In this document: positions 1 to 64,000 of the stretch, piece by piece
Position numbering within the stretch: the first letter of the stretch is position 1
Layout of the letters: each line of letters begins with the position of its first letter
Assembly (NCBI GenBank): GCA_043228905.1
Contig: JBHGNT010000014.1
Location: forward strand, 12,710,001 to 12,774,000
Direction of reading: 5' to 3'
DNA: 64,000 nucleotides
Source: Azolla caroliniana
Taxonomy: Eukaryota; Plantae; Polypodiophyta
Made by a program: the position numbers and the translations under genes
The notes under the pieces: generated by a model
What the model was told of the DNA's origin: nothing
The model's input: only the letters and a program-made list of their open reading frames with translations
Database searches by the model: none

Positions 1-396
1 TAGCCTTAATGTGCCTATTGTGTGCTATATTTTTAAATAGTCATATATGTATATAGGTATAAATTTGCTAGGGCAAAAGTGATAATAGATTAAGTGAGAT
101 TATCAATGGGTAATCATATGTATCTATAGAGTTGATGAAGGGTGTAGAGAGTGTGTGAGTGTTGTAGCCATCTATAAGACGAAGTCGAGTTCAAGGTTGT
201 TGCCTTAGAGTTTCTTGTACTCTCTTCATATAGTGATTCTGTTTGGAGTCTATGGGTTCTTGTAGTTTTTTTCCCTTTCTGGGTTTTCCACGATAATATC
301 TTGTCTCGTTGTCTGTGTTTTTTTGTTTGTTGGTTTGGCTATTGTCTTCTCTCATTTGTACTAATGAACCGATTGTGGCCAGCCTCATTCACGACA
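1..396 (+). mobile_element. 3' part of a solo/3' LTR related to the Copia-C LTR family (truncated by window edge)
   Basis: Motifs TCAAGGTTGTTGCCTT (191), GGGTTTTCCACG (281), CTATTGTCTTC and TTGTGGCC occur in the same order in the reverse complement of the Copia-C LTR. Ends ...CACGACA at 396; no PBS follows. Confidence 0.6.
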
Positions 397-3300
397 TTAC
401 GAGCCTTCTATTTAAAGTATAACCAACAAGAGCATATGTGCTCCTCCTACACATTGAACATGAGGTTTTTTGGAAGACACATATTGTTTCTGGGTGAGCA
501 CCTCTATAACTCATCCATGACCATCGTATGATCCATCCATGGTATAAAAGGATAACATCAAGCGCAATATTGCTTGTAGTTTTTATCATATATCGATTTA
601 ACTTTGACAAATGACCTCCCTCTATTTTTCACATATTTTAAGATAAATTTATGGAATGGGTAGCCATCTTTTTAAAACTATTTGATTAAAATGATTAAGA
701 AAGAGATTAAAATAGATAAAATGATAAACTGGAACAATGAATAATATGGATAATGAATTTCGAATCATTGTAAGTATTTTATACTTGTATGATAGATCAA
801 TTACAAATTTTGAAACTACAACTAAGAATGTAATATAAAAATTAGATTTGGACTAAACATAAATAAAGTGGAAGGCATTCATTAATAATCCTTGAACTAC
901 AAGGGATCAAGTTGAGGTCACCCCTTATATGAGGGGCAATTTTGATCTTTCCCTTAAGTCGATGCATATAATAAATGAACCATGCATATATGTCTATGCA
1001 TGGCCCAAAGATGGGATCACTACTCTAGAAGTATCATCGGTAGGTCATGGGTATCACCCAACCATTTAAGAAAGATTTCAAAAGTTTGCCAAAATGGGTT
1101 CAAACCTCATCATTGCATGGTTGCCAAATAATATCCATGCACTATCACACCATGTTTATGACAACAAAAATTATTATTGATCTTTTCAATTCAAGGTGAA
1201 TAGTGGGTTTATTCTCTTCTTCTACCTAGCGTCTTAAATACTTTGATTATCTAATGTCTTATGCTACTTGAGAGATTGATGAAAAAGTGTTGACACAATA
1301 ATGGTTTCCATGGCATCGAATTTTACTACATTGATAGAATGATATGTTGCAAACTAGAGTAATGTGTGAGGAAATAAGGAGCAAAAACCTTGTTCTTGGA
1401 AGGACTAGGAGTTGTACTCATGATTGTTGGTTAAGGATTGATCATCCCCTACATTAGATTTTGATGCAAACTAATTATTATTTTCATGAGATTTGATGAA
1501 TAAATATAACTCTTTGCTTTTGAGAACTACCTCACGATGTTGATATTCGTCGTTCAGTACGATGACATGCTTGGCTTAATCAGACTCAAAGTTACACTTG
1601 CATTCTCACTCTAATGTTGGATATTTTAACTGCTTGCATGAGATGAGACAAGGAATCTTTGACTTTGTCCATACAAGTAACTAAATTGAAACAAATTGCC
1701 TGCTTTTCAAGTATTAATAAGTAGAGACCTATATTTGATAGTTCTCTCAAAGTGTGACCAAATTATGCTTTCATGAAGGAATATTCAACTTTTTTGAGAT
1801 TTATTTATTGTGTAACTCTTCATGTATATATTTAATTAGATGTACACTCTCTTTTTTCAAGTGCACTTGTAATACATAGATGTACATTCATTAAATTGTG
1901 AGGGCCTAATCCCAATTGTCTTTAAAGCTCGTTTTTCGCATGTTCGACTAAGATAAAGCTCTCCCATGTTCATTTTTCGAGGCATTCTTTATTAAAATGT
2001 TTTGAACTACGTTAACTATCAATTGCATGGAAAACTAGACCTATACATCTTCATAAAATAATAGAGAACATAGATTATTATTTCAAACTATGAATAATAG
2101 GATTGTTAGAAAGTTCCTACTTTGTAACTTCTTTAGAGGTTTTGGACAATAAATCTCCCCCATGGTATCCATCTTTAGAAAATGAATGGATATAATTCAT
2201 CTTCAGTTGTTCCACACACATGTCACGTGCATGTAAATGATTCAACTACATAAAGGTGGATGTAAAGTAACATGTGTTCCAGTTCATCAATATCATATGT
2301 TGTAGAAATATAGGATGATTGTGGTCATTAAAGATGCCACTTTATTCTAACCTCACACTACATTGCATTCACACAATAATATGATAGAATCGAACATAAC
2401 AATGTATGTTAATGAAGCTCTTATGATAGTGCAATGAACTCTTAGCATTTTTTATTCGGTAGGATTGCTAAAAAAATTCATGAAGTATAACTATTCACAT
2501 GCCAAAAGTGATGGTTTATCGTGTTCATTTACTAGTCCAAAACATCCTTGCCATCCAAATTAGTTACATGATATTCTTTTTTTTGCCTCATTGTTGTTTT
2601 ACACTTAAATTCGAGTCTATTGGTAATATGATATTTGAACTTACTTGTTGAACCTCCCTAGATATATATATATATATATAATATTCTTATTATTCCACTC
2701 GTAGTTTGATGTCAAAGAACCTATTAGATTATGTGATGTTTCTTATACAAATCTGACATTGTTGTTGCACGCATTCGATGTTAATATACCACGGGTTATG
2801 CAAAAGGTACATGTATGGAGACATAGAATATCTAGTTCACTCATCTACATTATACTTCGTATGTTCTATTATAATCATATTGATTCTTACTTAATATTTT
2901 CTTAAAGATGTTTGCATTCATGGATATTGTGAATTGAATGTTTATATGGCATGTATAATCTATTTTGTGGCTACATGCTATCATAACCTTTACCATTTAA
3001 ACCATCATGTGAATTCATATGCAACTCATTGGCCCATTCTCACTACTCAACAATCATGTGAATTCCCATACGATATTTATGATTGGATGATGAAATAAAA
3101 ACAATTATGTTAAGCTTATAAGTTCGGTCGTTAAAATAGGCATAAAGTTTGTTAAAAGATCTTCAAAAAGATGATGCATCACTCCCAAGTCCCAACCCTA
3201 TTGAGGATGGTTGAAAAACACTTTTAAAGCACATCAATAAGTTGTATTGCCCAAGGTCATTTACGGTAGGTTAATAAAAAGAAAGGTAATCTCAAACCTA

Positions 3301-3649
3301 TTCATAAAGATGTGACCCAGCTATCACCATTGATTGTGAAACTCGTTTGTAAAGGGCTCATAATCAATATTATGGACATTGATAAACAAAATATCCACAT
3401 GAGGAGCTTTACTTCCGTATCGAGGTTACCCCTCTCTTTGCCAAACAACCCATTGTACTAATGCTATGATTGGACATTCTTCTAGCTTACATCTACATAT
3501 TTCTTCCCCTATGAGAAACCAAAAAATGAATGTCGCTTATATGTTTTATTTAGTTTTTCAAGCAATGACACCTCCCAAAAAGGCGTACAAATGACGGTCA
3601 TCACAATATTTGCTCTAGTGTCATGAAAAGTTGTAGAAATGGCAATTAT

Positions 3650-4336
3650 CAATATTTATCTATATATTGATAAACTCGAACTCCTTGATATTGTAGCAAC
3701 CATTTTAATATCTAGAGCTTTCTTTAGATTAATCAGAAAATTATATTGCAATTCTCTCTCACCAATATCAAGCAACAAGGTATTTTCAATCCCCCCATAA
3801 ACGATCCCAACTACAATTATCCGTGTCAACCTCATCTACATGTATTGCCTCAATATATGTCAAATTCTTCTCACTGATTTCCTCAATATCCTTAAGTCTC
3901 TTATAGCTCCCTAATTCTTCCCTTGCATGATTACATATTAAGATAATATTGGGCTCTTTGTTGGAGCAATTGTTTCCATATCAATATCCCCCACAAATTG
4001 TGAGGAAGTGATGTTCATGTCCTCTATTCTTGATGTCATATCGAACTAGGATAAAACATATATTTCCCATGAATAAGAGATAAAACCAAAACTCACCCAA
4101 TTTAAGACAATGAAGATGACGAAGATGGTAGGAGGCATGCAACACATGTTGAATAGGTGTATGTTAACAATACGCGGTTCTTTGTTTCTATTGTTACTAC
4201 CTGTACATACCACCAATTTAAACATCATATATCATCACGGAGCTCTAATCGAGATCTTCCCAATGTTAGTCTCTAAGCAAAATTTTGTTTACTAATAGAG
4301 ACCACAACAACAAAAAAAGCTCTCTTTTTCTTTTCT
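3650..4336 (-). mobile_element. Degraded 5' fragment of the same LINE family as 14970-50183
   Basis: Collinear similarity to 49470-50160, e.g. GTCAACCTCATCTACATGTATTGCCTC vs GTCAACCTTCATCTACATGTATTGCCTC and ATATCCCCCACAAATTGTGAGGAA vs ATATCCCCCACAATTTGTGAGGAA. Abuts a CT tract. Left boundary approximate. Confidence 0.7.
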
Positions 4337-4344
4337 CTCTCTCA

Positions 4345-4618
4345 AGAGTTAGCAACAACTCGGTTCAAGCCGGAACTAAGCCATTAGATCTTGTTTAAAA
4401 AGTTTGGCGGTTTGGTTCGGCTTGGTTCAGACTTGAGCTCAGTTTGGTTCGGCTTGAGACTTGTCAAACTAGTTCAAGCATAAGCAGCTTGGCCAAAGTA
4501 GTTTAGGGATTGGTTTGGTTTGGTTGTTTGAAAACTCCCAAACTGGTTAGGGATTAACTAGTTTGGCTTGGATAAGGGGAAATTGCTTAAGCCAAAACCA
4601 AACCATTGCCGATTCCTA
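4345..4618. mobile_element. hAT-like MITE inserted in a CT microsatellite
   Basis: 8-bp direct repeat CTCTCTCA at 4337-4344 and 4619-4626. Degenerate terminal inverted repeats (AGAGTTAGCAA / rc TAGGAATCGGCAA). Many subterminal GGTTTGG/GGTTCGG motifs. Confidence 0.55.
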
Positions 4619-6595
4619 CTCTCTCACTCTCGTTAAATGGGTGAGGGCCTTCAGGGCGCTACCCTCCACCCCTAGGTGACCTTGTAATGAGATGACAACA
4701 ATTGTGATAATGAAAACAAAGCAAATGTTCATATAAAGTGGCACTTGCCAGGACTTTTCAACACAACTTTGCGAAGAGCTCATTCTTCTTTATTGTTTCA
4801 TAGAGGTGTCCAACCTTTAGTGGAATGCACACACCCAATGTTTCTTCCTCGATTCAATAGTATTTATCCCAAGAGGTTTGGTTATCTCTTAAAGTCCAAA
4901 ATTCGGGTTTCTAAACATGAAAATTTGGCTCTTTGTAATAGTAACTTTATGGATTCAAAATTGAGCAATGTGTTTGATTTTGCAAGCAACATAAGAACTC
5001 TTGACCATAATCGTAGTTTGAGATCATGCACACTAACAATTTAACTTTACAACATTTTCATTAATACTTTTTTGCAATAAAATTGGAGTGCCATTAACAT
5101 TTTCCCATGGTAGAAGGTAACTTGAGTTGATAATATTGTTATTAAAGAGGCAATCCTAACAAACCTATAGGGCAAAATTGAATGAGAACATAAGTTTACA
5201 TGTGCGAGCCATATTATAAGCCTTTTCAACTAACATGACTTCATTCAATGTACTCTATATCTTGAAATCCATGCACTTCATTTAGGAAATCATCATGCGA
5301 TCACTATGAAGGCAACACTTTAACCCTAGTAGGAGTAACTTAACAACATTTTCATTTAAAAGAATTGTTTACAAACAAATAGAGTGCAAATTGGACAAGA
5401 ATTCAGGGCATATAAGTCTTAAAATAGTGGCATGGCATCATACAATGTCTTCCATCAATTTCAAACTCTATATGTTGGAGCACATACACATCATTGATGG
5501 AATGTTCATGTGTCTGCCATGATGGCAACCTTTTAACTACACACAACAATGCAATCTCATTACAAAGCTAACCTTGTGGATCATTCTAAGATTGCATGAA
5601 TCGGATATTAGAATTTTAATGAGATCATTATGCTTAAAAATAATAGTGTGTATGTTTTCAACAAGACGTTGCAATGGCCAATCAAATTTAAAATAATCTC
5701 TAATGATTTACAAATGGCATATATGTTGGTGCAATTATGTACATAATAAGGAGTGATATCACATGAACAAAATCATCTAAAATGTTGAAACTCATCAAAA
5801 TATGAAAGACGATTTCTTGATCAAACAGATTCATTATGACCACAACAAATTGGACATGGTATATTATAGTTGGCAACAATATCATGTTCTTCGTATTTAG
5901 CGGCCTCCTATTAACCTTTTTCAGTAAGGATAAGCGCATACTCTCATTGAACTCATGTAATAAAAAGGCCATACATACCTTCTTACTAGACTATTAGAAT
6001 ATGTTTTTTAACGCCCCACGATTTCAACGAAGTTTATGCATTTTATGTTGAGGATTACTTGCATTACTAGGGAACGTCTATTAAAAACATATCTATGAAT
6101 ACCCCACCACACTCTCCAAGTTTTAAAGGTAGTTTAGGGAGCATGTAAACAACCCATTTTTCTTGACCAATTTCTAAGTAACAACCTCTTGTTTCTTCAT
6201 CGAATGTGGATGCCCAAAAAAGCAAAGAAACATCATTTTTGCCTGTTGCATGTTTATCCTTGAAATAAGCAAATGTCTCTCTTTGATGTCAACTTCTCAT
6301 GTCAGGGTTTTGCCGAAAGTTAAGCTAGCTACGTGATTAGAAATAGTTGTCCCACATGTACAAAAACTAAATCACTTTATTATATGTATCTAATAAGATT
6401 CCATATTCACGTGGAACATTTTTAAGAAGACCCAATGAAGGCATCCAAATTTTCTTTGTTTTGGGGTTTGTCCAAACGCATTTTTCAAGAAGTAAAGAAA
6501 ACTCTAGGGCATTTGGCCAAAGGCGTTTTCTTGAAGTAAGGAAACTTACGGGCATTATGCCAAACAATTGAAGAGCTCCACATTGGGTATTTTGT

Positions 6596-6598
<3 letters not shown>

Positions 6599-6634
<36 letters not shown>

Positions 6635-6700
6635 GTAAAAGCACACAATTAGATTAATTGTATGTAAAATCCACTTGTTACAACACTTCTTAGTCCCCTC
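6599..6700 (-). mobile_element. (CT)n microsatellite abutting a short LINE 3'-terminal relic
   Basis: 6631-6685 (AAAAGCACACAATTAGATTAAT...TAAAATCCACTTGTTACAA) resembles 14973-15022 (AAAACACACAATTACATTAAT...TAAAACACTACTTACAA). Both directly follow (CT)n. Confidence 0.5.
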
Positions 6701-7712
6701 TACCTACCTATCCTATCCTATGTAGGGAGAGGAACGTCCTGCAATGCCACTAGAAAACCAGAATTATGCAAATGTTGAAGTGCATGCATTAGGTTCGTTC
6801 ATTTCAGAGGAGGAGAGAGTCTTTTTAGGTGAGTGAGGAGAGTGTTTCTTTTAACGAGATATAGAGCAACAACTAAGTTGTCACAATGAAAATGAGGAAC
6901 GGCCGACTTGAATCCACGCACAACCTTAAAAAAGCTTCTATATCGGAAGCATATTGCGCGTACAGATGCACGGTTCCGATGAACGTACAGACACATACCG
7001 CACATGTAAAAAAAGAAGGCGAATGTGTTTGCATCGCATGTAAATGTCAAATGTGCCTTTTGTGTTTTAAATTCCTGAAGGATTGAAGGAATGAAGGAAA
7101 GGAGCTCAACCAAGAGAACACAACACATAGACACACACATGGCCATAGCCATAGCCATAGCCATAGCCAATGCTCACTACTCTTCATTATTTGGGTTTGT
7201 AATGAATAAAAAAAGGCCTTCCTTTTTAATCTTTCCCAGAGAGAGAAAAAGAAGAAAGAGGAGAGGAGGGAAAAAAAGAAGAAAAAAAGCAGCTGAAAAA
7301 AGCAATAAAGACTCATGTGTAACAACAGAATTGAATATATATATATATATATATATACCAAAATAAATCAAGGGGAAAAATAAATAAATATACCAGAATT
7401 AAATTAAGCAAATAAAAAGTTTTTAATTTTAATTTTTTGGTTTTTGAAATAGGAAACAGAAGGAGGTGATGATGATGGTGGTGGTGAAGTTGAGCAGCCA
7501 GCTGGCAGCAATTTGATTTCAATTTTTTTTATTTTTTTATTTTCTTTTAAATGCAAGAAAGCAGAAAGAGAAACTGATAAATGGGTGCTTAAAACTAGGA
7601 AGGCCCTAGAAACAGAGCAATCTCTTCTTCTTCTTCTTCTTCTTCTTCTTCTTCTTTTGGGGCTCCATAGCCCTCCTCATACATACACATACATACATAC
7701 ACACAAACTATT

Positions 7713-9977
7713 ATGATGGGTACTACTCAATTCTACTGTTTCTTCTTCTTCTTCTTCTTCTTCTCCATCAGTTGTTCCACCACATTAGCTGCTACCAATG
7801 ATCCTTACTACCTTAATTTCTCTGGAGAAGATTTCACTCCTTGGGATCCTTCACACCTCAAACTCCTCAACAATGGCTCTCAACTTCAACTAGTTCTTGA
7901 CGAGAATTCAGGTACCCCTTCCATATGCAAATAAATGGCTATTTTTCTTATTTCTCCCTTTCATCTAGAGTATTGCATTCCATTCCATTCCATTCCATTG
8001 TATTGTATTGTATTGTATTGTATTGTATGGAATTTCTCCATATATTGATCAAACAACACCTGGAAAACAACATTTTGGCATTAAGGAATGACCTTTATGT
8101 GTGTGTATGTGTGTTGGTGATGATTTCAGGTAGTGGATTGTCTTCTAAAGATAGGTATTTGTTCGGAAGCTTTGAGATCCAGATGAAAGTAGCTGCTGGA
8201 GACACTGCTGGAACTGTCACTGCCTTTTATGTATGCTCTTCCAGCATTCTTCCCCTCTCTTAACTGAATGACTTGTCTTGGAAATTTTGCGTCTAAATGT
8301 ATGTATATCTAAGTATGGGCGTTCTTGATAGATGTAATAGTATATGCATGTATATAATAGTGTATGTATGTATGTATGTATGTATGTATGTATGTATGTA
8401 TGTATGAAGCAGTGGAGTTGGATTCTCAATAGATAATAGTGTATGTATGTATGTATGTGTGTATGTATGTATGTATGTATGTATGTATGTATGTATGTAT
8501 GTATGTATGAAGCAGTGGAGTTGGATCCTCAATAGATGCATGCAGTATTCGTTGTTACATGATTGATTGATTATTGTAAAATTCTATGTCCATGTCAATG
8601 AAGACAGCAAGTGCTGAGAGAAAAAACATCTAGTAGATGTGTTTATGAATGTATGTATGCTGCAGATGTGTATGAATTTATGCACATGTATATAAATGAG
8701 TGTATGCATTGTAGATGAGGGGGGCATACATTCATGTATGTATACTTTTATGTATTAAGATATGGAAATGGGTTGTGGTAGAGGTAAAAAAAATGTTGGT
8801 CTGTGAACTCTAATATATGGTCTGTATAACACAAAAGCTAATGGTTTCCCAATGGCCTATAGTTATCATCTGCTCCGGAAACCTCGGCAGAGACTAGGGA
8901 TGAGCTAGATTTCGAGTTCTTGGGCAATGTGAGTGGCCAGCCATACCTCCTGCAGACCAATATCTTCACAAATGGCACTGGATACAAAGAGCAGAGGATC
9001 TACCTCTGGTTTGATCCTACTGCAGATTTCCACACTTACACCATCTCATGGACTAAAGAAATTGTAATGTAAGTCACCATGTTGTTTTAGCAAATACACA
9101 TATTTAGATGCATTCATACATATATACATACAAATACATAAGCATACACACATACATGCATCAACTATATAAGGGTGCATGTGTGCATGTATGTTATGTA
9201 TGGACCTACATGTACACAAACATACATGCATGCATGCATGCATGTATGTATGCATGCATGGACCTACATATATACACAAACATACATGCATACCTTAATT
9301 GGAGGGATTACATTATGCTGCATTAGGGGGAAATCTCCTTCTGTTGTGAAAGCCCAGAACATAATGAAGAAGTGGATGCCTGCTGCATATGCTTGCCTTG
9401 ATATCCTATGAGACATTGCAAGAATGTTAATTTGCTTATATACATACATGCATCCATGTAAGCATGACCACTTCCATCCATGTGTGGCACACCTCTATAC
9501 ATACATACATCAATCTATCCTTTCATGCCCTAGCTTAATCATCATCAGTTTTTGTGTTTCAGATTTTCGGTTGATGGAGTAGCCATACGGAAATTCCCTA
9601 ATGGTGCGAAATGGGGCCAACCCTATGTGGATAAGCATTCCATGGGTGCATATTTAAGCATATGGAATGGGGATGATTGGGCTACTTTAGGAGGACTTGT
9701 CAAGATCAATTGGACGGCAGCGCCTTTCATCGCGAGTTACCAACATTTTAAAGCCGACGCATGTCATTACGATGGGAACATGACATTGTGTATGCAAAGC
9801 AAGTTTGCACAGAGTCCCCTTGGACCACAACCAAATGTTCTTGAAGGAGCTAAGGACGAGACAGATTTACATAGTAATCTCCAATGGATCCAAGATAACT
9901 TTATGGTATATAATTATTGCCACGATAGGGAGAGATTTCCACAGGTACCCATAGAATGTGTCCATGGGCGTATGTGA
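7713..9977 (+). CDS. XTH: Xyloglucan endotransglucosylase/hydrolase (GH16), 4 exons: 7713-7911, 8130-8230, 8863-9068, 9563-9977
   Basis: GT-AG introns with compatible phases. Hydrophobic signal peptide, 101-nt exon 2 (AGTVTAFY), catalytic DELDFEFLG followed by the NVS glycosylation sequon, [22 protein letters not shown] and C-terminal [15 protein letters not shown]. Confidence 0.96.
8356..8537. repeat. Tandem duplication with (TATG)n arrays in XTH intron 2
   Basis: Two units of TAATAGTG-(TATG)n-AAGCAGTGGAGTTGGATYCTCAATAGA. Confidence 0.85.
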
Positions 9978-12900
9978 CCATGTCTTGCATCAAATTCATG
10001 CATCATAGATACATGGCCGTATATAGTGCATGATCCATCATGTTATAGAGAGATGCCATATTGGCAAACATACATATAGCTATAAATGTGTTGTAACAAC
10101 AATATCTCTGCATGCTACCTTAACTTACTTCATTGATTCATTTATTTTTTTGACCTTAGAACTATGCCCTTACTATCAAGTTTTCTTTTCTTTTCCTCTA
10201 TATTTTGTCCCTAAAACTATAGCCACCACAATGCATTTGCCTAGGGCAACCTTGGTAGAGGCCTAAGCCTGATTAAAATCAATCAAGATGTATGTAGATG
10301 TCCCTATATCACGAAATAGTTCCATGTATCAATCATTAACTATTTTTTGGTCTTACCTCAAGGCCTATGTTTACTATGTCCTTTTCTTATTATTGCAAGA
10401 TAACTTTTAGTATGTTCACTTCAAATTATAAAGCTGCAAACAATATGTTTCTATACCATGTGCCAACCCATAAAAAGCAAAAAGTGTTGCAAACTAACTA
10501 AAGTTGAAAATAAGACTAGTGTTGAAGAAAGTTGGTGCTTGACAAGAATAGTGGATGTTGTGGGAAAGACAACCTCATCAATTGAATAACTCAAACATGT
10601 TGAACGATGACCTCCATGGTTTGGTTTTGGTAAGGGCCATTAGCTTAGCATCTTGGTACTTGTAGTTTTCACTATTGGCAGAATTCCAATGGCTATTCAA
10701 TGCACAATCATTGGCATGCTTGTAATGGAGGTCTAGGCTTGTGCAAGAAGTTAGTGTTGTGTGTTTGCCTTTGTACACTTTGTAAAATTGTATGTGATAT
10801 TAAAACTTATCCCTATAAGGTTATGATTCTCAAGAAAGCATTTGCCAACGTGACATTGGTGACCATTCTTGATTGTTTGTTGGAGGGGGGTGTCCTTGGT
10901 AATGGATGTGGCACAGTTCTCTTTAATGTGCTTGCAGGATGGGCATTTGAATACAAGCTAGTGTGGTTTATTATAAGTTAAAACAAAGATAAAAAGTGGA
11001 TAAGCAAGGGAAACATAGAGAACGTAAGTGTCCATGAGGACAATGCTCCAACAATGTTATAAATAGATCTTCACGTAAACTCATTGAATTTATTTATAAC
11101 AATTTGTAATGATTGTGTTGAAGGTTATCTTTCTAAACCATATACTTGTACATAAGGACATTGTAACAATCAAAGTCGTAGTACCATGTAGAACTATATG
11201 TAGCTCTCATGGTTATGTGAACCTCACATGAGGGATTTGGTAGCATTGATTCTTGATCCAATCCTTCTTTATGTAGCCTTCACTACACATGAGGTTAGAA
11301 ATCTTGTGCATGTGACCCTACACATAGACCTAGTTAACATGATTGTGCATTGACCCCCTCGACCAGATTGTTAATGTCCAAGGCTCAAGCATACTAGTTT
11401 TAGTCAATACACATCATATCTATCTTATTGCTATCAATGTTACATGTACTTATGATGTCAAAATTGTAATTTGGTCTTGGAGTAATGTGCAAGTGCAAAC
11501 CACATTGAACATGGTGTTTTCTTGGGGTAGGGGCAAACTAATGATGTGGTAGTGTGAGTGACGGCTAATAACATGAGTCATGACTAAAAAGTAAGTAAAA
11601 ATATGTAAAGGCTAGAAGATGCTCAATATTGAATACACATCATTATATAATAAATTTTTATAGATGGTGAATAAGCAAAGACAATATTTCTCTCTCATAC
11701 ACACATGTATTAAATAAGAGTCAAGATACAATAAGGAGATTTTTGGTGTTCCAGGAGTTCGGAGAAGTTGAATGAGCAGAAAATCTTAGCGCATGTGACC
11801 AACTAACTAACTATTTTTTTCCAAAAAACACTACTTCGCATTAGTTAGTAAATAGAATACATCAGAGTTTACCTGAATCCACAATGGGATCAACATATAC
11901 AACTCGGAGGAACAACTCCAAAACTATCAAACAAAAACTCACACGACCCTAACTCCAACAAATTTGAAATAAACCCAATTTTACCCCGACTCTACTTCTC
12001 CCAACTAACAAACTATTAATTATAAGTTTATAACAAAGGTAGAGAATGATATAGTAGGAGAGAGGGAACAAGTTGAAAGCAAAAGAGAAAGAGGGATGGT
12101 TCATAAATGAGCTAGAAGTGGTTAATTGCTTTTATTATTATGAAAATAGCTAGAGAAAGAGTGACATATTCATAAAGCCTCCTACGACAAGCTCTTATGT
12201 CAATCGCAATATTGTGCTTTCGAAGTCAAAAGTCAAGCCTCTTGACCCTTCCTAAAGATGACTCTTCTATGTTTGTGGAATTGTTATCACAACTTGAGGA
12301 AAATACTTATCCCGTACAATTAATACGATGCTCGAATAATGATTACTAAGATATCCCCCATAGAATGATGAATATCCACGTAAATGGATTGCAGATGCCA
12401 GATTCTATTAGCCATGACACTTCAGCTCAACAACACATATTATATCCCATTCTCTACTTAACAAAGTTTCCCATAATATATTCTTATGAAGAAAACACAT
12501 TCCAGGTTATGACTTTCATCCAATCAATGATCTTATAGGTGCGCTTACTCCTTTAGGGCAATCGATGCCATGAAACTAGTTCAAAACATGTTCCAAAGCT
12601 ACATATTGGTTTTCATGCACCACATTCCAGGGCATATTCAAAAACCTTTTGTTTAGTTCCTCTAGCCTAAGGAAAACCTTGAGGAATTGATGAACTTACA
12701 ACCCAACCATAGTTGTTACAAAGTGTGTATTTTTATGTTTAGAATACCCTAAGGTGGTAAACATATATTCCACATTTTACAATTGCCATTTAAAAATATT
12801 TCACGTATTTTATGTTGTCAAGAAGTTATGCAAGTGTGTAAAATAGAGTGGAACCACTGATAATCTAAACCAAGGAAGATGATTTGTAGATAAAGAGTCG

Positions 12901-13761
12901 TCGGAGATGATAGTTGTGAAAGCCACATCTCTTCACGATGGGCTTCTTGAACCAATTTGCAAGTTCATGTGGACATGCACAAATAGTGTGGGTGGATATG
13001 TTTGTGTATAAGTGTGCACAATTCGTGTGGATATGTAAATGTATGTGTCTACGAGTGGTATAAGTATGTACATATACCTAAGGGTAAATAGGTATTTGTA
13101 TGTGCTTGAGTGCATGCATTTGATTAAGGTGTAATTGTGTGAACGTGACTATATATGTCTAAAGCATGTTTGAAAATATAAGTGTTGGTATTATATATTT
13201 AGTACAATTTATGTAAGTGTAGATGTGTGCATATATATGAGTATCTAATTGTATGTTGGCACGTAGGTGTATGTGTATGTGTCAACATATGTCCCAACTC
13301 CTACCTCACTGACCCGTTCATTGGGGATTTACATAGACAGAGATTGATGATATTGGCATTTAACCTTAAAGTGGCCCCATTCACCACATACAAGGGAATG
13401 ACCCGTAAATGTCTCCCACTTCAATTAAAAGAAGTCATTTCATACCCTTCTTATGAGTATTCATTGGCACCCATCACGATCTCTTACTATTTGCATCCCA
13501 TAATATACAAAGTCTATAGCTGCTTGATGCATTTGCATATAGGGATACCAACATTTTACCCATTTGACTCATCAACAGGAGTGAAAGGGGCAAAAAAATG
13601 TGTGTTTACAATCCACTATCACCTAAACCAAGCATTCTTGATTCAAGGAAGCTTGATAGTCCAATGTGGGAAACCATCACAATATCACACGCACAAACTA
13701 GTTAGCAAAGCACATAGAACTTTATCCAACAATGCATTTCAATGTTAAGGGAATAGAATAT

Positions 13762-13872
13762 GACACCATAAAACTCTTGTGAACATCTGCTTGCATATAT
13801 GTTCTCCACACAAATGTATCGTCGAATTGTATGGAGAACATATATGCACGTTCACAAGGGTTTTATGATGTC
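13762..13872. other. ~110-nt near-perfect inverted repeat (fold-back)
   Basis: GACACCATAAAACTCTTGTGAAC...TGCATATATGTTCTCCACACAA pairs with TTGTATGGAGAACATATATGCA...GTTCACAAGGGTTTTATGATGTC. Confidence 0.85.
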
Positions 13873-14356
13873 CGATTTATAAATGGAAGTTACTTAGTAA
13901 AAAATACGATAATATATCTGATCTATAGAATGCATATTGTATGTGAAGTATTCTACAACAATGGAAGTAAGTGAAAAGGATGTTCTTGCTATATTGCATC
14001 CACATAGTACTAAAACAAGTACATAGTCTTGAAGGAAATTTGATTCGTTAGTTCACGTGAATTGCAACCAAGCTTTGCAAGGTACCTTGTTGTCATAGGG
14101 GCTTAAACCTACATCCAATACTCCAAAAGCCTAGGCCCACAAGAATCCATCGAATTTGCCCAAATTTCCATTTGCAAATGTGAAACGGTATGCACGCTTT
14201 TTTCTGAAAAGTATCACGACACAACAGTGATCCCTTCTCTTTCATTATGTGTGTGTGTGTGTGTGTAAATGTATGTATGCAATTGAAGACATAAGTCTAT
14301 GACGGCTAAGATTACAATGGTCTCTATTATATACTTCATACATAGCTTTTAACTCA

Positions 14357-14920
14357 GTAAATACCACTGTGGAATGTAGGGGTTGAGCTCAAGACCTCCT
14401 AGTCTTCATGGGGCAACCTTAGCTTACCCTAGTGGTAAGTTGTTACGCTACAAGCACTACGTCATGGGTTTGAAACCTAAATTTTCGAACCCGAATTTCT
14501 CACCTCTCTTAATTCAATAAATGCCACTGTGGAATGTAGGGGTTGAGCCCAAGACCTCCTAATCTCCATTGCCATCTCACTCTCTCTCTCTCTTTGAAGA
14601 GAGTGAGTAGGTGGGTGTCTTTTATTTTGAAGAGAGTGAGTAGCTGAGCTCAAGACCTCCTATTCTTCATTGGGTAACCTTAGCTTACCCTAGTGGTAAG
14701 TTGTTACGCTACAAGCACTACGTCATGGGTTCGAAGCCTAGATTTTCAAACCCGAATTTCTCACCTCTCTTAATTCAATAAATGCCATTGTGGAATGTAG
14801 GGGTTGAGCCCAAGACCTCCTAGTCTCCATTGCCATCTGACTCTCTCTCTCTCTCTCTCTCTCTTTAGAGAGAGTGAGTAGGTGGGTTTCTTTTATTTTG
14901 AGAATCTTGAGAAAGAGAAG
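14357..14920. repeat. Local tandem duplication containing tRNA-like (SINE-head-like) segments
   Basis: About 260-bp periodicity (14386-14640 vs 14645-14900). Box-B-like GGTTCGAAGCC at 14728-14738, with box-A-like TACCCTAGTGG upstream. Confidence 0.6.
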
Positions 14921-14932
14921 AGATACTTATGA

Positions 14933-14974
<42 letters not shown>

Positions 14975-15343
14975 AAACACACAATTACATTAATAAATGT
15001 GCATATAAAACACTACTTACAATAGGTGTCACAATGGAGTATGGTCACCCACTAACTACACTACATGGGTAGTGGAACATGTTGAATTTTCGAATAGGCG
15101 TGTGACGAACACTCCACCAAGGAAAGAATCTTCGCGTCTTGCTCCAATAAAGAAAATTGCCACATTAGTACTCCCTTCAACTTTCCCAGATATGCTTTGA
15201 CTCCATGCCTACCATTAAATAAAAAAACATTGTGCATATCCCAATTATGACGCAATTCGCAATATCTCCGAAATAGGAAAATGATCTCCATCTCTTATTT
15301 TGGGTCAACCTGTGTAAATTGTGCAAACACCCACTATTTACGT

Positions 15344-16158
15344 TGTTGTAGTGTAGGTTGCACACTATGTGGAAATTATATTTTTGTCCCTCCGGATAGA
15401 GAATGGAGTGCTCGGTGAGAACCGGAAGAAAACGGCATACCGGCAAGGAGGAAAACGGCATACCGGAAAGGAGGAAAACGGCATACCGGCAAGGAAGAGC
15501 CGGATAAAGAGACATAAATGTAAAAAGAAAAGGAAATACTCACTACTGCGTAGGGCGTGATTCAAACTCTGCACCTCCACGTTGACAAACCCCAACCTTA
15601 CCATTACATTAACTTATCTTAAGTATTTTGAATATAGATTTAATACGTATAAGACCTTTATGTATGCATACCTTTATTAAAAGGTAAATCGTGTATTTTT
15701 TTAATATATGAAAAGGAAAAAACACGAGACACTAAAAATAACTCATGCACATCTAGCGTGCATGAGCCCTATACTTAGGAAATAAAAAAGCATCACATGC
15801 ACATTTAGTGGACATGAACACTTTTTGTAAAAAAAAAAAAAAAGCATGAAGCCATGCTTAGCTCTTCCTTCCTTATATAAGGAGGAGAGAAATATATAAA
15901 GGGTTGTTGATTATTTGGATTAAGTATTAATCAATAAAAAAAATTATTCGTGGGATTCACGATTTATACATCTACTTCTCTCTTAACACCCTAAGTACCA
16001 ATTAATATAGTATACTCGTGTGATTCACGAGTTTCTTATCTTTCTCTTCGCTATGTATTCATAATTAATCTCTATCTCACGAACTTCTTTCTCCTAGTCC
16101 AAGACCTCTGTGGTTCCCACCCGACTCACGCAACGATCCGGAGCCGAAAGGCACGACA
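15344..16158 (+). repeat. Gypsy-A 5' LTR
   Basis: Direct repeat of 21826-22640. Contains three copies of a ~21-bp unit AAAACGGCATACCGGMAAGGA and a TATATAA box near 15874. Confidence 0.95.
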
Positions 16159-16162
16159 CAGT

Positions 16163-16179
16163 TGGTGAACCCGACGTGA
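16163..16179 (+). promoter_or_regulatory. Primer binding site, tRNA-Trp
   Basis: TGGTGAACCCGACGTGA is the complement of the plant tRNA-Trp 3' end (...TCACGTCGGGTTCACCA). It lies 4 nt from the LTR. Confidence 0.85.
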
Positions 16180-16181
16180 AG

Positions 16182-18236
16182 ATGGGTGGCAAGGAGATGG
16201 AGGCTCAACAAGCTAACAATATGATGGCGATGTTCGAACGGATGCTTCAAGAACAACGCACGATGTCGGAGATTTCGGCATCAGTAGAGCGGCTCGTGCA
16301 ACGCAACGGGCAATTTAATGGTAAGGATGTGTCGCGATATTTGCAGGACTTCAAGGCGGAGATGCTCCGGTGCCGGGCTTCGGAAGGACTGCAAGTGACA
16401 TCCTTTAACCGGGTGGCGACCGACGGGCTTCAAGGGAGTATCCACGGGTTGCAACAACAAAATCCGACGTGGGAAGCATTCGAAGAGGTGTTAAAGACCA
16501 CGTTTGCCATCGAGGACTCCTCCAAGGCAACGCGGAGGGGATTCGAGGATTGGGTGGAAACGTCAGGTAAAGGGCTAAAGGTCCTCGAAGTGTTTTCGAC
16601 ATTCGAAAGTCGGTTCGGGAGGTTGTCCGCGAGAGATCAAACTATTCTTGCACCGGACAAAGTCATCATGTTTTTGCGAGCTGTGGACGTCCGGGACCGG
16701 AAAGATCTCGGAGTGCTTCTTGAGGACACGACCACCGAAAGCGGCCTCACCGAAACATGGGAAAGCGTGCGGGATATCGTCGCGCGGTACACGAAGAGGG
16801 GGCAATGGCTTGCCAACGAAGAAAAGAGGGTTTCGGAACCGATTCCGAAACCGAGAACGGGACTGGAAGACCATCAACCGAGGGCTCGGGAGATTACGGC
16901 CGAGAAGGGAGTCGACGCGTCTACGGTGGAGCAGCTGCTGAAGGAGATGGAGAATCTAAAGATCGCGATGGTGAAGAAGTCGGATGACCGCCCCACAAGC
17001 TCCAAATATACGGATCGACGGTGCATATGGTGCGATAGCGCTGAACACGATCGGAGGGATTGCGACGACCATAAGGAGGCGCTACGACGGGATCTCATCT
17101 ACTACGAGGGAAACCGGATTCATTCGATGGACTCTCGGAAGCCACTCCGACCGAACTTCCGGAAAGGCGGCATGAAGAAGGTGCTCGAGGAGGAGTTAGC
17201 GGCAAGAAGCAACTATGCGACAACCGTGGGAATATGTGTCGGGGAGTCAACGGGAGCGAAGGCGTCTTTCTGGCCGGAGGTGCTAGGAAACACCGAGAAA
17301 ACCGACTCCAACGATATCCGAAACACTGCGGAAGGCGTCCGGGAAGCTACGGGATGGGAGTGCCCTGTCGACAAGAATAGCATATACGCCCTGTGTCAAT
17401 TACATGAGGTGTATGTGGACGAGAAACGACGGCGCACGGAGGATGCGGCCGGACCATCGAAGATACCGGAAAGCTGGAACTCCGGAGGTAAGGGAAAAGA
17501 AAAGGCGACTCCGGCATTCAAGCTCGCCTCGGACATAGAACAACAAACCGACTTGAAAAGAGTGTTCGAGGAAAGAATCTTGGATAGCCGGGTAGATTTT
17601 TCGTTGCGGGAACTACTCGGAATAGCGAAGAAGGAGTTTCACGATCTTCTCGTGGATCTCGTGAAAAGGAAGAGACAAAGTACGGAGGAAAATGCTCCAA
17701 GGGTGAATGCAAATACCGTTTCAATGAACGACACCGAAGTGGAAGGCGAAATTCCGAACTCCCACTATACAAGGCCACACTGGGCACGTGCGACTACGGA
17801 GACTCCGGTCCGAATCGGCAACATCAAAGAACCCGTGCTAGCATTGATTGATCACGGATCGGAGATCAACTTGATGTCCAAGGAGTTCTACCGAAAGGGG
17901 AAGTGGCCTATAAACACCAACCATGGATGGAAGATTCGGGCAGCCACGAAAACGACAGAAGACCTATTTGCGGCTTGTCCGGATGTGACGGTAAAGATCG
18001 GGGATGTCGAAATTGACCAAAATTTCTTTGTGCAGGATGAGGTTTCACATTCTGTCATCCTCGGCCAACCCTTTATCACGGCTTCACGGATGGAGACGAA
18101 GGTGCTCGATAGTGGTGCGGCTTTTGCGCGAATTCGGAGCCAAAACGGAGGGAAATCCGTCCAATTCCTAACGGTGCCGGCAAATCACGAAAGGAACAAG
18201 AGGGAACTCTTGTCCCAAGTGAGAATGGATTTTTAA
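16182..18236 (+). CDS. gag-pro: Gypsy-A Gag-protease ORF
   Basis: First ATG after the PBS. Zinc knuckle CIWCDSAEHDRRDC; aspartic protease LIDHGSEINL...ILGQPF; ends MDF*. Confidence 0.9.
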   Translation: MGGKEMEAQQANNMMAMFERMLQEQRTMSEISASVERLVQRNGQFNGKDVSRYLQDFKAEMLRCRASEGLQVTSFNRVATDGLQGSIHGLQQQNPTWEAFEEVLKTTFAIEDSSKATRRGFEDWVETSGKGLKVLEVFSTFESRFGRLSARDQTILAPDKVIMFLRAVDVRDRKDLGVLLEDTTTESGLTETWESVRDIVARYTKRGQWLANEEKRVSEPIPKPRTGLEDHQPRAREITAEKGVDASTVEQLLKEMENLKIAMVKKSDDRPTSSKYTDRRCIWCDSAEHDRRDCDDHKEALRRDLIYYEGNRIHSMDSRKPLRPNFRKGGMKKVLEEELAARSNYATTVGICVGESTGAKASFWPEVLGNTEKTDSNDIRNTAEGVREATGWECPVDKNSIYALCQLHEVYVDEKRRRTEDAAGPSKIPESWNSGGKGKEKATPAFKLASDIEQQTDLKRVFEERILDSRVDFSLRELLGIAKKEFHDLLVDLVKRKRQSTEENAPRVNANTVSMNDTEVEGEIPNSHYTRPHWARATTETPVRIGNIKEPVLALIDHGSEINLMSKEFYRKGKWPINTNHGWKIRAATKTTEDLFAACPDVTVKIGDVEIDQNFFVQDEVSHSVILGQPFITASRMETKVLDSGAAFARIRSQNGGKSVQFLTVPANHERNKRELLSQVRMDF

Positions 18237-18290
18237 AGCGGACTGTTGCAGAGTGGGGAAGTGATAGTCCGAGAAGCCCTGATACCCCAC
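18227..18290 (+). promoter_or_regulatory. Predicted -1 ribosomal frameshift signal (G_GAU_UUU plus pseudoknot)
   Basis: Slippery heptamer 18227-18233, 6-nt spacer, stem GGACTGTTGC/GTGATAGTCC, loop GTGGGG complementary to CCCCAC (18285-18290). pol lies in the -1 frame. Confidence 0.75.
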
Positions 18291-18550
18291 ACAGGAAGAA
18301 AACTCTCGGAGCAAAACAAGTACGAATCGGCCCGGATGGGGCATCTACGTACACGGCCGTAACCGGAGGAATGAAGAAACAATACCGACAAGTGGAGGAT
18401 AAGTTACGATCGGCATCAATAATAAAAGAAGACGAAGAAATCGTGGGAGTGATCGAGGAAGTGTTCTATGGGAATACACTACAACGGCTTGAAGAGCTTG
18501 CGGAAGATAAAAGCCAAGGGAACCGGGTAGTCCCGGTGGAATAGGTCGAG

Positions 18551-21500
18551 ATGTACGAGATCGTTGCGAAAATGGGGCCGGATGCGCTCCGCAAAGAAGA
18601 AGCAATGGTAAGTACGAAATACAAGACCGTGGAGAAGAAGGTGAAACCGGCCGCGGGACCACTACCCGCCGATAGTGAACAAAAGAAGAAAGAAGTCTCG
18701 GGAGATCCGACACTTCGGAAGTCCGTGGATATCGGACATGCCTTCACAGATGAGACCCGGAAGAAACTTCGGATCGGTGGAGGTGGGTTCCTCTTACAAG
18801 AAGAAGAAAAACGGTTTCGAGAGATGTTGGAGCAACATGGCAAAGCATTCGCGTTCACATCGAGGGAGATCGGATGCATTGATCCAAAGATAGTGGAGCC
18901 GATGGTGATTTTCATGATTGATCATGTATCGTGGAACCTGAAGCCGATTCCGGTGCCACGGGCGCATATTCCGAAAGTCATCGACTTGCCCAAGGAGAAG
19001 GTGGCGATGGGGATTCTAGAGCCATCAAGTGCTCCGTACTCAAATCGATGGTTTACGGTTCCGAAGAAAAATGGGTCACTCCGATTCATCCAAGACTTGC
19101 AGCCGGTGAACAAGGTCACGATCCGGAACTCGGGAGTCGATCCGATAGTGGACGAATTCGCGGAAGCTTTTGCCGGACGTGCGATATACTCCATCGGGGA
19201 CCTATACTCGGGGTATGACCAATTCCAACTAGCCGTGGAGAGCCGAGACATCACTACCATGCGGACACCGATAGGACTAGTTCGAATGTGCACACTACCA
19301 CAAGGAGCGACAAACTCGGTTGCACATATGATGAACGCGATGAACAAGGTGCTTCGAGATTGCATCCCGGAGATAATGATGCCGTTTCTAGATGACATTC
19401 CGATGAAAGGATGCGCGGTGGAAGAAAAAGATGAGACTATGGATGATCGGGGATGCCGAAAGTTCGTGGTCGACCATATTCATGATTGCGAGAAAGTGTT
19501 GCGAAAGCTAGAAGATGTGCACCTAACACTTTCCGGGGAGAAATCGGCATTCGGGCAAGAAGAAATATTGGTGGTCGGACATCTATGTGGACCCTACGGC
19601 CGAAGACCGTCACCAACAAAGATCGATGCGATTCAAGCTATGAAGGAAGTATGTGAGTCAACATCGGAAGTCCGAAGGTTTCTGGGTGCGTGTGCATTCT
19701 ATCACATATGGATTCCGCACTATGCACATATAGCGGACCCGCTCTATCACTTGTTGCGGAAAGGTAAGAAATTCGAGTGGAAACCGGAACACACTAAAGC
19801 CATGAGGAAGCTCAAGAAGACACTATGGAGGGCGGAATCACTTAAGAAGCCAAGCTACGAGCGGCCAATCATAGTAACGGTTGATACAAGTCCAACCGGT
19901 ATCGGGTGGGTCATCAATCAAGCCGACTCAGATGGTTCGCGGTATCCGATCCGATTTGGAGCAAAGGTCCTCAACGAAAGGCAACGCGGATATGCACAAG
20001 TCAAAAGAGAATTGTGGGGAGTCGTGTCGGCGATAAAATCGGATCGGGATTATTTGATCGGAGCTGAAGTGGTGATCGAGACGGATTGTCTTCCGATACT
20101 CGGGATGATGCGGTGTTGTACGATACCGGATGTGGCTATGCTAAGGTGGATTGCATATGTCAAGTCACTTAATCCGGAGGTTCGACACATCTCGGGGAAG
20201 GACAACGCGGTAGCGGACATGTTATCGAGGGCGCGGTTTGAAGACGACATAACCGAATCAGATAATGAAGAAGTTTCCGAAGACTACTTCACGTCAGAAC
20301 ACATATGCCGAGTGAACGTGATCCGAGAATTCCGGGAAGAAGAATACGAGGGGGAAACCTTGATGATCGGGAAGATGCTACAAGAGGTCGAGGATTCAAC
20401 CAATGATAAAGAAAGGAGAGCCGAGATCCGAAGGAAGAAGAGGCAAGTCCAAAAGTTCTTCTTGGAAAACGGTTTAATATGGAGGGCGCCGAAAAGACCG
20501 GATGGGATACCACTTCGAGTAGTCGGGACGAAAGAGCAACGAAACCGGATAATGTCTGAGTTCCACGAATCCGATTGGGCTGGACATCGAGGAACATGGG
20601 CAACTTTTGTGAAAATCAAGCAAAGATATTGGTGGAAGAACATGTATAAAGATGTCGCGGAGTTCACAGAAAGCTGCGAGAAATGTCAAGTCTACTCCGG
20701 GGTCCGACACCGAGATGAGCTGCATCCGACATTCTCACCGACAATCAACTTCAATTGGATGGTCGACATTGTAGCTATGCCGACCGGGATTGGACAAAAG
20801 AAATACTTGGTGTTAGCTCGAGAAGATCTCACAAACCAAGTTGAAGGTCGAGCGCTTCGGAGGAAAACGTGTGCCGCAGTGTGCCAATTTCTTTTGGAAG
20901 AAGTGTTTTGTAGGTACGGCTGCGTAGGACAAGTGATTGCGGACCGGGGAGAACTCGACTCGGACAAAGCTAGGGGATTCTTCGCCAAACATGGAGTTCG
21001 GTTAACGTTGACAACGGCGTACAATCCGAAGGCCAACGGGAAGATCGAACGAGGACATAGTCCGATCGTGAAAGCACTTGCGAAGGCATGCGACGGAAGG
21101 GTGAAGGATTGGCCACAAATGCTTCCGTATGCACTATGGGCGGATCGGACGACGCATAGCTCCGTGACCGGTTACATGCCGGCAGAACTCATGACCGGAC
21201 AAGCACCGGTAATGCCAACGGAAACCGCAATCGCGACATGGACAATACTACCGTGGAAGGAAGAGATGAGCCGGGAAGAACTACTAGCGGTCCGGATACG
21301 ACAACTGGAGGGAAGACCGAAAGATGTAGCGGAAGCGTCACGCCGACAACAAGAAGCACGGTTCCGGAACAAAAGCCGGTTCGACACAAAGCACCGACTA
21401 CGACCGAGGAGGATTGAAGAAGGAGATTGGGTGATCGTCTATGATAGTAGCTTGGACCATCAACATACAACGATGCGGAAATTCGCGAAAAGGTGGTTCG

Positions 21501-21838
21501 GGCCGTACGAGGTTCGGAAGGTCTTCGACAACGGGACGTACCGACTGTCCGAGTTGGATGGAACAATACTACGAGTGCCTATAGCCGGGAAGCGGGTGAA
21601 GATTTTCAAGAAGCGGACCGACGACAAACCTTATGTGATCCAAGTCGAGGCCGACAACGAGGAGCAATCGGACGAAGACCACAATGATGCGGGAAGCGAA
21701 GAAAGTGGATTACAACTCATAGTCGACATAAGGGGAGAATCGGAGGGAGCTTCGGATGAAGTCGGATACGAAGAATCAAGAACTTCGGCACATACCGGAG
21801 GATGTGCGGGTTTGGAGGGGGCGAGTGTCGTAGTGTAG
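18551..21838 (+). CDS. pol: Gypsy-A Pol (RT-RNaseH-integrase); the -1 frame extends back to 18227 except for one TAG at 18542
   Basis: RT LPQG and FLDD; RNase H VDTS/ETDC/ADMLSR; integrase HHCC, D-D-E core, WFGPY; no chromodomain. Confidence 0.93.
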   Translation: MYEIVAKMGPDALRKEEAMVSTKYKTVEKKVKPAAGPLPADSEQKKKEVSGDPTLRKSVDIGHAFTDETRKKLRIGGGGFLLQEEEKRFREMLEQHGKAFAFTSREIGCIDPKIVEPMVIFMIDHVSWNLKPIPVPRAHIPKVIDLPKEKVAMGILEPSSAPYSNRWFTVPKKNGSLRFIQDLQPVNKVTIRNSGVDPIVDEFAEAFAGRAIYSIGDLYSGYDQFQLAVESRDITTMRTPIGLVRMCTLPQGATNSVAHMMNAMNKVLRDCIPEIMMPFLDDIPMKGCAVEEKDETMDDRGCRKFVVDHIHDCEKVLRKLEDVHLTLSGEKSAFGQEEILVVGHLCGPYGRRPSPTKIDAIQAMKEVCESTSEVRRFLGACAFYHIWIPHYAHIADPLYHLLRKGKKFEWKPEHTKAMRKLKKTLWRAESLKKPSYERPIIVTVDTSPTGIGWVINQADSDGSRYPIRFGAKVLNERQRGYAQVKRELWGVVSAIKSDRDYLIGAEVVIETDCLPILGMMRCCTIPDVAMLRWIAYVKSLNPEVRHISGKDNAVADMLSRARFEDDITESDNEEVSEDYFTSEHICRVNVIREFREEEYEGETLMIGKMLQEVEDSTNDKERRAEIRRKKRQVQKFFLENGLIWRAPKRPDGIPLRVVGTKEQRNRIMSEFHESDWAGHRGTWATFVKIKQRYWWKNMYKDVAEFTESCEKCQVYSGVRHRDELHPTFSPTINFNWMVDIVAMPTGIGQKKYLVLAREDLTNQVEGRALRRKTCAAVCQFLLEEVFCRYGCVGQVIADRGELDSDKARGFFAKHGVRLTLTTAYNPKANGKIERGHSPIVKALAKACDGRVKDWPQMLPYALWADRTTHSSVTGYMPAELMTGQAPVMPTETAIATWTILPWKEEMSREELLAVRIRQLEGRPKDVAEASRRQQEARFRNKSRFDTKHRLRPRRIEEGDWVIVYDSSLDHQHTTMRKFAKRWFGPYEVRKVFDNGTYRLSELDGTILRVPIAGKRVKIFKKRTDDKPYVIQVEADNEEQSDEDHNDAGSEESGLQLIVDIRGESEGASDEVGYEESRTSAHTGGCAGLEGASVVV

Positions 21839-22640
21839 GTTGCACACTATGTGGAAATTATATTTTTGTCCCTCCGGATAGAGAATGGAGTGCTCGGTGA
21901 GAACCGGAAGAAAACGGCATACCGGCAAGGAGGAAAACGGCATACCGGAAAGGAGGAAAACGGCATACCGGCAAGGAAGAGCCGGATAAAGAGACATAAA
22001 TGTAAAAAGAAAAGGAAATACTCACTACTGCGCAGGGCGTGATTTGAACTCTGCACCTCCACGTTGACAAACCCCAACCTTACCATTACATTAACTTATC
22101 TTAAGTGTTTTAAATATAGATTTAATACATATAAGACCTTTATTTATGCATACCTTTATTAAAAGGTAAATCGTGTATTTTTTTAATATATGAAAAGGAA
22201 AAAACACGAGACACTAAAAATAACTCATGCACATCTAGCGTGCATGAGCCCTATACTTAGGAAATAAAAAAGCATCACATGCACATTTAGTGGACATGAA
22301 CACTTTTTGTAAAAAAAAAAAAGAAGCATGAAGCCATGCTTAGCTCTTCCTTCCTTATATAAGGAGGAGAGAAATATATAAAGGGTTGTTGATTATTTGG
22401 ATTAAGTATTAATCAATAAAAAAAATTATTCGTGGGATTCACGATTTATACATCTACTTCTCTCTTAACACCCTAAGTACCAATTAATATAGTATACTCG
22501 TGTGATTCACGAGTTTCTTATCTTTCTCTTCGCTATTTATTCATAATTAATCTCTATCTCACGAACTTCTTTCTCCTAGTCCAAGACCTCTGTGGTTCCC
22601 ACCCGACTCACGCAACGATCCGGAGCCGAAAGGCACGACA
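21826..22640 (+). repeat. Gypsy-A 3' LTR
   Basis: TGTCGT...ACGACA, direct repeat of the 5' LTR. Confidence 0.95.
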
Positions 22641-24429
22641 ACGTGTCCAATAACACCGTGATAAAACTTGCCAAATTTGAGAAATATAACTCCAAATCTA
22701 ACAAGCAATCAGAGATTGTATAAAAGGATTCAAGTATTACCTTCCATTTGAATTGTACAAAAGAAGCAATTGCCCCCCATTGCTAGTCCATGAGGCTTTA
22801 GAGCTAATCCCAAAGGCAATCCCCCAATCAAATCTCTCCAAATGAAGATTTTTGTTACAAGTGGCAATTTAGAATGCCAACTACGTTTTGAGATTTGCCA
22901 TCACCCATGATAAAATTTGTGTATTTTCCATCCTTCTTCGGCCTTAGATGGTAGTCATCCAAGAGAATCAACAAAACGATGATACAAATGATTAGTAGTT
23001 ACTTTTAATGGTGTCTGTCCCCGTAAACACCAATCAATCAACGATTATTCTCCTGTTTGTAGAGGTAAAGGACTTTGCATCAAGGCAATATTTTGTAGTT
23101 GTTCCCAGATAAACACATAATTAGGTGGGATGCGTAATACTTGTAACACTTCAACAAACTCCAAAATTCTTTGTGATGGAGCCTCAACTATATCTCCCAC
23201 CACTTTTTGATCCCCAAACAAAAAAAAAGGTTAAACGAAGAGCACAATCTCTCCTTTCCAGGCCAACATAATAACCAAGAAGACACAAGTAACTCTTTTT
23301 GCAAATAGTTACAATCTTCTCTACAATATTGTGGTGGTCACATGGACCACACCTAGATTAGGCCCCTACCAAGCCCCATGCACCACACATAGACCACACC
23401 CAAATTAGGCCCCTACCAAGCCTCATGCACCACACCCAAACTAGGCCCCCACCAAGCCCCATAATTAGTAGAGCTAATTGGAGCGGGAGAACACCCTCCA
23501 CGCTAAGAGAGAGTCTATAAAATGTAACTTGAGACATAATGAAAAGGGGGCTATTCTTGAGAGCATTTCACATCTTGAGCATTTCACATCTTGGTGGAGA
23601 AGACGGGCCAAGCCACCCCAACTCACGACCCCAACAACGCCCGCCACGATGCAACACGACAACAACGACGGCAACGCAAACTCGATGAATCCGGGATTCC
23701 TACAACACAATCAAGGACACCAGCCCACATCGCCAATCGACCAACTGGTTCAATCTCTGTCCAACATCATTTTACAAGTTAACCATACTAACCAAGCCAT
23801 GTTGTCCTTTCTTTCAGCACGATCCGAGCCACAACAAAATCTCCCGGACTCTCGAGTTCGCCCAAAACCGTTCTCCGGCCTACCATCGGAAGATGTCCTC
23901 TCTTGGCTGGATCATTTCGAAATGGTGGCCAGTTACCACCAGTGGCCACACCCTCGGAAGGCAATGGAGATGAAGACACTCCTCGAGAATATCGCGGCAA
24001 CATGGCTTGTACAACAACCCGAAGAGACACGCAACGACTGGGATCTGTTACGAGCAGCCATGATTCGGAATTTTGCTCATCAAGACTCCCGCCAGACGGC
24101 CCTACAACAACTTGAGTCAATTACCCAACAACCACGCGAACCCATCACCCAGTTCGCGGTTCGTTTTGTGCAGATCCTACGCCGGGCTGACGCCAACATG
24201 TCGGAGGACATGAAGTTGTTTTTTTTCTGGTCGCGTATACGACATGACCTCCGCCGCCGTGTACGCGATCAAGGCCCGACGACACTACACGAAGCCATCC
24301 TCACTGCCCAACGCATCGAAGCTGCAGACGCGCACGACATGCACACACCAGGTAATCTCAGTCATGATCATACAAACACTATACCAGCCGTCACTCCCAT
24401 GGACATCGACATCCAGAACGCGCAATTAC

Positions 24430-27400
24430 TGTTGTACACAGTGCTCGGCCACAACCGAGGAATAGGATCAACTCACAGAAAACAGGAAATACAAAATGCA
24501 CGAAGACAATAGAGAGAAGAGTACACAGGATGTTTTACGTGGAAAACCCTAAATGGGAAAAAACCACGGGAGTCCTCAAACTCCAACTATCACTCTAAAC
24601 AGAGATGTACAATGGTGAAGGTACAAGGCAACAACCTTGAGCTCACTGTCTTCGCCACAAGCGACGGTAATACACAAAGGCAACGACCTCTTCGTCTCTC
24701 TCTCTCTCACTCTCTCTCTCGGCTGCTCTCACTTCGCTCCCTCTAAGTGAAAACAGAAAAATGAGCAACAACGCATAAACTGTTTGCCCTAAGTCATATT
24801 TATACACATATGACTTTCGGGCTATTTACAAATATAGCCTCAAGGGCCCTTGGCAAACATATTCACAGATATGTCCCCGCATCCGGATCTCTCTCCGGGT
24901 ACATTCGTCATCCGGCTCCGTAGCCGGGGTCTTCATCATCCGGCTCCGTAGCCGGGGTACTCTTCATCCGGCTTCATGCCGGGTACTCTTCATCATCCGG
25001 TTCCGTAACCGCAACCGGGCTTGCCGTCATTCATCTCCGGACATCCCATCCGGAGGGACCAAAAATCCCAACAAACTCCCCCTTCACTTCGGCATGGGAT
25101 GTCTCTCCAATCCGATCCTCTTCCGGCATGCTTCCAGCTTGTCGGGTGTGAGCACCTTGGTCAGCATATCCGGCCCGTTCTCGTCCGTGTGGATCTTCGT
25201 CAGCACGAACTCCTTGTCTTCTATCCTTTCCCGGATCCAGTGGTATCTACGCTGGATGTGTTTCGTCCGGGAATGGTAGGCCGCGTTCTTCGCAAGGTGG
25301 ATGGCACTCTGACTATCGTAGTAGAGCCGGTACTCCTCCTGCCGGATACCGAGCTCTCTAATGAAGTCCTTCATCCATATTATTTCCTTGCCGGCTTCAA
25401 CAGCCGCCATGTACTCCGCCTCCGTGGTTGACAACGCAACCGTCTTCTGCAACCTCGACTGCCACGAAACGGCTCCCCCTGCATATGTCATTACATACCC
25501 TGATGTAGACCGGCTGGTATCCGCATCAGCCGACATGTCCGAATCGGTAAATCCATCGAGTTCGGGCTTACCGGAGCCGAATCGGAGGCACATGTTCGAA
25601 GTGCCCTTTAAGTATCGGAGTATCCATTTGACCGCCTTCCAGTGCTCCTTGCCGGGATTACTCATATACCGGCTCACCACTCCGACTGCGTATCCAATGT
25701 CCGGTCGGGTACACACCATTGCGTACATCAAGCTCCCGACGGCAGAGGCATATGGTATCTTCATCATATCCTCCTTTTCAGCTTTTGTCTTGGGACTTTG
25801 CTTGCCCGATAACCTGCAGTTTGCCGGGAGGGTCGACCCGACCGGTCTTGCTTCCGACATGTTGAACCGGTGAAGCACCTTTGTCACATACTTCTCCTGT
25901 GACAGCCACAACTGCTTCTTCTTCCGGTCGCGGATGATGTGCATCCCTAGTATTTGCCTCGCCGGACCCAGGTCCTTCATTGAGAAAGTTCGGTGAAGCG
26001 CTTTCTTCAACATCCGTATCTTGGCCTGGTCCCGTCCGACGATCAACATGTCGTCCACGTACAGGAGGAGTATTAGAAAGTCTCCTCCTTCGAACTTCTT
26101 CTTCACAAACACGCAGTGATCGGACTGCGTTTTGTGGTACCCTTCGTCGGTCATGAAAGAGTCGAACTTCCGGTACCACTGCCGGGGAGCCTGCTTCAGT
26201 CCGTAAAGGCTCTTCTTCAACCGGCACACCAGGTGCTCCTTCCCTTTCTTCTCGAATCCTTCTGGTTGCTGCATGTAGATCTCTTCTTCGAGGTCACCGT
26301 GAAGGAATGCCGTCTTCACGTCCATCTGTTCTACCTCGAGGTCCATGCTTGCCGCTATGCTCAGCACCGTCCGGATGGAGGTCATCTTCACTACCGGGGC
26401 AAATATCTCGTCGAAGTCGACGCCCTTCTTCTGCTGGAACCCCTTCACCACGATCCTGGCTTTGTATCTTGGGGGGTTTCCGGCATCTCCCGGTTTCAGC
26501 TTGAACACCCACTTGTTTCAAAGTGCCCGCTTTCCTTTCGGCAACTCCACAAGTTCATATGTGTGGTTCTCATGCAGGGAATCCATCTCCTCCTGCATGG
26601 CACTTAACCACCTGCGGCTATGTGTGTCAAGCTTTGGTTCTTCAAAACTCTCCGGCTCCCCCTCGTCGGTTAGCAGCACGTGCTCTGGTTCCGGAAATCT
26701 CCGGGGGGCCCTTCTCTCTCTTAGAGGATATCTCCGCTCCGGAGCTTCGGTAACCGGCTCCTCCGTTTCCTCTTCATCCGAATCCATTTCGGGATCGGGG
26801 CCGGTTCCGGTATCAGTTTCATCTTCCTCGGCCGGTTCTGTTTCTTCACCGTCTTCGGCCGGATCCTCGAGTGCTAACCGGTCCCTTGCCGATCGGGACT
26901 GCTCCTCGTAGTGTTGGTCCTCACCGGTCGACTTGGAGCTCTTCATCTTCTTCTCCGACTCCCAGTCGGCGAGTGTCTTGTCCTCCATGAAGATGATATC
27001 ACAACTCCGGAATATCCTTTTGTCGACCGGGTCCCATACTCGGTAGCCGAACTTGTCATCGCCGTAACCGAGGAATATGCATGGCCGGGTCTTTGGATCT
27101 AGCTTTCCTCTCCGGTCCTTTGCCACATGCACATATGCGAGACACCCGAACACCTTCAGGTGCCAGTACGATACCTCCCTACCGGTCCACACTCTCTGCG
27201 GCGTGTCTCCGTCCAAAGGTACTGAGGGTGATCTGTTTATCACGTATGTCGCAGTCGACATTGCCTCAGCCCAAAACCCCTTGGGTAATTTCGCATGCGC
27301 CAGCATACTCCGGACCCTCTCCATTATGGTCCGGTTCATCCTCTCAGCCAGCCCGTTCAGTTCCGGTGTCTTCGGCACAGTAAACTCGAGCCGGATTCCC

Positions 27401-29809
27401 TTCGAGCGACAGTACTCCTCGAATTGCCCCCGGTATTCCCCTCCGTTATCCGCTCGTATCGCTTTCAGCTTCTTGCCGGATTCCCTTTCCACTCTCGCGT
27501 GGAGTTCTTTGAAGACGGACAATACTTGTTCCTTTGTCTTCAACGGTGCCGTCCACAGCTTCCGGCTATGGTCATCTATGAATGTTACGAAGTACTGGGC
27601 TCCGCCATGTGACTTCGTTTCTACCTGACACACATCAGTGTGTACCAACTCCAATGGTACACTACGTCTCATCGGTGGTCTTGAGCGGAAGGAGGTCCGG
27701 TTTTGCTTACCGGCCAGACAGTCGGTACACTTCCCCAGTTGTACGTGCTTTACCGGTATCAGGTTGTCTTCGGCAAGCCTCTTCATCCCCTTCTCGCTCA
27801 TGTGGCACAGTCTCTTGTGCCACAGCTCACCGGTAGTGTCAGCTGCCACGTTCAGCTCCTCCGGACATAGCCGGGAATTCATCAGGTACAGTGTGTTGAC
27901 CTTCCGGGCCCGAGCCACTATCAGGCTCCCTTTGCTGAACTTCATGACACCGTTCCGGATGCTACCCGTGTAGCCTTCATCGTCTAGCCTCCCGGCCGAA
28001 ATCAGGTTCAATCGAACCTCCGGAACGTGTCGAACATCCTTCAGCAGCATCTTGCATCCGGTTGATGTCATCAGCCACACGTCTCCTATGCCGGCAATCC
28101 GGCATGTACCTTCATTTCCCATCCGGACACAGCCGTGCTCACCGGCTGTGTAGGATGAGAAGTATTTCTTCTCCGGGGTCAGGTGGAACGACGCTCCGGA
28201 ATCGACCACCCAGGTCATCTCTTCACCGGCAAGGTTCAGCTCCCTCTCTTCGGTAATGAGCATTATCTCTTCTTCACTTGCCGCGAGTGCCGTCGTTCCT
28301 TTCCGGTCCTGCCCTCGCCGATCCGGACCTCTCCGGTCCGCGGCTCCCCGGTATGCACCGTTTCGCTCCGGTGACTTCTTCGAATCGGTACCGTCGGTTC
28401 CGTTGTCTTTCCGGAAATGCCGACAGTTCTTCTGGAAGTGCCCCGGCTTCCCACAGTAGAAGCATGTAGGTCTCCCCCTCGACTGCGACCGTGTCCCCGA
28501 CTTCTCCCGTCTTTGCGGACTCCGGTTCCGTTGTCTTCCCCGTTCCGATTCGGTAAGCAGCGCCTTCGAGTCGGAGGCCGGTTCTTTATCTCTCCGACGC
28601 GCTTCTTCATTTAGAATACTTGTCTTTACCGTTAGTAAAGACAAGTTCTCTTCCTTACAGGAGGTGCTGAGTGTAACTACCAAGTTCTCCCAGCTCTCCG
28701 GAAGGGTACACATCAGCATGATGGCTTGCATTGCGTCATCCAACGGGAACTTGATCGCCGCAAGCTGGTTCACGAATCCCATGAACGTGCTGACGTGTTC
28801 GACCATGCTCTCGTCGTCCCGGTACTTAAGATTCACTATCTTCCTCATCAGGGAGGTCCGGGTCAGAGCATTCTTCCTCTCATACAGTCCGGACAGCTTC
28901 TGCCACATCTCATAGGCGTTCGTATCGTTCGCCACATGTTGCAGGACACTTACATCGACATATTGCCGGATCGTCACTACGGCTTTCCGGTTCAGGAGCT
29001 TCCACTCCGACTCTATTACTCCCTTGGGTATCTCGGCATTGTCGATCGGTTCGTACAGGTCTCGGATGATGAGAAGGTCTTCCATCTTTATCTTCCAGTC
29101 GGCGTAGTTCTGTGAGTTCAACACCATCATGCCCGGAGGCCCACTACCGCCGCCTTCCATTTTCTGTGTTACCGTCGCTCTGATACCACTTTGTTGTACA
29201 CAGTGCTCGGCCACAACCGAAGAATAGGATCAACTCACAGAAAACAGGAAATACAAAATGCACGAAGACAATAGAGAGAAGAGTACACAGGATGTTTTAC
29301 GTGGAAAACCCTAAATGGGAAAAAACCACGGGAGTCCTCAAACTCCAACTATCACTATAAACAGAGATGTACAATGGTGAAGGTACAAGGCAACAACCTT
29401 GAGCTCACTGTCTTCGCCACAGGCGGCGGTAATACACAGAGGCAACGACCTCTTCGTCTCTCTCTCTCTCTCACTCTCTCTCTCGGCTGCTCTCACTTCG
29501 CTCCCTCTAAGTGAAAACAGAAAAATGAGCAACAACGCATAAACTGTTTGCCCTAAGTCATATTTATACACATATGACTTTCGGGCTATTTACAAATATA
29601 GCCTCAAGGGCCCTTGGCAAACATATTCACAGATATGTCCCCGCATCCGGATCTCTCTCCGGGTACATTCGTCATCCGGCTCCGTAGTCGGGGTACTCTT
29701 CATCCGGCTTCATGCCGGGTACTCTTCATCATCCGGTTCCGTAACCGCAACCGGGCTTGCCGTCATTCATCTCCGGACATCCCATCCGGAGGGACCGAAA
29801 ATCCCAACA
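24430..29809 (-). mobile_element. Copia-C: Ty1/Copia LTR retrotransposon (Tnt1/Tork-like)
   Basis: LTRs at 29192-29809 (5') and 24430-25073 (3'), differing by ~7 substitutions and one internal repeat unit. 5-bp TSD ATTAC. PBS TGGTATCAGAGC (tRNA-iMet); PPT GAAGGGGGAG. Confidence 0.96.
25084..29159 (-). pseudogene. Copia-C Gag-PR-INT-RT-RH polyprotein with one in-frame TGA at 26518-26520
   Basis: CFYCGKPGHFQKNC, WVVDSGAS, LWHKRLCH, VHTDV/ADNGGEY, MDVKTAFLHG, YVDDML, RTKHI. KGKRAL*NKWVFK is in frame. Confidence 0.93.
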
Positions 29810-32093
29810 ATTACGTGCCAAGCGTGCATTGCCCGAACGAGACAGCCAGGGACGCCCCAAATGTTTCTACTACAACAACTATGGCCACATTCGGCGTCAC
29901 TACCGAAAGTGGCAGAATCACCAACAGAAGCAGAACGTCCAATTGGCTGACGCTGCCTCCCTCTCTGAGCTCCCGGAAAACTAATGCGCGGGGTGCCGTA
30001 GGGAGAGCCGCCCCCGCACGTCCACGTCTCCACGTCCTCAACTTCTCCCGTTTCTCCCACGATCGAGCCGCCCCCGCACGTCCACGCCTCCACTTCATCA
30101 ACTTCGCCCGTTTGTACCACAATCGCCCGCCTCCAGCACACGACCCAAGAAGTTCTCCTCGACTCCGGCAGCAGCATCTCTTCCATCAGCGTAGATTTAG
30201 TCACCCAATTACAACTTCCCACGAGCCACGCACCGCCCATTAAAATCCTCTTCGGCGACCAACAACGGGTGTACCACTCACATACGCAAGTCAGGTGCAT
30301 GCTCACCATTAGTTCCGCCCAGATCCACCATCGTTTCTACGTCCTCCCGCGCCAGTTGTTCCCAATCACCTTGGGATGTGATTGGTTCCTCCATAGTCGA
30401 GCCTGTCTCGATTTCTACGCACAACAACTCATCCTCCCAAATCACATTCCGATCACGCTCTTCACTACTCCGCGGGATACCACCCACGTCAGCAACACAC
30501 AATACCTGATATCACCGGCGGAGCGCATCAACGACATCAGACGGCTCCTCGCCACCTTTCCCTCGTTGTCTACACCACCTGTAAAACCTCCCTCGGTCCG
30601 TTTTCCGATTCACCACACGATTCCTACAGGCAACACCCGCCCCATCAACGCAGCTCCCCGACGTCGCTCGCCTCTCGACCACGAGCGCATCGACAACACC
30701 GTCAAAACTATGCTCCAACAAGGGATTATCACACCTTCCAAGAGCGAGTGGATCTCGGAGCCACACATGGTAAAGAAAGGGGATGGTTCTTACCGCTTTT
30801 GTGTCGACTTCCGACAACTGAACCATGTCACCACCCATGACCGATATCCTCTCCCTCGTATCGATGACCTCCTCGACCAGCTTGGCAAATCAAAGTACTT
30901 CACCTCCCTCGATCTAGCCTCGGGATATTGGCAGATCCCGATGAATCCTCACGATGCCCACAAAACTGCATTCCGCACTAGGAAAGGCATTTTTCAGTTC
31001 ACACGGATGCCCTTTGGTCTATCTGATGCGGGGAGCACATTCCAGCGAATGGCTAATGCCATCTTCGATGATCTCATCACCCGCCGTGTCGTCATCGTCT
31101 ATCTAGACGATATTCTGGTACATACAAGCACTTGGGCAGAACACCTTCAAGTCCTTCGGGAGGTCCTAACTTGTGTTCAACGCTATCGATTGTAGCTGCA
31201 ATGGAAGAAGTGCCGATGGGGTAGTACGTTGTCGTGTTATTACGCAAGTGCGTGTGGAAACGAGGCGGGACCGCGGGGGTCTCGAACCAAAGAGCAAGCG
31301 AGGGAGGAGAGAGAGAGAGAACCGGCTACGCAGGACCGGGGATACACAGGGACACGGCCCTTCAGCACGGAGAACGCGAACGAACACCGACACAGACAGA
31401 TGCGAATGACTAAATATATATATTAAGAATGGCTAAACACGACTACAACCCTCGATGGGGCACAGGTTGGTTACAACCGAGCAGGCCGGCGAACAGATGC
31501 CGATGCCTGTTCGCTTCGACGCACAAAGGGGTAGCCGGTCGGAGGTGCTGCCGGAAGCACTCGGGCGTTCCTCGAAACAGCGCGAGCCTCCTCGGAACCC
31601 TGCACAGAAAAGCTAAGGAGCTCGAGAAGGAAGGAAACAGAGAGCGAAGCGTCCAGAAACGGTCCGACAGCACTTCGTCCTCTCCGCCCCCCCAGATCCC
31701 TGGAACAGCTCTTTCCCGCTCTTATATAGTCCGACGAGCAGGCCGTCATGTCAGCTTTATTCCCTGTCCCTTTCGAACAGGGATCCGCTCCGTTCTTCAC
31801 GCATCCGCGTAGTTACGCCGCCGACTCGTGCCGTCCCTTAGCTCGCGCGCGCGCCCTAAAAGACTGTTCGCGCGGTCTTTGTCTCCACTCGTGTTAGGGC
31901 CCGTTCCTGCCGATTATCCTCCTAACTCGCCTCTATGTTCGACTTGGAGCGTGCGCGCGTGAGGAACCGGTTCCCACGCCTTGGTCTGCCGATTCCGCTT
32001 ATGGACGGTTTTCTTCACGACATCCGCCCCCACCTAACCGCGCATCCTCCGGTATGCGCCAAGAGAGTTGGGACGGAGAAAACCGGCCCGTCT

Positions 32094-35000
32094 TCATTCC
32101 TCGCCCGTCTGTTCTTCCTCGTTTTCGGATCGTTCGTCACTGCTGACCAGGAGAGCCGGGTCTGGCTCGTCGTCGTGTCGCTTCTTGAACGCTTTGATCC
32201 GCTTCCCCGCAACCGGTATCGCCATTCTCGTGCCGTCGAGTTCCGCCAGGTGATATGTCCCGTTGTCATTGGCGCTCCGTACCACGTAAGGCCCGAACCA
32301 CCTTCGTGCGAACTTCCGTGTAGCTCGGTGCTGGTTGTCGAGGCTGCTGTCGTAGACGAGCACCCAGTCACCTTCTTCGATTTTCTTCGGTCGGAGCCGA
32401 TGCGTTCGGTCGAACCTGGCTTTGTTCTTTTTCCTCGCCACCCGGAGCTTCTCCGCAGCCAGTTCCACGTCCTCCGGTCTCCGCTCGAGCTGTCGTATGC
32501 GCGCGGCCAACAACTCCTCCCGGCTCATCTCGTCCCTCCAGTCGACCGTTGCCCACGAGGAGATCGTCCGTTCCATCGGCATGATCGGCTTCTGGCCGAA
32601 CATGAGCTCCGTCGGCATATACCCAGTTACCGAACTGTGCGTGGTCCGGTCTGCCCACAAAGCATAAGGTAGCAGCCCCGGCCAGTTACCGACTCGGCCT
32701 CCGCATGCCCGAACCAACGCCTTGACGATCGGTCCGTGTCCGCGCTCCACCTTTCCATTCGCCTCCGGATTGTACGCAGTGGTGAGCGAGAGCTTAACTC
32801 CGAGCCGGTCGAACAGCTCCGCGGCTTCTTCGGCGTCCAACTCCCCTCGGTCAGCCACGATCTTCCCGACGCACCCGTACCGGCATATCACGTCCTCGAT
32901 TAGGAACCGGCATACGGCCGCGGTCGTTTTGTTCGGAAGGGCCCGGCCTTCCACCTGGTTCGTCAGATCCTCCCGCGCTAGGACCAGGTACCGCATCTGT
33001 CCTACCCCCATTGGCATCGTCACCAGATCTACCATCCATTTGAAGTGGATGGTCGGAGGGTACGTGGGGTGAAGCTCGTCCCGATGTCGGACTATGGAGT
33101 GCATCTGACAGCTCTCGCAAGTTGTCACGAACCGATGCACGTCCTGGTACTGCCCCGGCCACCAATACTTCCCCTTTAGTTTCTCAAACGTAGCCCATGT
33201 CCCACGGTGTCCAGCCCAAGGGCTGTCGTGGTAGGCCGTCAGCAGCTCCTCCCGTTCTACCTTCATCGCCACCACCCGGAGCGGAGCGCCGTCCCTCTTC
33301 TTCGGGTGCTTCCATAGATAGCCATCCCGCAGAAAGAACCGGTACGCTTTCTTCCGGATCCGGTTGGCCTCGTCCTTCGTCCATGACGCATCGGGCGTCA
33401 TTGTCTTCAAAAACCCACCGATCTGCAGCCACTCCCCGTCGTACTTGCTCGCGTCGAAGTCGTTAAGCGCCGGAGTGCTTGTTCCGTCGGTTGTTACATA
33501 CGCAGTCTCGAAGAAGTCCACGCCGACCTCTTCGTCCTCCGAAACCATGCCGCCCTCGTCATCGAATCTCGCCCTTGAAAGCATGTCGGCCATGGCGTTG
33601 TCTTTCCCGGAAATGTGTCGTATTTCCGGGTCCAGGGACTTGATGTACGCTATCCACCTGAGCATTGCCAGGTCCGGCGTCGCGCATCCGGAAACCATGC
33701 CGAGAATTGGCATGCAATCCGTCTCTATGATTACCTCCGTCCCGATCAGATAGTCCTTGTCGGCCTTTACCGCCGAAACGATACCCCAGAGTTCGCGTTT
33801 AACCTGGGCGTATCCTCGCTGCCGTTCACTGAGGACCTTCGCGCCGAATCGGATCGGAAACCGATTGCCGTCCTCGTCTCCTTGGTTGACGACCCACCCG
33901 ATTCCGGTCGGACTCGTGTCAACCGTTATGTACACTGGGGTGCCCTTCCGGTAGACGGCCTTTCGGAGCGCCGGTGCTGCCGAAAGAGCCTCCTTCAGCT
34001 TCCGGACCGACTCCGTGTGCTTGTCTAGCCATTCGAATCTTCGCCCTTTCTTCAATAATCCGTACAGCGGCTCCGCGACGTGCGCGTAATGCGGGATCCA
34101 TATGTGGTAGAAGGCGCATGCTCCCAAGAATCTTCGTACTTCCGTGACCGAGCTGCATTCAGGCTTCATCGCGGAGATGGCTTCTATCTTTGCCGGAGAC
34201 GGTTTCCGGCCATATGGCCCACATAAATGTCCGACCACCATGATTTCCGACTGCCCGAACGCTGACTTCTCCCCCGAGAAGGTGAGCCTCGCATCCTCTA
34301 GCCTTTGCAGCACCTTCTCGCAGTTGTCGATGTGCGTCACCACGAATCGCCGGCATCCGTCCGGCCCGATCGTCTCGTCCTTCTCTTCTACCGGGCATCC
34401 CTTGATCGGGATGTCGTCTAGAAACGGCATGGTGATGTCCGGGATGCAGTCCCTCAGCACCTTGTTCATTGCATTCACCATGTGGGCCACCGAGTTGGTC
34501 CCTCCTTGCGGCAGCGTGCACATCCGCACTAGGCCGAGGGGAGTTCGCATCGTCGTAATGTCTCTGCTCTCCACGGCTAGCTGGAACTGGTCGTACCCTG
34601 AATATAGATCACCGACCGAGTAAATCGACCTTCCGGCGAAGGCCTCCGCGAACTCGTCTATGGTCGGTCCGATCCCTGCGTTCCGAATGGTCACCCTATT
34701 GACCGGTTGCAGGTCCTGAATGAAGCGCAATGATCCGTTTTTCTTTGGTACCGTAAACCACCGGTTCGAGTACGGGGCGCTCGACGGCTCGAGAATGCCC
34801 ATAACAACTTTCTGCTTCAACAGCTCCATCAACTTCGGGATGTGAGCTCTTGGAACCGGAATTGGCTTGAGATTCCACGGTACATGCGGTACTGTGAATA
34901 TCACCATCGGCTCTACGATCGTCGGGTCTACGCACCCGATTTCCTCCGGTGAGAATGCGAAGGCTTTCCCGTGCCTTCCGAGCATCCTCCGAAACCGGTC

Positions 35001-35582
35001 TTCCTCCACCGGCAGTAGGAACCCGCCCCCACCGATCTTCAGCTCGCGGAGCGTCTCGTTGGTGAAGGTGTGTCCTATGCAGGCCGGATCTCGTAAGCTG
35101 GGGTCCGATGCAACCCCTTTGATTCGGGATTCGCTGCCCTCCGGTAAGGGCGCCGCAACTGGCCTCACCTTCCGGTCCACAGTCTTGTACTTGGTGCTAA
35201 CTCGGGCCGTCCGTTCCGACTCGAGCCCTCGACCGAAGTCCGCGATGACTTCGTACATTTCTTCGGAACATACCGGTATCGTCCGGTCTTCGTTAAGGTC
35301 TTCTTCGACTACCTTCTCCAGCATTCCCAAGGTGTCGTCGAAGGAGACTGCCTCCACGGCTCCGTTGATTTCTTCGTCAGGGCCGAGAACTCCGCACGCT
35401 CGAAGTCTCCCCTCCGTCTTTGTTTTCTCTCGGCCGGCGATGCCGACCATCGCACATGCTCCGCTGCCGGAGAAGCAAATTTTCCTACCTATTGTACACG
35501 GTTTTATCGTACAGATGTGGGGTCTTCCCGGAGCATCCGGACTGTCGCGGCCCCACGCCTTGGCAGTCCTCTCTAAAAATCC
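32094..35582 (-). CDS. pol: Gypsy-D Pol (RT-RH-INT), open from the slippery site
   Basis: 1118-aa ORF closely similar to Gypsy-A Pol. The -1 frame is stop-free from 35582 to the ATG at 35450 (GFLERTAKAWGRDSPDAPGRPH...). Confidence 0.93.
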   Translation of the reverse strand, partial: GFLERTAKAWGRDSPDAPGRPHICTIKPCTIGRKICFSGSGACAMVGIAGREKTKTEGRLRACGVLGPDEEINGAVEAVSFDDTLGMLEKVVEEDLNEDRTIPVCSEEMYEVIADFGRGLESERTARVSTKYKTVDRKVRPVAAPLPEGSESRIKGVASDPSLRDPACIGHTFTNETLRELKIGGGGFLLPVEEDRFRRMLGRHGKAFAFSPEEIGCVDPTIVEPMVIFTVPHVPWNLKPIPVPRAHIPKLMELLKQKVVMGILEPSSAPYSNRWFTVPKKNGSLRFIQDLQPVNRVTIRNAGIGPTIDEFAEAFAGRSIYSVGDLYSGYDQFQLAVESRDITTMRTPLGLVRMCTLPQGGTNSVAHMVNAMNKVLRDCIPDITMPFLDDIPIKGCPVEEKDETIGPDGCRRFVVTHIDNCEKVLQRLEDARLTFSGEKSAFGQSEIMVVGHLCGPYGRKPSPAKIEAISAMKPECSSVTEVRRFLGACAFYHIWIPHYAHVAEPLYGLLKKGRRFEWLDKHTESVRKLKEALSAAPALRKAVYRKGTPVYITVDTSPTGIGWVVNQGDEDGNRFPIRFGAKVLSERQRGYAQVKRELWGIVSAVKADKDYLIGTEVIIETDCMPILGMVSGCATPDLAMLRWIAYIKSLDPEIRHISGKDNAMADMLSRARFDDEGGMVSEDEEVGVDFFETAYVTTDGTSTPALNDFDASKYDGEWLQIGGFLKTMTPDASWTKDEANRIRKKAYRFFLRDGYLWKHPKKRDGAPLRVVAMKVEREELLTAYHDSPWAGHRGTWATFEKLKGKYWWPGQYQDVHRFVTTCESCQMHSIVRHRDELHPTYPPTIHFKWMVDLVTMPMGVGQMRYLVLAREDLTNQVEGRALPNKTTAAVCRFLIEDVICRYGCVGKIVADRGELDAEEAAELFDRLGVKLSLTTAYNPEANGKVERGHGPIVKALVRACGGRVGNWPGLLPYALWADRTTHSSVTGYMPTELMFGQKPIMPMERTISSWATVDWRDEMSREELLAARIRQLERRPEDVELAAEKLRVARKKNKARFDRTHRLRPKKIEEGDWVLVYDSSLDNQHRATRKFARRWFGPYVVRSANDNGTYHLAELDGTRMAIPVAGKRIKAFKKRHDDEPDPALLVSSDERSENEEEQTGEE
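35517..35582 (-). promoter_or_regulatory. Predicted -1 frameshift signal (G_GAU_UUU_UAG plus pseudoknot)
   Basis: GGATTTT, 6-nt spacer, GGACTG/CAGTCC stem, loop GTGGGG complementary to downstream CCCCAC. Confidence 0.75.
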
Positions 35583-37690
35583 TCTCGGTTTTCGGAACCG
35601 AGGGAGTCGCGGTTACGTTCGTGGTTCAGCCTTACCGTCAGAAACTGGACCGAATGGCGCCCGTCTTGGCTTTTGACCCTTGCGTAGGCCGAACCATTGT
35701 CCAGCACCTTGGTCTCCATTCGCGCCGCCGTGATGTACGGCTCTCCCAGTATGACCGGATGCGAAGACGTCTCCTGCACGAAGAAGTGCTGGTCAATCTC
35801 GACGTCGCCGATCTTGACTCGCACATTCGGACAGGCCCCGTGCAGTTCCTCGGTGGCGCGCGTTGCTGCCCTTATTTTCCACCCGTGCTTGGTGTTGATC
35901 GGCCATTTGCCCTTCTTATAGAAGTCCATGGACATCAAATTGATCTCCGATCCGTGGTCCACCAAAGCTATCACCGGTTCCTGGACATCGCCGATCTTCA
36001 CCGGGGTTTCCGTGGTCGCTCGGGCCCAGTGTGGTCTCGAATAGTGGCTTTCCGCCCACTCGTCTCCCAGCGCCATGTCGTCTAGGTGCGTCGTCCGCAC
36101 TTCCACCGGTCTTTCCGGTTCTGTCTCCGTTGACAGCCTCTTCCGTTTCACCAAGTCCACGATGGAGTCGTGGAACTCCTTCTTGGCGATTCCCAGCACC
36201 TCTCGTAACGACAGCTCCACCTTGCTGTCGAGGATCCGTTCCTCCAGGACCTTTCGTAAGTCCGTGGTCCTTTCTATCTCCGTCCCCAGACGGTACCCGC
36301 CCTTCTGGGGTTTATCTTGCGTACCGGCCCCGCCGGCTTCGTCCCGTCGTGGCCCGGACCGGGTCTCGTATCGTTGTGAGGGCCCGGTCGTCCCGGGTTT
36401 CCCCACCCGCTTCTCTTCTACCAGAGCCTCGTAGTTCCGGCAAGCGGCTTCCACGAAGCCCGTCTTTTCCTCGACCGGGTCGCTCCACCCGGTCATCTCC
36501 CGTACCCGTTTCTTCGCACGGTCCGATTCCTCCCTTTTTAGCTCTGCACCGGCAAGGCCTTCCAGCATCGTCGGCCAGAATCCGGCTTTGCTTTCCCTTC
36601 GGGCCTCGCCGCCCCCGACTCGAATGCCGGCCGACGCCGAGTAGTGGACGGTTTCCGCGTGTCGGGCCGCCGCCTCTTCCATCACCCTTTTCATACCACC
36701 TCGCCCGTCGTTTCGGCTCAGGGCCCTTCGGGTGTCGCTGGCATGCACCCGTCCTTCCCACAGGTACACCACCCTGTCCCTCAGCGCCTCCGCGAAGTCG
36801 CCGCAGTCCTTCCGAATGTGGCCGACTTCATCACACCACATGCACCTGTTTCCTGCCGCCGGCCGTCGGTCACGAGCCGGTTCGCCACCTTCTCTTCGGG
36901 CTTGCGCGATTTGGAGGTCCTTTACCGCCCTCGTCAATTCCTCCAGCGCCGCTCCTCCGGTTGAGCCTCTGACTACGCCGGTCGAAGCCGAACCGGTTTC
37001 CAACCACTCTCGGGTCTCTTCCTTTCGCACCTGTGGCGCTGGTTCGAACTTCCTTGCTGCGACCGAGCCCGACCCGGTTACCCCGTTATCCGCCCATTCT
37101 CGCCGTTTGTCGAAACGGCCACAGACTTTCTTGACAGCCGCCCAGTCGGTAGTGAGCCCGTCTTCGGTTTCCAGCAAGAGGCCCACTTGCTCCCGATCCC
37201 GCTCGTCGACCGACTTGACAAACAGCAAGACCCGGCTCGTGTCCAGGATGGTTCGGTCGAGCGCCGAAAGGCGCGCAAAGTTTTCCTAAACTCCCGGAGG
37301 AGTGCCGACGCGTTCCTTCCCTTCCCCGGGGACTCCACCCATTCCATGAACCTTCGCTTCGAAAGCCGGAGCGCGTCGTCCAGCCCGTATTTCTCTAGGA
37401 GCCGACCTTCGAACTCCTCCCAGGTACGGCTCTCCGCCCGCACCTCGAGCACCTCCGCATGGATGCTCGGCATTGCCACTCGGGGAAATCCGGCAAGACG
37501 CCTTTCTTCCGGAATGTCCCGCATCAGCATTTCTGCACCGTAGGACGCCAGATACTTCGTGGCATCCCTCCCATCGAACCGGCCGATCGTGCCGACGACC
37601 GCCTCGATAGCTCTGTCGAGGGCACTGGTGCCCTCGCGCGCGTTTACCATCCGATCCACGGCCGAAGCCATGGCCTCTGCAAGATCCGAC
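35573..37690 (-). pseudogene. gag-pro: Gypsy-D Gag-protease with one frameshift near 37280
   Basis: Two overlapping ORFs (37078-37725 and 35573-37228) together align with Gypsy-A Gag-PR. CMWCDEVGHIRKDC; LVDHGSEINL; ends EDF*. Start is approximate. Confidence 0.85.
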
Positions 37691-40600
37691 CCCCTCATCT
37701 TCTGCTCTTCTGCCGCCTCTTTCACGTCGGGTTCACCAAAGATGTCGTGTTATTACGCAAGTGCGTGTGGAAACGAGGCGGGACCGCGGGGGTCTCGAAC
37801 CAAAGAGCAAGCGAGGGAGGAGAGAGAGAGAGAACCGGCTACGCAGGACCGGGGATACAGAGGGACACGGCCCTTCAGCACGGAGAACGCGAACGAACAC
37901 CGACACAGACAGATGCGAATGACTAAATATATATATTAAGAATGGCTAAACACGACTACAACCCTCGATGGGGCACAGGTTGGTTACAACCGAGCAGGCC
38001 GGCGAACAGATGCCGATGCCTGTTCGCTTCGACGCACAAAGGGGTAGCCGGTCGGAGGTGCTGCCGGAAGCACTCGGGCGTTCCTCGAAACAGCGCGAGC
38101 CTCCTCGGAACCCTGCACAGAAAAGCTAAGGAGCTCGAGAAGGAAGGAAACAGAGAGCGAAGCGTCCAGAAACGGTCCGACAGCACTTCGTCCTCTCCGC
38201 CCCCCCAGATCCCTGCAACAGCTCTTTCCCGCTCTTATATAGTCCGACGAGCAGGCCGTCATGTCAGCTTTATTCCCTGTCCCTTTCGAACAGGGATCCG
38301 CTCCGTTCTTCACGCATCCGCGTAGTTACGCCGCCGACTCGTGCCGTCCCTTAGCTCGCGCGCGCGCCCTAAAAGACTGTTCGCGCGGTCTTTGTCTCCA
38401 CTCGTGTTAGGGCCCGTTCCTGCCGATTATCCTCCTAACTCGCCTCTATGTTCGACTTGGAGCGTGCGCGCGTGAGGAACCGGTTCCCACGCCTTGGTCT
38501 GCCGATTCCGCTTATGGACGGTTTTCTTCACGACAACGTGCCTCCGCTTCCTTGGGTACGTCATCTCCTCCGACGGAATACAAATGGACCCGGAGAAGAC
38601 AGAAGCAGTCCAAAAATTCCCACGCCCCACCACAGTCAAGCAGCTTCAACGCTTCCTCGGCCTCCTCACGTTCTCTCTTCGTTTCATCTCACGGCTAGCC
38701 GACCTGTCAGCCCCACTACGCGCGCTCCTACAAAAAGACGCACCCTTCCTGTGGACCGAAGCCTGCGAATCCAGCTTCCTGCAGCTCAAGAGAACACTCC
38801 AAGCCTCTGACCTCCTGGCCCACCCTGATTTCACGAAGCCTTTCCATCTGCAGACGGATGCCTCCAATGTCGGCCTTGGTGCGGTCCTGCTCCAATCCGA
38901 CGACAACGACCAACTCCGCCCGATTGCCTACATCAGTCGGTCACTTACCAAAGCCGAACAAAATTACTCGACAACTGAAAAAGAGTTCCTCGCCATCGTC
39001 TGGGCATTCCATCGTTTCCACCCATACCTTCACGGATCAAATACATCAGTCGAAACCGACCATCGGCCATTGCTCTCCCTCATAAAGAAGGCTCATCCAC
39101 CCGGCCGCTTACTTCGTTGGGTTTTGGCGCTACAGGATTACACATTCACTCTGCGCTATCGCCATGGTCCACAAAACATCGTCACCGATGGATTATCCCA
39201 CATATCCTTTCAGGCGAACCAGATAACCTCCAACACAATCGATTTCCCCATATCCTCGTCCCAAATGGCCAACATGCAACAACACGACAAACAAATCCAA
39301 GATATCTGCCACCGCCTACGAGCTGAACCGACATCATCCCTCACCAAGCAATTCATGATCCAGGATAATGTCCTACTTTTTTGTCAAGTAGGCAAAGAAC
39401 CCTGAGTCTACATGCCTGAGCAACTACGCCAGTCTTACCTTCGTTTCTTCCACGATCACCCGTTGTCCGGCCACTTGGGTTTTCATAAGGTGCTCGACAA
39501 AATTCGTCGCAAATTCTATTGGCCTGGGCTACGCCACGAGGTCGCCTCCTACATCAAAGCATGCAACTTATGTCAGGCCATCAAATCACCTCAAGTGGCT
39601 CAAGGCCTCTTACATCCGATACAAGTTCAAGCTCCATTTGAAATCGTCGGATGGGACATTATGGGCCCCTTTCCCGAGTCACAAGGAGGGAACAAATTCA
39701 TCCTCGTCATCACCGAGTACTTGACGCGTTGGGCTGAGACGGCCGCTATCCCAGATGCAAAGGCTATGACCATCGCCTCCAAACTATTGGAGAAAATCAT
39801 CTTCCCCCACGGTTGCCCACTCCAAATCTTGTCCGATCGAGGACCCCAGTTCAACGGTGAGCTCCTACGCCTCGTTTCAACACAACTAGGAATCCAACAG
39901 TTATTCACGTCACCCTACCATCCCCAAACGAATGGGTTGACGGAGCGCCTCAATCAAACCTTAAAACAACAAATCTCAGCCTACATCGATCTGCTGCACT
40001 CAACCTGGGACCGAATCTTGCCCTTCGTTACGCATGCCTACAACACAACTGTGCAAGCCTCTACCCGCATTAGCCCATTTCGGGCCCTTTACGGAAGGGA
40101 CCCGCGCTTACCCCCAAAAGTGGCAGTCCCGCAACCAACCACACGACTCCACGCTGACGCAGTGTCTTGGTGGTCCCACCTACAACAACTCCAGCCCCTC
40201 CTCCGCAAAGCCATCACGAGCAACCTGCACCAGGCACAACTACGCCAAAAACGACAACACGATATAGGCCGTGTCGACCATCAATACCACGTCGGTGACA
40301 AAGTCCTCGTCTACTTCCCCATCCGTCGCCGTGGTCTCAGCGAATCGCTCATGCACCGATGGATCGGTCCCTTCGAAGTTCAAAAGCAGATACGCGACAC
40401 TACATACCTGCTCCGCCGCGCCTCCAACAACCGCTCTACCTTTGCTCACCAGTCTCGCATGAAGCCCTTCCATCAACTACCACCGCCCCCGCCCACACTC
40501 ATGCCTACGCCCACGCCCGTGTCATCCCCCCGTCTGGAACCGTCGTCCACGCCTCGTCGCGCTTCGACTGCACAGTAACTTTTTTTTTTACAAGGGGGAA

Positions 40601-43030
40601 TTGTGGTGGTCACATGGACCACACCTAGATTAGGCCCCTACCAAGCCCCATGCACCACACATAGACCACACCCAAATTAGGCCCCTACCAAGCCTCATGC
40701 ACCACACCCAAACTAGGCCCCCACCAAGCCCCATAATTAGTAGAGCTAATTGGAGCGGGAGAACACCCTCCACGCTAGGAGAGAGTCTATAAAATGTAAC
40801 TTGAGACATAATGAAAAGGGGGCTATTCTTGAGAGCATTTCACATCTTGAGCATTTCACAATATGATGGTTTGCATACACATAACAAGAGTGCTTCTTGC
40901 CATGAGATAACCAAGTGTTGAACACATGAAGAGCCAAGAAACTTAAGTGAAATACATCCGTTCAGTAATTGCCACCAGAAAGCCTTGGTCGTTGTCCTCC
41001 CATATGTTAAACTTGTGTTCTCAATGAAATATTGAATAGTAGATATCCATGGTTGTGAGTCTCAACACATGTCTTGTAATAATGAAAAGCTATAGTATGA
41101 GTCATCATATGAATAGATAAGTCCAATATTCCAACTCCTCCTTAGGGGTTGTTAGATGATTCCATGCAACGCATGTGATTCCCATCTTATCCCTCTTCCT
41201 CCACAACAAATATTGAAGAGGTTGCAAAACAGAATGCAAAGCCATCTTTGTCCATGGCAACAATGGCAAGTAATATAATATCATGGGTTCCATAATACAT
41301 TGTACAACCTTCAAGTGTAAATGAAATGGCCAAGATTGTGACTTCAAATACATGAGCTTATCTCTTAACTTACTATACATCCATTCAATCAATTGACCAC
41401 TTGTAACCTTCATTCTTAAGGGATATCCCAAGTGTTGAAAAATAGGGTCTTTCCTCACCACAGATCCTTGCCATCCTAAACATTCAAAATCCCTTTCAGT
41501 ACATGATATGAGACTAGACTTCCTCCAATTAATATCTAACCAGAAGCCAATGCAAATTGGTTCCATAAAAGCATCCCCTTCTCAAGATTATCTCGTGAGG
41601 CTTGTAGAAACATGAAAGAATCATCTGCCAAAGCTTGTGCTACTACTTGCCCTCCAAATGGAAGGTGTAGATCCACAATGTCACCATTTAATGCAAGCCT
41701 TGATAACATCACTAACAAGGGATGAGTAACTAGAGAAAACAATAATAAGCTAAGCAGGCATCCTTGACGAATAGAACTTGTGAGCACAATATCCGATGTA
41801 ACTCCCCCCATTCAACATTACTCGAGACACTGCATCTTGTCCTAATAAAAATATGAGGTGAGACATACAAGGTCCAAAGCCCATTGTATGCATTAACCCA
41901 AAAACAAAGGACCAATTAACATGATCATAATCTTTCTCCAAATCTAATTGCACCATAATCAATTCTTGGTGCGTGTATCATGCATAAAGCATCGCCATTT
42001 GAGCATTCAACACATTATGCAATATATTCCTACCTGCAATAAAACCATATTGGGCGGGATGTATCAACTTAAATACTTTTGTAATCTATTTACCAAGACC
42101 TTTGAAAATATTTTATACAACCCCCCACCAAAAAAATAGGCCTCCATTGATGAAATGACTTAGGAGATGCCACCTTCTGAACTAATTTAATTAGACCAAC
42201 CTTCCAAGCTTGAGGCATACAACCAAAATCCCAACAACGTTGAAACATCCAAATTAAGGGCGCTTTTAAAATGTTTGGATATCGCTTAAAATTTTCATCT
42301 CTCAAGCCATCCTAACTAGGACTCTTACCACTAGGAAGATACCTTAAAATCGTGTCCACCTCATCCTCAAGGAAATCCACATCAAAATCATGACTAATGA
42401 GGTCGTGCACAATATATCTAACCACATCATAAAATCACGACGTGCTCTACTCACCTCAATTGTCATTAACACATATTGCAATTATTGTAGCAGGATGCAC
42501 TACAAATTTATCCCCTTGCTTCACATGTACCACATTCGATTGAGCATAGGTAGGATGTAATGCTTGGAAAAACAAATGAGATGAACATTGATTATCTATG
42601 AGCCCATCCCTGAGTTGTCGCATCTTAGAATAATGATAAAATTTGGCATTGCAACTAAGAAATAATAATAATAACAATAATATGCTCCTCATCTAATAGT
42701 GCATGTATCAATAATGCAGTACACCTAGAGAGAACTTGTGAAAATTGTCAGAGAAAACCTCGCCATAGTTGGGCATTAGTTACCCCATACATATGATGAA
42801 TGATCTTAATGTTTCGTAAAGTGATATCCCATGCTTTAACTCCTTTAAAATCCAGTTGTTGTGAAAAATCACCAAAATTTGCATCATTAGAGGTTGAAGC
42901 AAAAGTGAGGTGTTAAAGTGCAATCGACGCTTTCCAAGTAAGGATTTATACATGTCAATGGCATGACTACAAACCTCCAAACAAATAGGAAAGTGGTATG
43001 TAGTTCCCACATCTTGTAGACCTTTTATAT

Positions 43031-46000
43031 TGTAACAAATCAAGAGATGGATTTTATGCAGCGGAATAGATATGAATTGTGTGTGTATGAGAGAGAGTGT
43101 GTGTGAGAGAGACAAGGAGTAAGACACCGAGAATACGCAAGGTAAAGTATATTAACAAAGGAGAAAGACTCAACATTGTACAAGGTGGGAGGAGGGTGCT
43201 TTATATAGTCACCCTCTCTCTTCATTAACTACAAGACTCATGGAGCATGGGGAATGTGAAAGCTCATAGGTTATGTGTCATAGAATATGATTCTATGACT
43301 CATACTAAATGCTAGAATACAAAGTGGTGACATAATGGTGACTCTTGACCATTGGAGTGTCTATTCACTCTCAAGGTGAGTTCACACACTAGACCAAGTT
43401 GAGCTTGATTCTCAACACGCCCCCTCAAGCTCAAGTCGAGTCGGTTTCAGACGGTATTTGAAATCCGCTTCTACTCGCGTTCCGAAGTCCATGTCAACTC
43501 ACGTAGAGTCGCATTTATGCGGAGTTGCGGAATCTGTGCTCCAGCTTGCGATGTGCGTAGTTGCAAAGTCTGTGCTTCGGCTTGCGTCTTTCTTCGCGGC
43601 TTTGCGCGGTAGATCGGCTCTTCGCGGCTTCGTTGCGCGGTTGCGGAATCCACACGTTATTGCGTAGTGTCTTCAGTACTCCCCCTCAAGCTTGGCAGGT
43701 CAGGGATTGTCAATCCAAGATCGATCATGAATTGCCATAGCTTGTCAGCTCCTAAGGCTTTAGTGAAGATATCGGCCGTTTGAAGATTTGTGCTAATGTG
43801 TTGTAGGTCGACATCGCCAGCTAGAACGCACTCTCGGATGAAATGATAGTGCGCCTTGATGTGCTTTGTCCACGCGTGGAACACTGGGTTTCGAGCCAGA
43901 TAGATACTGCTCATGTTGTCGCAATAAAGGGAAGTCGGATCCTTTATGGGTACGCCTAGATCCTTGAGTATCCTTTTGAGCCATACGGCTTCACATGTGG
44001 CCACTGCCACGCCCCTGTATTCCACCTCTGTGCTCGAAAGAGTGACAATTGGTTGCTTTTTGCTGCTCCAGGATATTGTTCCGCTGCCGAGGGAAAAAAC
44101 AAATCCGGATATTGATCTTCTATCGGCTTTGTAGACGGCCCAATCGGCGTCTGTGTACCCCTCGATGCGTATTGGCATCGCGGTCTTGTAGAGGATGCTG
44201 CAATCCATTGCGCCACTCACGTATCGTAGAACTCGCTTAGCGCAATCCAAGTGAGTATCACGCGGTGTTTGCATGAATTGACTAAGGAGACCGACCGGAT
44301 AACTGAGATCAGGTTTAGTGATCCTGAGGTAGATGAGACTCTCGATGAGTTGCCGATACTAAGTTGGCTCACACGCTTTGGTGCTGGAGTTCGCATCTAG
44401 TTTGAGATTGTGATCGAGCGGGGTTGCTGCGGATTTGCACTCAGCCATCCCGAACTTGTATAACAAGTTGAGGATGTAGTGCCGTTGAGAGATCATGATT
44501 CCGGCCGGAGTCCGAATTACCTCGATGCCGAGGAAGTAGTGGAGCTCCTTCATGTCCGTCATCTCGAACTTGTCAGAAACGAGAGATTTGACCTTATTGA
44601 TTTTGACGAGATGCTCACCTCCAATGACTAGGTCATCCACATATAATATGATGACGATCGGACTTGCGGACTCGCTTTGTATGTAGAGGGAGTTGTTCGA
44701 TTTTGACATACGGAAGCTGATTTGATGAAGATATTGCGTTATCTTCGAATGCCAAGCACGCGGTGCTTGCTTGCGGCCGTAGAGTGGCTTCTTGAGTCGG
44801 CATACAACTTTCGGATGGGTGCTCGAGTTGAAGTCGGGTGGTTGTATGATGTACACCTCCTCTTCTAATTCGCCTTGTAGAAAGGCATTCTTGACGTCCA
44901 TTTGATGGAGGTGTCACCCTTTTGCCACATCAAGCACAATTATGGTCCGTACCATCGTCATCTTTGCCACCGGGGCAAAGGTCTCCTCGTAGTCAACTCC
45001 GTGCATTTGGGCGTAGCCTTTCGCTACGAGTCGCGCTTTGTAGCGGTTGACGAAATCGTCGGCGTTGTACTTCACTTTGTAAATCCATCTGCATCCGATC
45101 TCCTTTTTGTGTGGTGAGGTGGGAACGAGATCCCATGTCTTGTTCTTGCGTAGTGCCTGCATCTCCTCGTTCATGGCTTCGATCCATCGCAGATCCTTGG
45201 CTGCTTCGGAAAATGTTTCCGGCTCGCGTACTGTCGCCACCTTCATCATAAAGGCATAGTGATATGCCATGTAGTCATTGTAGCCAAATTGGCTGACTGG
45301 ATTCTTTTCACGGGTGGAGCGACAGAGCTTTTCATTTGAAGAGATGAGGGCTTTCTTAGCTCCGATTGGTACATCGAAGCCGCTGAACTCACTGTCGAGT
45401 GAGTGAGTCGACTCATCATCGTCGAAGTGATCGTCTTCGTATTCCGACATTTTCGCCTTGCCTTTGTCCATCTTCGGGCTAGGCCGTGATGTGCTTTGAT
45501 CGCTCAAAGGCTCTTGTGGTCCGCTCAGTCGGGTCGTGATCGGACTTTCTTCGAACATGCGCGTAAGGAGATCTTCCTCTATCTCTTGTTCGGCGGATTC
45601 CGGGTCGAGCGGAGTCGGAGTCGAAGTTGTCTCTGGTGCGTACCAGGATGCGGACTCGTCAAAAACGACGTCTCAACTTACTCAAGATTTTCGAGTTGAG
45701 GGGTTGTACCCCTTTTGCTCCAGTGAGTATCCTACGAGGATACATTTCTCCGACTTCGGGTCAAGCTTTTGACGCTTCTCGTTGGGGATGTGCACGTACG
45801 CTATCACGCCGAATATCCGGGTGTGCGATAAGTCCGGCTTCTTTCCGAAGTATTTTTCGTGCGGAGTGACCTCGTGCACTCCGGATGTTGTGCACCGGTT
45901 CATTAGGTAGACGGCCGTATTTGCAGCTTCGGCCCAATATGACTTGGGCATATGCTTCTCGTTCATCATGGCCCGCGCTACTTCGAGGATGTGCCGATTT

Positions 46001-48175
46001 TTGCGCTTGGCTACTCCGTTTTGTTGCGGACTGTGTCGGCAAGTGATATCTCGCCGAATTCCTTCCTTTCGGAGATACGCAGTGAAGTGGTCTGAGAAGT
46101 ACTCCTTGACGCCATCCGATCGAAGGCATTGTACATGACAACCAGTGGCTTTTTCGACTTCGTTTTTAAACCTTTCGAAGTGTCCGAACACGCTCTTTTG
46201 CCGCATCGAATAGAGCCACATGTGCCTGGAGAAGTCGTCGATGAAGAGCACATAATATCGGCATCCGTTGAATGTATCCGTCAGCGCCGGTCCCCATACG
46301 TCGAAATGGACTCCGTCGAGTTTGCTCACGTTCCGCTCTTTTGGGAATGGGTGTTGGTGTTGTTTGCCGAATTGGCACGCTTCGCAACACCTTCAATCTC
46401 CTTCTCTTTGAATGTCGGGAGTCCGATGACAACTCCTTCCGATTTCATTGCTTTGAGTTTGTTGAGATTGATGTGGCCGATTCGCTTCTGCCATAGCTCT
46501 ATGTCAGAGTCGGCTTTTGTGCTTTTTGCGAACATGGTGGATTTCTTCTCATGTGAATTGAGAATGAACATCCGGCCCTCTCTTCTTCCGTGCGCGATGA
46601 TTCGGCCCTCTTCTTCGGTGAAGCACCCTTCTAGGTCGAATCGTACTTGCATCCCTTGCTCAACCATTTGGCCGACCGAGACCAAATTCTTCGTGATGGT
46701 GGGAACATGCAAGACATTTTTAATGTATGTTTGCTTACCTCTTTCGCTGAACGGAACATTGCCGATATGCCAAATCGGGTACATAGTGTCATCTCCGGTT
46801 TCGACATAACCGGGTCGCTCCGGCTCTCGAAGTTCGAGAAACCATTCTTTATGAGATGTCATATGGTTTGAGGCTCCGGAGTCAACAAACCATACGTCCT
46901 CCAGATTGAGGGCACTAGTTGAGGTAGAGGCCGACATAGAGTTTGCTCTATGTTTCATCATGAACATTCCGCCACGGTCAGAGTTGTGTGCATACATTCC
47001 GCCACGATCTTCATAGTCGGAGTTGTGCCCATACATTCCGCTATACTCTTCGTAGTCGGAATTGTGCACGTAATTCGTGAGTTGTCGGCTTGTTGGCTTG
47101 TGGAAGCCGATTCGCGCATCTTCTTTCGGCACTCTTCTTCGTGGTGGACAAGCTTTCCGCAATATCCACATTCGGTTGCGTTTTGACGACTCGGGCTGGA
47201 GTGGAAGCTCCCCCTTCTTGCGAAGGTTCCTCGTTGGCTTCCGTTTTGCGGCCGAAATTGGGAGTTGTTGTCGTAGGTCGGACCTCGTCCGCCTTGTCCT
47301 TGGCCGAATCGGCCTCTCACTCGTCCACGTCCTCTTCCTCCGTTCGAGTGAGTGTAGAGCATGTGGCCTTCCGACTCATTGCTCCTTGTACCCACGTGGT
47401 TTTCTTCTACCAATAGCATTGATTGGAGCTCGAAGGAGGGAGATTTCTCCCTTGCTAGAACGGCGGTTCGCATCGCATCGAACCGTGGTGCGAGGCCGCC
47501 GAGGCATATTTGCACCATCTCATCATCATCGATATTTACGCTTATCGAGCCGAGCGAGTCATACAACTCCTTGATCTTCAAGGTGTATGTTGTGATGGAC
47601 ATGTCCCTTTGTTGAATGTTGTTCAACTCTTGGCGGAGTTGAAGCCTTCTTGCGGTTGTGTTCGCCGCGAAAATCTTTCGTAGATTTTCCCATGCCTCCT
47701 TCGGCGTCTTGGCTTCACGAATGTAGCCGAGCATGTGATCATGAACACATGTCGCCAAGCAATACATCACGCGGCTTGTGGCTTGCGGTTTGCTCCCATG
47801 TCATATCGGCGTGAGGCGTGTCGGCGGGTCAGTCTTCGTGCGCTCCTTTGATGTAGCTCCAATAGCCTTGTCCGACAAGGTATTGGTGCATCTTGTACTC
47901 CCAAGATGCGCAATTGTTTCAATCTAACTTCTCGGTAGGGAGAGCGCTCCCCATTTGAGTATTAATTATGTCGATTCTTCTTCCTCCTCTTCTTCTCTCT
48001 TCGAATGCGAGCTATGTAGCAATGCTACGATAGCGATGAGCCGATTCTTGGCCGTCGGCATAGGACACGGTGCACGTGAATGGGCTATAGATCGAGCTAC
48101 CAAGTCACTCTGATACCATGTAACGAATCAAGAGATGGATTCTGTGCATCGGAATAGATATGAATTGTGTGTGTG

Positions 48176-48238
<63 letters not shown>

Positions 48239-48536
48239 TAAGACACTGAGAATACGCAAGGTAAAGTATATTAACAAAGGAGAAAGACTCAACATTGTAC
48301 AAGGTGGGAGGAGGGTGCTTTATATAGTCACCCTCTCTCTTCATTAACTACAAGACTCATGGAGCATGGGGAATGTGAAAGCTCATAAGTTATGTGTCAT
48401 AGAATATGATTCTATGACTCATACTAAATGCTAGAATACAAAGTGGTGACATAATGGTGACTCTTGACCATTGGAGTGTCTATTCACTCTCAAGGTGAGT
48501 TCACACACTAGACCAAGTTGAGCTTGATTCTCAACA
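43031..48536 (-). mobile_element. Copia-E: decayed Ty1/Copia element (Ale-like, tentative) inserted in the LINE
   Basis: LTRs at 48119-48536 (5') and 43031-43417 (3') with variable (GA)n. TSD TATAT/CATAT (1 mismatch). PBS TGGTATCAGAG directly adjacent; PPT GAGGGGGCG. Frameshifted Gag, WFVDSGAS, HFDVWGP, MDVKNAFL, YVDD, ADIFTKAL. Confidence 0.92.
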
Positions 48537-50176
48537 CATATAAAGTGATGTCGGTAAAAAAAGAATCATCATGCATCACATACATTCTATCTAACTGACT
48601 CCAAGTTTGTTTATGTTGAGCAGATTAGAAGGTAAAACCTAGATCATTCTCATGCAACCACGTCCAAACATCCAACTTCAAAACCTCCATAGCCAATGAA
48701 ACCCAAGCAATTTGTTCAGAATCATCCATGATTGAATGTTCATAGAACTTCAGACGTAGATTGAGATGCATCAACGCACAAATTAAAATCACCCATAAGT
48801 AATCCTGGACAACCCACATATAGGGTCTAAAAGAGTCAACCCCATGATGCAATATGTTGAGTGGCTTGGTTAGGGGCCTAAATCCCAACCAACCACACAA
48901 CTTGGCACCAAGATAAGTGATTTTTATACCCAAAAACCGACCATAAGGGTCAGTATGCATTACTTCTTATGAGAAGAACATTCCCCTCTCAGATTCCATG
49001 TTACCACTTTCATTCAATCAACAATGTTATGGGTGCACTTGCTCCTATGAAACTATTCAAAGTATATTCTCATACGAATTTCATGCACCGCATCCTTAGG
49101 TCTGTCTGTAAGCACTAAACTTTGATTTTCCATATCCATAGATTGAGTTCCCTTATTCTTTGGGCCCAAACCTTGAAGTGTGGCCTCTTTATCACCTGCT
49201 CTAGAAGCTTTTCCTTCATTCATAACAATCACAAGATCTGGCATACCAACATCTCTTTCAAGTCCTTCCTTACCATTCCTTCATTAGGAACCTCCAAAGT
49301 TGAAGGACAATGGCAATGGCATTTCACCATAAAGTGACCCCATTCACCACATCCAAAACCATGTATGCGAGTTTCCCATTAAAAAATAATATAACCACAC
49401 GATCATAGAATACATCAAAAGATTGCAACACTGCCTTAGCATCAACTTCCACATCATGCACATCCTCATCGATGCACTCTTTTGTTGCGTTTTCATTTTC
49501 TTCAATAATATCAGACAGCAAGATATTGACAACAATCCTGCATAAATTATCCCAATTACGATGATCCTTGTCAACCTTCATCTACATGTATTGCCTCGGC
49601 ATATGTCAACTTCTTTTCATTAATTTCCTCAATACCCTTAAATCTCTTAGAGCTCCAAAATTTTCCCTTTTCACGCGTACATTCTACCCTCACATTACTC
49701 TTTATTGGATCCAATTGTTCTCATGTCGATATCCCCCACAATTTGTGAGGAATTCATTTTTATATCCGCTGTTCTTGATGTGATAAAAATTCAAGATAAT
49801 AATAATAAGAGATTTTTCATGAACAAGAGAGAAAATGAGAGATTGAAGAGATCTAAGATGAAGAAGACAATTGGAGGCCCACAATGTGTGTTGATTGAGT
49901 ACATATGTGTATACCAACAAGGCACGCACGAATCTTAATTTCTACCATTGCTTATAGTACACACCACCACAATGTGTGTTGATTGAGTACATATGTGTAT
50001 ACCGACAACGCAAGCACGAATCTTAATTTCTGTCGTTGCTTCTAGTACACACCACCAAATTAAACTTGTTATATATCGTTACGAAGCTCTTCTAACTATT
50101 ACCTTCCTCCGATCCGAAGAGTGCAGGAACAAAATCAAATTCGCTTTTTCTTCTTCCCCTCTCCTCTCTCCTTTTT

Positions 50177-50183
<7 letters not shown>

Positions 50184-50224
<41 letters not shown>

Positions 50225-50445
50225 AGAAAGAGTAAGTGGGTGTTTTCTCTTTTAAGAATCTTGACAAAAGAGAAAGGTGTGATTTGGAATTTGATACAAT
50301 AGAGTGAAGAAGAAGAAGAAGACTCTCTCTCTCTCTCTCTCTCTCAAGAGAAAGAGTAAGTGGGTGTTTTCTCTTTTAAGAATCTTGACAAAGAGAAGAG
50401 TTGTGATTGGAATTTGACACAATAGAGTGAAGAAGAAGAGAAGAA
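50184..50445. repeat. Tandem duplication with (CT)n directly upstream of the DHH gene ATG
   Basis: Two units of (CT)n-CAAGAGAAAGAGTAAGTGGGTGTTTTCTCTTTTAAGAATCTTGACAAA...ATAGAGTGAAGAAGAAG. Confidence 0.85.
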
Positions 50446-50453
50446 GAAGAAAA

Positions 50454-50686
50454 ATGGGCAGGGGAAGTGCTATCCTCTACCATTTTCCATGTCCAGATGG
50501 AGTGTTTGCAGCTCTAGCAGCTCATCTGTATCACTCCAAGCTGTCTCTTGACGCCGTGTTCTTCCCTAACCCTGTATATAATCCCATTAAGTAAGTATGC
50601 GGTGCTCTTCTTCTTTTTCTTTGTGTGTTTTAGGTTTGAGGTAATTTTGTGTGTTTTAGTTTTGGAGCTTTGTATGTGTTCTGGAA

Positions 50687-50743
<57 letters not shown>

Positions 50744-53700
50744 CAGAAATTAGTTGTGTTTTTCCACCTGAAGTAAGGCAATTTAGGTTTCTCTTTTCGT
50801 CTATCTCATAAGTGTAGCCCCATTGTTAATGAACTTATTTACTTACACTGCGAAAATTAAAATCTAAATTGAAAATTAAGCCCCATTGTTAATGAACTTA
50901 TTTACTTGCACTGCGAAAATTAAAATCTAAATTGAAAATTAAAAGTTTCCCATGTTTTTATATCACTATTATGTGATGGTGTAAAATAGGAAATTTTCAT
51001 AGCAACTTTATTTTTTTCCCATTGGGCCTTTGTCGGCATATGATGGTCAAATTTAAATTTTAACGGGGCCCTGATTTAAAACCTTTTCATGTTTGGCAAT
51101 GTATAGATTGGGAGAAATGAACTTTTTGAGGGGAAATCGTAAAAGGAATTTCCCATCCATTCTTTTATCAGCTTGAAGAACATTTTTCCTAGGCTAAATC
51201 CTCTCCTGTGCACTTCAACAATATGGCCTGAGATGCACATTGATTTCCCATGTTCAAACATTCAATCTTGAATTCTGTCACTTGAGACAATGGTTCGTGT
51301 GAAATCATAAATATGGGTGGCATATGGCTCACACAAGACCATTGCAGAGTGTTTGAGCAAGAAAAGTGGCAAGAAAAATGTGTTTTTATTTAATGATTTG
51401 TAATACTCTTGATGTCAGTATGAGAAAGCTCATTAGATCACATCTCATTTCTATGTCCCTGTATCATTTTTTTCATGATTCAATGGTATGCTGTAGCTTA
51501 CAAGACATAAATGTTTTCTGAATTTTTGTTTTTAGGGTAACGGATTTGGATGTGGATGCTTTTGATACATTCTATCTGCTTGATTATGTTGGACCGAAAG
51601 GCTTTGTCAGTGAACTTTGTGCAAAGGCAAAAGAGTATGTACTGCATGTCCCATTATATTTGAGCACAATTGTTTATTTCAAGATCTAACGGTAAATCAT
51701 AGGAATGCAATACATTTACATTTCATGCATTCAAATAAGTAAAAAAAAATTCGAGATACCTCTGACTACTTCTTTCATGCCCTTGTTAACATACGAAAGA
51801 GAGAAAAAGGGAATGAATCAGCCATTCAATTGATCAAGTAGCACATATAATTACTTGAGCAAAGTTGACCAAGAGCATTTGTGGAAATAAAGAAAAATTG
51901 AAGGGATACTTTAGAGTTTTTCCTTTGAAATAATGAAAAATAAGTTTGTAGTCTCTGGCATACATCAGCATTCTAAAAGAAAAAAGGAATAAATTACCTT
52001 TCCTTTTGGTAGATTGCTTATATCTAGATCATTTGAAGAGGCACTGTCTGTAGGTGGTAAGTATAACACCATCATTCATTTTTATATCCTGCATTGAGTT
52101 CGCTAGTGTAATGCTGAATGGTTTATGACATAGCCTAAGGTAGTCCTTTTTGTTTGAATTGATTACAGGGTTATCGTTCTAGATCATCACAAAACAGCAT
52201 GTGAACTTTTATCAACAAAGTATTCCAATCTGGGAAATTTAAGCACGAATATCGATATGGACAAATCTGGTGCAACAATTGCGTTCGAATATTTTACAAG
52301 CAAACTAAACTCTAATTTGTGTTTGGAACTAGGAACCAGTAACTCCTTGGAAAGCAAGCAAAATGAAAGAATGTTCCTAGTGCCACAACAGGATTTACCA
52401 CGAATCAGTTGTATTTTTGAGTATATTGAAGATGCTGATTTATGGAAATGGAAACTTCCAAGTAGTAAGGCCTTCACCAGTGGTCTTTCGTCTTTAAAAT
52501 TTGACTATAACATCAACTCAAACACACAGCTCTTCAATAAGGTAACCTATTTTGAATTGGGGAACTGTATATATTGAGTTTGGCTTGGTGAGCTATTATG
52601 TGTTTCCTTGCATTTTTTACTGGCTTGTTTTTGAAAATGGGGGTAAGAAAAACTAGTAAACAATTAATTGGGTCTGTTTTAGCATGGCTTCAGCCAGTTT
52701 GTGGAACATCTAGAGAGCCACTGTAGAAATGTAGTATACAAGAAGGAAAACCATCTCCTTCAGCTTTTGGACTCACTAAGTCTAAATGTCACCTCCAGGA
52801 AATTAGATTGCTTCTGAACAAGGAAGTTAACATCTTGCTAGCACCAAAGTTTGGTATCCCTTTCAGTATCTCTTTAGTGGTAAGAATACAATTCAATACT
52901 CTTGAAATCAGGCAAGGCCACATTGTTTCAAGGTTCCACAATACATGTCTTAATTAGGCAAGAAAGGCTTTGTTTTTGCCTATATGGTCGGTATTAATGC
53001 AAACCATCCCCTTGAAAAGGAACCATTCATGCAAAAATAAACAAGATAACAATTCTAATCAAGTAAACTAACTTCAGCTATTCTGGATGTGTTTCTCCTA
53101 AGATATTCGTGTTCTTTAATTTGATCCTGAAAGTTGTCTTTACTTCAGCTGCAATCACTTGATCCGTCAGAAGTCATAAAGCGTGGAGAAAAAAGCTTAT
53201 TAGGAAAGCAGTCCAAGGTAGATGCAGCTCTTAACAGCTCTTTTCTACTCAACCTGGGGGAAGGAAAGTTTGGACAATGCCTGGTAAATTTTTGTCAGTC
53301 ACCATATCAATTGTGCACGTTATATATGTGCAAATTTGGTATGTATGTTCTTATGTTTACAAAAATAAATTCAACATGTAGTGAGGTTACTTGTCTTCTA
53401 GTTTTTGTTTCAATCATCATCAAAACCACACCAATAAATGACTATTATAGCGTAGTTGTAACTGGTTTTTAACTCTATACAATCTCTCTGTTTTGAAATA
53501 TCCAATGTATGCAATCTATTATAAACCTTAACAGATGCCATGATCTTTTCTAACTCTTCAACAATTAATGCATTATTTTCTGTTATTTGAAGCAGTTTTT
53601 TTGTAATTTCTGTGTAAAGTAGGCTGTCCAAGATGATGCCATTGCAGATCTACGGAGTGAGGCTGGAAATCAACTTGCTGCAAAAAGTCAAGCATATGGT

Positions 53701-54469
53701 CTGAGGTGTATTTTTCTAGCATTTATTATTTTTTAACCCATGGTTACTGAAAATTGTTAAAGCTTATTTCTAGTTAATGTTATTCAGAATTCTACATAAT
53801 CTATGATTAGTTGGTTTTGAATTTTCTGTATTTCTTGGGCCCCACTAATTCCCTAAGAAAAAAACATCCAAACATGTGCACAACATACTACCATCCAAGA
53901 TACATATTTTTATTTGTGACCGGGGCATCAGTAGGCACATTAAAATAGTTGTTACGCACACAAATTTTGTTTCTTCACGATTATTTTGACTGACATCTGA
54001 CCTTCAACAAACTCAGAGTATGCAGGTCTAGATTTTGTACGATTTAAGTGAGGATTTTTTTACATTAATCTTTTTTACCTTGATCATGTATACTTTGAGG
54101 AACTACAAATCATAATTTTTACAAATGGTGATATGGACTCTAATAGCATGGCATTGAGACATGAAGATGGTAACTTTACCGCATCATATGTATGTGGATG
54201 CAGGGCCATAGGGGCTGTTGTATACAGAGTGAAAGGACAAGACCCATCCATACTTAAAGTGAGTCTTAGAAGCCTTGAGGGTGAAGATACAACAGAAATA
54301 TCTGAGGTGAGATTCTTGTGTTTTTCAGTTTCATAATAAGTGAAAAAAATACCATGAAGCATATTTAGATCTCTCCATATTTTCATTTCAGGCATATGGT
54401 GGTGGTGGACATTGCTTAGCGAGCTCTTTTCAGATTGCGAATGAAATCTTTGCTAAATGGAGGGGATAA
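50454..54469 (+). CDS. DHH/DHHA1-family phosphoesterase-like protein, 7 exons: 50454-50590, 51536-51634, 52169-52541, 53149-53283, 53623-53705, 54204-54306, 54392-54469
   Basis: GT-AG introns in compatible phases. ILYHFPCPDG (motif I), YLLDY (II), VIVLDHHKTA (DHH), IEDADLWKW, KVSLRS and YGGGGH..ASSF (DHHA1). Confidence 0.9.
50817..50942. repeat. ~62-bp tandem duplication in DHH intron 1
   Basis: AGCCCCATTGTTAATGAACTTATTTACTTRCACTGCGAAAATTAAAATCTAAATTGAAAATTA twice. Confidence 0.9.
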
Positions 54470-54532
54470 CAAGTCATGACCATCTGAGTAACCTACCCTT
54501 ATACCTCCTTTAAAATGTCATATGATTGTTGT

Positions 54533-54611
54533 CTTATTATAACTCCGCTCCAAAGACGTTGTAACCCAAAATAACTTATTATAACTCCGCTCCAAAGACG
54601 TTGTAACCCAA
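54533..54611. repeat. ~40-bp tandem duplication in the DHH 3' region
   Basis: CTTATTATAACTCCGCTCCAAAGACGTTGTAACCCAA twice. Confidence 0.9.
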
Positions 54612-55090
54612 TTTATAGATAACATATTGTAGTAAGTAAACTAAAACTACCCACGAATTAATATTATTGGTATAAGGCTTTTGCAATATTATTCAATGCT
54701 TTATTATTCAAGATTGTCTTGTTTGTACTCATCTAATAATGCTTGTTTGTATCATCTTGAACTTGAATTTCATGATAAAACACAATTTAATATTTCGACT
54801 ATCCATGTTCATATGTTTACTCCACAATAATTTCATCATGCATAGATAACGGTGAGTAAACAACACCCAATCAATGTCTTATTATTTGACCTTCTTAAAT
54901 GGTAGCATGACGAAGATCTTGAATGTCTTAAACACAGTGATCATAAATATTCAAAGGGTTAAAGGTTTGATCAGCCATATGATGTTTTCTGAAGAAGGTC
55001 TCAGCCATAAAGCACATCAATCTATGGCTGTTGCACAATTCTTACATTTTTGGTTGGAAACTGTGTAACCACAAACATCCCTGGACTAAA

Positions 55091-55860
55091 TTATCCATTA
55101 ACGATCATTCAGTTGTTACAAGAACACAATTATTAGCTGTAGTAAACTTCCCTTCAATTACCTACATATATATACAAACATACATGCATACATAAATATC
55201 CACACTTTTTAAATATACGCATGCATATGCATACTTTGTATCAGGGATTACATCATGCTGTGCAGTAGGGGAAAATCTCATTCTGGTGTGAAAACCTAGA
55301 ACATAATGAAGTGCATGCTTGTTGCATATGCATGCCTTGATATCCTATGAGACATTGCAAGAATGTTAGACATTTGCTTACATACATGCATCCATGTAAG
55401 CATGAACACTTCATCCATGTATGGCATACCTCCATACATACATACATCAATCCCTCCTTTCATGCCCTATAAGCTTATGATGCTCAAGAAAGCCTTTGCC
55501 AAAGTGACATTGGTGACCATTCTTGATTGTTTGTTGGAGGGGGGATGTCCTTGGTAATGAATGTGGCAAGGTTCTCTTTAAAGTGCTTTTAGGATGGGCA
55601 TTTATGATTTGAATACAAGCTATTGCGGTTTATCATAAGTTAAAACAAAGATGAAGAGTGGATAACCAACGGAGAGATAGAGAATGTCTATGTGTCCATG
55701 AAGACGATGCTCCAACAATGCTATAATTAGATCTTCACGTAAACTCATTGAATTTATTTATTACAACTTGTAATGATCATGTTGAAGGTTATTCATTAAT
55801 GATCATTCAGTTATTACAAGAAAGCAATTATTAGCTGTAGTAAACATCCCTTCAATGACC
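55091..55860 (+). other. Insertion copied from the XTH locus (9261-9532 joined to 10811-11128), flanked by a ~70-bp direct repeat
   Basis: Collinear similarity to both donor segments. Repeat copies at 55091-55162 and 55789-55860. Confidence 0.85.
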
Positions 55861-56289
55861 CTTAGCTTGATACTCAAATAACTAATATTAACATTACATT
55901 GTTGGTTGCCTCAAATAGCAACCATGTGCATTTTTTCTCAAACTATGAATGAAATGCAATCTTTTTGCAGAAACTACCCCTCTCCATAATTGTGCAAGCA
56001 TGATAAAACCACACAAATCTTGATCATTATTTTATGATTAAATCCCATCCTAATGACTTGACTTGGCTTCTCTATATGAAACTATATACTATATCCATGT
56101 AGTTGATTTTTTTATTTCTTACATTAGTTTTATATAAATATATCATGTATCTAAGACTCAACAACAATCTTCTAAAATACACTAATCTATACACTGAATG
56201 GTTAATGTCAGCTCCTTACTGTAGGCGTTGAGCAAAACAAAAGGATTAAGCTCTGCTCTCAACCATAGATGAGAGTTACCGAGCTTTTT

Positions 56290-59200
56290 TTAATCAAATG
56301 CACTCAACAAAAACAGCTTCTCCTGTACAAAAGAAAAAAGAAAGAAAGGATTTGATCTTGAGATATGCACAAAGGAACATTTTGTATTTTAATTTGCTTC
56401 TTGGTTGTTAGCTGGAAGAACTTACACTGTCAGAGAATTGTGGGCTCGGTATATCATCTATCATGCATCCTGAATACCATGTAAAATCTAATGATGCGGA
56501 GACATCAGAAAATGCAGAGCTAATCAACACTGGGGACGCATTGCTGTCTTTGCAATCAAACCCTGGAAATAGCATGACATATATATATATATACTTATGT
56601 AGCACTGAGAAACTTGAAGGAATTACAAGTGCAAAAATGGGGAAACATTTTATGTAAAAATACCCCACTTGAGTTATGTGCCAAATTTCTCCAAAATTTA
56701 CCTAAGCATCCCTCCCAGCTCTGTAGTAGTAATTTGGGCAAAACAATGGGGATTTACTGAAGACCAGAAACTACCCTTTAGTGATATAAATTTTATTATA
56801 TTTAGGGGTATGCTGGTAAGTTTTTTTTATTTAAGGGTATTCCATCGTATACCCAAAACAAGCTAGGAATATTTTGGTGTTTTGACCTACCTAGTTAAGT
56901 TTTTGAAGCAAAGTATTCTGGTAATTGTTTACTTCTTCTTGTAGAGAGCATGGGGTACTCTGCCTATGTTTTTATCAGAGAGGTATCGTCATAAATATCT
57001 AAAATGTCAGGTGGTTTCTTTGAAGAAAGAAAAGCTCAAGAAAAACAAACCTTGACCATTAGTATTGGAGTAGACACCTTCCACTTCGTCATCCGTAGCC
57101 ATGATTGCTTGATTTACTTGAACAGATGTGAAACAGTCATTCTGTGCTGATGTAGAATCATCGCCTTGATGACTTCCTATATTACTTGATGAACTACACT
57201 CCAATCCTTCTTGTTCATGTCTTATTTTCCATGATCTTTCACGAAGAATAACAGGGGTACCTATTCCAACCTCATGTTGCTCATGGTGATGGGCTATTTC
57301 TTCATCAATGCGGAATATAGATGTAATTTGACTGAAACAAAGAAAGAAGACATTTGAGGTTTTGAATCATTAAGTCATTATGAATGAGAGAAAGAAATGT
57401 TGTTGATTGTTTTCTTGATATAAATCTCACCTTCCATATGGACTGTAGTGTAGATCTTTTCCTTCAAAACATGCATTAATTACTTCTCCATGTTTTGGAT
57501 GTTCTATATCATAGTTATGTGTTTGCAGATTCTTGCTAACCTCTGTTCTTGCCCAATCAAATGGCTGCAATTAATAGATATAACCATATCAATATACAGA
57601 TCAATCTCTGTATGCGGTTAAAATAATATTAACATCTAAATGACACACAAAACGTTTCAGATGTTATGGAAGCTTCTCAAAAATCATACCGTAGAAACTG
57701 TCTAATATGTTTATTAAGACTGAGGTAAAACGTGTATTTCAATATTAATGCATACGAAATGAATCAGAATCTATCATAGGATAAGCGTTTTGCGTCATTC
57801 ATTTGTCATGAACATGATAAAATTCATAGGTCAAGAAAACCTACCTTCCAAACATCATTGGTGCAACCCCACAACTTCATGGCATCGTTATGACCAATAA
57901 CAGAATTTGAAAGAGTAATATTCTGAGAAAGAGAAGGGGGGAGTCTTGGTGGTGTTATTATTTCTTGAGGTAAGTCCAGAATATTAGCATTATCTGCAAA
58001 GTAAAACATAGAACAATTTGCCTATAAATTAGATATAATATATATGATTATAATATGCATATTGAGCCATAGAAACATATTGCATACAAATTAGATACCA
58101 ACTATATGAGTATGAACTGCACTACCGTAGTTCACATATACACAACAGGATATCTAATATATGGATATTCTCAAAACATTATGCAATAGAAATATATTGT
58201 AGACAAAGAAGATATTAAATATGTGTATAACCCACACACTATACCATTGAAATATATTGCAGACAAGTATACATGTGGAGAGAACAAGAGAATGGGATTG
58301 AAGTTATTCCTTAGGGAGCACAAGAGTGATTGTTATCAAAGTTACGTTGAATCAAACCTTCATTCACAATGGACTTTTTGCCAAGACAATAATTGTTGGC
58401 TTTTGTTTGCTCTGTTTCAGAGTGCTGAAAAGGTTTCAAATCACAATGTGTAAACGATTTGCGGGGTTTTCTGGAATGTACAGGATGAGCACGATCTGCC
58501 ATGCTTTGTTCAGATTTCCAAGTTGGTATTGTCTTTTTGTTATGAAGATGGCTCTGCTTTTGTAGATTTGTGAGCTCATTACAACCGTCATTCAACCTAG
58601 GACATGTAAATAAATCAGTAAGCCACTTTCCACAAAAACTTATCCTGAAAAAAAGGTCAAAACACCATCTAAAAGGATCCCTAAAACATTTCTCAATCAA
58701 AACACAGTTTAAAAATGGAAGGGATCACAGTTTCCCAATCAAATGGCCTCCAAAAGCTCTTGTGAGATGTGACAAAAAGAAATATTAAATATATCTTCAC
58801 CAGCTGACGATTCTTGTAACCATCTCTTGCATTAGTACCTATATACATCTTGAGTTAGGCTTATCAAATCACTTACTTATATCATGCAATTACAAGAGAC
58901 ACACTGTAGTCAACATTGTCTTCTCCAGCTAAGCGTATTACATCATTCTTTTCTACCATTGAAGCCAACATTATTTTGCAATTTTATTATCAAGCTGCAT
59001 ATACTTGCCTGCTTCTCTTATTAATGGTGTTGCTGATTGGCTCCAAAACCCTTCTACAAGATGCAATTTTTCCTGCCTCTGCATCGTTTTGGTTTGATAT
59101 ACCTAGTTTCTTTGCTTCCTTCTTGCCCAATGCAGAGAACCGGTTTTTCACTGCATTGTCAGTTCTGCGCAGACACAATTTCATTTACTATATGTTACTA

Positions 59201-61484
59201 TCTATATGCATTACTGAATAAAAACACATAGAAATGGCCTCAATAGAAACAACAAACTTTTCTTTATCCCCCCAAATAGCCCCTTAAGTTTGTTTTATTC
59301 CAAAAAATTTCACAGTCAACTCAAAAGAGAGAAATAGGGGACGAACTGGCTATAGAGGTGGGGAGGGGTATTCTGGTAAATAACCCACAAGTAAGAAAAA
59401 GAAGGGATATTTTGATTATTATGCCTATGTGAAGAACTACCTGCCAGGCACGACTTTCGCTATTTCTGTCCATCTGTTGCCAAACTTCCGTTGTGCCTAT
59501 CATCATTACATTATATTCTCATCAGAATCCGGATATAAGAACAACAAATTAAGATGAAATTATGTATTCCATGCACAAAACCTCTAGTAATAGTTGATCT
59601 TCTTCTGGTGACCAGCCGCCCTTCTTGAAATCTACACTTAGGTAAGTATTCCATCTATTCAATAAATAAAGATCCGTTAGGGCCAAGATGATCAATAGAA
59701 TGTATACTATCTGGTAGATATGAAGTATAGTTTCTTCTTACCGGCGCCGGCACTGACGACTAGTTTTGTTGTGGAATTGGGCTGCAATAACTGACCATCT
59801 GCACATGTGTAGATGCAAGGGGAATATAACTCATGAGACAGAAAAAGGGAAAAGAGAAACACCTTCAAAAGATTCCTAAGCTTTTCTTTTTATTTCCTTA
59901 AAATGCTCCCCACTTTTCCTCATTTTCCCCGATGCACTTGGTCAACTCTCAAAAGAGCAAGTGATTTCTCACGGGTCTATATGCTATTTGAGCAGTTATA
60001 TGGTCAAATTGCTATATTTTTCTCTCATTTGGGAGTTAAGTGAGGGCATTTGAGAAGACAACAGAAACTCAGGTATTTCCCAGGTTTTCCCAAGAACCAA
60101 AAGGCCCAAATTTTATGAAACAAGTCATGGCTAACAAAAACCTACTTTTCAATTCCATAAGTTCCCACAGCATTTCTCAGAACCTCATCTTCCTGCATTG
60201 ATTTAATAAGCAAAGAATGTAAGAAATCAGTGACAATTAGCAATAAAGTAAATAAGATGGTATTCCTTGCATATGACAACTTATGTGTGATATCACATTA
60301 AAGTTCATTTCATGATGCTATAACAAATTTTGTGAAACAACAATTCTATTGAGACAGACTAAATAATATGTCTAGCTCATTGATTTACAGACATCTACTA
60401 TTAAGGAATGAAAAGAAGGACCAACCCTCATGGGATTGATGACACAACATAAAATTTTGGGAATTTATAAAGAAAAAGAGAATTATGAAGGATCAGGACA
60501 CCATGCAGCATGAATCATGTAATATGCAGCATCAGTGAAAATGTTGCTTGAATCAAATCCTATGTAATATGAACCCATTTCCATGTGTTCATTTAGATGT
60601 ACTTTTTGAATGGTCTATGTTCCTAATTGAACTTAGGTATAGGAAAACCAAGTTTTTGTGTAGTTTTCACTTATGATTCGTCTCAATGTTTTGGTCTGAA
60701 TTCATCATACGTTTTGAATGCTGTTGTGTAGTTTGCACTTGTGGCGTAGGAACTTGGTAAATTTCAGATGATTTTAAAAACAAAAAAACTCAAAATGCCG
60801 AGTTGTAGATGAAGGTTTACTACATTTCTGTAAAAAAAATGTTTTTAAGATTACAGCGTTCTGATGTTTTTTACAAATTTTTAGTAACAAATTACAATAT
60901 TCCTCAAGTCTGTACGAGACTAACAAGATTATTGGAATGAGTCAATGCTCTGAACAGCACTTGAAGTTATTCCTTAACAAGAATAACTCAGCATTTGAAT
61001 GTCCTTACTAATAGCTAGCTCAGCATTTGAAGGGTTTTTCAAATCTACACTGTCTCAAACAATGTAACTATTCAACATTTGGAAGTCTCTAAAGTCTTAA
61101 TTTCCAAACTCTAAAGTTGACTTGGGAGTAGCAAAAGTGCAAATTGCACTGTTCTTCTATTCAGCATATGAAGTTCGAGTTCACATTGCAAATGCAAATT
61201 ACACTTGTATTCTACAGTTCATGCTTTACATGCAACTGTAAATCTTCCCACGTAATGGGCAGTTTTTGTGGCAAATCACACAAAGCTCAAGCATTTTCGA
61301 ACAATTGCAGGAACAATTTACCTAGAGAATACATATACGTAAAATATTTCAGAAGTTTGGGATAAGAAAAACAAACCTGATCAGTCCAAGTAACAAAATG
61401 GCGGTCCGTGGAAGATTTATCGCTGGTATCAGAAGGAGAGGGACGAATCATTCTCAGAAGAGAAGGAGACAAATGAGGTCCCAT
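56290..61484 (-). CDS. FLP/MYB88: FOUR LIPS/MYB88-like atypical R2R3-MYB; exons include 61484-61377, 60192-60146, 59798-59742, 59654-59582, 59496-59441, 59164-59009, 58596-~58350, 57993-57845 and further exons to the stop at 56290
   Basis: Spliced protein RHFVTWTDQEDEVL...WSVIAAQFHNKTSRQCRRRWNTYLSVDFKKGGWSPEEDQLLLEAQRKFGNRWTEIAKVVPGRTDNAVKNRF. C-terminal IPSPQFSDSEKLFLL matches the FLP/MYB88 motif. Middle exon boundaries are less certain. Confidence 0.9.
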
Positions 61485-62049
61485 AGATTCTCATTTATTC
61501 TACTTTTGTTCTTACAAATCAGAGATTTAACGTATGCTCCGTTTTTTACACAGATCCGGAAGAAGTGAAGAACTCCATTGATTCATAAACATTGTTGTCC
61601 AGAAGCGTCACAGATTATAGGAAGAAATTGTCGCTCAGAAATGCTGATTTGGCCTTTTCTCCTGCGGATCTGTGTCAAAAAATATTACCAAGCCTTTCAA
61701 AATGCCGCAATTCCGATCCACGCACCTTGTCTTCCAATCGAAATTGGAGGATAAGGCGACGGAATTGGGAGGAAAGGAGGTGCAGGAATGGATCGAAAAG
61801 AAAGATTGGCGGAGGAAGTGGAGATGGAAGGCGTTGCAGGGAAATTCACACTGCCGAGAGGATTGGTGGAGGACGAGCGGCGACGAGATTGTGCAGATTG
61901 TGCAGGGGATTGATGATCGGGAGGGAGACAAGGATCAGAAGAAGCAGAAGCAGAAGAAGCAGAAGCAGGAGGAGGAATGCGAGGGAAAAGACCGAATTTT
62001 CTTTGCTTTTGTTTTTTGGGTTTGAATTCATTGGCGTCTTTCCCGCCCT

Positions 62050-62335
62050 TTTTCTGCTTTTTCTGCTTTTCTGCTTTTTCTGCTTTTTCTGCTTTTGTCT
62101 TTTTGCTTCTTTGCTTTCTGCTTTTCTCTCCTTGCTTCTTTGCTTTCTGCTTTTCTCTCCTTGCTTTTTTGCTTTCTGCTTTTCTCTTCTTGCTTCTTTG
62201 CTTTCTGCTTTTCTCTCCTTGCATGTTTGCAGCTTATTTGCTTCTTCTTTTATATGCCTTTTGCTTTTCTGCCCCTCGCGTTTTTGCTTTTTGCTTTTCT
62301 GCCTTCTGCCTTCTGCTTTCTGCTTTTTGCTTTTG
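62050..62335. repeat. Pyrimidine-rich low-complexity repeat (TTTTCTGC / TTGCTTCT units)
   Basis: Degenerate 8-9-nt units with ~30-nt higher-order repeats, upstream of the MYB gene. It explains the low-complexity ORFs here. Confidence 0.8.
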
Positions 62336-64000
62336 GGCTCCCCCGTTGACTCTAGAGTGTGTTTGATCCGATTCGACACTATGTATTATTACCGCCGAAA
62401 AGGCAAGAGTGTGCGCATGCGTGCGCGGTGTGTGAAATCTCTCTTCTTCTCCCAGAAAAGAAAGCCCGATGTGTTGTTGATCTTTACACGCCCCGCCTAA
62501 TCTCGTGGTTTTTTTTTCCGTGCTCGCCTAGGCATCCACGATGTTTGTGAAACCACATCTATCTCTGTTTTCCGACAGCAGCAAGTGTCCATCCCCTGCT
62601 TGTTCAGTTTTCATCTTGTCCCTTCCCTTCCATTGAGGGAAAAATAAAACGCAATGTGAATCCGTCTTCTTGCTTCTTCCAGGACCGAATTGCTCAACTT
62701 AATGTCGAACTGCCTCCCTTTATCATGTTTCTCGACACCACGTTCTCGTAAATTGGGTGTAAACTCGCCCTACAATGTTTTGAAAGAAAAGAAAAAAATG
62801 GAATCATCAATGAAACACAATTCGAGCTAAAGGTGGTTGCATCTTTCAACTTCTCGATTCAAAAAATAATAATTTAATTTAATTTGAACAACGGAAAAAA
62901 AGCATCGCTTTACTTTGTCCATACATTATGTATGTCAGGAGACTTTAGATGCCTCCGCAATTAATTATTGTTTTATACAACCAATAGTTTGCATTTTACG
63001 AAAGGCTAAAAGAACAAGCATCAATAAACAAACATGACGATGTAGTGATAAAGCTCATGCACTGCAACACTAAGCTTGTGATGAACACATCTCATACTCA
63101 TAGCCTCCTCTTGACAACTGCCAACATTCTTGTAGTCCGAAATCGTCCTCCCTTCCGTACATTTGTGTGTATGTGTATGTTTCACACACTGCATTGTTAC
63201 ATCTTCATAAACATATAGATTTAGGACCGAATTTGTTTGTAGGTCTCCAATAGTAACTAGACAAATGCATAGATTTTATATCGTTCTCGACGCACATTGG
63301 TGATCTATAGAACCCAAGGTAAAACATTTTCATACAATGTGAGCGAAGTTCATAAGCGACTTCTTGATGCTCGAGAAACTTTTTACCTGATGAATGTTGT
63401 AATTAAGCGATGCATACTACGACTAAGAGAAAATAATCCAATCATTGTCCTTCCAGATGTCATAATTGTGATAGCTCGGTTACATATGCTCATGTTTACA
63501 TGCTCAAACACGCAAATTAAGATTAATGTAAAACTTAGAACCACAACACAAGCAAACTCTCAACTACTCATTAAATGTTAGTCATAGTAAATAATGTTTA
63601 CCACGCTTGGGGATTTTGAGAACCGGATGCAAGCATATTATTGTTTATCTTTATCTTGCTTACAAAATCAAATATAATGATATTGTACAATCCACTTATA
63701 GGAGAGTAATACAACCGTTGTTTATGATTATACACTTTATCCCTTTAAATAAGAAGACAATCTATTGTATTATTTGACCATAACCGTGCTCGCTTCGTTA
63801 CACAATATACAATATGCGTTATGTTTCTTAACTAGAAACACTCTTATCTTAAGCGACCAAATCCAATTAACTAATGTTATCACTTCTTGTTATTAGCACT
63901 AATACGAAGAGAAAGAAATTTTGGTGTCTCCAAGTGTCAGGTGAGATATCATCCTTACAAAACAAAACTCGTTAAAGTCATGTTTTCCATATATATTGAT

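What the first reader, a model, noticed from the sequence alone, without database searches (positions are those of the whole stretch)
15340..38539. Two diverged elements inserted at the same motif T-ACGT-G with 4-bp TSDs: possible sequence-specific integrase
Seen: the reconstructed empty sites are tatttACGTgtcc (Gypsy-A, +) and gtagtACGTgcct (Gypsy-D, -). Both duplicate ACGT within TACGTG, despite unrelated LTR interiors and different host contexts (AT-rich LINE vs Gypsy RT). Known: most plant LTR elements make 5-bp TSDs with weak preference; 4-bp palindromic preferences are known for some insect gypsy-type elements; ACGT is a CpG-containing bZIP/bHLH core. Inference from n=2: the lineage targets YACGTR, possibly in a methylation-dependent way.
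Basis: partly seen in the sequence, partly recalled or inferred. Interest (0 to 1): 0.7.

Follow-up and report, generated by a model that had tools for sequence, protein, structure and literature searches.

The report
CpG-targeting Phygy-type plant retrotransposons
These two jumping genes and their relatives across the genome almost always land on a CG pair, not on the longer six-letter motif first proposed; this habit is already published for the moss Phygy lineage to which they likely belong, and a need for methylated DNA remains untested.

Summary
Observation confirmed: elements A (15344-22640, +) and D (31230-38535, -) both carry 4-bp ACGT duplications. The lineage does have a sequence-specific target, but it is NCGN (mostly VCGB), not YACGTR. 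Genome-wide, NCGN follows 1143 of 1335 A-type and 1047 of 1156 D-type LTR ends (background 3.2%). ACGT is only the commonest 4-mer (414 of 1335), and YACGTR occurs at 3 of 65 paired sites. All 79 paired insertions have CG in at least one TSD copy. A Copia control shows 2 of 83. Neumann et al. 2019 already report 4-bp NCGN TSDs and a tRNA-Trp PBS for Phygy, and A and D match these; lineage by phylogeny was not tested. Likely mechanism: a PFV-like 4-bp intasome whose preference for a central YR step is narrowed to CpG. Methylation dependence is unsupported: no reader domain, and flank composition equals that of random CpG sites. The scan earlier noted NCGN TSDs in a fungal genome. Side finding: the Selgy-like Gypsy hosting D targets ATAT (22 of 34 ends), which I did not find described for plants.

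The parts
15340..15343 (+). Element A left TSD (ACGT)
15344..16158 (+). Element A 5' LTR, 815 bp
16163..16180 (+). Element A primer-binding site, 18 nt complementary to the host tRNA-Trp(CCA) 3' end
16098..18236 (+). Element A gag ORF (stop to stop), DUF4100
18545..21838 (+). Element A pol ORF: RT, RNase H, integrase; no chromodomain or extra RNase H hit
21826..22640 (+). Element A 3' LTR, preceded by a G-rich polypurine tract
22641..22644 (+). Element A right TSD (ACGT)
31226..31229 (+). Element D TSD (ACGT)
31230..32022 (-). Element D 3' LTR, 793 bp
32094..35612 (-). Element D pol ORF: RT, RNase H, integrase
32163..33455 (-). Element D integrase (431 aa as analysed): H2C2 zinc finger, D143-D202-E237 catalytic triad, C-terminal beta domain with GPY motif; nearest solved relatives are PFV and Ty3 integrases
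35573..37285 (-). Element D gag ORF, DUF4100; shorter than its 717-aa closest relative, and the 5' part appears to lie in another frame (37078-37749)
37721..37738 (-). Element D primer-binding site (tRNA-Trp)
37743..38535 (-). Element D 5' LTR
38536..38539 (+). Element D TSD (ACGT)
23330..40860 (+). Host Gypsy E (Selgy-like; LTRs 23330-23588 and 40602-40860; tRNA-Ala PBS 23592-23608; about 4.84 kb without its two inserts; TSD ATAT at 23326-23329 and 40861-40864), into whose RT element D inserted
24430..29809 (-). Copia B nested in E, 5-bp TSD ATTAC; used as negative control

Best explanation
A and D are two subfamilies of a non-chromovirus Ty3/gypsy lineage, likely Phygy, whose copies sit almost always in a 4-bp duplication centred on CpG (NCGN, mostly VCGB), likely because the integrase itself selects that step. 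Shown: 4-bp TSD; CG at the centre; T at position 0 and A at +3 strongly avoided; ACGT the commonest 4-mer but under a third of sites; no clear motif outside the TSD; exceptions are explained by later C-to-T decay. Inferred: as in the foamy-virus intasome, the 4-bp stagger kinks the target at its central pyrimidine-purine step, and this integrase narrows the general YR preference to CG by direct base contacts. Candidate contacts, untested: a Glu at the position aligned with PFV Ala188, and conserved residues in the C-terminal loop. The choice likely does not need 5-methylcytosine. The shared TACGTG of the two window copies is a coincidence on top of this rule.
For: Whole-genome counts: NCGN follows 1143 of 1335 A-type 3' LTR ends and 1047 of 1156 D-type 5' ends. 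In 120 fetched copies (the first 60 listed in each), 115 of 120 left flanks are NCGN and 110 of 120 VCGB, against 3.2% NCGN in 400 kb of evenly spaced background. Of 79 copies with both ends resolved, 65 have an exact 4-bp TSD and 0 a 3-, 5- or 6-bp one. All 79 have CG in at least one copy, and all 12 single-base mismatches are C>T or G>A in CG (7) or CHG (5) context. Copia control: 2 of 83 ends NCGN (read by eye). Phygy as published: 4 bp (100%), NCGN, tRNA-Trp 81% (PMC6317226). The PBS matches host tRNA-Trp over 18 nt. Gag relatives include Physcomitrium patens proteins (best 43% identity over 82% of the query, E 2e-181). The nearest solved integrase by sequence and by fold is PFV. PFV's consensus core is VYRB, and 4-bp-TSD retroviruses disfavour T at 0 and A at +3 and favour a central YR (PMC4422553). 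Flank GC and CpG density equal those of random VCGB sites (p 0.92 and 0.30). The neighbouring family E shows the same logic with a central TA (15 of 16 exact 4-bp pairs), which cannot involve 5mC.
Against: No phylogenetic test against named Phygy reference sequences was possible. The elements (7,297 and 7,306 bp) are slightly below the published Phygy range (7,656-9,968 bp). That the integrase itself makes the choice is inferred; no biochemistry exists here, and the model (pTM 0.48) has no DNA. Insertion flanks are more often repetitive than random VCGB sites (98 of 120 vs 390 of 600; locus bootstrap difference 3-33 points). That would fit a pull towards methylated DNA, although the Copia control is as high (27 of 30) and selection against genic insertions gives the same pattern. 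About 10-14% of genome-wide ends are not NCGN; I checked the causes (decay, variant PBS junctions) only in the listed and fetched subsets.
Confidence: 0.8

Rival explanations
1. The integrase (or a partner) prefers methylated CpG, which steers copies into already silenced transposon-rich DNA.
For: Strict CpG centre. Insertion flanks are repeat-enriched relative to random VCGB sites (82% vs 65%). TSD copies decay in CG and CHG contexts, so these sites are methylated at least after insertion. A 1992 paper on CpG methylation and retroviral integration in vitro exists (title seen only, in a reference list).
Against: No chromodomain, MBD, SRA or CXXC hit in either pol or gag. Flank GC and CpG density match random CpG sites. 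The Copia control is equally repeat-enriched (27 of 30). The decay happened after duplication and says nothing about the state at insertion. Drosophila ZAM targets CGCGCg through its integrase (PMC2527525, abstract) in a host with little CpG methylation (recalled).
Confidence: 0.15
2. The lineage targets the hexamer YACGTR (bZIP/bHLH-like core).
For: Both window copies have it. ACGT is the most enriched TSD class (35 observed vs 6.7 expected among 115 NCGN sites).
Against: ACGT is 414 of 1335 ends genome-wide. YACGTR is 3 of 65 paired sites, and 3 of 18 among ACGT sites. No strong signal outside the TSD (smallest p 0.002 over ten flank positions).
Confidence: 0.02
3. The CG centre is an artefact of LTR boundary calling or of genome composition.
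For: The elements are themselves CpG-rich and often nested in CpG-rich repeats.
Against: The TSDs differ from copy to copy and match on both sides (65 of 79 exact, 11 different 4-mers). Copia B in the same kind of flanks shows 2 of 83.
Confidence: 0.01

Closest known systems
Phygy lineage, non-chromovirus Ty3/gypsy (Neumann et al. 2019, PMC6317226; passages, section 9 and supplementary file 3 read)
   Same: 4-bp TSD, NCGN preference, tRNA-Trp PBS, no chromodomain, no extra RNase H, coding region filling the interior; gag relatives in P. patens.
   Different: Slightly shorter (7.3 kb vs 7.66-9.97 kb). The host was not identified (523 Mb assembly, 41.6% GC in my background sample). The motif is refined here to VCGB with an ACGT bias; the paper gives only NCGN.
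Prototype foamy virus integrase and other 4-bp-TSD retroviruses (Serrao et al. 2015, PMC4422553; passages and section 6 read)
   Same: 4-bp stagger, central YR step, T at 0 and A at +3 disfavoured (VYRB); nearest solved structure by sequence and fold.
   Different: The retroviral preference is weak (YR raised 63% over background), whereas here CG is near-obligatory. The residue aligned with PFV Ala188 is Glu (59 of 61 aligned sequences).
Ginger1 DNA transposons (Bao et al. 2010, PMC2836005; passages read)
   Same: Gypsy-like integrase placed near Athila/Tat, TGTNR termini, 4-bp TSD with a central CG (CCGG 75%, CCGT/ACGG 24%).
   Different: DNA transposons of animals with terminal inverted repeats; CCGG-dominated rather than ACGT-biased.
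Drosophila errantiviruses: ZAM (CGCG), gypsy and Idefix subgroups (TATA, ATAT) (PMC2527525 abstract; PMC5408687 passages)
   Same: Sequence-specific palindromic 4-bp targets chosen by a gypsy integrase.
   Different: Different lineage, alternating-repeat targets, AGT...AnT LTR ends.

Membership tests
Phygy | RT/RH/INT phylogeny within the Phygy clade (the defining criterion) | not testable with these tools
   No named Phygy reference sequence was returned by any search. Indirect only: gag hits P. patens proteins and pol hits Riccia proteins at up to 64% identity.
Phygy | Ty3/gypsy domain order RT-RH-INT | tested here: met
Phygy | No chromodomain, no additional RNase H | tested here: met
   No such Pfam hit at E<=0.001 in either pol
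Phygy | 4-bp TSD | tested here: met
   65 of 79 exact 4-bp, 0 of 79 5-bp
Phygy | NCGN target preference | tested here: met
Phygy | tRNA-Trp PBS | tested here: met
   18-nt match to ARAGORN-called tRNA-Trp genes
Phygy | Length 7,656-9,968 bp (descriptive; the paper calls size relatively insignificant for classification) | tested here: not met
   7,297 and 7,306 bp; most fetched full copies are 6.6-7.5 kb
TatI (also 4-bp TSD, tRNA-Trp) | Additional archaeal-type RNase H domain | tested here: not met
   No second RNase H hit; feature from supplementary file 3
Chromovirus (Tcn1 and others) | Chromodomain at the integrase C-terminus | tested here: not met
Selgy (host element E only) | About 5 kb, 4-bp TSD, tRNA-Ala PBS, no chromodomain | tested here: met
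   4,790-4,846 bp in 13 of 16 paired copies; 15 of 16 exact 4-bp TSD; PBS 16 of 17 match to tRNA-Ala; table
Selgy (host element E only) | Phylogeny within the Selgy clade | not tested
   One search returned unnamed close relatives and arthropod proteins at 34-45%; no named Selaginella protein among the 120 listed

The most novel reading that the evidence does not exclude
A deep clade of 4-bp integrases (Phygy in non-seed plants, Ginger1 in animals, related fungal elements) reads CpG directly and prefers it methylated, giving a chromodomain-free route to target silenced DNA, while its neighbour, the Selgy-like family, has retuned the same active site to TpA (ATAT), a second sequence-specific plant gypsy lineage.
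Probability: 0.15. Interest if true: 0.65.

Novelty: new member of a known kind. Interest (0 to 1): 0.22.

Why it matters
The core result is a known property seen in another genome, so its value is confirmatory. It does sharpen NCGN to VCGB and ties it to the foamy-virus VYRB rule. Two nested families with near-strict but different central steps (CG vs TA) would be a convenient natural pair for asking which integrase residues set the central dinucleotide. If methylation dependence were shown, it would be a new way for a plant retrotransposon to find heterochromatin without a chromodomain.

Tried and rejected
YACGTR and a bZIP/bHLH-core target were rejected (3 of 65). An extended flank motif was looked for at 10 positions on each side with symmetrised counts; only weak deviations appeared. 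A methyl-reader domain was not found. The context test for methylation was inconclusive: repeat status was judged by BLAST against only 1.6 Mb of fetched DNA that is itself enriched for insertion loci, and selection confounds it. A possible age effect on the ACGT share (3 of 24 youngest full copies are ACGT/ACGT) rests on too few copies to call. The first D-family end calling failed and was redone. Of 120 fetched copies, 41 were left out of the paired count: 26 with no right end resolved and 15 dropped by hand (variant-PBS 5' LTRs, miscalled ends, ends belonging to another copy; listed). The ESM Atlas gave only generic gypsy/GIN1 integrase clusters. The AlphaFold model gave good domains but an unreliable domain arrangement (pTM 0.48; full-length rmsd about 20 A to PFV), so no contact residues were read from it. 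Vendrell-Mir 2020 (PMC7466625, passages) has no TSD data. Kitamura 1992 is not held. Earlier-finding look-ups by words and by sequence gave nothing relevant.

Full report
Observation. Self-BLAST and junction reading give element A at 15344-22640 (+) with 815-bp LTRs differing at 10 sites, and element D at 31230-38535 (-) with 793-bp LTRs differing at 2 sites. Both encode a DUF4100 gag and an RT-RNase H-integrase pol with no chromodomain or second RNase H hit. The LTR interiors do not align but the pol proteins are 67% identical, so these are two subfamilies of one lineage. Both primer-binding sites match the 3' end of host tRNA-Trp(CCA) genes over 18 nt. A lies in a LINE-like remnant (weak zf-RVT hit). 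D lies in the RT of another Gypsy, called E here.

Genome-wide test. I searched the own genome with LTR-end patterns carrying one guard letter that removes most internal junctions, and also an unbiased share of true flanks. A-type 3' ends: 1335, of which 1143 are followed by NCGN and 414 by ACGT. D-type 5' ends: 1156, of which 1047 are NCGN. For the narrow A subfamily, 99 of the first 100 listed of 234 left ends have CG at the TSD centre (read by eye). The denominators still contain some variant PBS junctions and decayed TSDs. I fetched the first 60 listed copies of each evenly spaced 10-kb background stretches. Of 120 left flanks, 115 are NCGN, 110 VCGB and 35 ACGT; NCGN is 3.2% of background 4-mers. 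Within NCGN, classes with T first or A last are depleted (5 observed, about 64 expected) and ACGT is enriched 5.3-fold. Both ends were resolved for 79 copies (41 left out, see Tried and rejected): 65 have an exact 4-bp TSD and none a 3-, 5- or 6-bp one. YACGTR occurs at 3 of 65 sites, and at 3 of the 18 ACGT sites. Positions outside the TSD show only weak deviations. Of the 14 imperfect pairs, 12 differ by one base, always C>T or G>A in CG (7) or CHG (5) context; 2 differ at several bases; all 79 have CG in at least one copy. The rule at insertion is therefore close to 100% CpG, later eroded by decay of methylated cytosines (inference). The Copia nested in the same window is the control: 2 of 83 ends are NCGN (read by eye).

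What is known. Neumann et al. 2019 (PMC6317226; passages, section 9 and supplementary file 3 read) state that Phygy elements have an insertion preference for NCGN, unlike the other plant lineages, and list 186 elements with 4-bp TSD (100%), tRNA-Trp PBS (81%) and 7,656-9,968 bp. A and D meet every feature I could test except length (7.3 kb), which the paper calls relatively insignificant for classification. The defining phylogeny could not be run without named references. Gag relatives include P. patens, Riccia and Adiantum proteins, and the named pol relatives are Riccia proteins. Jedlicka et al. 2019 (PMC6911290, passages) also report GC-rich centres in 4-bp TSDs. CG-centred 4-bp TSDs are known for Ginger1 (PMC2836005, passages), and CGCG targeting for ZAM (PMC2527525, abstract; PMC5408687, passages). 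A search for NCGN with retrotransposon returned 3 papers, of which only Neumann is on topic by title. I found no mechanistic or methylation study of Phygy targeting in the search listings. Additional file 1 of Neumann (per-element TSDs) was not seen and may already hold the VCGB detail and the Selgy TSDs.

Mechanism. The D integrase keeps the H2C2 finger and the D143-D202-E237 triad. Its nearest solved relative by sequence (E 2e-21) and by fold (E 1e-20; model pLDDT 80, pTM 0.48) is foamy-virus integrase, then Ty3. For PFV the consensus core is VYRB, the target is bent so that the central YR step unstacks, and 4-bp-TSD retroviruses avoid T at 0 and A at +3 (PMC4422553, passages and section 6). 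VCGB is this pattern with YR fixed to CG. I infer that the integrase does the selecting, by bending plus base contacts. In the HMMER alignment the residue three after the second catalytic Asp, aligned with PFV Ala188, is Glu (59 of 61 sequences), where retroviruses have small neutral residues. It and the conserved C-terminal loop (Q375, H376, K381, R385) are candidates only; Ala188 in PFV contacts bases outside the TSD, so the Glu need not explain the centre.

Methylation. Not directly testable here. The 400-bp host flanks of insertions have the same GC (0.49) and CpG density as flanks of random VCGB sites (p 0.92 and 0.30) and differ from random positions, so CpG availability explains their composition. 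They are more often repetitive than random VCGB sites (98 of 120 vs 390 of 600; bootstrap by locus 3-33 points). That fits the methylation idea, but the Copia control is as high (27 of 30), and selection against genic copies predicts the same. I leave it at about 15%.

Side result. Host element E (23330-40860, about 4.84 kb net) has a tRNA-Ala PBS (16 of 17), no chromodomain hit and a 4-bp ATAT TSD, matching the Selgy description. Of its 34 LTR ends found, 22 are followed by ATAT, 5 by another NTAN and 7 look internal or rearranged (read by eye); ATAT is 0.76% of background. I fetched 20 of the 34, chosen among ends followed by ATAT, GTAT or CTAT; 16 had a left end, 15 matched exactly over 4 bp, and 12 were ATAT on both sides. 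Neumann names Phygy as the only exception to variable TSDs, so this may be unreported; my check was limited to the listing of 14 papers and passages of two of them.

Verdict. Interest 0.22.

Noticed in passing
window 23330-40860 (element E) and loci L193-L242: Selgy-like Gypsy family with a strong ATAT target preference: 22 of 34 LTR ends followed by ATAT, 15 of 16 paired copies with an exact 4-bp TSD centred on TA, against 0.76% background. Its flanks are AT-rich and mostly non-repetitive. Its closest named integrase relatives among the 120 listed are from arthropods (34-45% identity). Possibly a second sequence-specific plant gypsy lineage.
   Followed up: partly
L008, L042, L106, L114 and others: The LTR termini TG...CA create CHG contexts with the outer TSD bases, so later decay turns outer G/C into A/T in one TSD copy; this can inflate ACGT in single-flank counts of older copies.
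   Followed up: partly
L043 (G000:C4:4353882-4363881): An A-type copy inserted into the CpG of another element's tRNA-Trp primer-binding site.
   Followed up: no
window 24425-29814: Copia B has a 5-bp ATTAC TSD, and its empty site happens to contain TACGTG too, off register: a local example of how often the hexamer turns up by chance.
   Followed up: yes
G000:C8:17796786-17823370 and C16:4989496-5105657: Long arrays of tRNA-Trp-like 3' arms, about 1.2 kb apart on C8: tandem tRNA gene clusters or a tRNA-containing repeat.
   Followed up: no
positions on C1-C2: Many PBS sites lie only about 2.5-2.9 kb from an A-type 3' LTR end, suggesting an abundant short non-autonomous derivative sharing A's LTR end.
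   Followed up: no
window 43031-48537: A second, older Copia (LTRs about 90% identical, pol in several broken frames).
   Followed up: no
C1:20988272, C2:15621035, C2:17258534: The same 13-base right flank recurs at several loci: repeated hits to one site in a multicopy host, or copies duplicated with their host.
   Followed up: no

Follow-up and report, generated by a model that had tools for sequence, protein, structure and literature searches.

Predicted pseudoknot-driven frameshifting between protease and reverse transcriptase in an LTR retrotransposon lineage of seed-free plants, with a possible switch from -1 to -2 in a young clade

In this study we examined the junction between protease and reverse transcriptase (RT) in a lineage of Ty3/gypsy LTR retrotransposons, and our results point to ribosomal frameshifting as the way in which the two are joined. 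Our main reading, to which we give a probability of roughly 0.85, is that the main lineage carries a -1 cassette with a pseudoknot and that one young clade uses -2 slippage on the same pseudoknot. The part that concerns programmed -1 frameshifting between protease and RT in the main lineage is the one we would hold with the greatest confidence. The starting material was a window, by which we mean the whole stretch of 64,000 nt that was analysed, from Azolla caroliniana (GCA_043228905.1, contig JBHGNT010000014.1, positions 12,710,001-12,774,000, forward strand). It contains two elements with the cassette, A and D, whose features are listed in Table 1.

Table 1. Coordinates of elements A and D within the window, with the predicted RNA features of their junctions.
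Feature	Position	Strand	Remarks
Element A, whole	15344-22640	+	ACGT target duplication at both flanks
Element A, 5' LTR (TG...CA)	15344..16158	+	ACGT target duplication before the LTR
Element A, primer-binding site	16163..16179	+	complement of the 3' end of host tRNA-Trp
Element A, ORF1: Gag (DUF4100) and retropepsin-fold protease, 684 aa	16182..18236	+	Pfam DUF4100; ends Asp-Phe-stop
Element A, slippery heptamer GGATTTT (G_GAU_UUU)	18227..18233	+	ORF1 stop TAA at 18234-18236
Element A, predicted H-type pseudoknot	18240..18290	+	covariation, 33 cassettes
Element A, stem 1 arms	18240-18248 with 18262-18270	+	6-nt spacer after heptamer
Element A, stem 2	GTGGGG 18253-18258 with CCCCAC 18285-18290	+	
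Element A, pol (linker-RT-RNase H-integrase), -1 frame	18227..21838	+	stop at 18542-18544 breaks this copy
Element A, 3' LTR	21826..22640	+	purine-rich tract just before
Element D, whole	31230-38535	-	flanked by ACGT
Element D, 5' LTR	37743..38535	-	target duplication ACGT
Element D, primer-binding site (tRNA-Trp)	37722..37738	-	
Element D, ORF1 Gag-protease	35573..37720	-	ends Asp-Phe-stop
Element D, cassette	35517..35582	-	heptamer 35582-35576, TAG, 6-nt spacer, pseudoknot to 35517
Element D, stem 1 arms	one from 35569, other to 35539	-	
Element D, stem 2	GTGGGG 35556-35551 with CCCCAC 35522-35517	-	
Element D, pol, -1 frame	32094..35582	-	1162 codons open from heptamer
Element D, 3' LTR	31230..32022	-	

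A preliminary description of this DNA had placed G GAT TTT TA(A/G) at the end of the Gag-protease ORF in both elements, and the coordinates given there were exact; the motif GGATTTTTAR occurs once per strand in the 64 kb, in these two cassettes only. The same description had assigned RT, RNase H and integrase (RT-RH-INT) to the -1 frame, which holds for both elements. The frame is fully open in D, and in A it runs for 105 codons to a single TAG and is open again after it. This TAG is private to the copy in the window: a sense codon stands at that place in 29 of 30 family-A loci, and the thirtieth is the window copy itself. In 23 of the 30 loci the -1 frame of family A is open up to the end of the locus. 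The heptamer is present in all 30 loci examined in the own genome for family A and in 30/30 for family D, where a stop follows directly in 29. Each family has at least 150 near-identical copies in its own genome, and the LTR pairs agree at 805 of 815 positions in A and at 791 of 793 in D. The D copy has a frame break in gag, with the last 570 codons of ORF1 open. Element D is inserted in the RT of another Gypsy element (window 23328-40869, LTRs 23328-23597 and 40600-40869), which also carries a nested Copia at about 24430-29810. A further Copia on the minus strand (window 43031-48537) has LTRs that are about 99% identical and several in-frame stops.

As far as sequence can tell, the cassette is a real, lineage-wide feature. 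A search of the own genome for the pattern of heptamer, stop and stem gave 3,613 exact matches, and the reversed-pattern control gave none. We also scanned metagenome contigs, analysing the best 80 of 160 relatives; these come mostly from one assembly series and are therefore not independent hosts. A slippery heptamer lies at the ORF1 stop or at most five codons from it in 71 of the 80, in the forms G_GAU_UUY, G_GGU_UUU and G_GUU_UUY, and the nine contigs in which none was found are mostly truncated or prematurely stopped copies. The conservation in other copies that the preliminary description would need is thus present. Among the 61 informative contigs, which have both heptamer and RT, a conserved downstream ORF with RT lies in the -1 frame in 57 and has no universal Met; two of the others belong to the -2 clade and two are degenerate copies. 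At the protein level, 58 of the 120 homologs among the matches listed end in Asp-Phe-stop. Another 28 end in PL or PF, mostly five residues past an Asp-Phe or Gly-Phe, and among the distant cluster representatives several have DF, GF or NF as their last residues. The named hosts of these homologs are Physcomitrium, Riccia and Adiantum, and no relatives were found in the viral contigs searched. In 5 of the 33 cassettes described below (L150, L151, L160, L163 and L165) the ORF1 stop lies five codons past the heptamer, inside stem 1, so a stop adjoining the heptamer is not required. One distant relative, P0158 (1374 aa, ENA contig), encodes Gag-protease, linker and RT as a single open frame and keeps the Asp-Phe at the junction; it may come from a lineage with one ORF or be a copy that has mutated.

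The evidence for a predicted H-type pseudoknot downstream of the heptamer comes from 189 heptamer-bearing loci, which were clustered at 85% into 33 cassettes and aligned with plain MAFFT; all were picked for having the heptamer, and three degenerate ones were kept. Pairing reaches 91.9% in stem 1 (9 bp), where 7 of the 9 pairs show two-sided changes, and 79.2% in stem 2 (6 bp), where 5 of the 6 do, against only 38-45% when the registers are slid. None of 500 shuffles, which ignore relatedness, reached the covariation score of the two stems. The preliminary description had drawn stem 1 at a 6-nt spacer, where it is indeed found, but too short: it has 8-10 bp in most families, with 6 contiguous bp in D. 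It had also argued for stem 2 from the CCCCAC that is kept at a differing offset in A and D. The offsets do differ (58 and 60 nt from the heptamer G), but as a two-copy argument this is weak because CCCCAC stands for Pro-His in the pol frame of A and D alike. The pairing of GTGGGG with CCCCAC is instead supported by covariation across families, with compensatory sets such as GCGAGA/UCUCGC, UGAGGG/CCCUCA and ACAGGG/CCCUGU.

Stem 2 is rich in runs of G and C. In an alignment-free test, duplexes of a loop with its own partner have -10.1 kcal/mol compared with -7.9 for swapped partners (0/5000), and in 26 of the 33 cassettes the own partner segment beats every segment further downstream for pairing with the loop. 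For the 13 loops without GGGG, the own partner ranks among the top five in 9 and poorly in 4 (ranks 9, 14, 16 and 29). Minimum free energy folding recovers stem 1 in 8 of 9 tested cassettes, together with alternative hairpins downstream. The spacer to stem 1 has a constant length in all 33 cassettes (6 nt, or 5 nt in the -2 clade) while flanking lengths vary, and a 6-nt spacer puts the predicted structure within the 5-9 nt at which the 3' structure of -1 signals is expected. When 22 cassette codons were compared with RT, synonymous divergence was lower and amino-acid divergence higher in the cassette in 9/9 family pairs, although these pairs share members and the compared stretch is only 22 codons long. 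Synonymous divergence was 0.12-0.36 in the cassette and 0.43-0.83 in RT, apart from one pair with almost no suppression (0.69 vs 0.73). The combination of low synonymous and high amino-acid divergence argues for a constraint on the RNA.

We suggest that the ribosome would pause at the pseudoknot 6 nt downstream of the heptamer, and that tandem tRNA slippage at G_GAU_UUU would move a minority of ribosomes back by one base into the RT frame. The products would be abundant Gag-protease (Gag-PR) and a minor full polyprotein Gag-PR-RT-RH-IN, in a ratio that we infer. This layout, as proposed in the preliminary description, finds support in the conservation, the covariation and the reading frames. 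In 11 of the 33 cassettes there is a stop in the pol frame 1-3 codons before the heptamer, and any shift would therefore be confined to the heptamer. Past the heptamer, the pol-frame linker is open for about 120-155 codons to the RT motif, also upstream of the commonest Met, and this upstream part has a dN/dS of 0.14-0.46 in the 7 pairs where it was computable.

One young clade, with 94 pattern matches in the own genome and none for the control, departs from this arrangement and probably uses structure-stimulated -2 frameshifting. It has AG_GUU_UUU, the same predicted pseudoknot at a 5-nt spacer and an open pol in the -2 frame. The two divergent families L141 and L147 represent it among our cassettes and form one clade (100/100). 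Their ORF1 ends in CAG GUU UUU (G/U)AC UAG with five bases from the U-run to stem 1, and their pol, which has more than 1,090 open codons, lies in the -2 (= +1) frame and has the homologous junction peptide. Thirty loci were examined in the own genome: 29 of them have RT in the -2/+1 frame, 29 meet a stop in the -1 frame after a single codon, and 20 keep the -2 frame open up to the locus end. Ten full elements were taken from among the best-scoring copies, which biases the sample towards young ones; their LTRs are 99.5-100% identical, they have NCGN flanks and a Trp primer site, and eight of them have 1154 open pol codons. The RT of L141 and L147 differs with a dN/dS of 0.06; such strong purifying selection means that pol must be expressed. 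In engineered constructs the optimal spacer for -2 slippage in vitro is 1-2 nt shorter than that for -1 (available text of PMC3458567), and RG_GUU_UUU is the -2 site of arteriviruses (PMC5644247, PMC11818727, in the portions available). We consider -2 slippage likely in the clade because it combines the arterivirus -2 site with a shorter spacer of the kind that favours -2.

Aligned with the -1 families, this clade has its U-run, pseudoknot and pol frame in the same columns, and the incoming frame alone is off by one base. A shift of one base in the incoming ORF1 frame, with no change in the register of U-run, pseudoknot and pol frame, may be how the clade arose, and tRNA-Phe would then land on the same UUU in both types. 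L157 offers a natural contrast, with G_GUU_UUC, a 6-nt spacer and pol in -1. The clade is nested among the -1 families when the tree is rooted on a distant single-ORF relative (90/91). In an AU test on 28 rows, from which cassettes without 250 stop-free RT codons were left out, a tree that separates all the -1 families from the -2 clade was not rejected (p-AU 0.173), and the direction of the switch from -1 to -2 is therefore not proven. We lean towards the wider picture of a seed-free-plant LTR lineage that relies on a pseudoknot-driven frameshift and in which a recently active clade switched from -1 to -2 by the incoming frame alone.

For this clade only, it is questionable but conceivable that tRNA-Phe slips by +1, since +1 and -2 slips end in the same frame. 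Slippage by +1 at UUU_C is known (available parts of PMC5644247), and UUU is followed by U in 8 of the 94 copies. In the other 86 a G follows, which would leave tRNA-Phe on UUG with poor re-pairing, whereas after a -2 slip the A-site would re-pair fully on UUU and the U-run would keep its register to the pseudoknot. The identity of the clade site with the arterivirus -2 motif also speaks against a +1 slip, and we regard this explanation as unlikely.

A very improbable alternative for the lineage as a whole is that splicing brings protease and RT together in the RNA from which pol is made, with heptamer and stems being incidental or involved in splicing control. Ogre joins protease to RT by splicing (PMC6317226, in the text available), and public gene models of the Physcomitrium, Riccia and Adiantum relatives fuse ORF1 to pol, presumably through predicted introns. 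However, the region from the heptamer on is an open and constrained reading frame and not a stop-filled spacer. No splice donor motif is common to the 10 families scanned (the commonest, an AG|GTR about 130 nt upstream, is found in 4), the public models exit ORF1 at differing residues, and removal of a 12-nt GT..AG at the -2 site would leave the reading in frame 0. The anatomy of the junction thus disfavours splicing. Four sequencing runs were mapped to 17000-19800 of the window, the single true RNA run among them bearing the label of a different organism; no RNA reads covered the junction or bridged it, a result that is neutral as regards splicing. The models of these three genera (P0001-P0130) likely join ORF1 to pol by introns invented around the frameshift. 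Ten fused ORF1-pol proteins from a search for longer proteins, all of them Riccia or Physcomitrium models, were set aside as likely spliced predictions.

We give an equally small chance to the idea that the structure serves packaging, dimerisation or protection from decay and that the frame change comes from polymerase slippage or from unstimulated slipping on the U-run. Covariation shows that a structure exists and not what its role is. The U-run is nevertheless short (3-6 U), and the distance to stem 1 is constant in 33/33 cassettes, in the very register in which stem 1 is paired, while the flanks vary. Weakest of all is separate translation of pol, by re-initiation or from a subgenomic RNA with an internal AUG: a Met does lie about 21-22 residues before the RT 'YKT' motif in most families, but at least 4 of 30 lack it (L110, L148, L150 and L169), about 100 codons upstream of it remain open and constrained in the pol frame, and separate initiation leaves the heptamer and the fixed spacer unexplained.

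Elements A and D fit the Phygy lineage by their NCGN target duplication, tRNA-Trp primer site and DUF4100 Gag. Phygy is a non-chromovirus Ty3/gypsy lineage in REXdb, whose listed marks are a 4-bp NCGN duplication and a tRNA-Trp primer (Neumann et al. 2019, PMC6317226, in the available text). The duplication is ACGT at both A and D, and NCGN also stands at the 5' flank of 10/10 elements of the -2 clade. The primer site corresponds to the 3' end of host genes called as tRNA-Trp(CCA) at all four loci scanned. The 3' motif of this tRNA has 63 matches in the genome, many of them in regularly spaced clusters (G000:C8:17796786-17823371, where the spacing is about 1.2 kb, and G000:C16:4989495-5105657); the four loci confirmed as tRNA genes lie elsewhere. 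The pol ORFs of A and D match RT, RNase H-like and integrase domains only, and no chromodomain or other extra domain was found in them (Pfam, E<=0.001). Physcomitrium predicted proteins are among the best named matches with 51-66% identity. The A and D elements share these marks with the Phygy of REXdb, but relatives of A and D also occur in liverwort and fern records, whereas supplementary file 3 of PMC6317226 gives Phygy as Physcomitrella-specific. At 7.3 kb they are just below the Phygy range of 7.7-10.0 kb, which is descriptive and from one species (PMC6317226 supplement), and the -2 clade elements have 7.9 kb. The ORF organisation of Phygy is 'ND' in supplementary file 3, and that of A and D can be resolved as GAG-PROT overlapping RT-RH-INT.

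The protease at the end of ORF1 is assigned through its modelled structure. Pfam matches are below threshold (best E 2e-4), and the sole PDB sequence match is the Ty3 Gag-Pol protease with E 0.07. An AlphaFold model (pLDDT 81) matches the Ddi1, XMRV, EIAV and HIV proteases in Foldseek, with a best E of 2e-6 to Ddi1 and XMRV, and the model thus gives the ORF1 end a predicted retroviral protease fold (retropepsin, A2-type). In place of the canonical D-[TS]-G, the active-site motif is D-H-G in 28 of 31 families, D-Q-G in 2 and D-S-G in 1; element A reads D-H-G-S (window 17850-17861, plus strand). As in the avian enzyme (available sections of PMC3185560), a 1:1 ratio to Gag might go together with an attenuated protease.

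What is new here is the frameshift joint between protease and RT, and what is known already is the split of GAG-PROT from RT-RH-INT itself. The preliminary description had called the layout unusual for plants, which stands for the joint and not for the split, known from Ogre and Retand. In the literature covered, which is the available text of the sources named here, we found neither such a PR/RT junction nor a retrotransposon with a -2 frameshift described. The available parts of the papers on Ylt1/fungal elements and RLG1 (PMC3248453, PMC7466625) and on Retand (PMC11963269) hold nothing on a frameshift junction between PR and RT. For plants, the accessible text of a 2025 review (PMC12786077) mentions cases of splicing and none of frameshifting, and DUF4100 was not mentioned in the literature searched. 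We considered a pro/pol frameshift in Skipper as a precedent, which the available text of PMC5006619 did not bear out. A 2003 survey (Gao et al.), as summarised in the portions of PMC5009743 available, found only +1 arrangements in plant retrotransposons, and the same text names phage Mu, arterivirus nsp2TF and Trichomonas vaginalis virus 1 as -2 cases.

Our reading would fill the 'ND' entry on how Phygy elements express Pol and would give plant retrotransposons a -1 signal that is stimulated by a pseudoknot. On this reading, public gene models with introns across the junction would likely be artefacts. The rule that a shorter spacer favours -2 has so far come from engineered constructs, and sister cassettes with -1 and -2 on the same pseudoknot would allow a direct test in plant ribosomes. 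If true, the clade would be a natural case of structure-stimulated -2 frameshifting for an essential polymerase, and a ready evolutionary test of the spacer-length or mRNA-tension model.

Among plant elements, Ogre and Retand are like A and D in having their break between protease and RT, so that the protease would be made with Gag. In the supplement of PMC6317226 they are the only lineages with GAG-PROT split from RT (by a spacer or stop in Ogre and a single stop in Retand), and overlapping frames are found in none of the 15 Ty3/gypsy rows. A and D differ from the intron of Ogre and the single in-frame stop of Retand by a frame change with a slippery site and a predicted pseudoknot. The alpharetroviruses provide another comparison, as A and D likewise have the protease in the Gag frame and a -1 shift into pol. 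The frameshift stimulator of alpharetroviruses is a pseudoknot, and the heptamer of RSV is A_AAU_UUA. Their protease shares the Gag frame and is made in equimolar amounts with Gag (PMC3185560), and RSV and MAV pass from gag-pro to pol by a -1 shift (PMC5009743, in both cases according to the text available). A and D belong to an unrelated lineage, have no env and use a different heptamer, and their alpharetrovirus-like layout is convergent.

The umbraviruses and dianthoviruses share the heptamer with A and D, together with a stop at or near the site. G_GAU_UUU is the slippery site of the dianthovirus RCNMV, and the likeness to dianthoviruses that had been proposed for A and D holds for this site. 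It does not extend to the stimulator, which in these viruses is a long-range pairing (available sections of PMC5009743) and in A and D a compact, local H-type pseudoknot, as predicted. The same source has G_GAU_UUU as a working -1 site in plant RNA viruses, such as pea enation mosaic virus, with G_GA as an exception. The -2 clade, finally, shares its shift site with arterivirus nsp2TF, and in both a -1 shift gives a stop. In arteriviruses the stimulator is a protein complex that binds a C-rich motif 10 nt downstream, and no RNA structure takes part (PMC5644247, in the parts available), whereas the -2 clade has a predicted pseudoknot 5 nt downstream, its stem 1 takes the position of the C-rich motif, and the shift would supply an essential polymerase. 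Judged from its sequence, the site of the clade would work like the arterivirus site, but the clade is not a member of that system.
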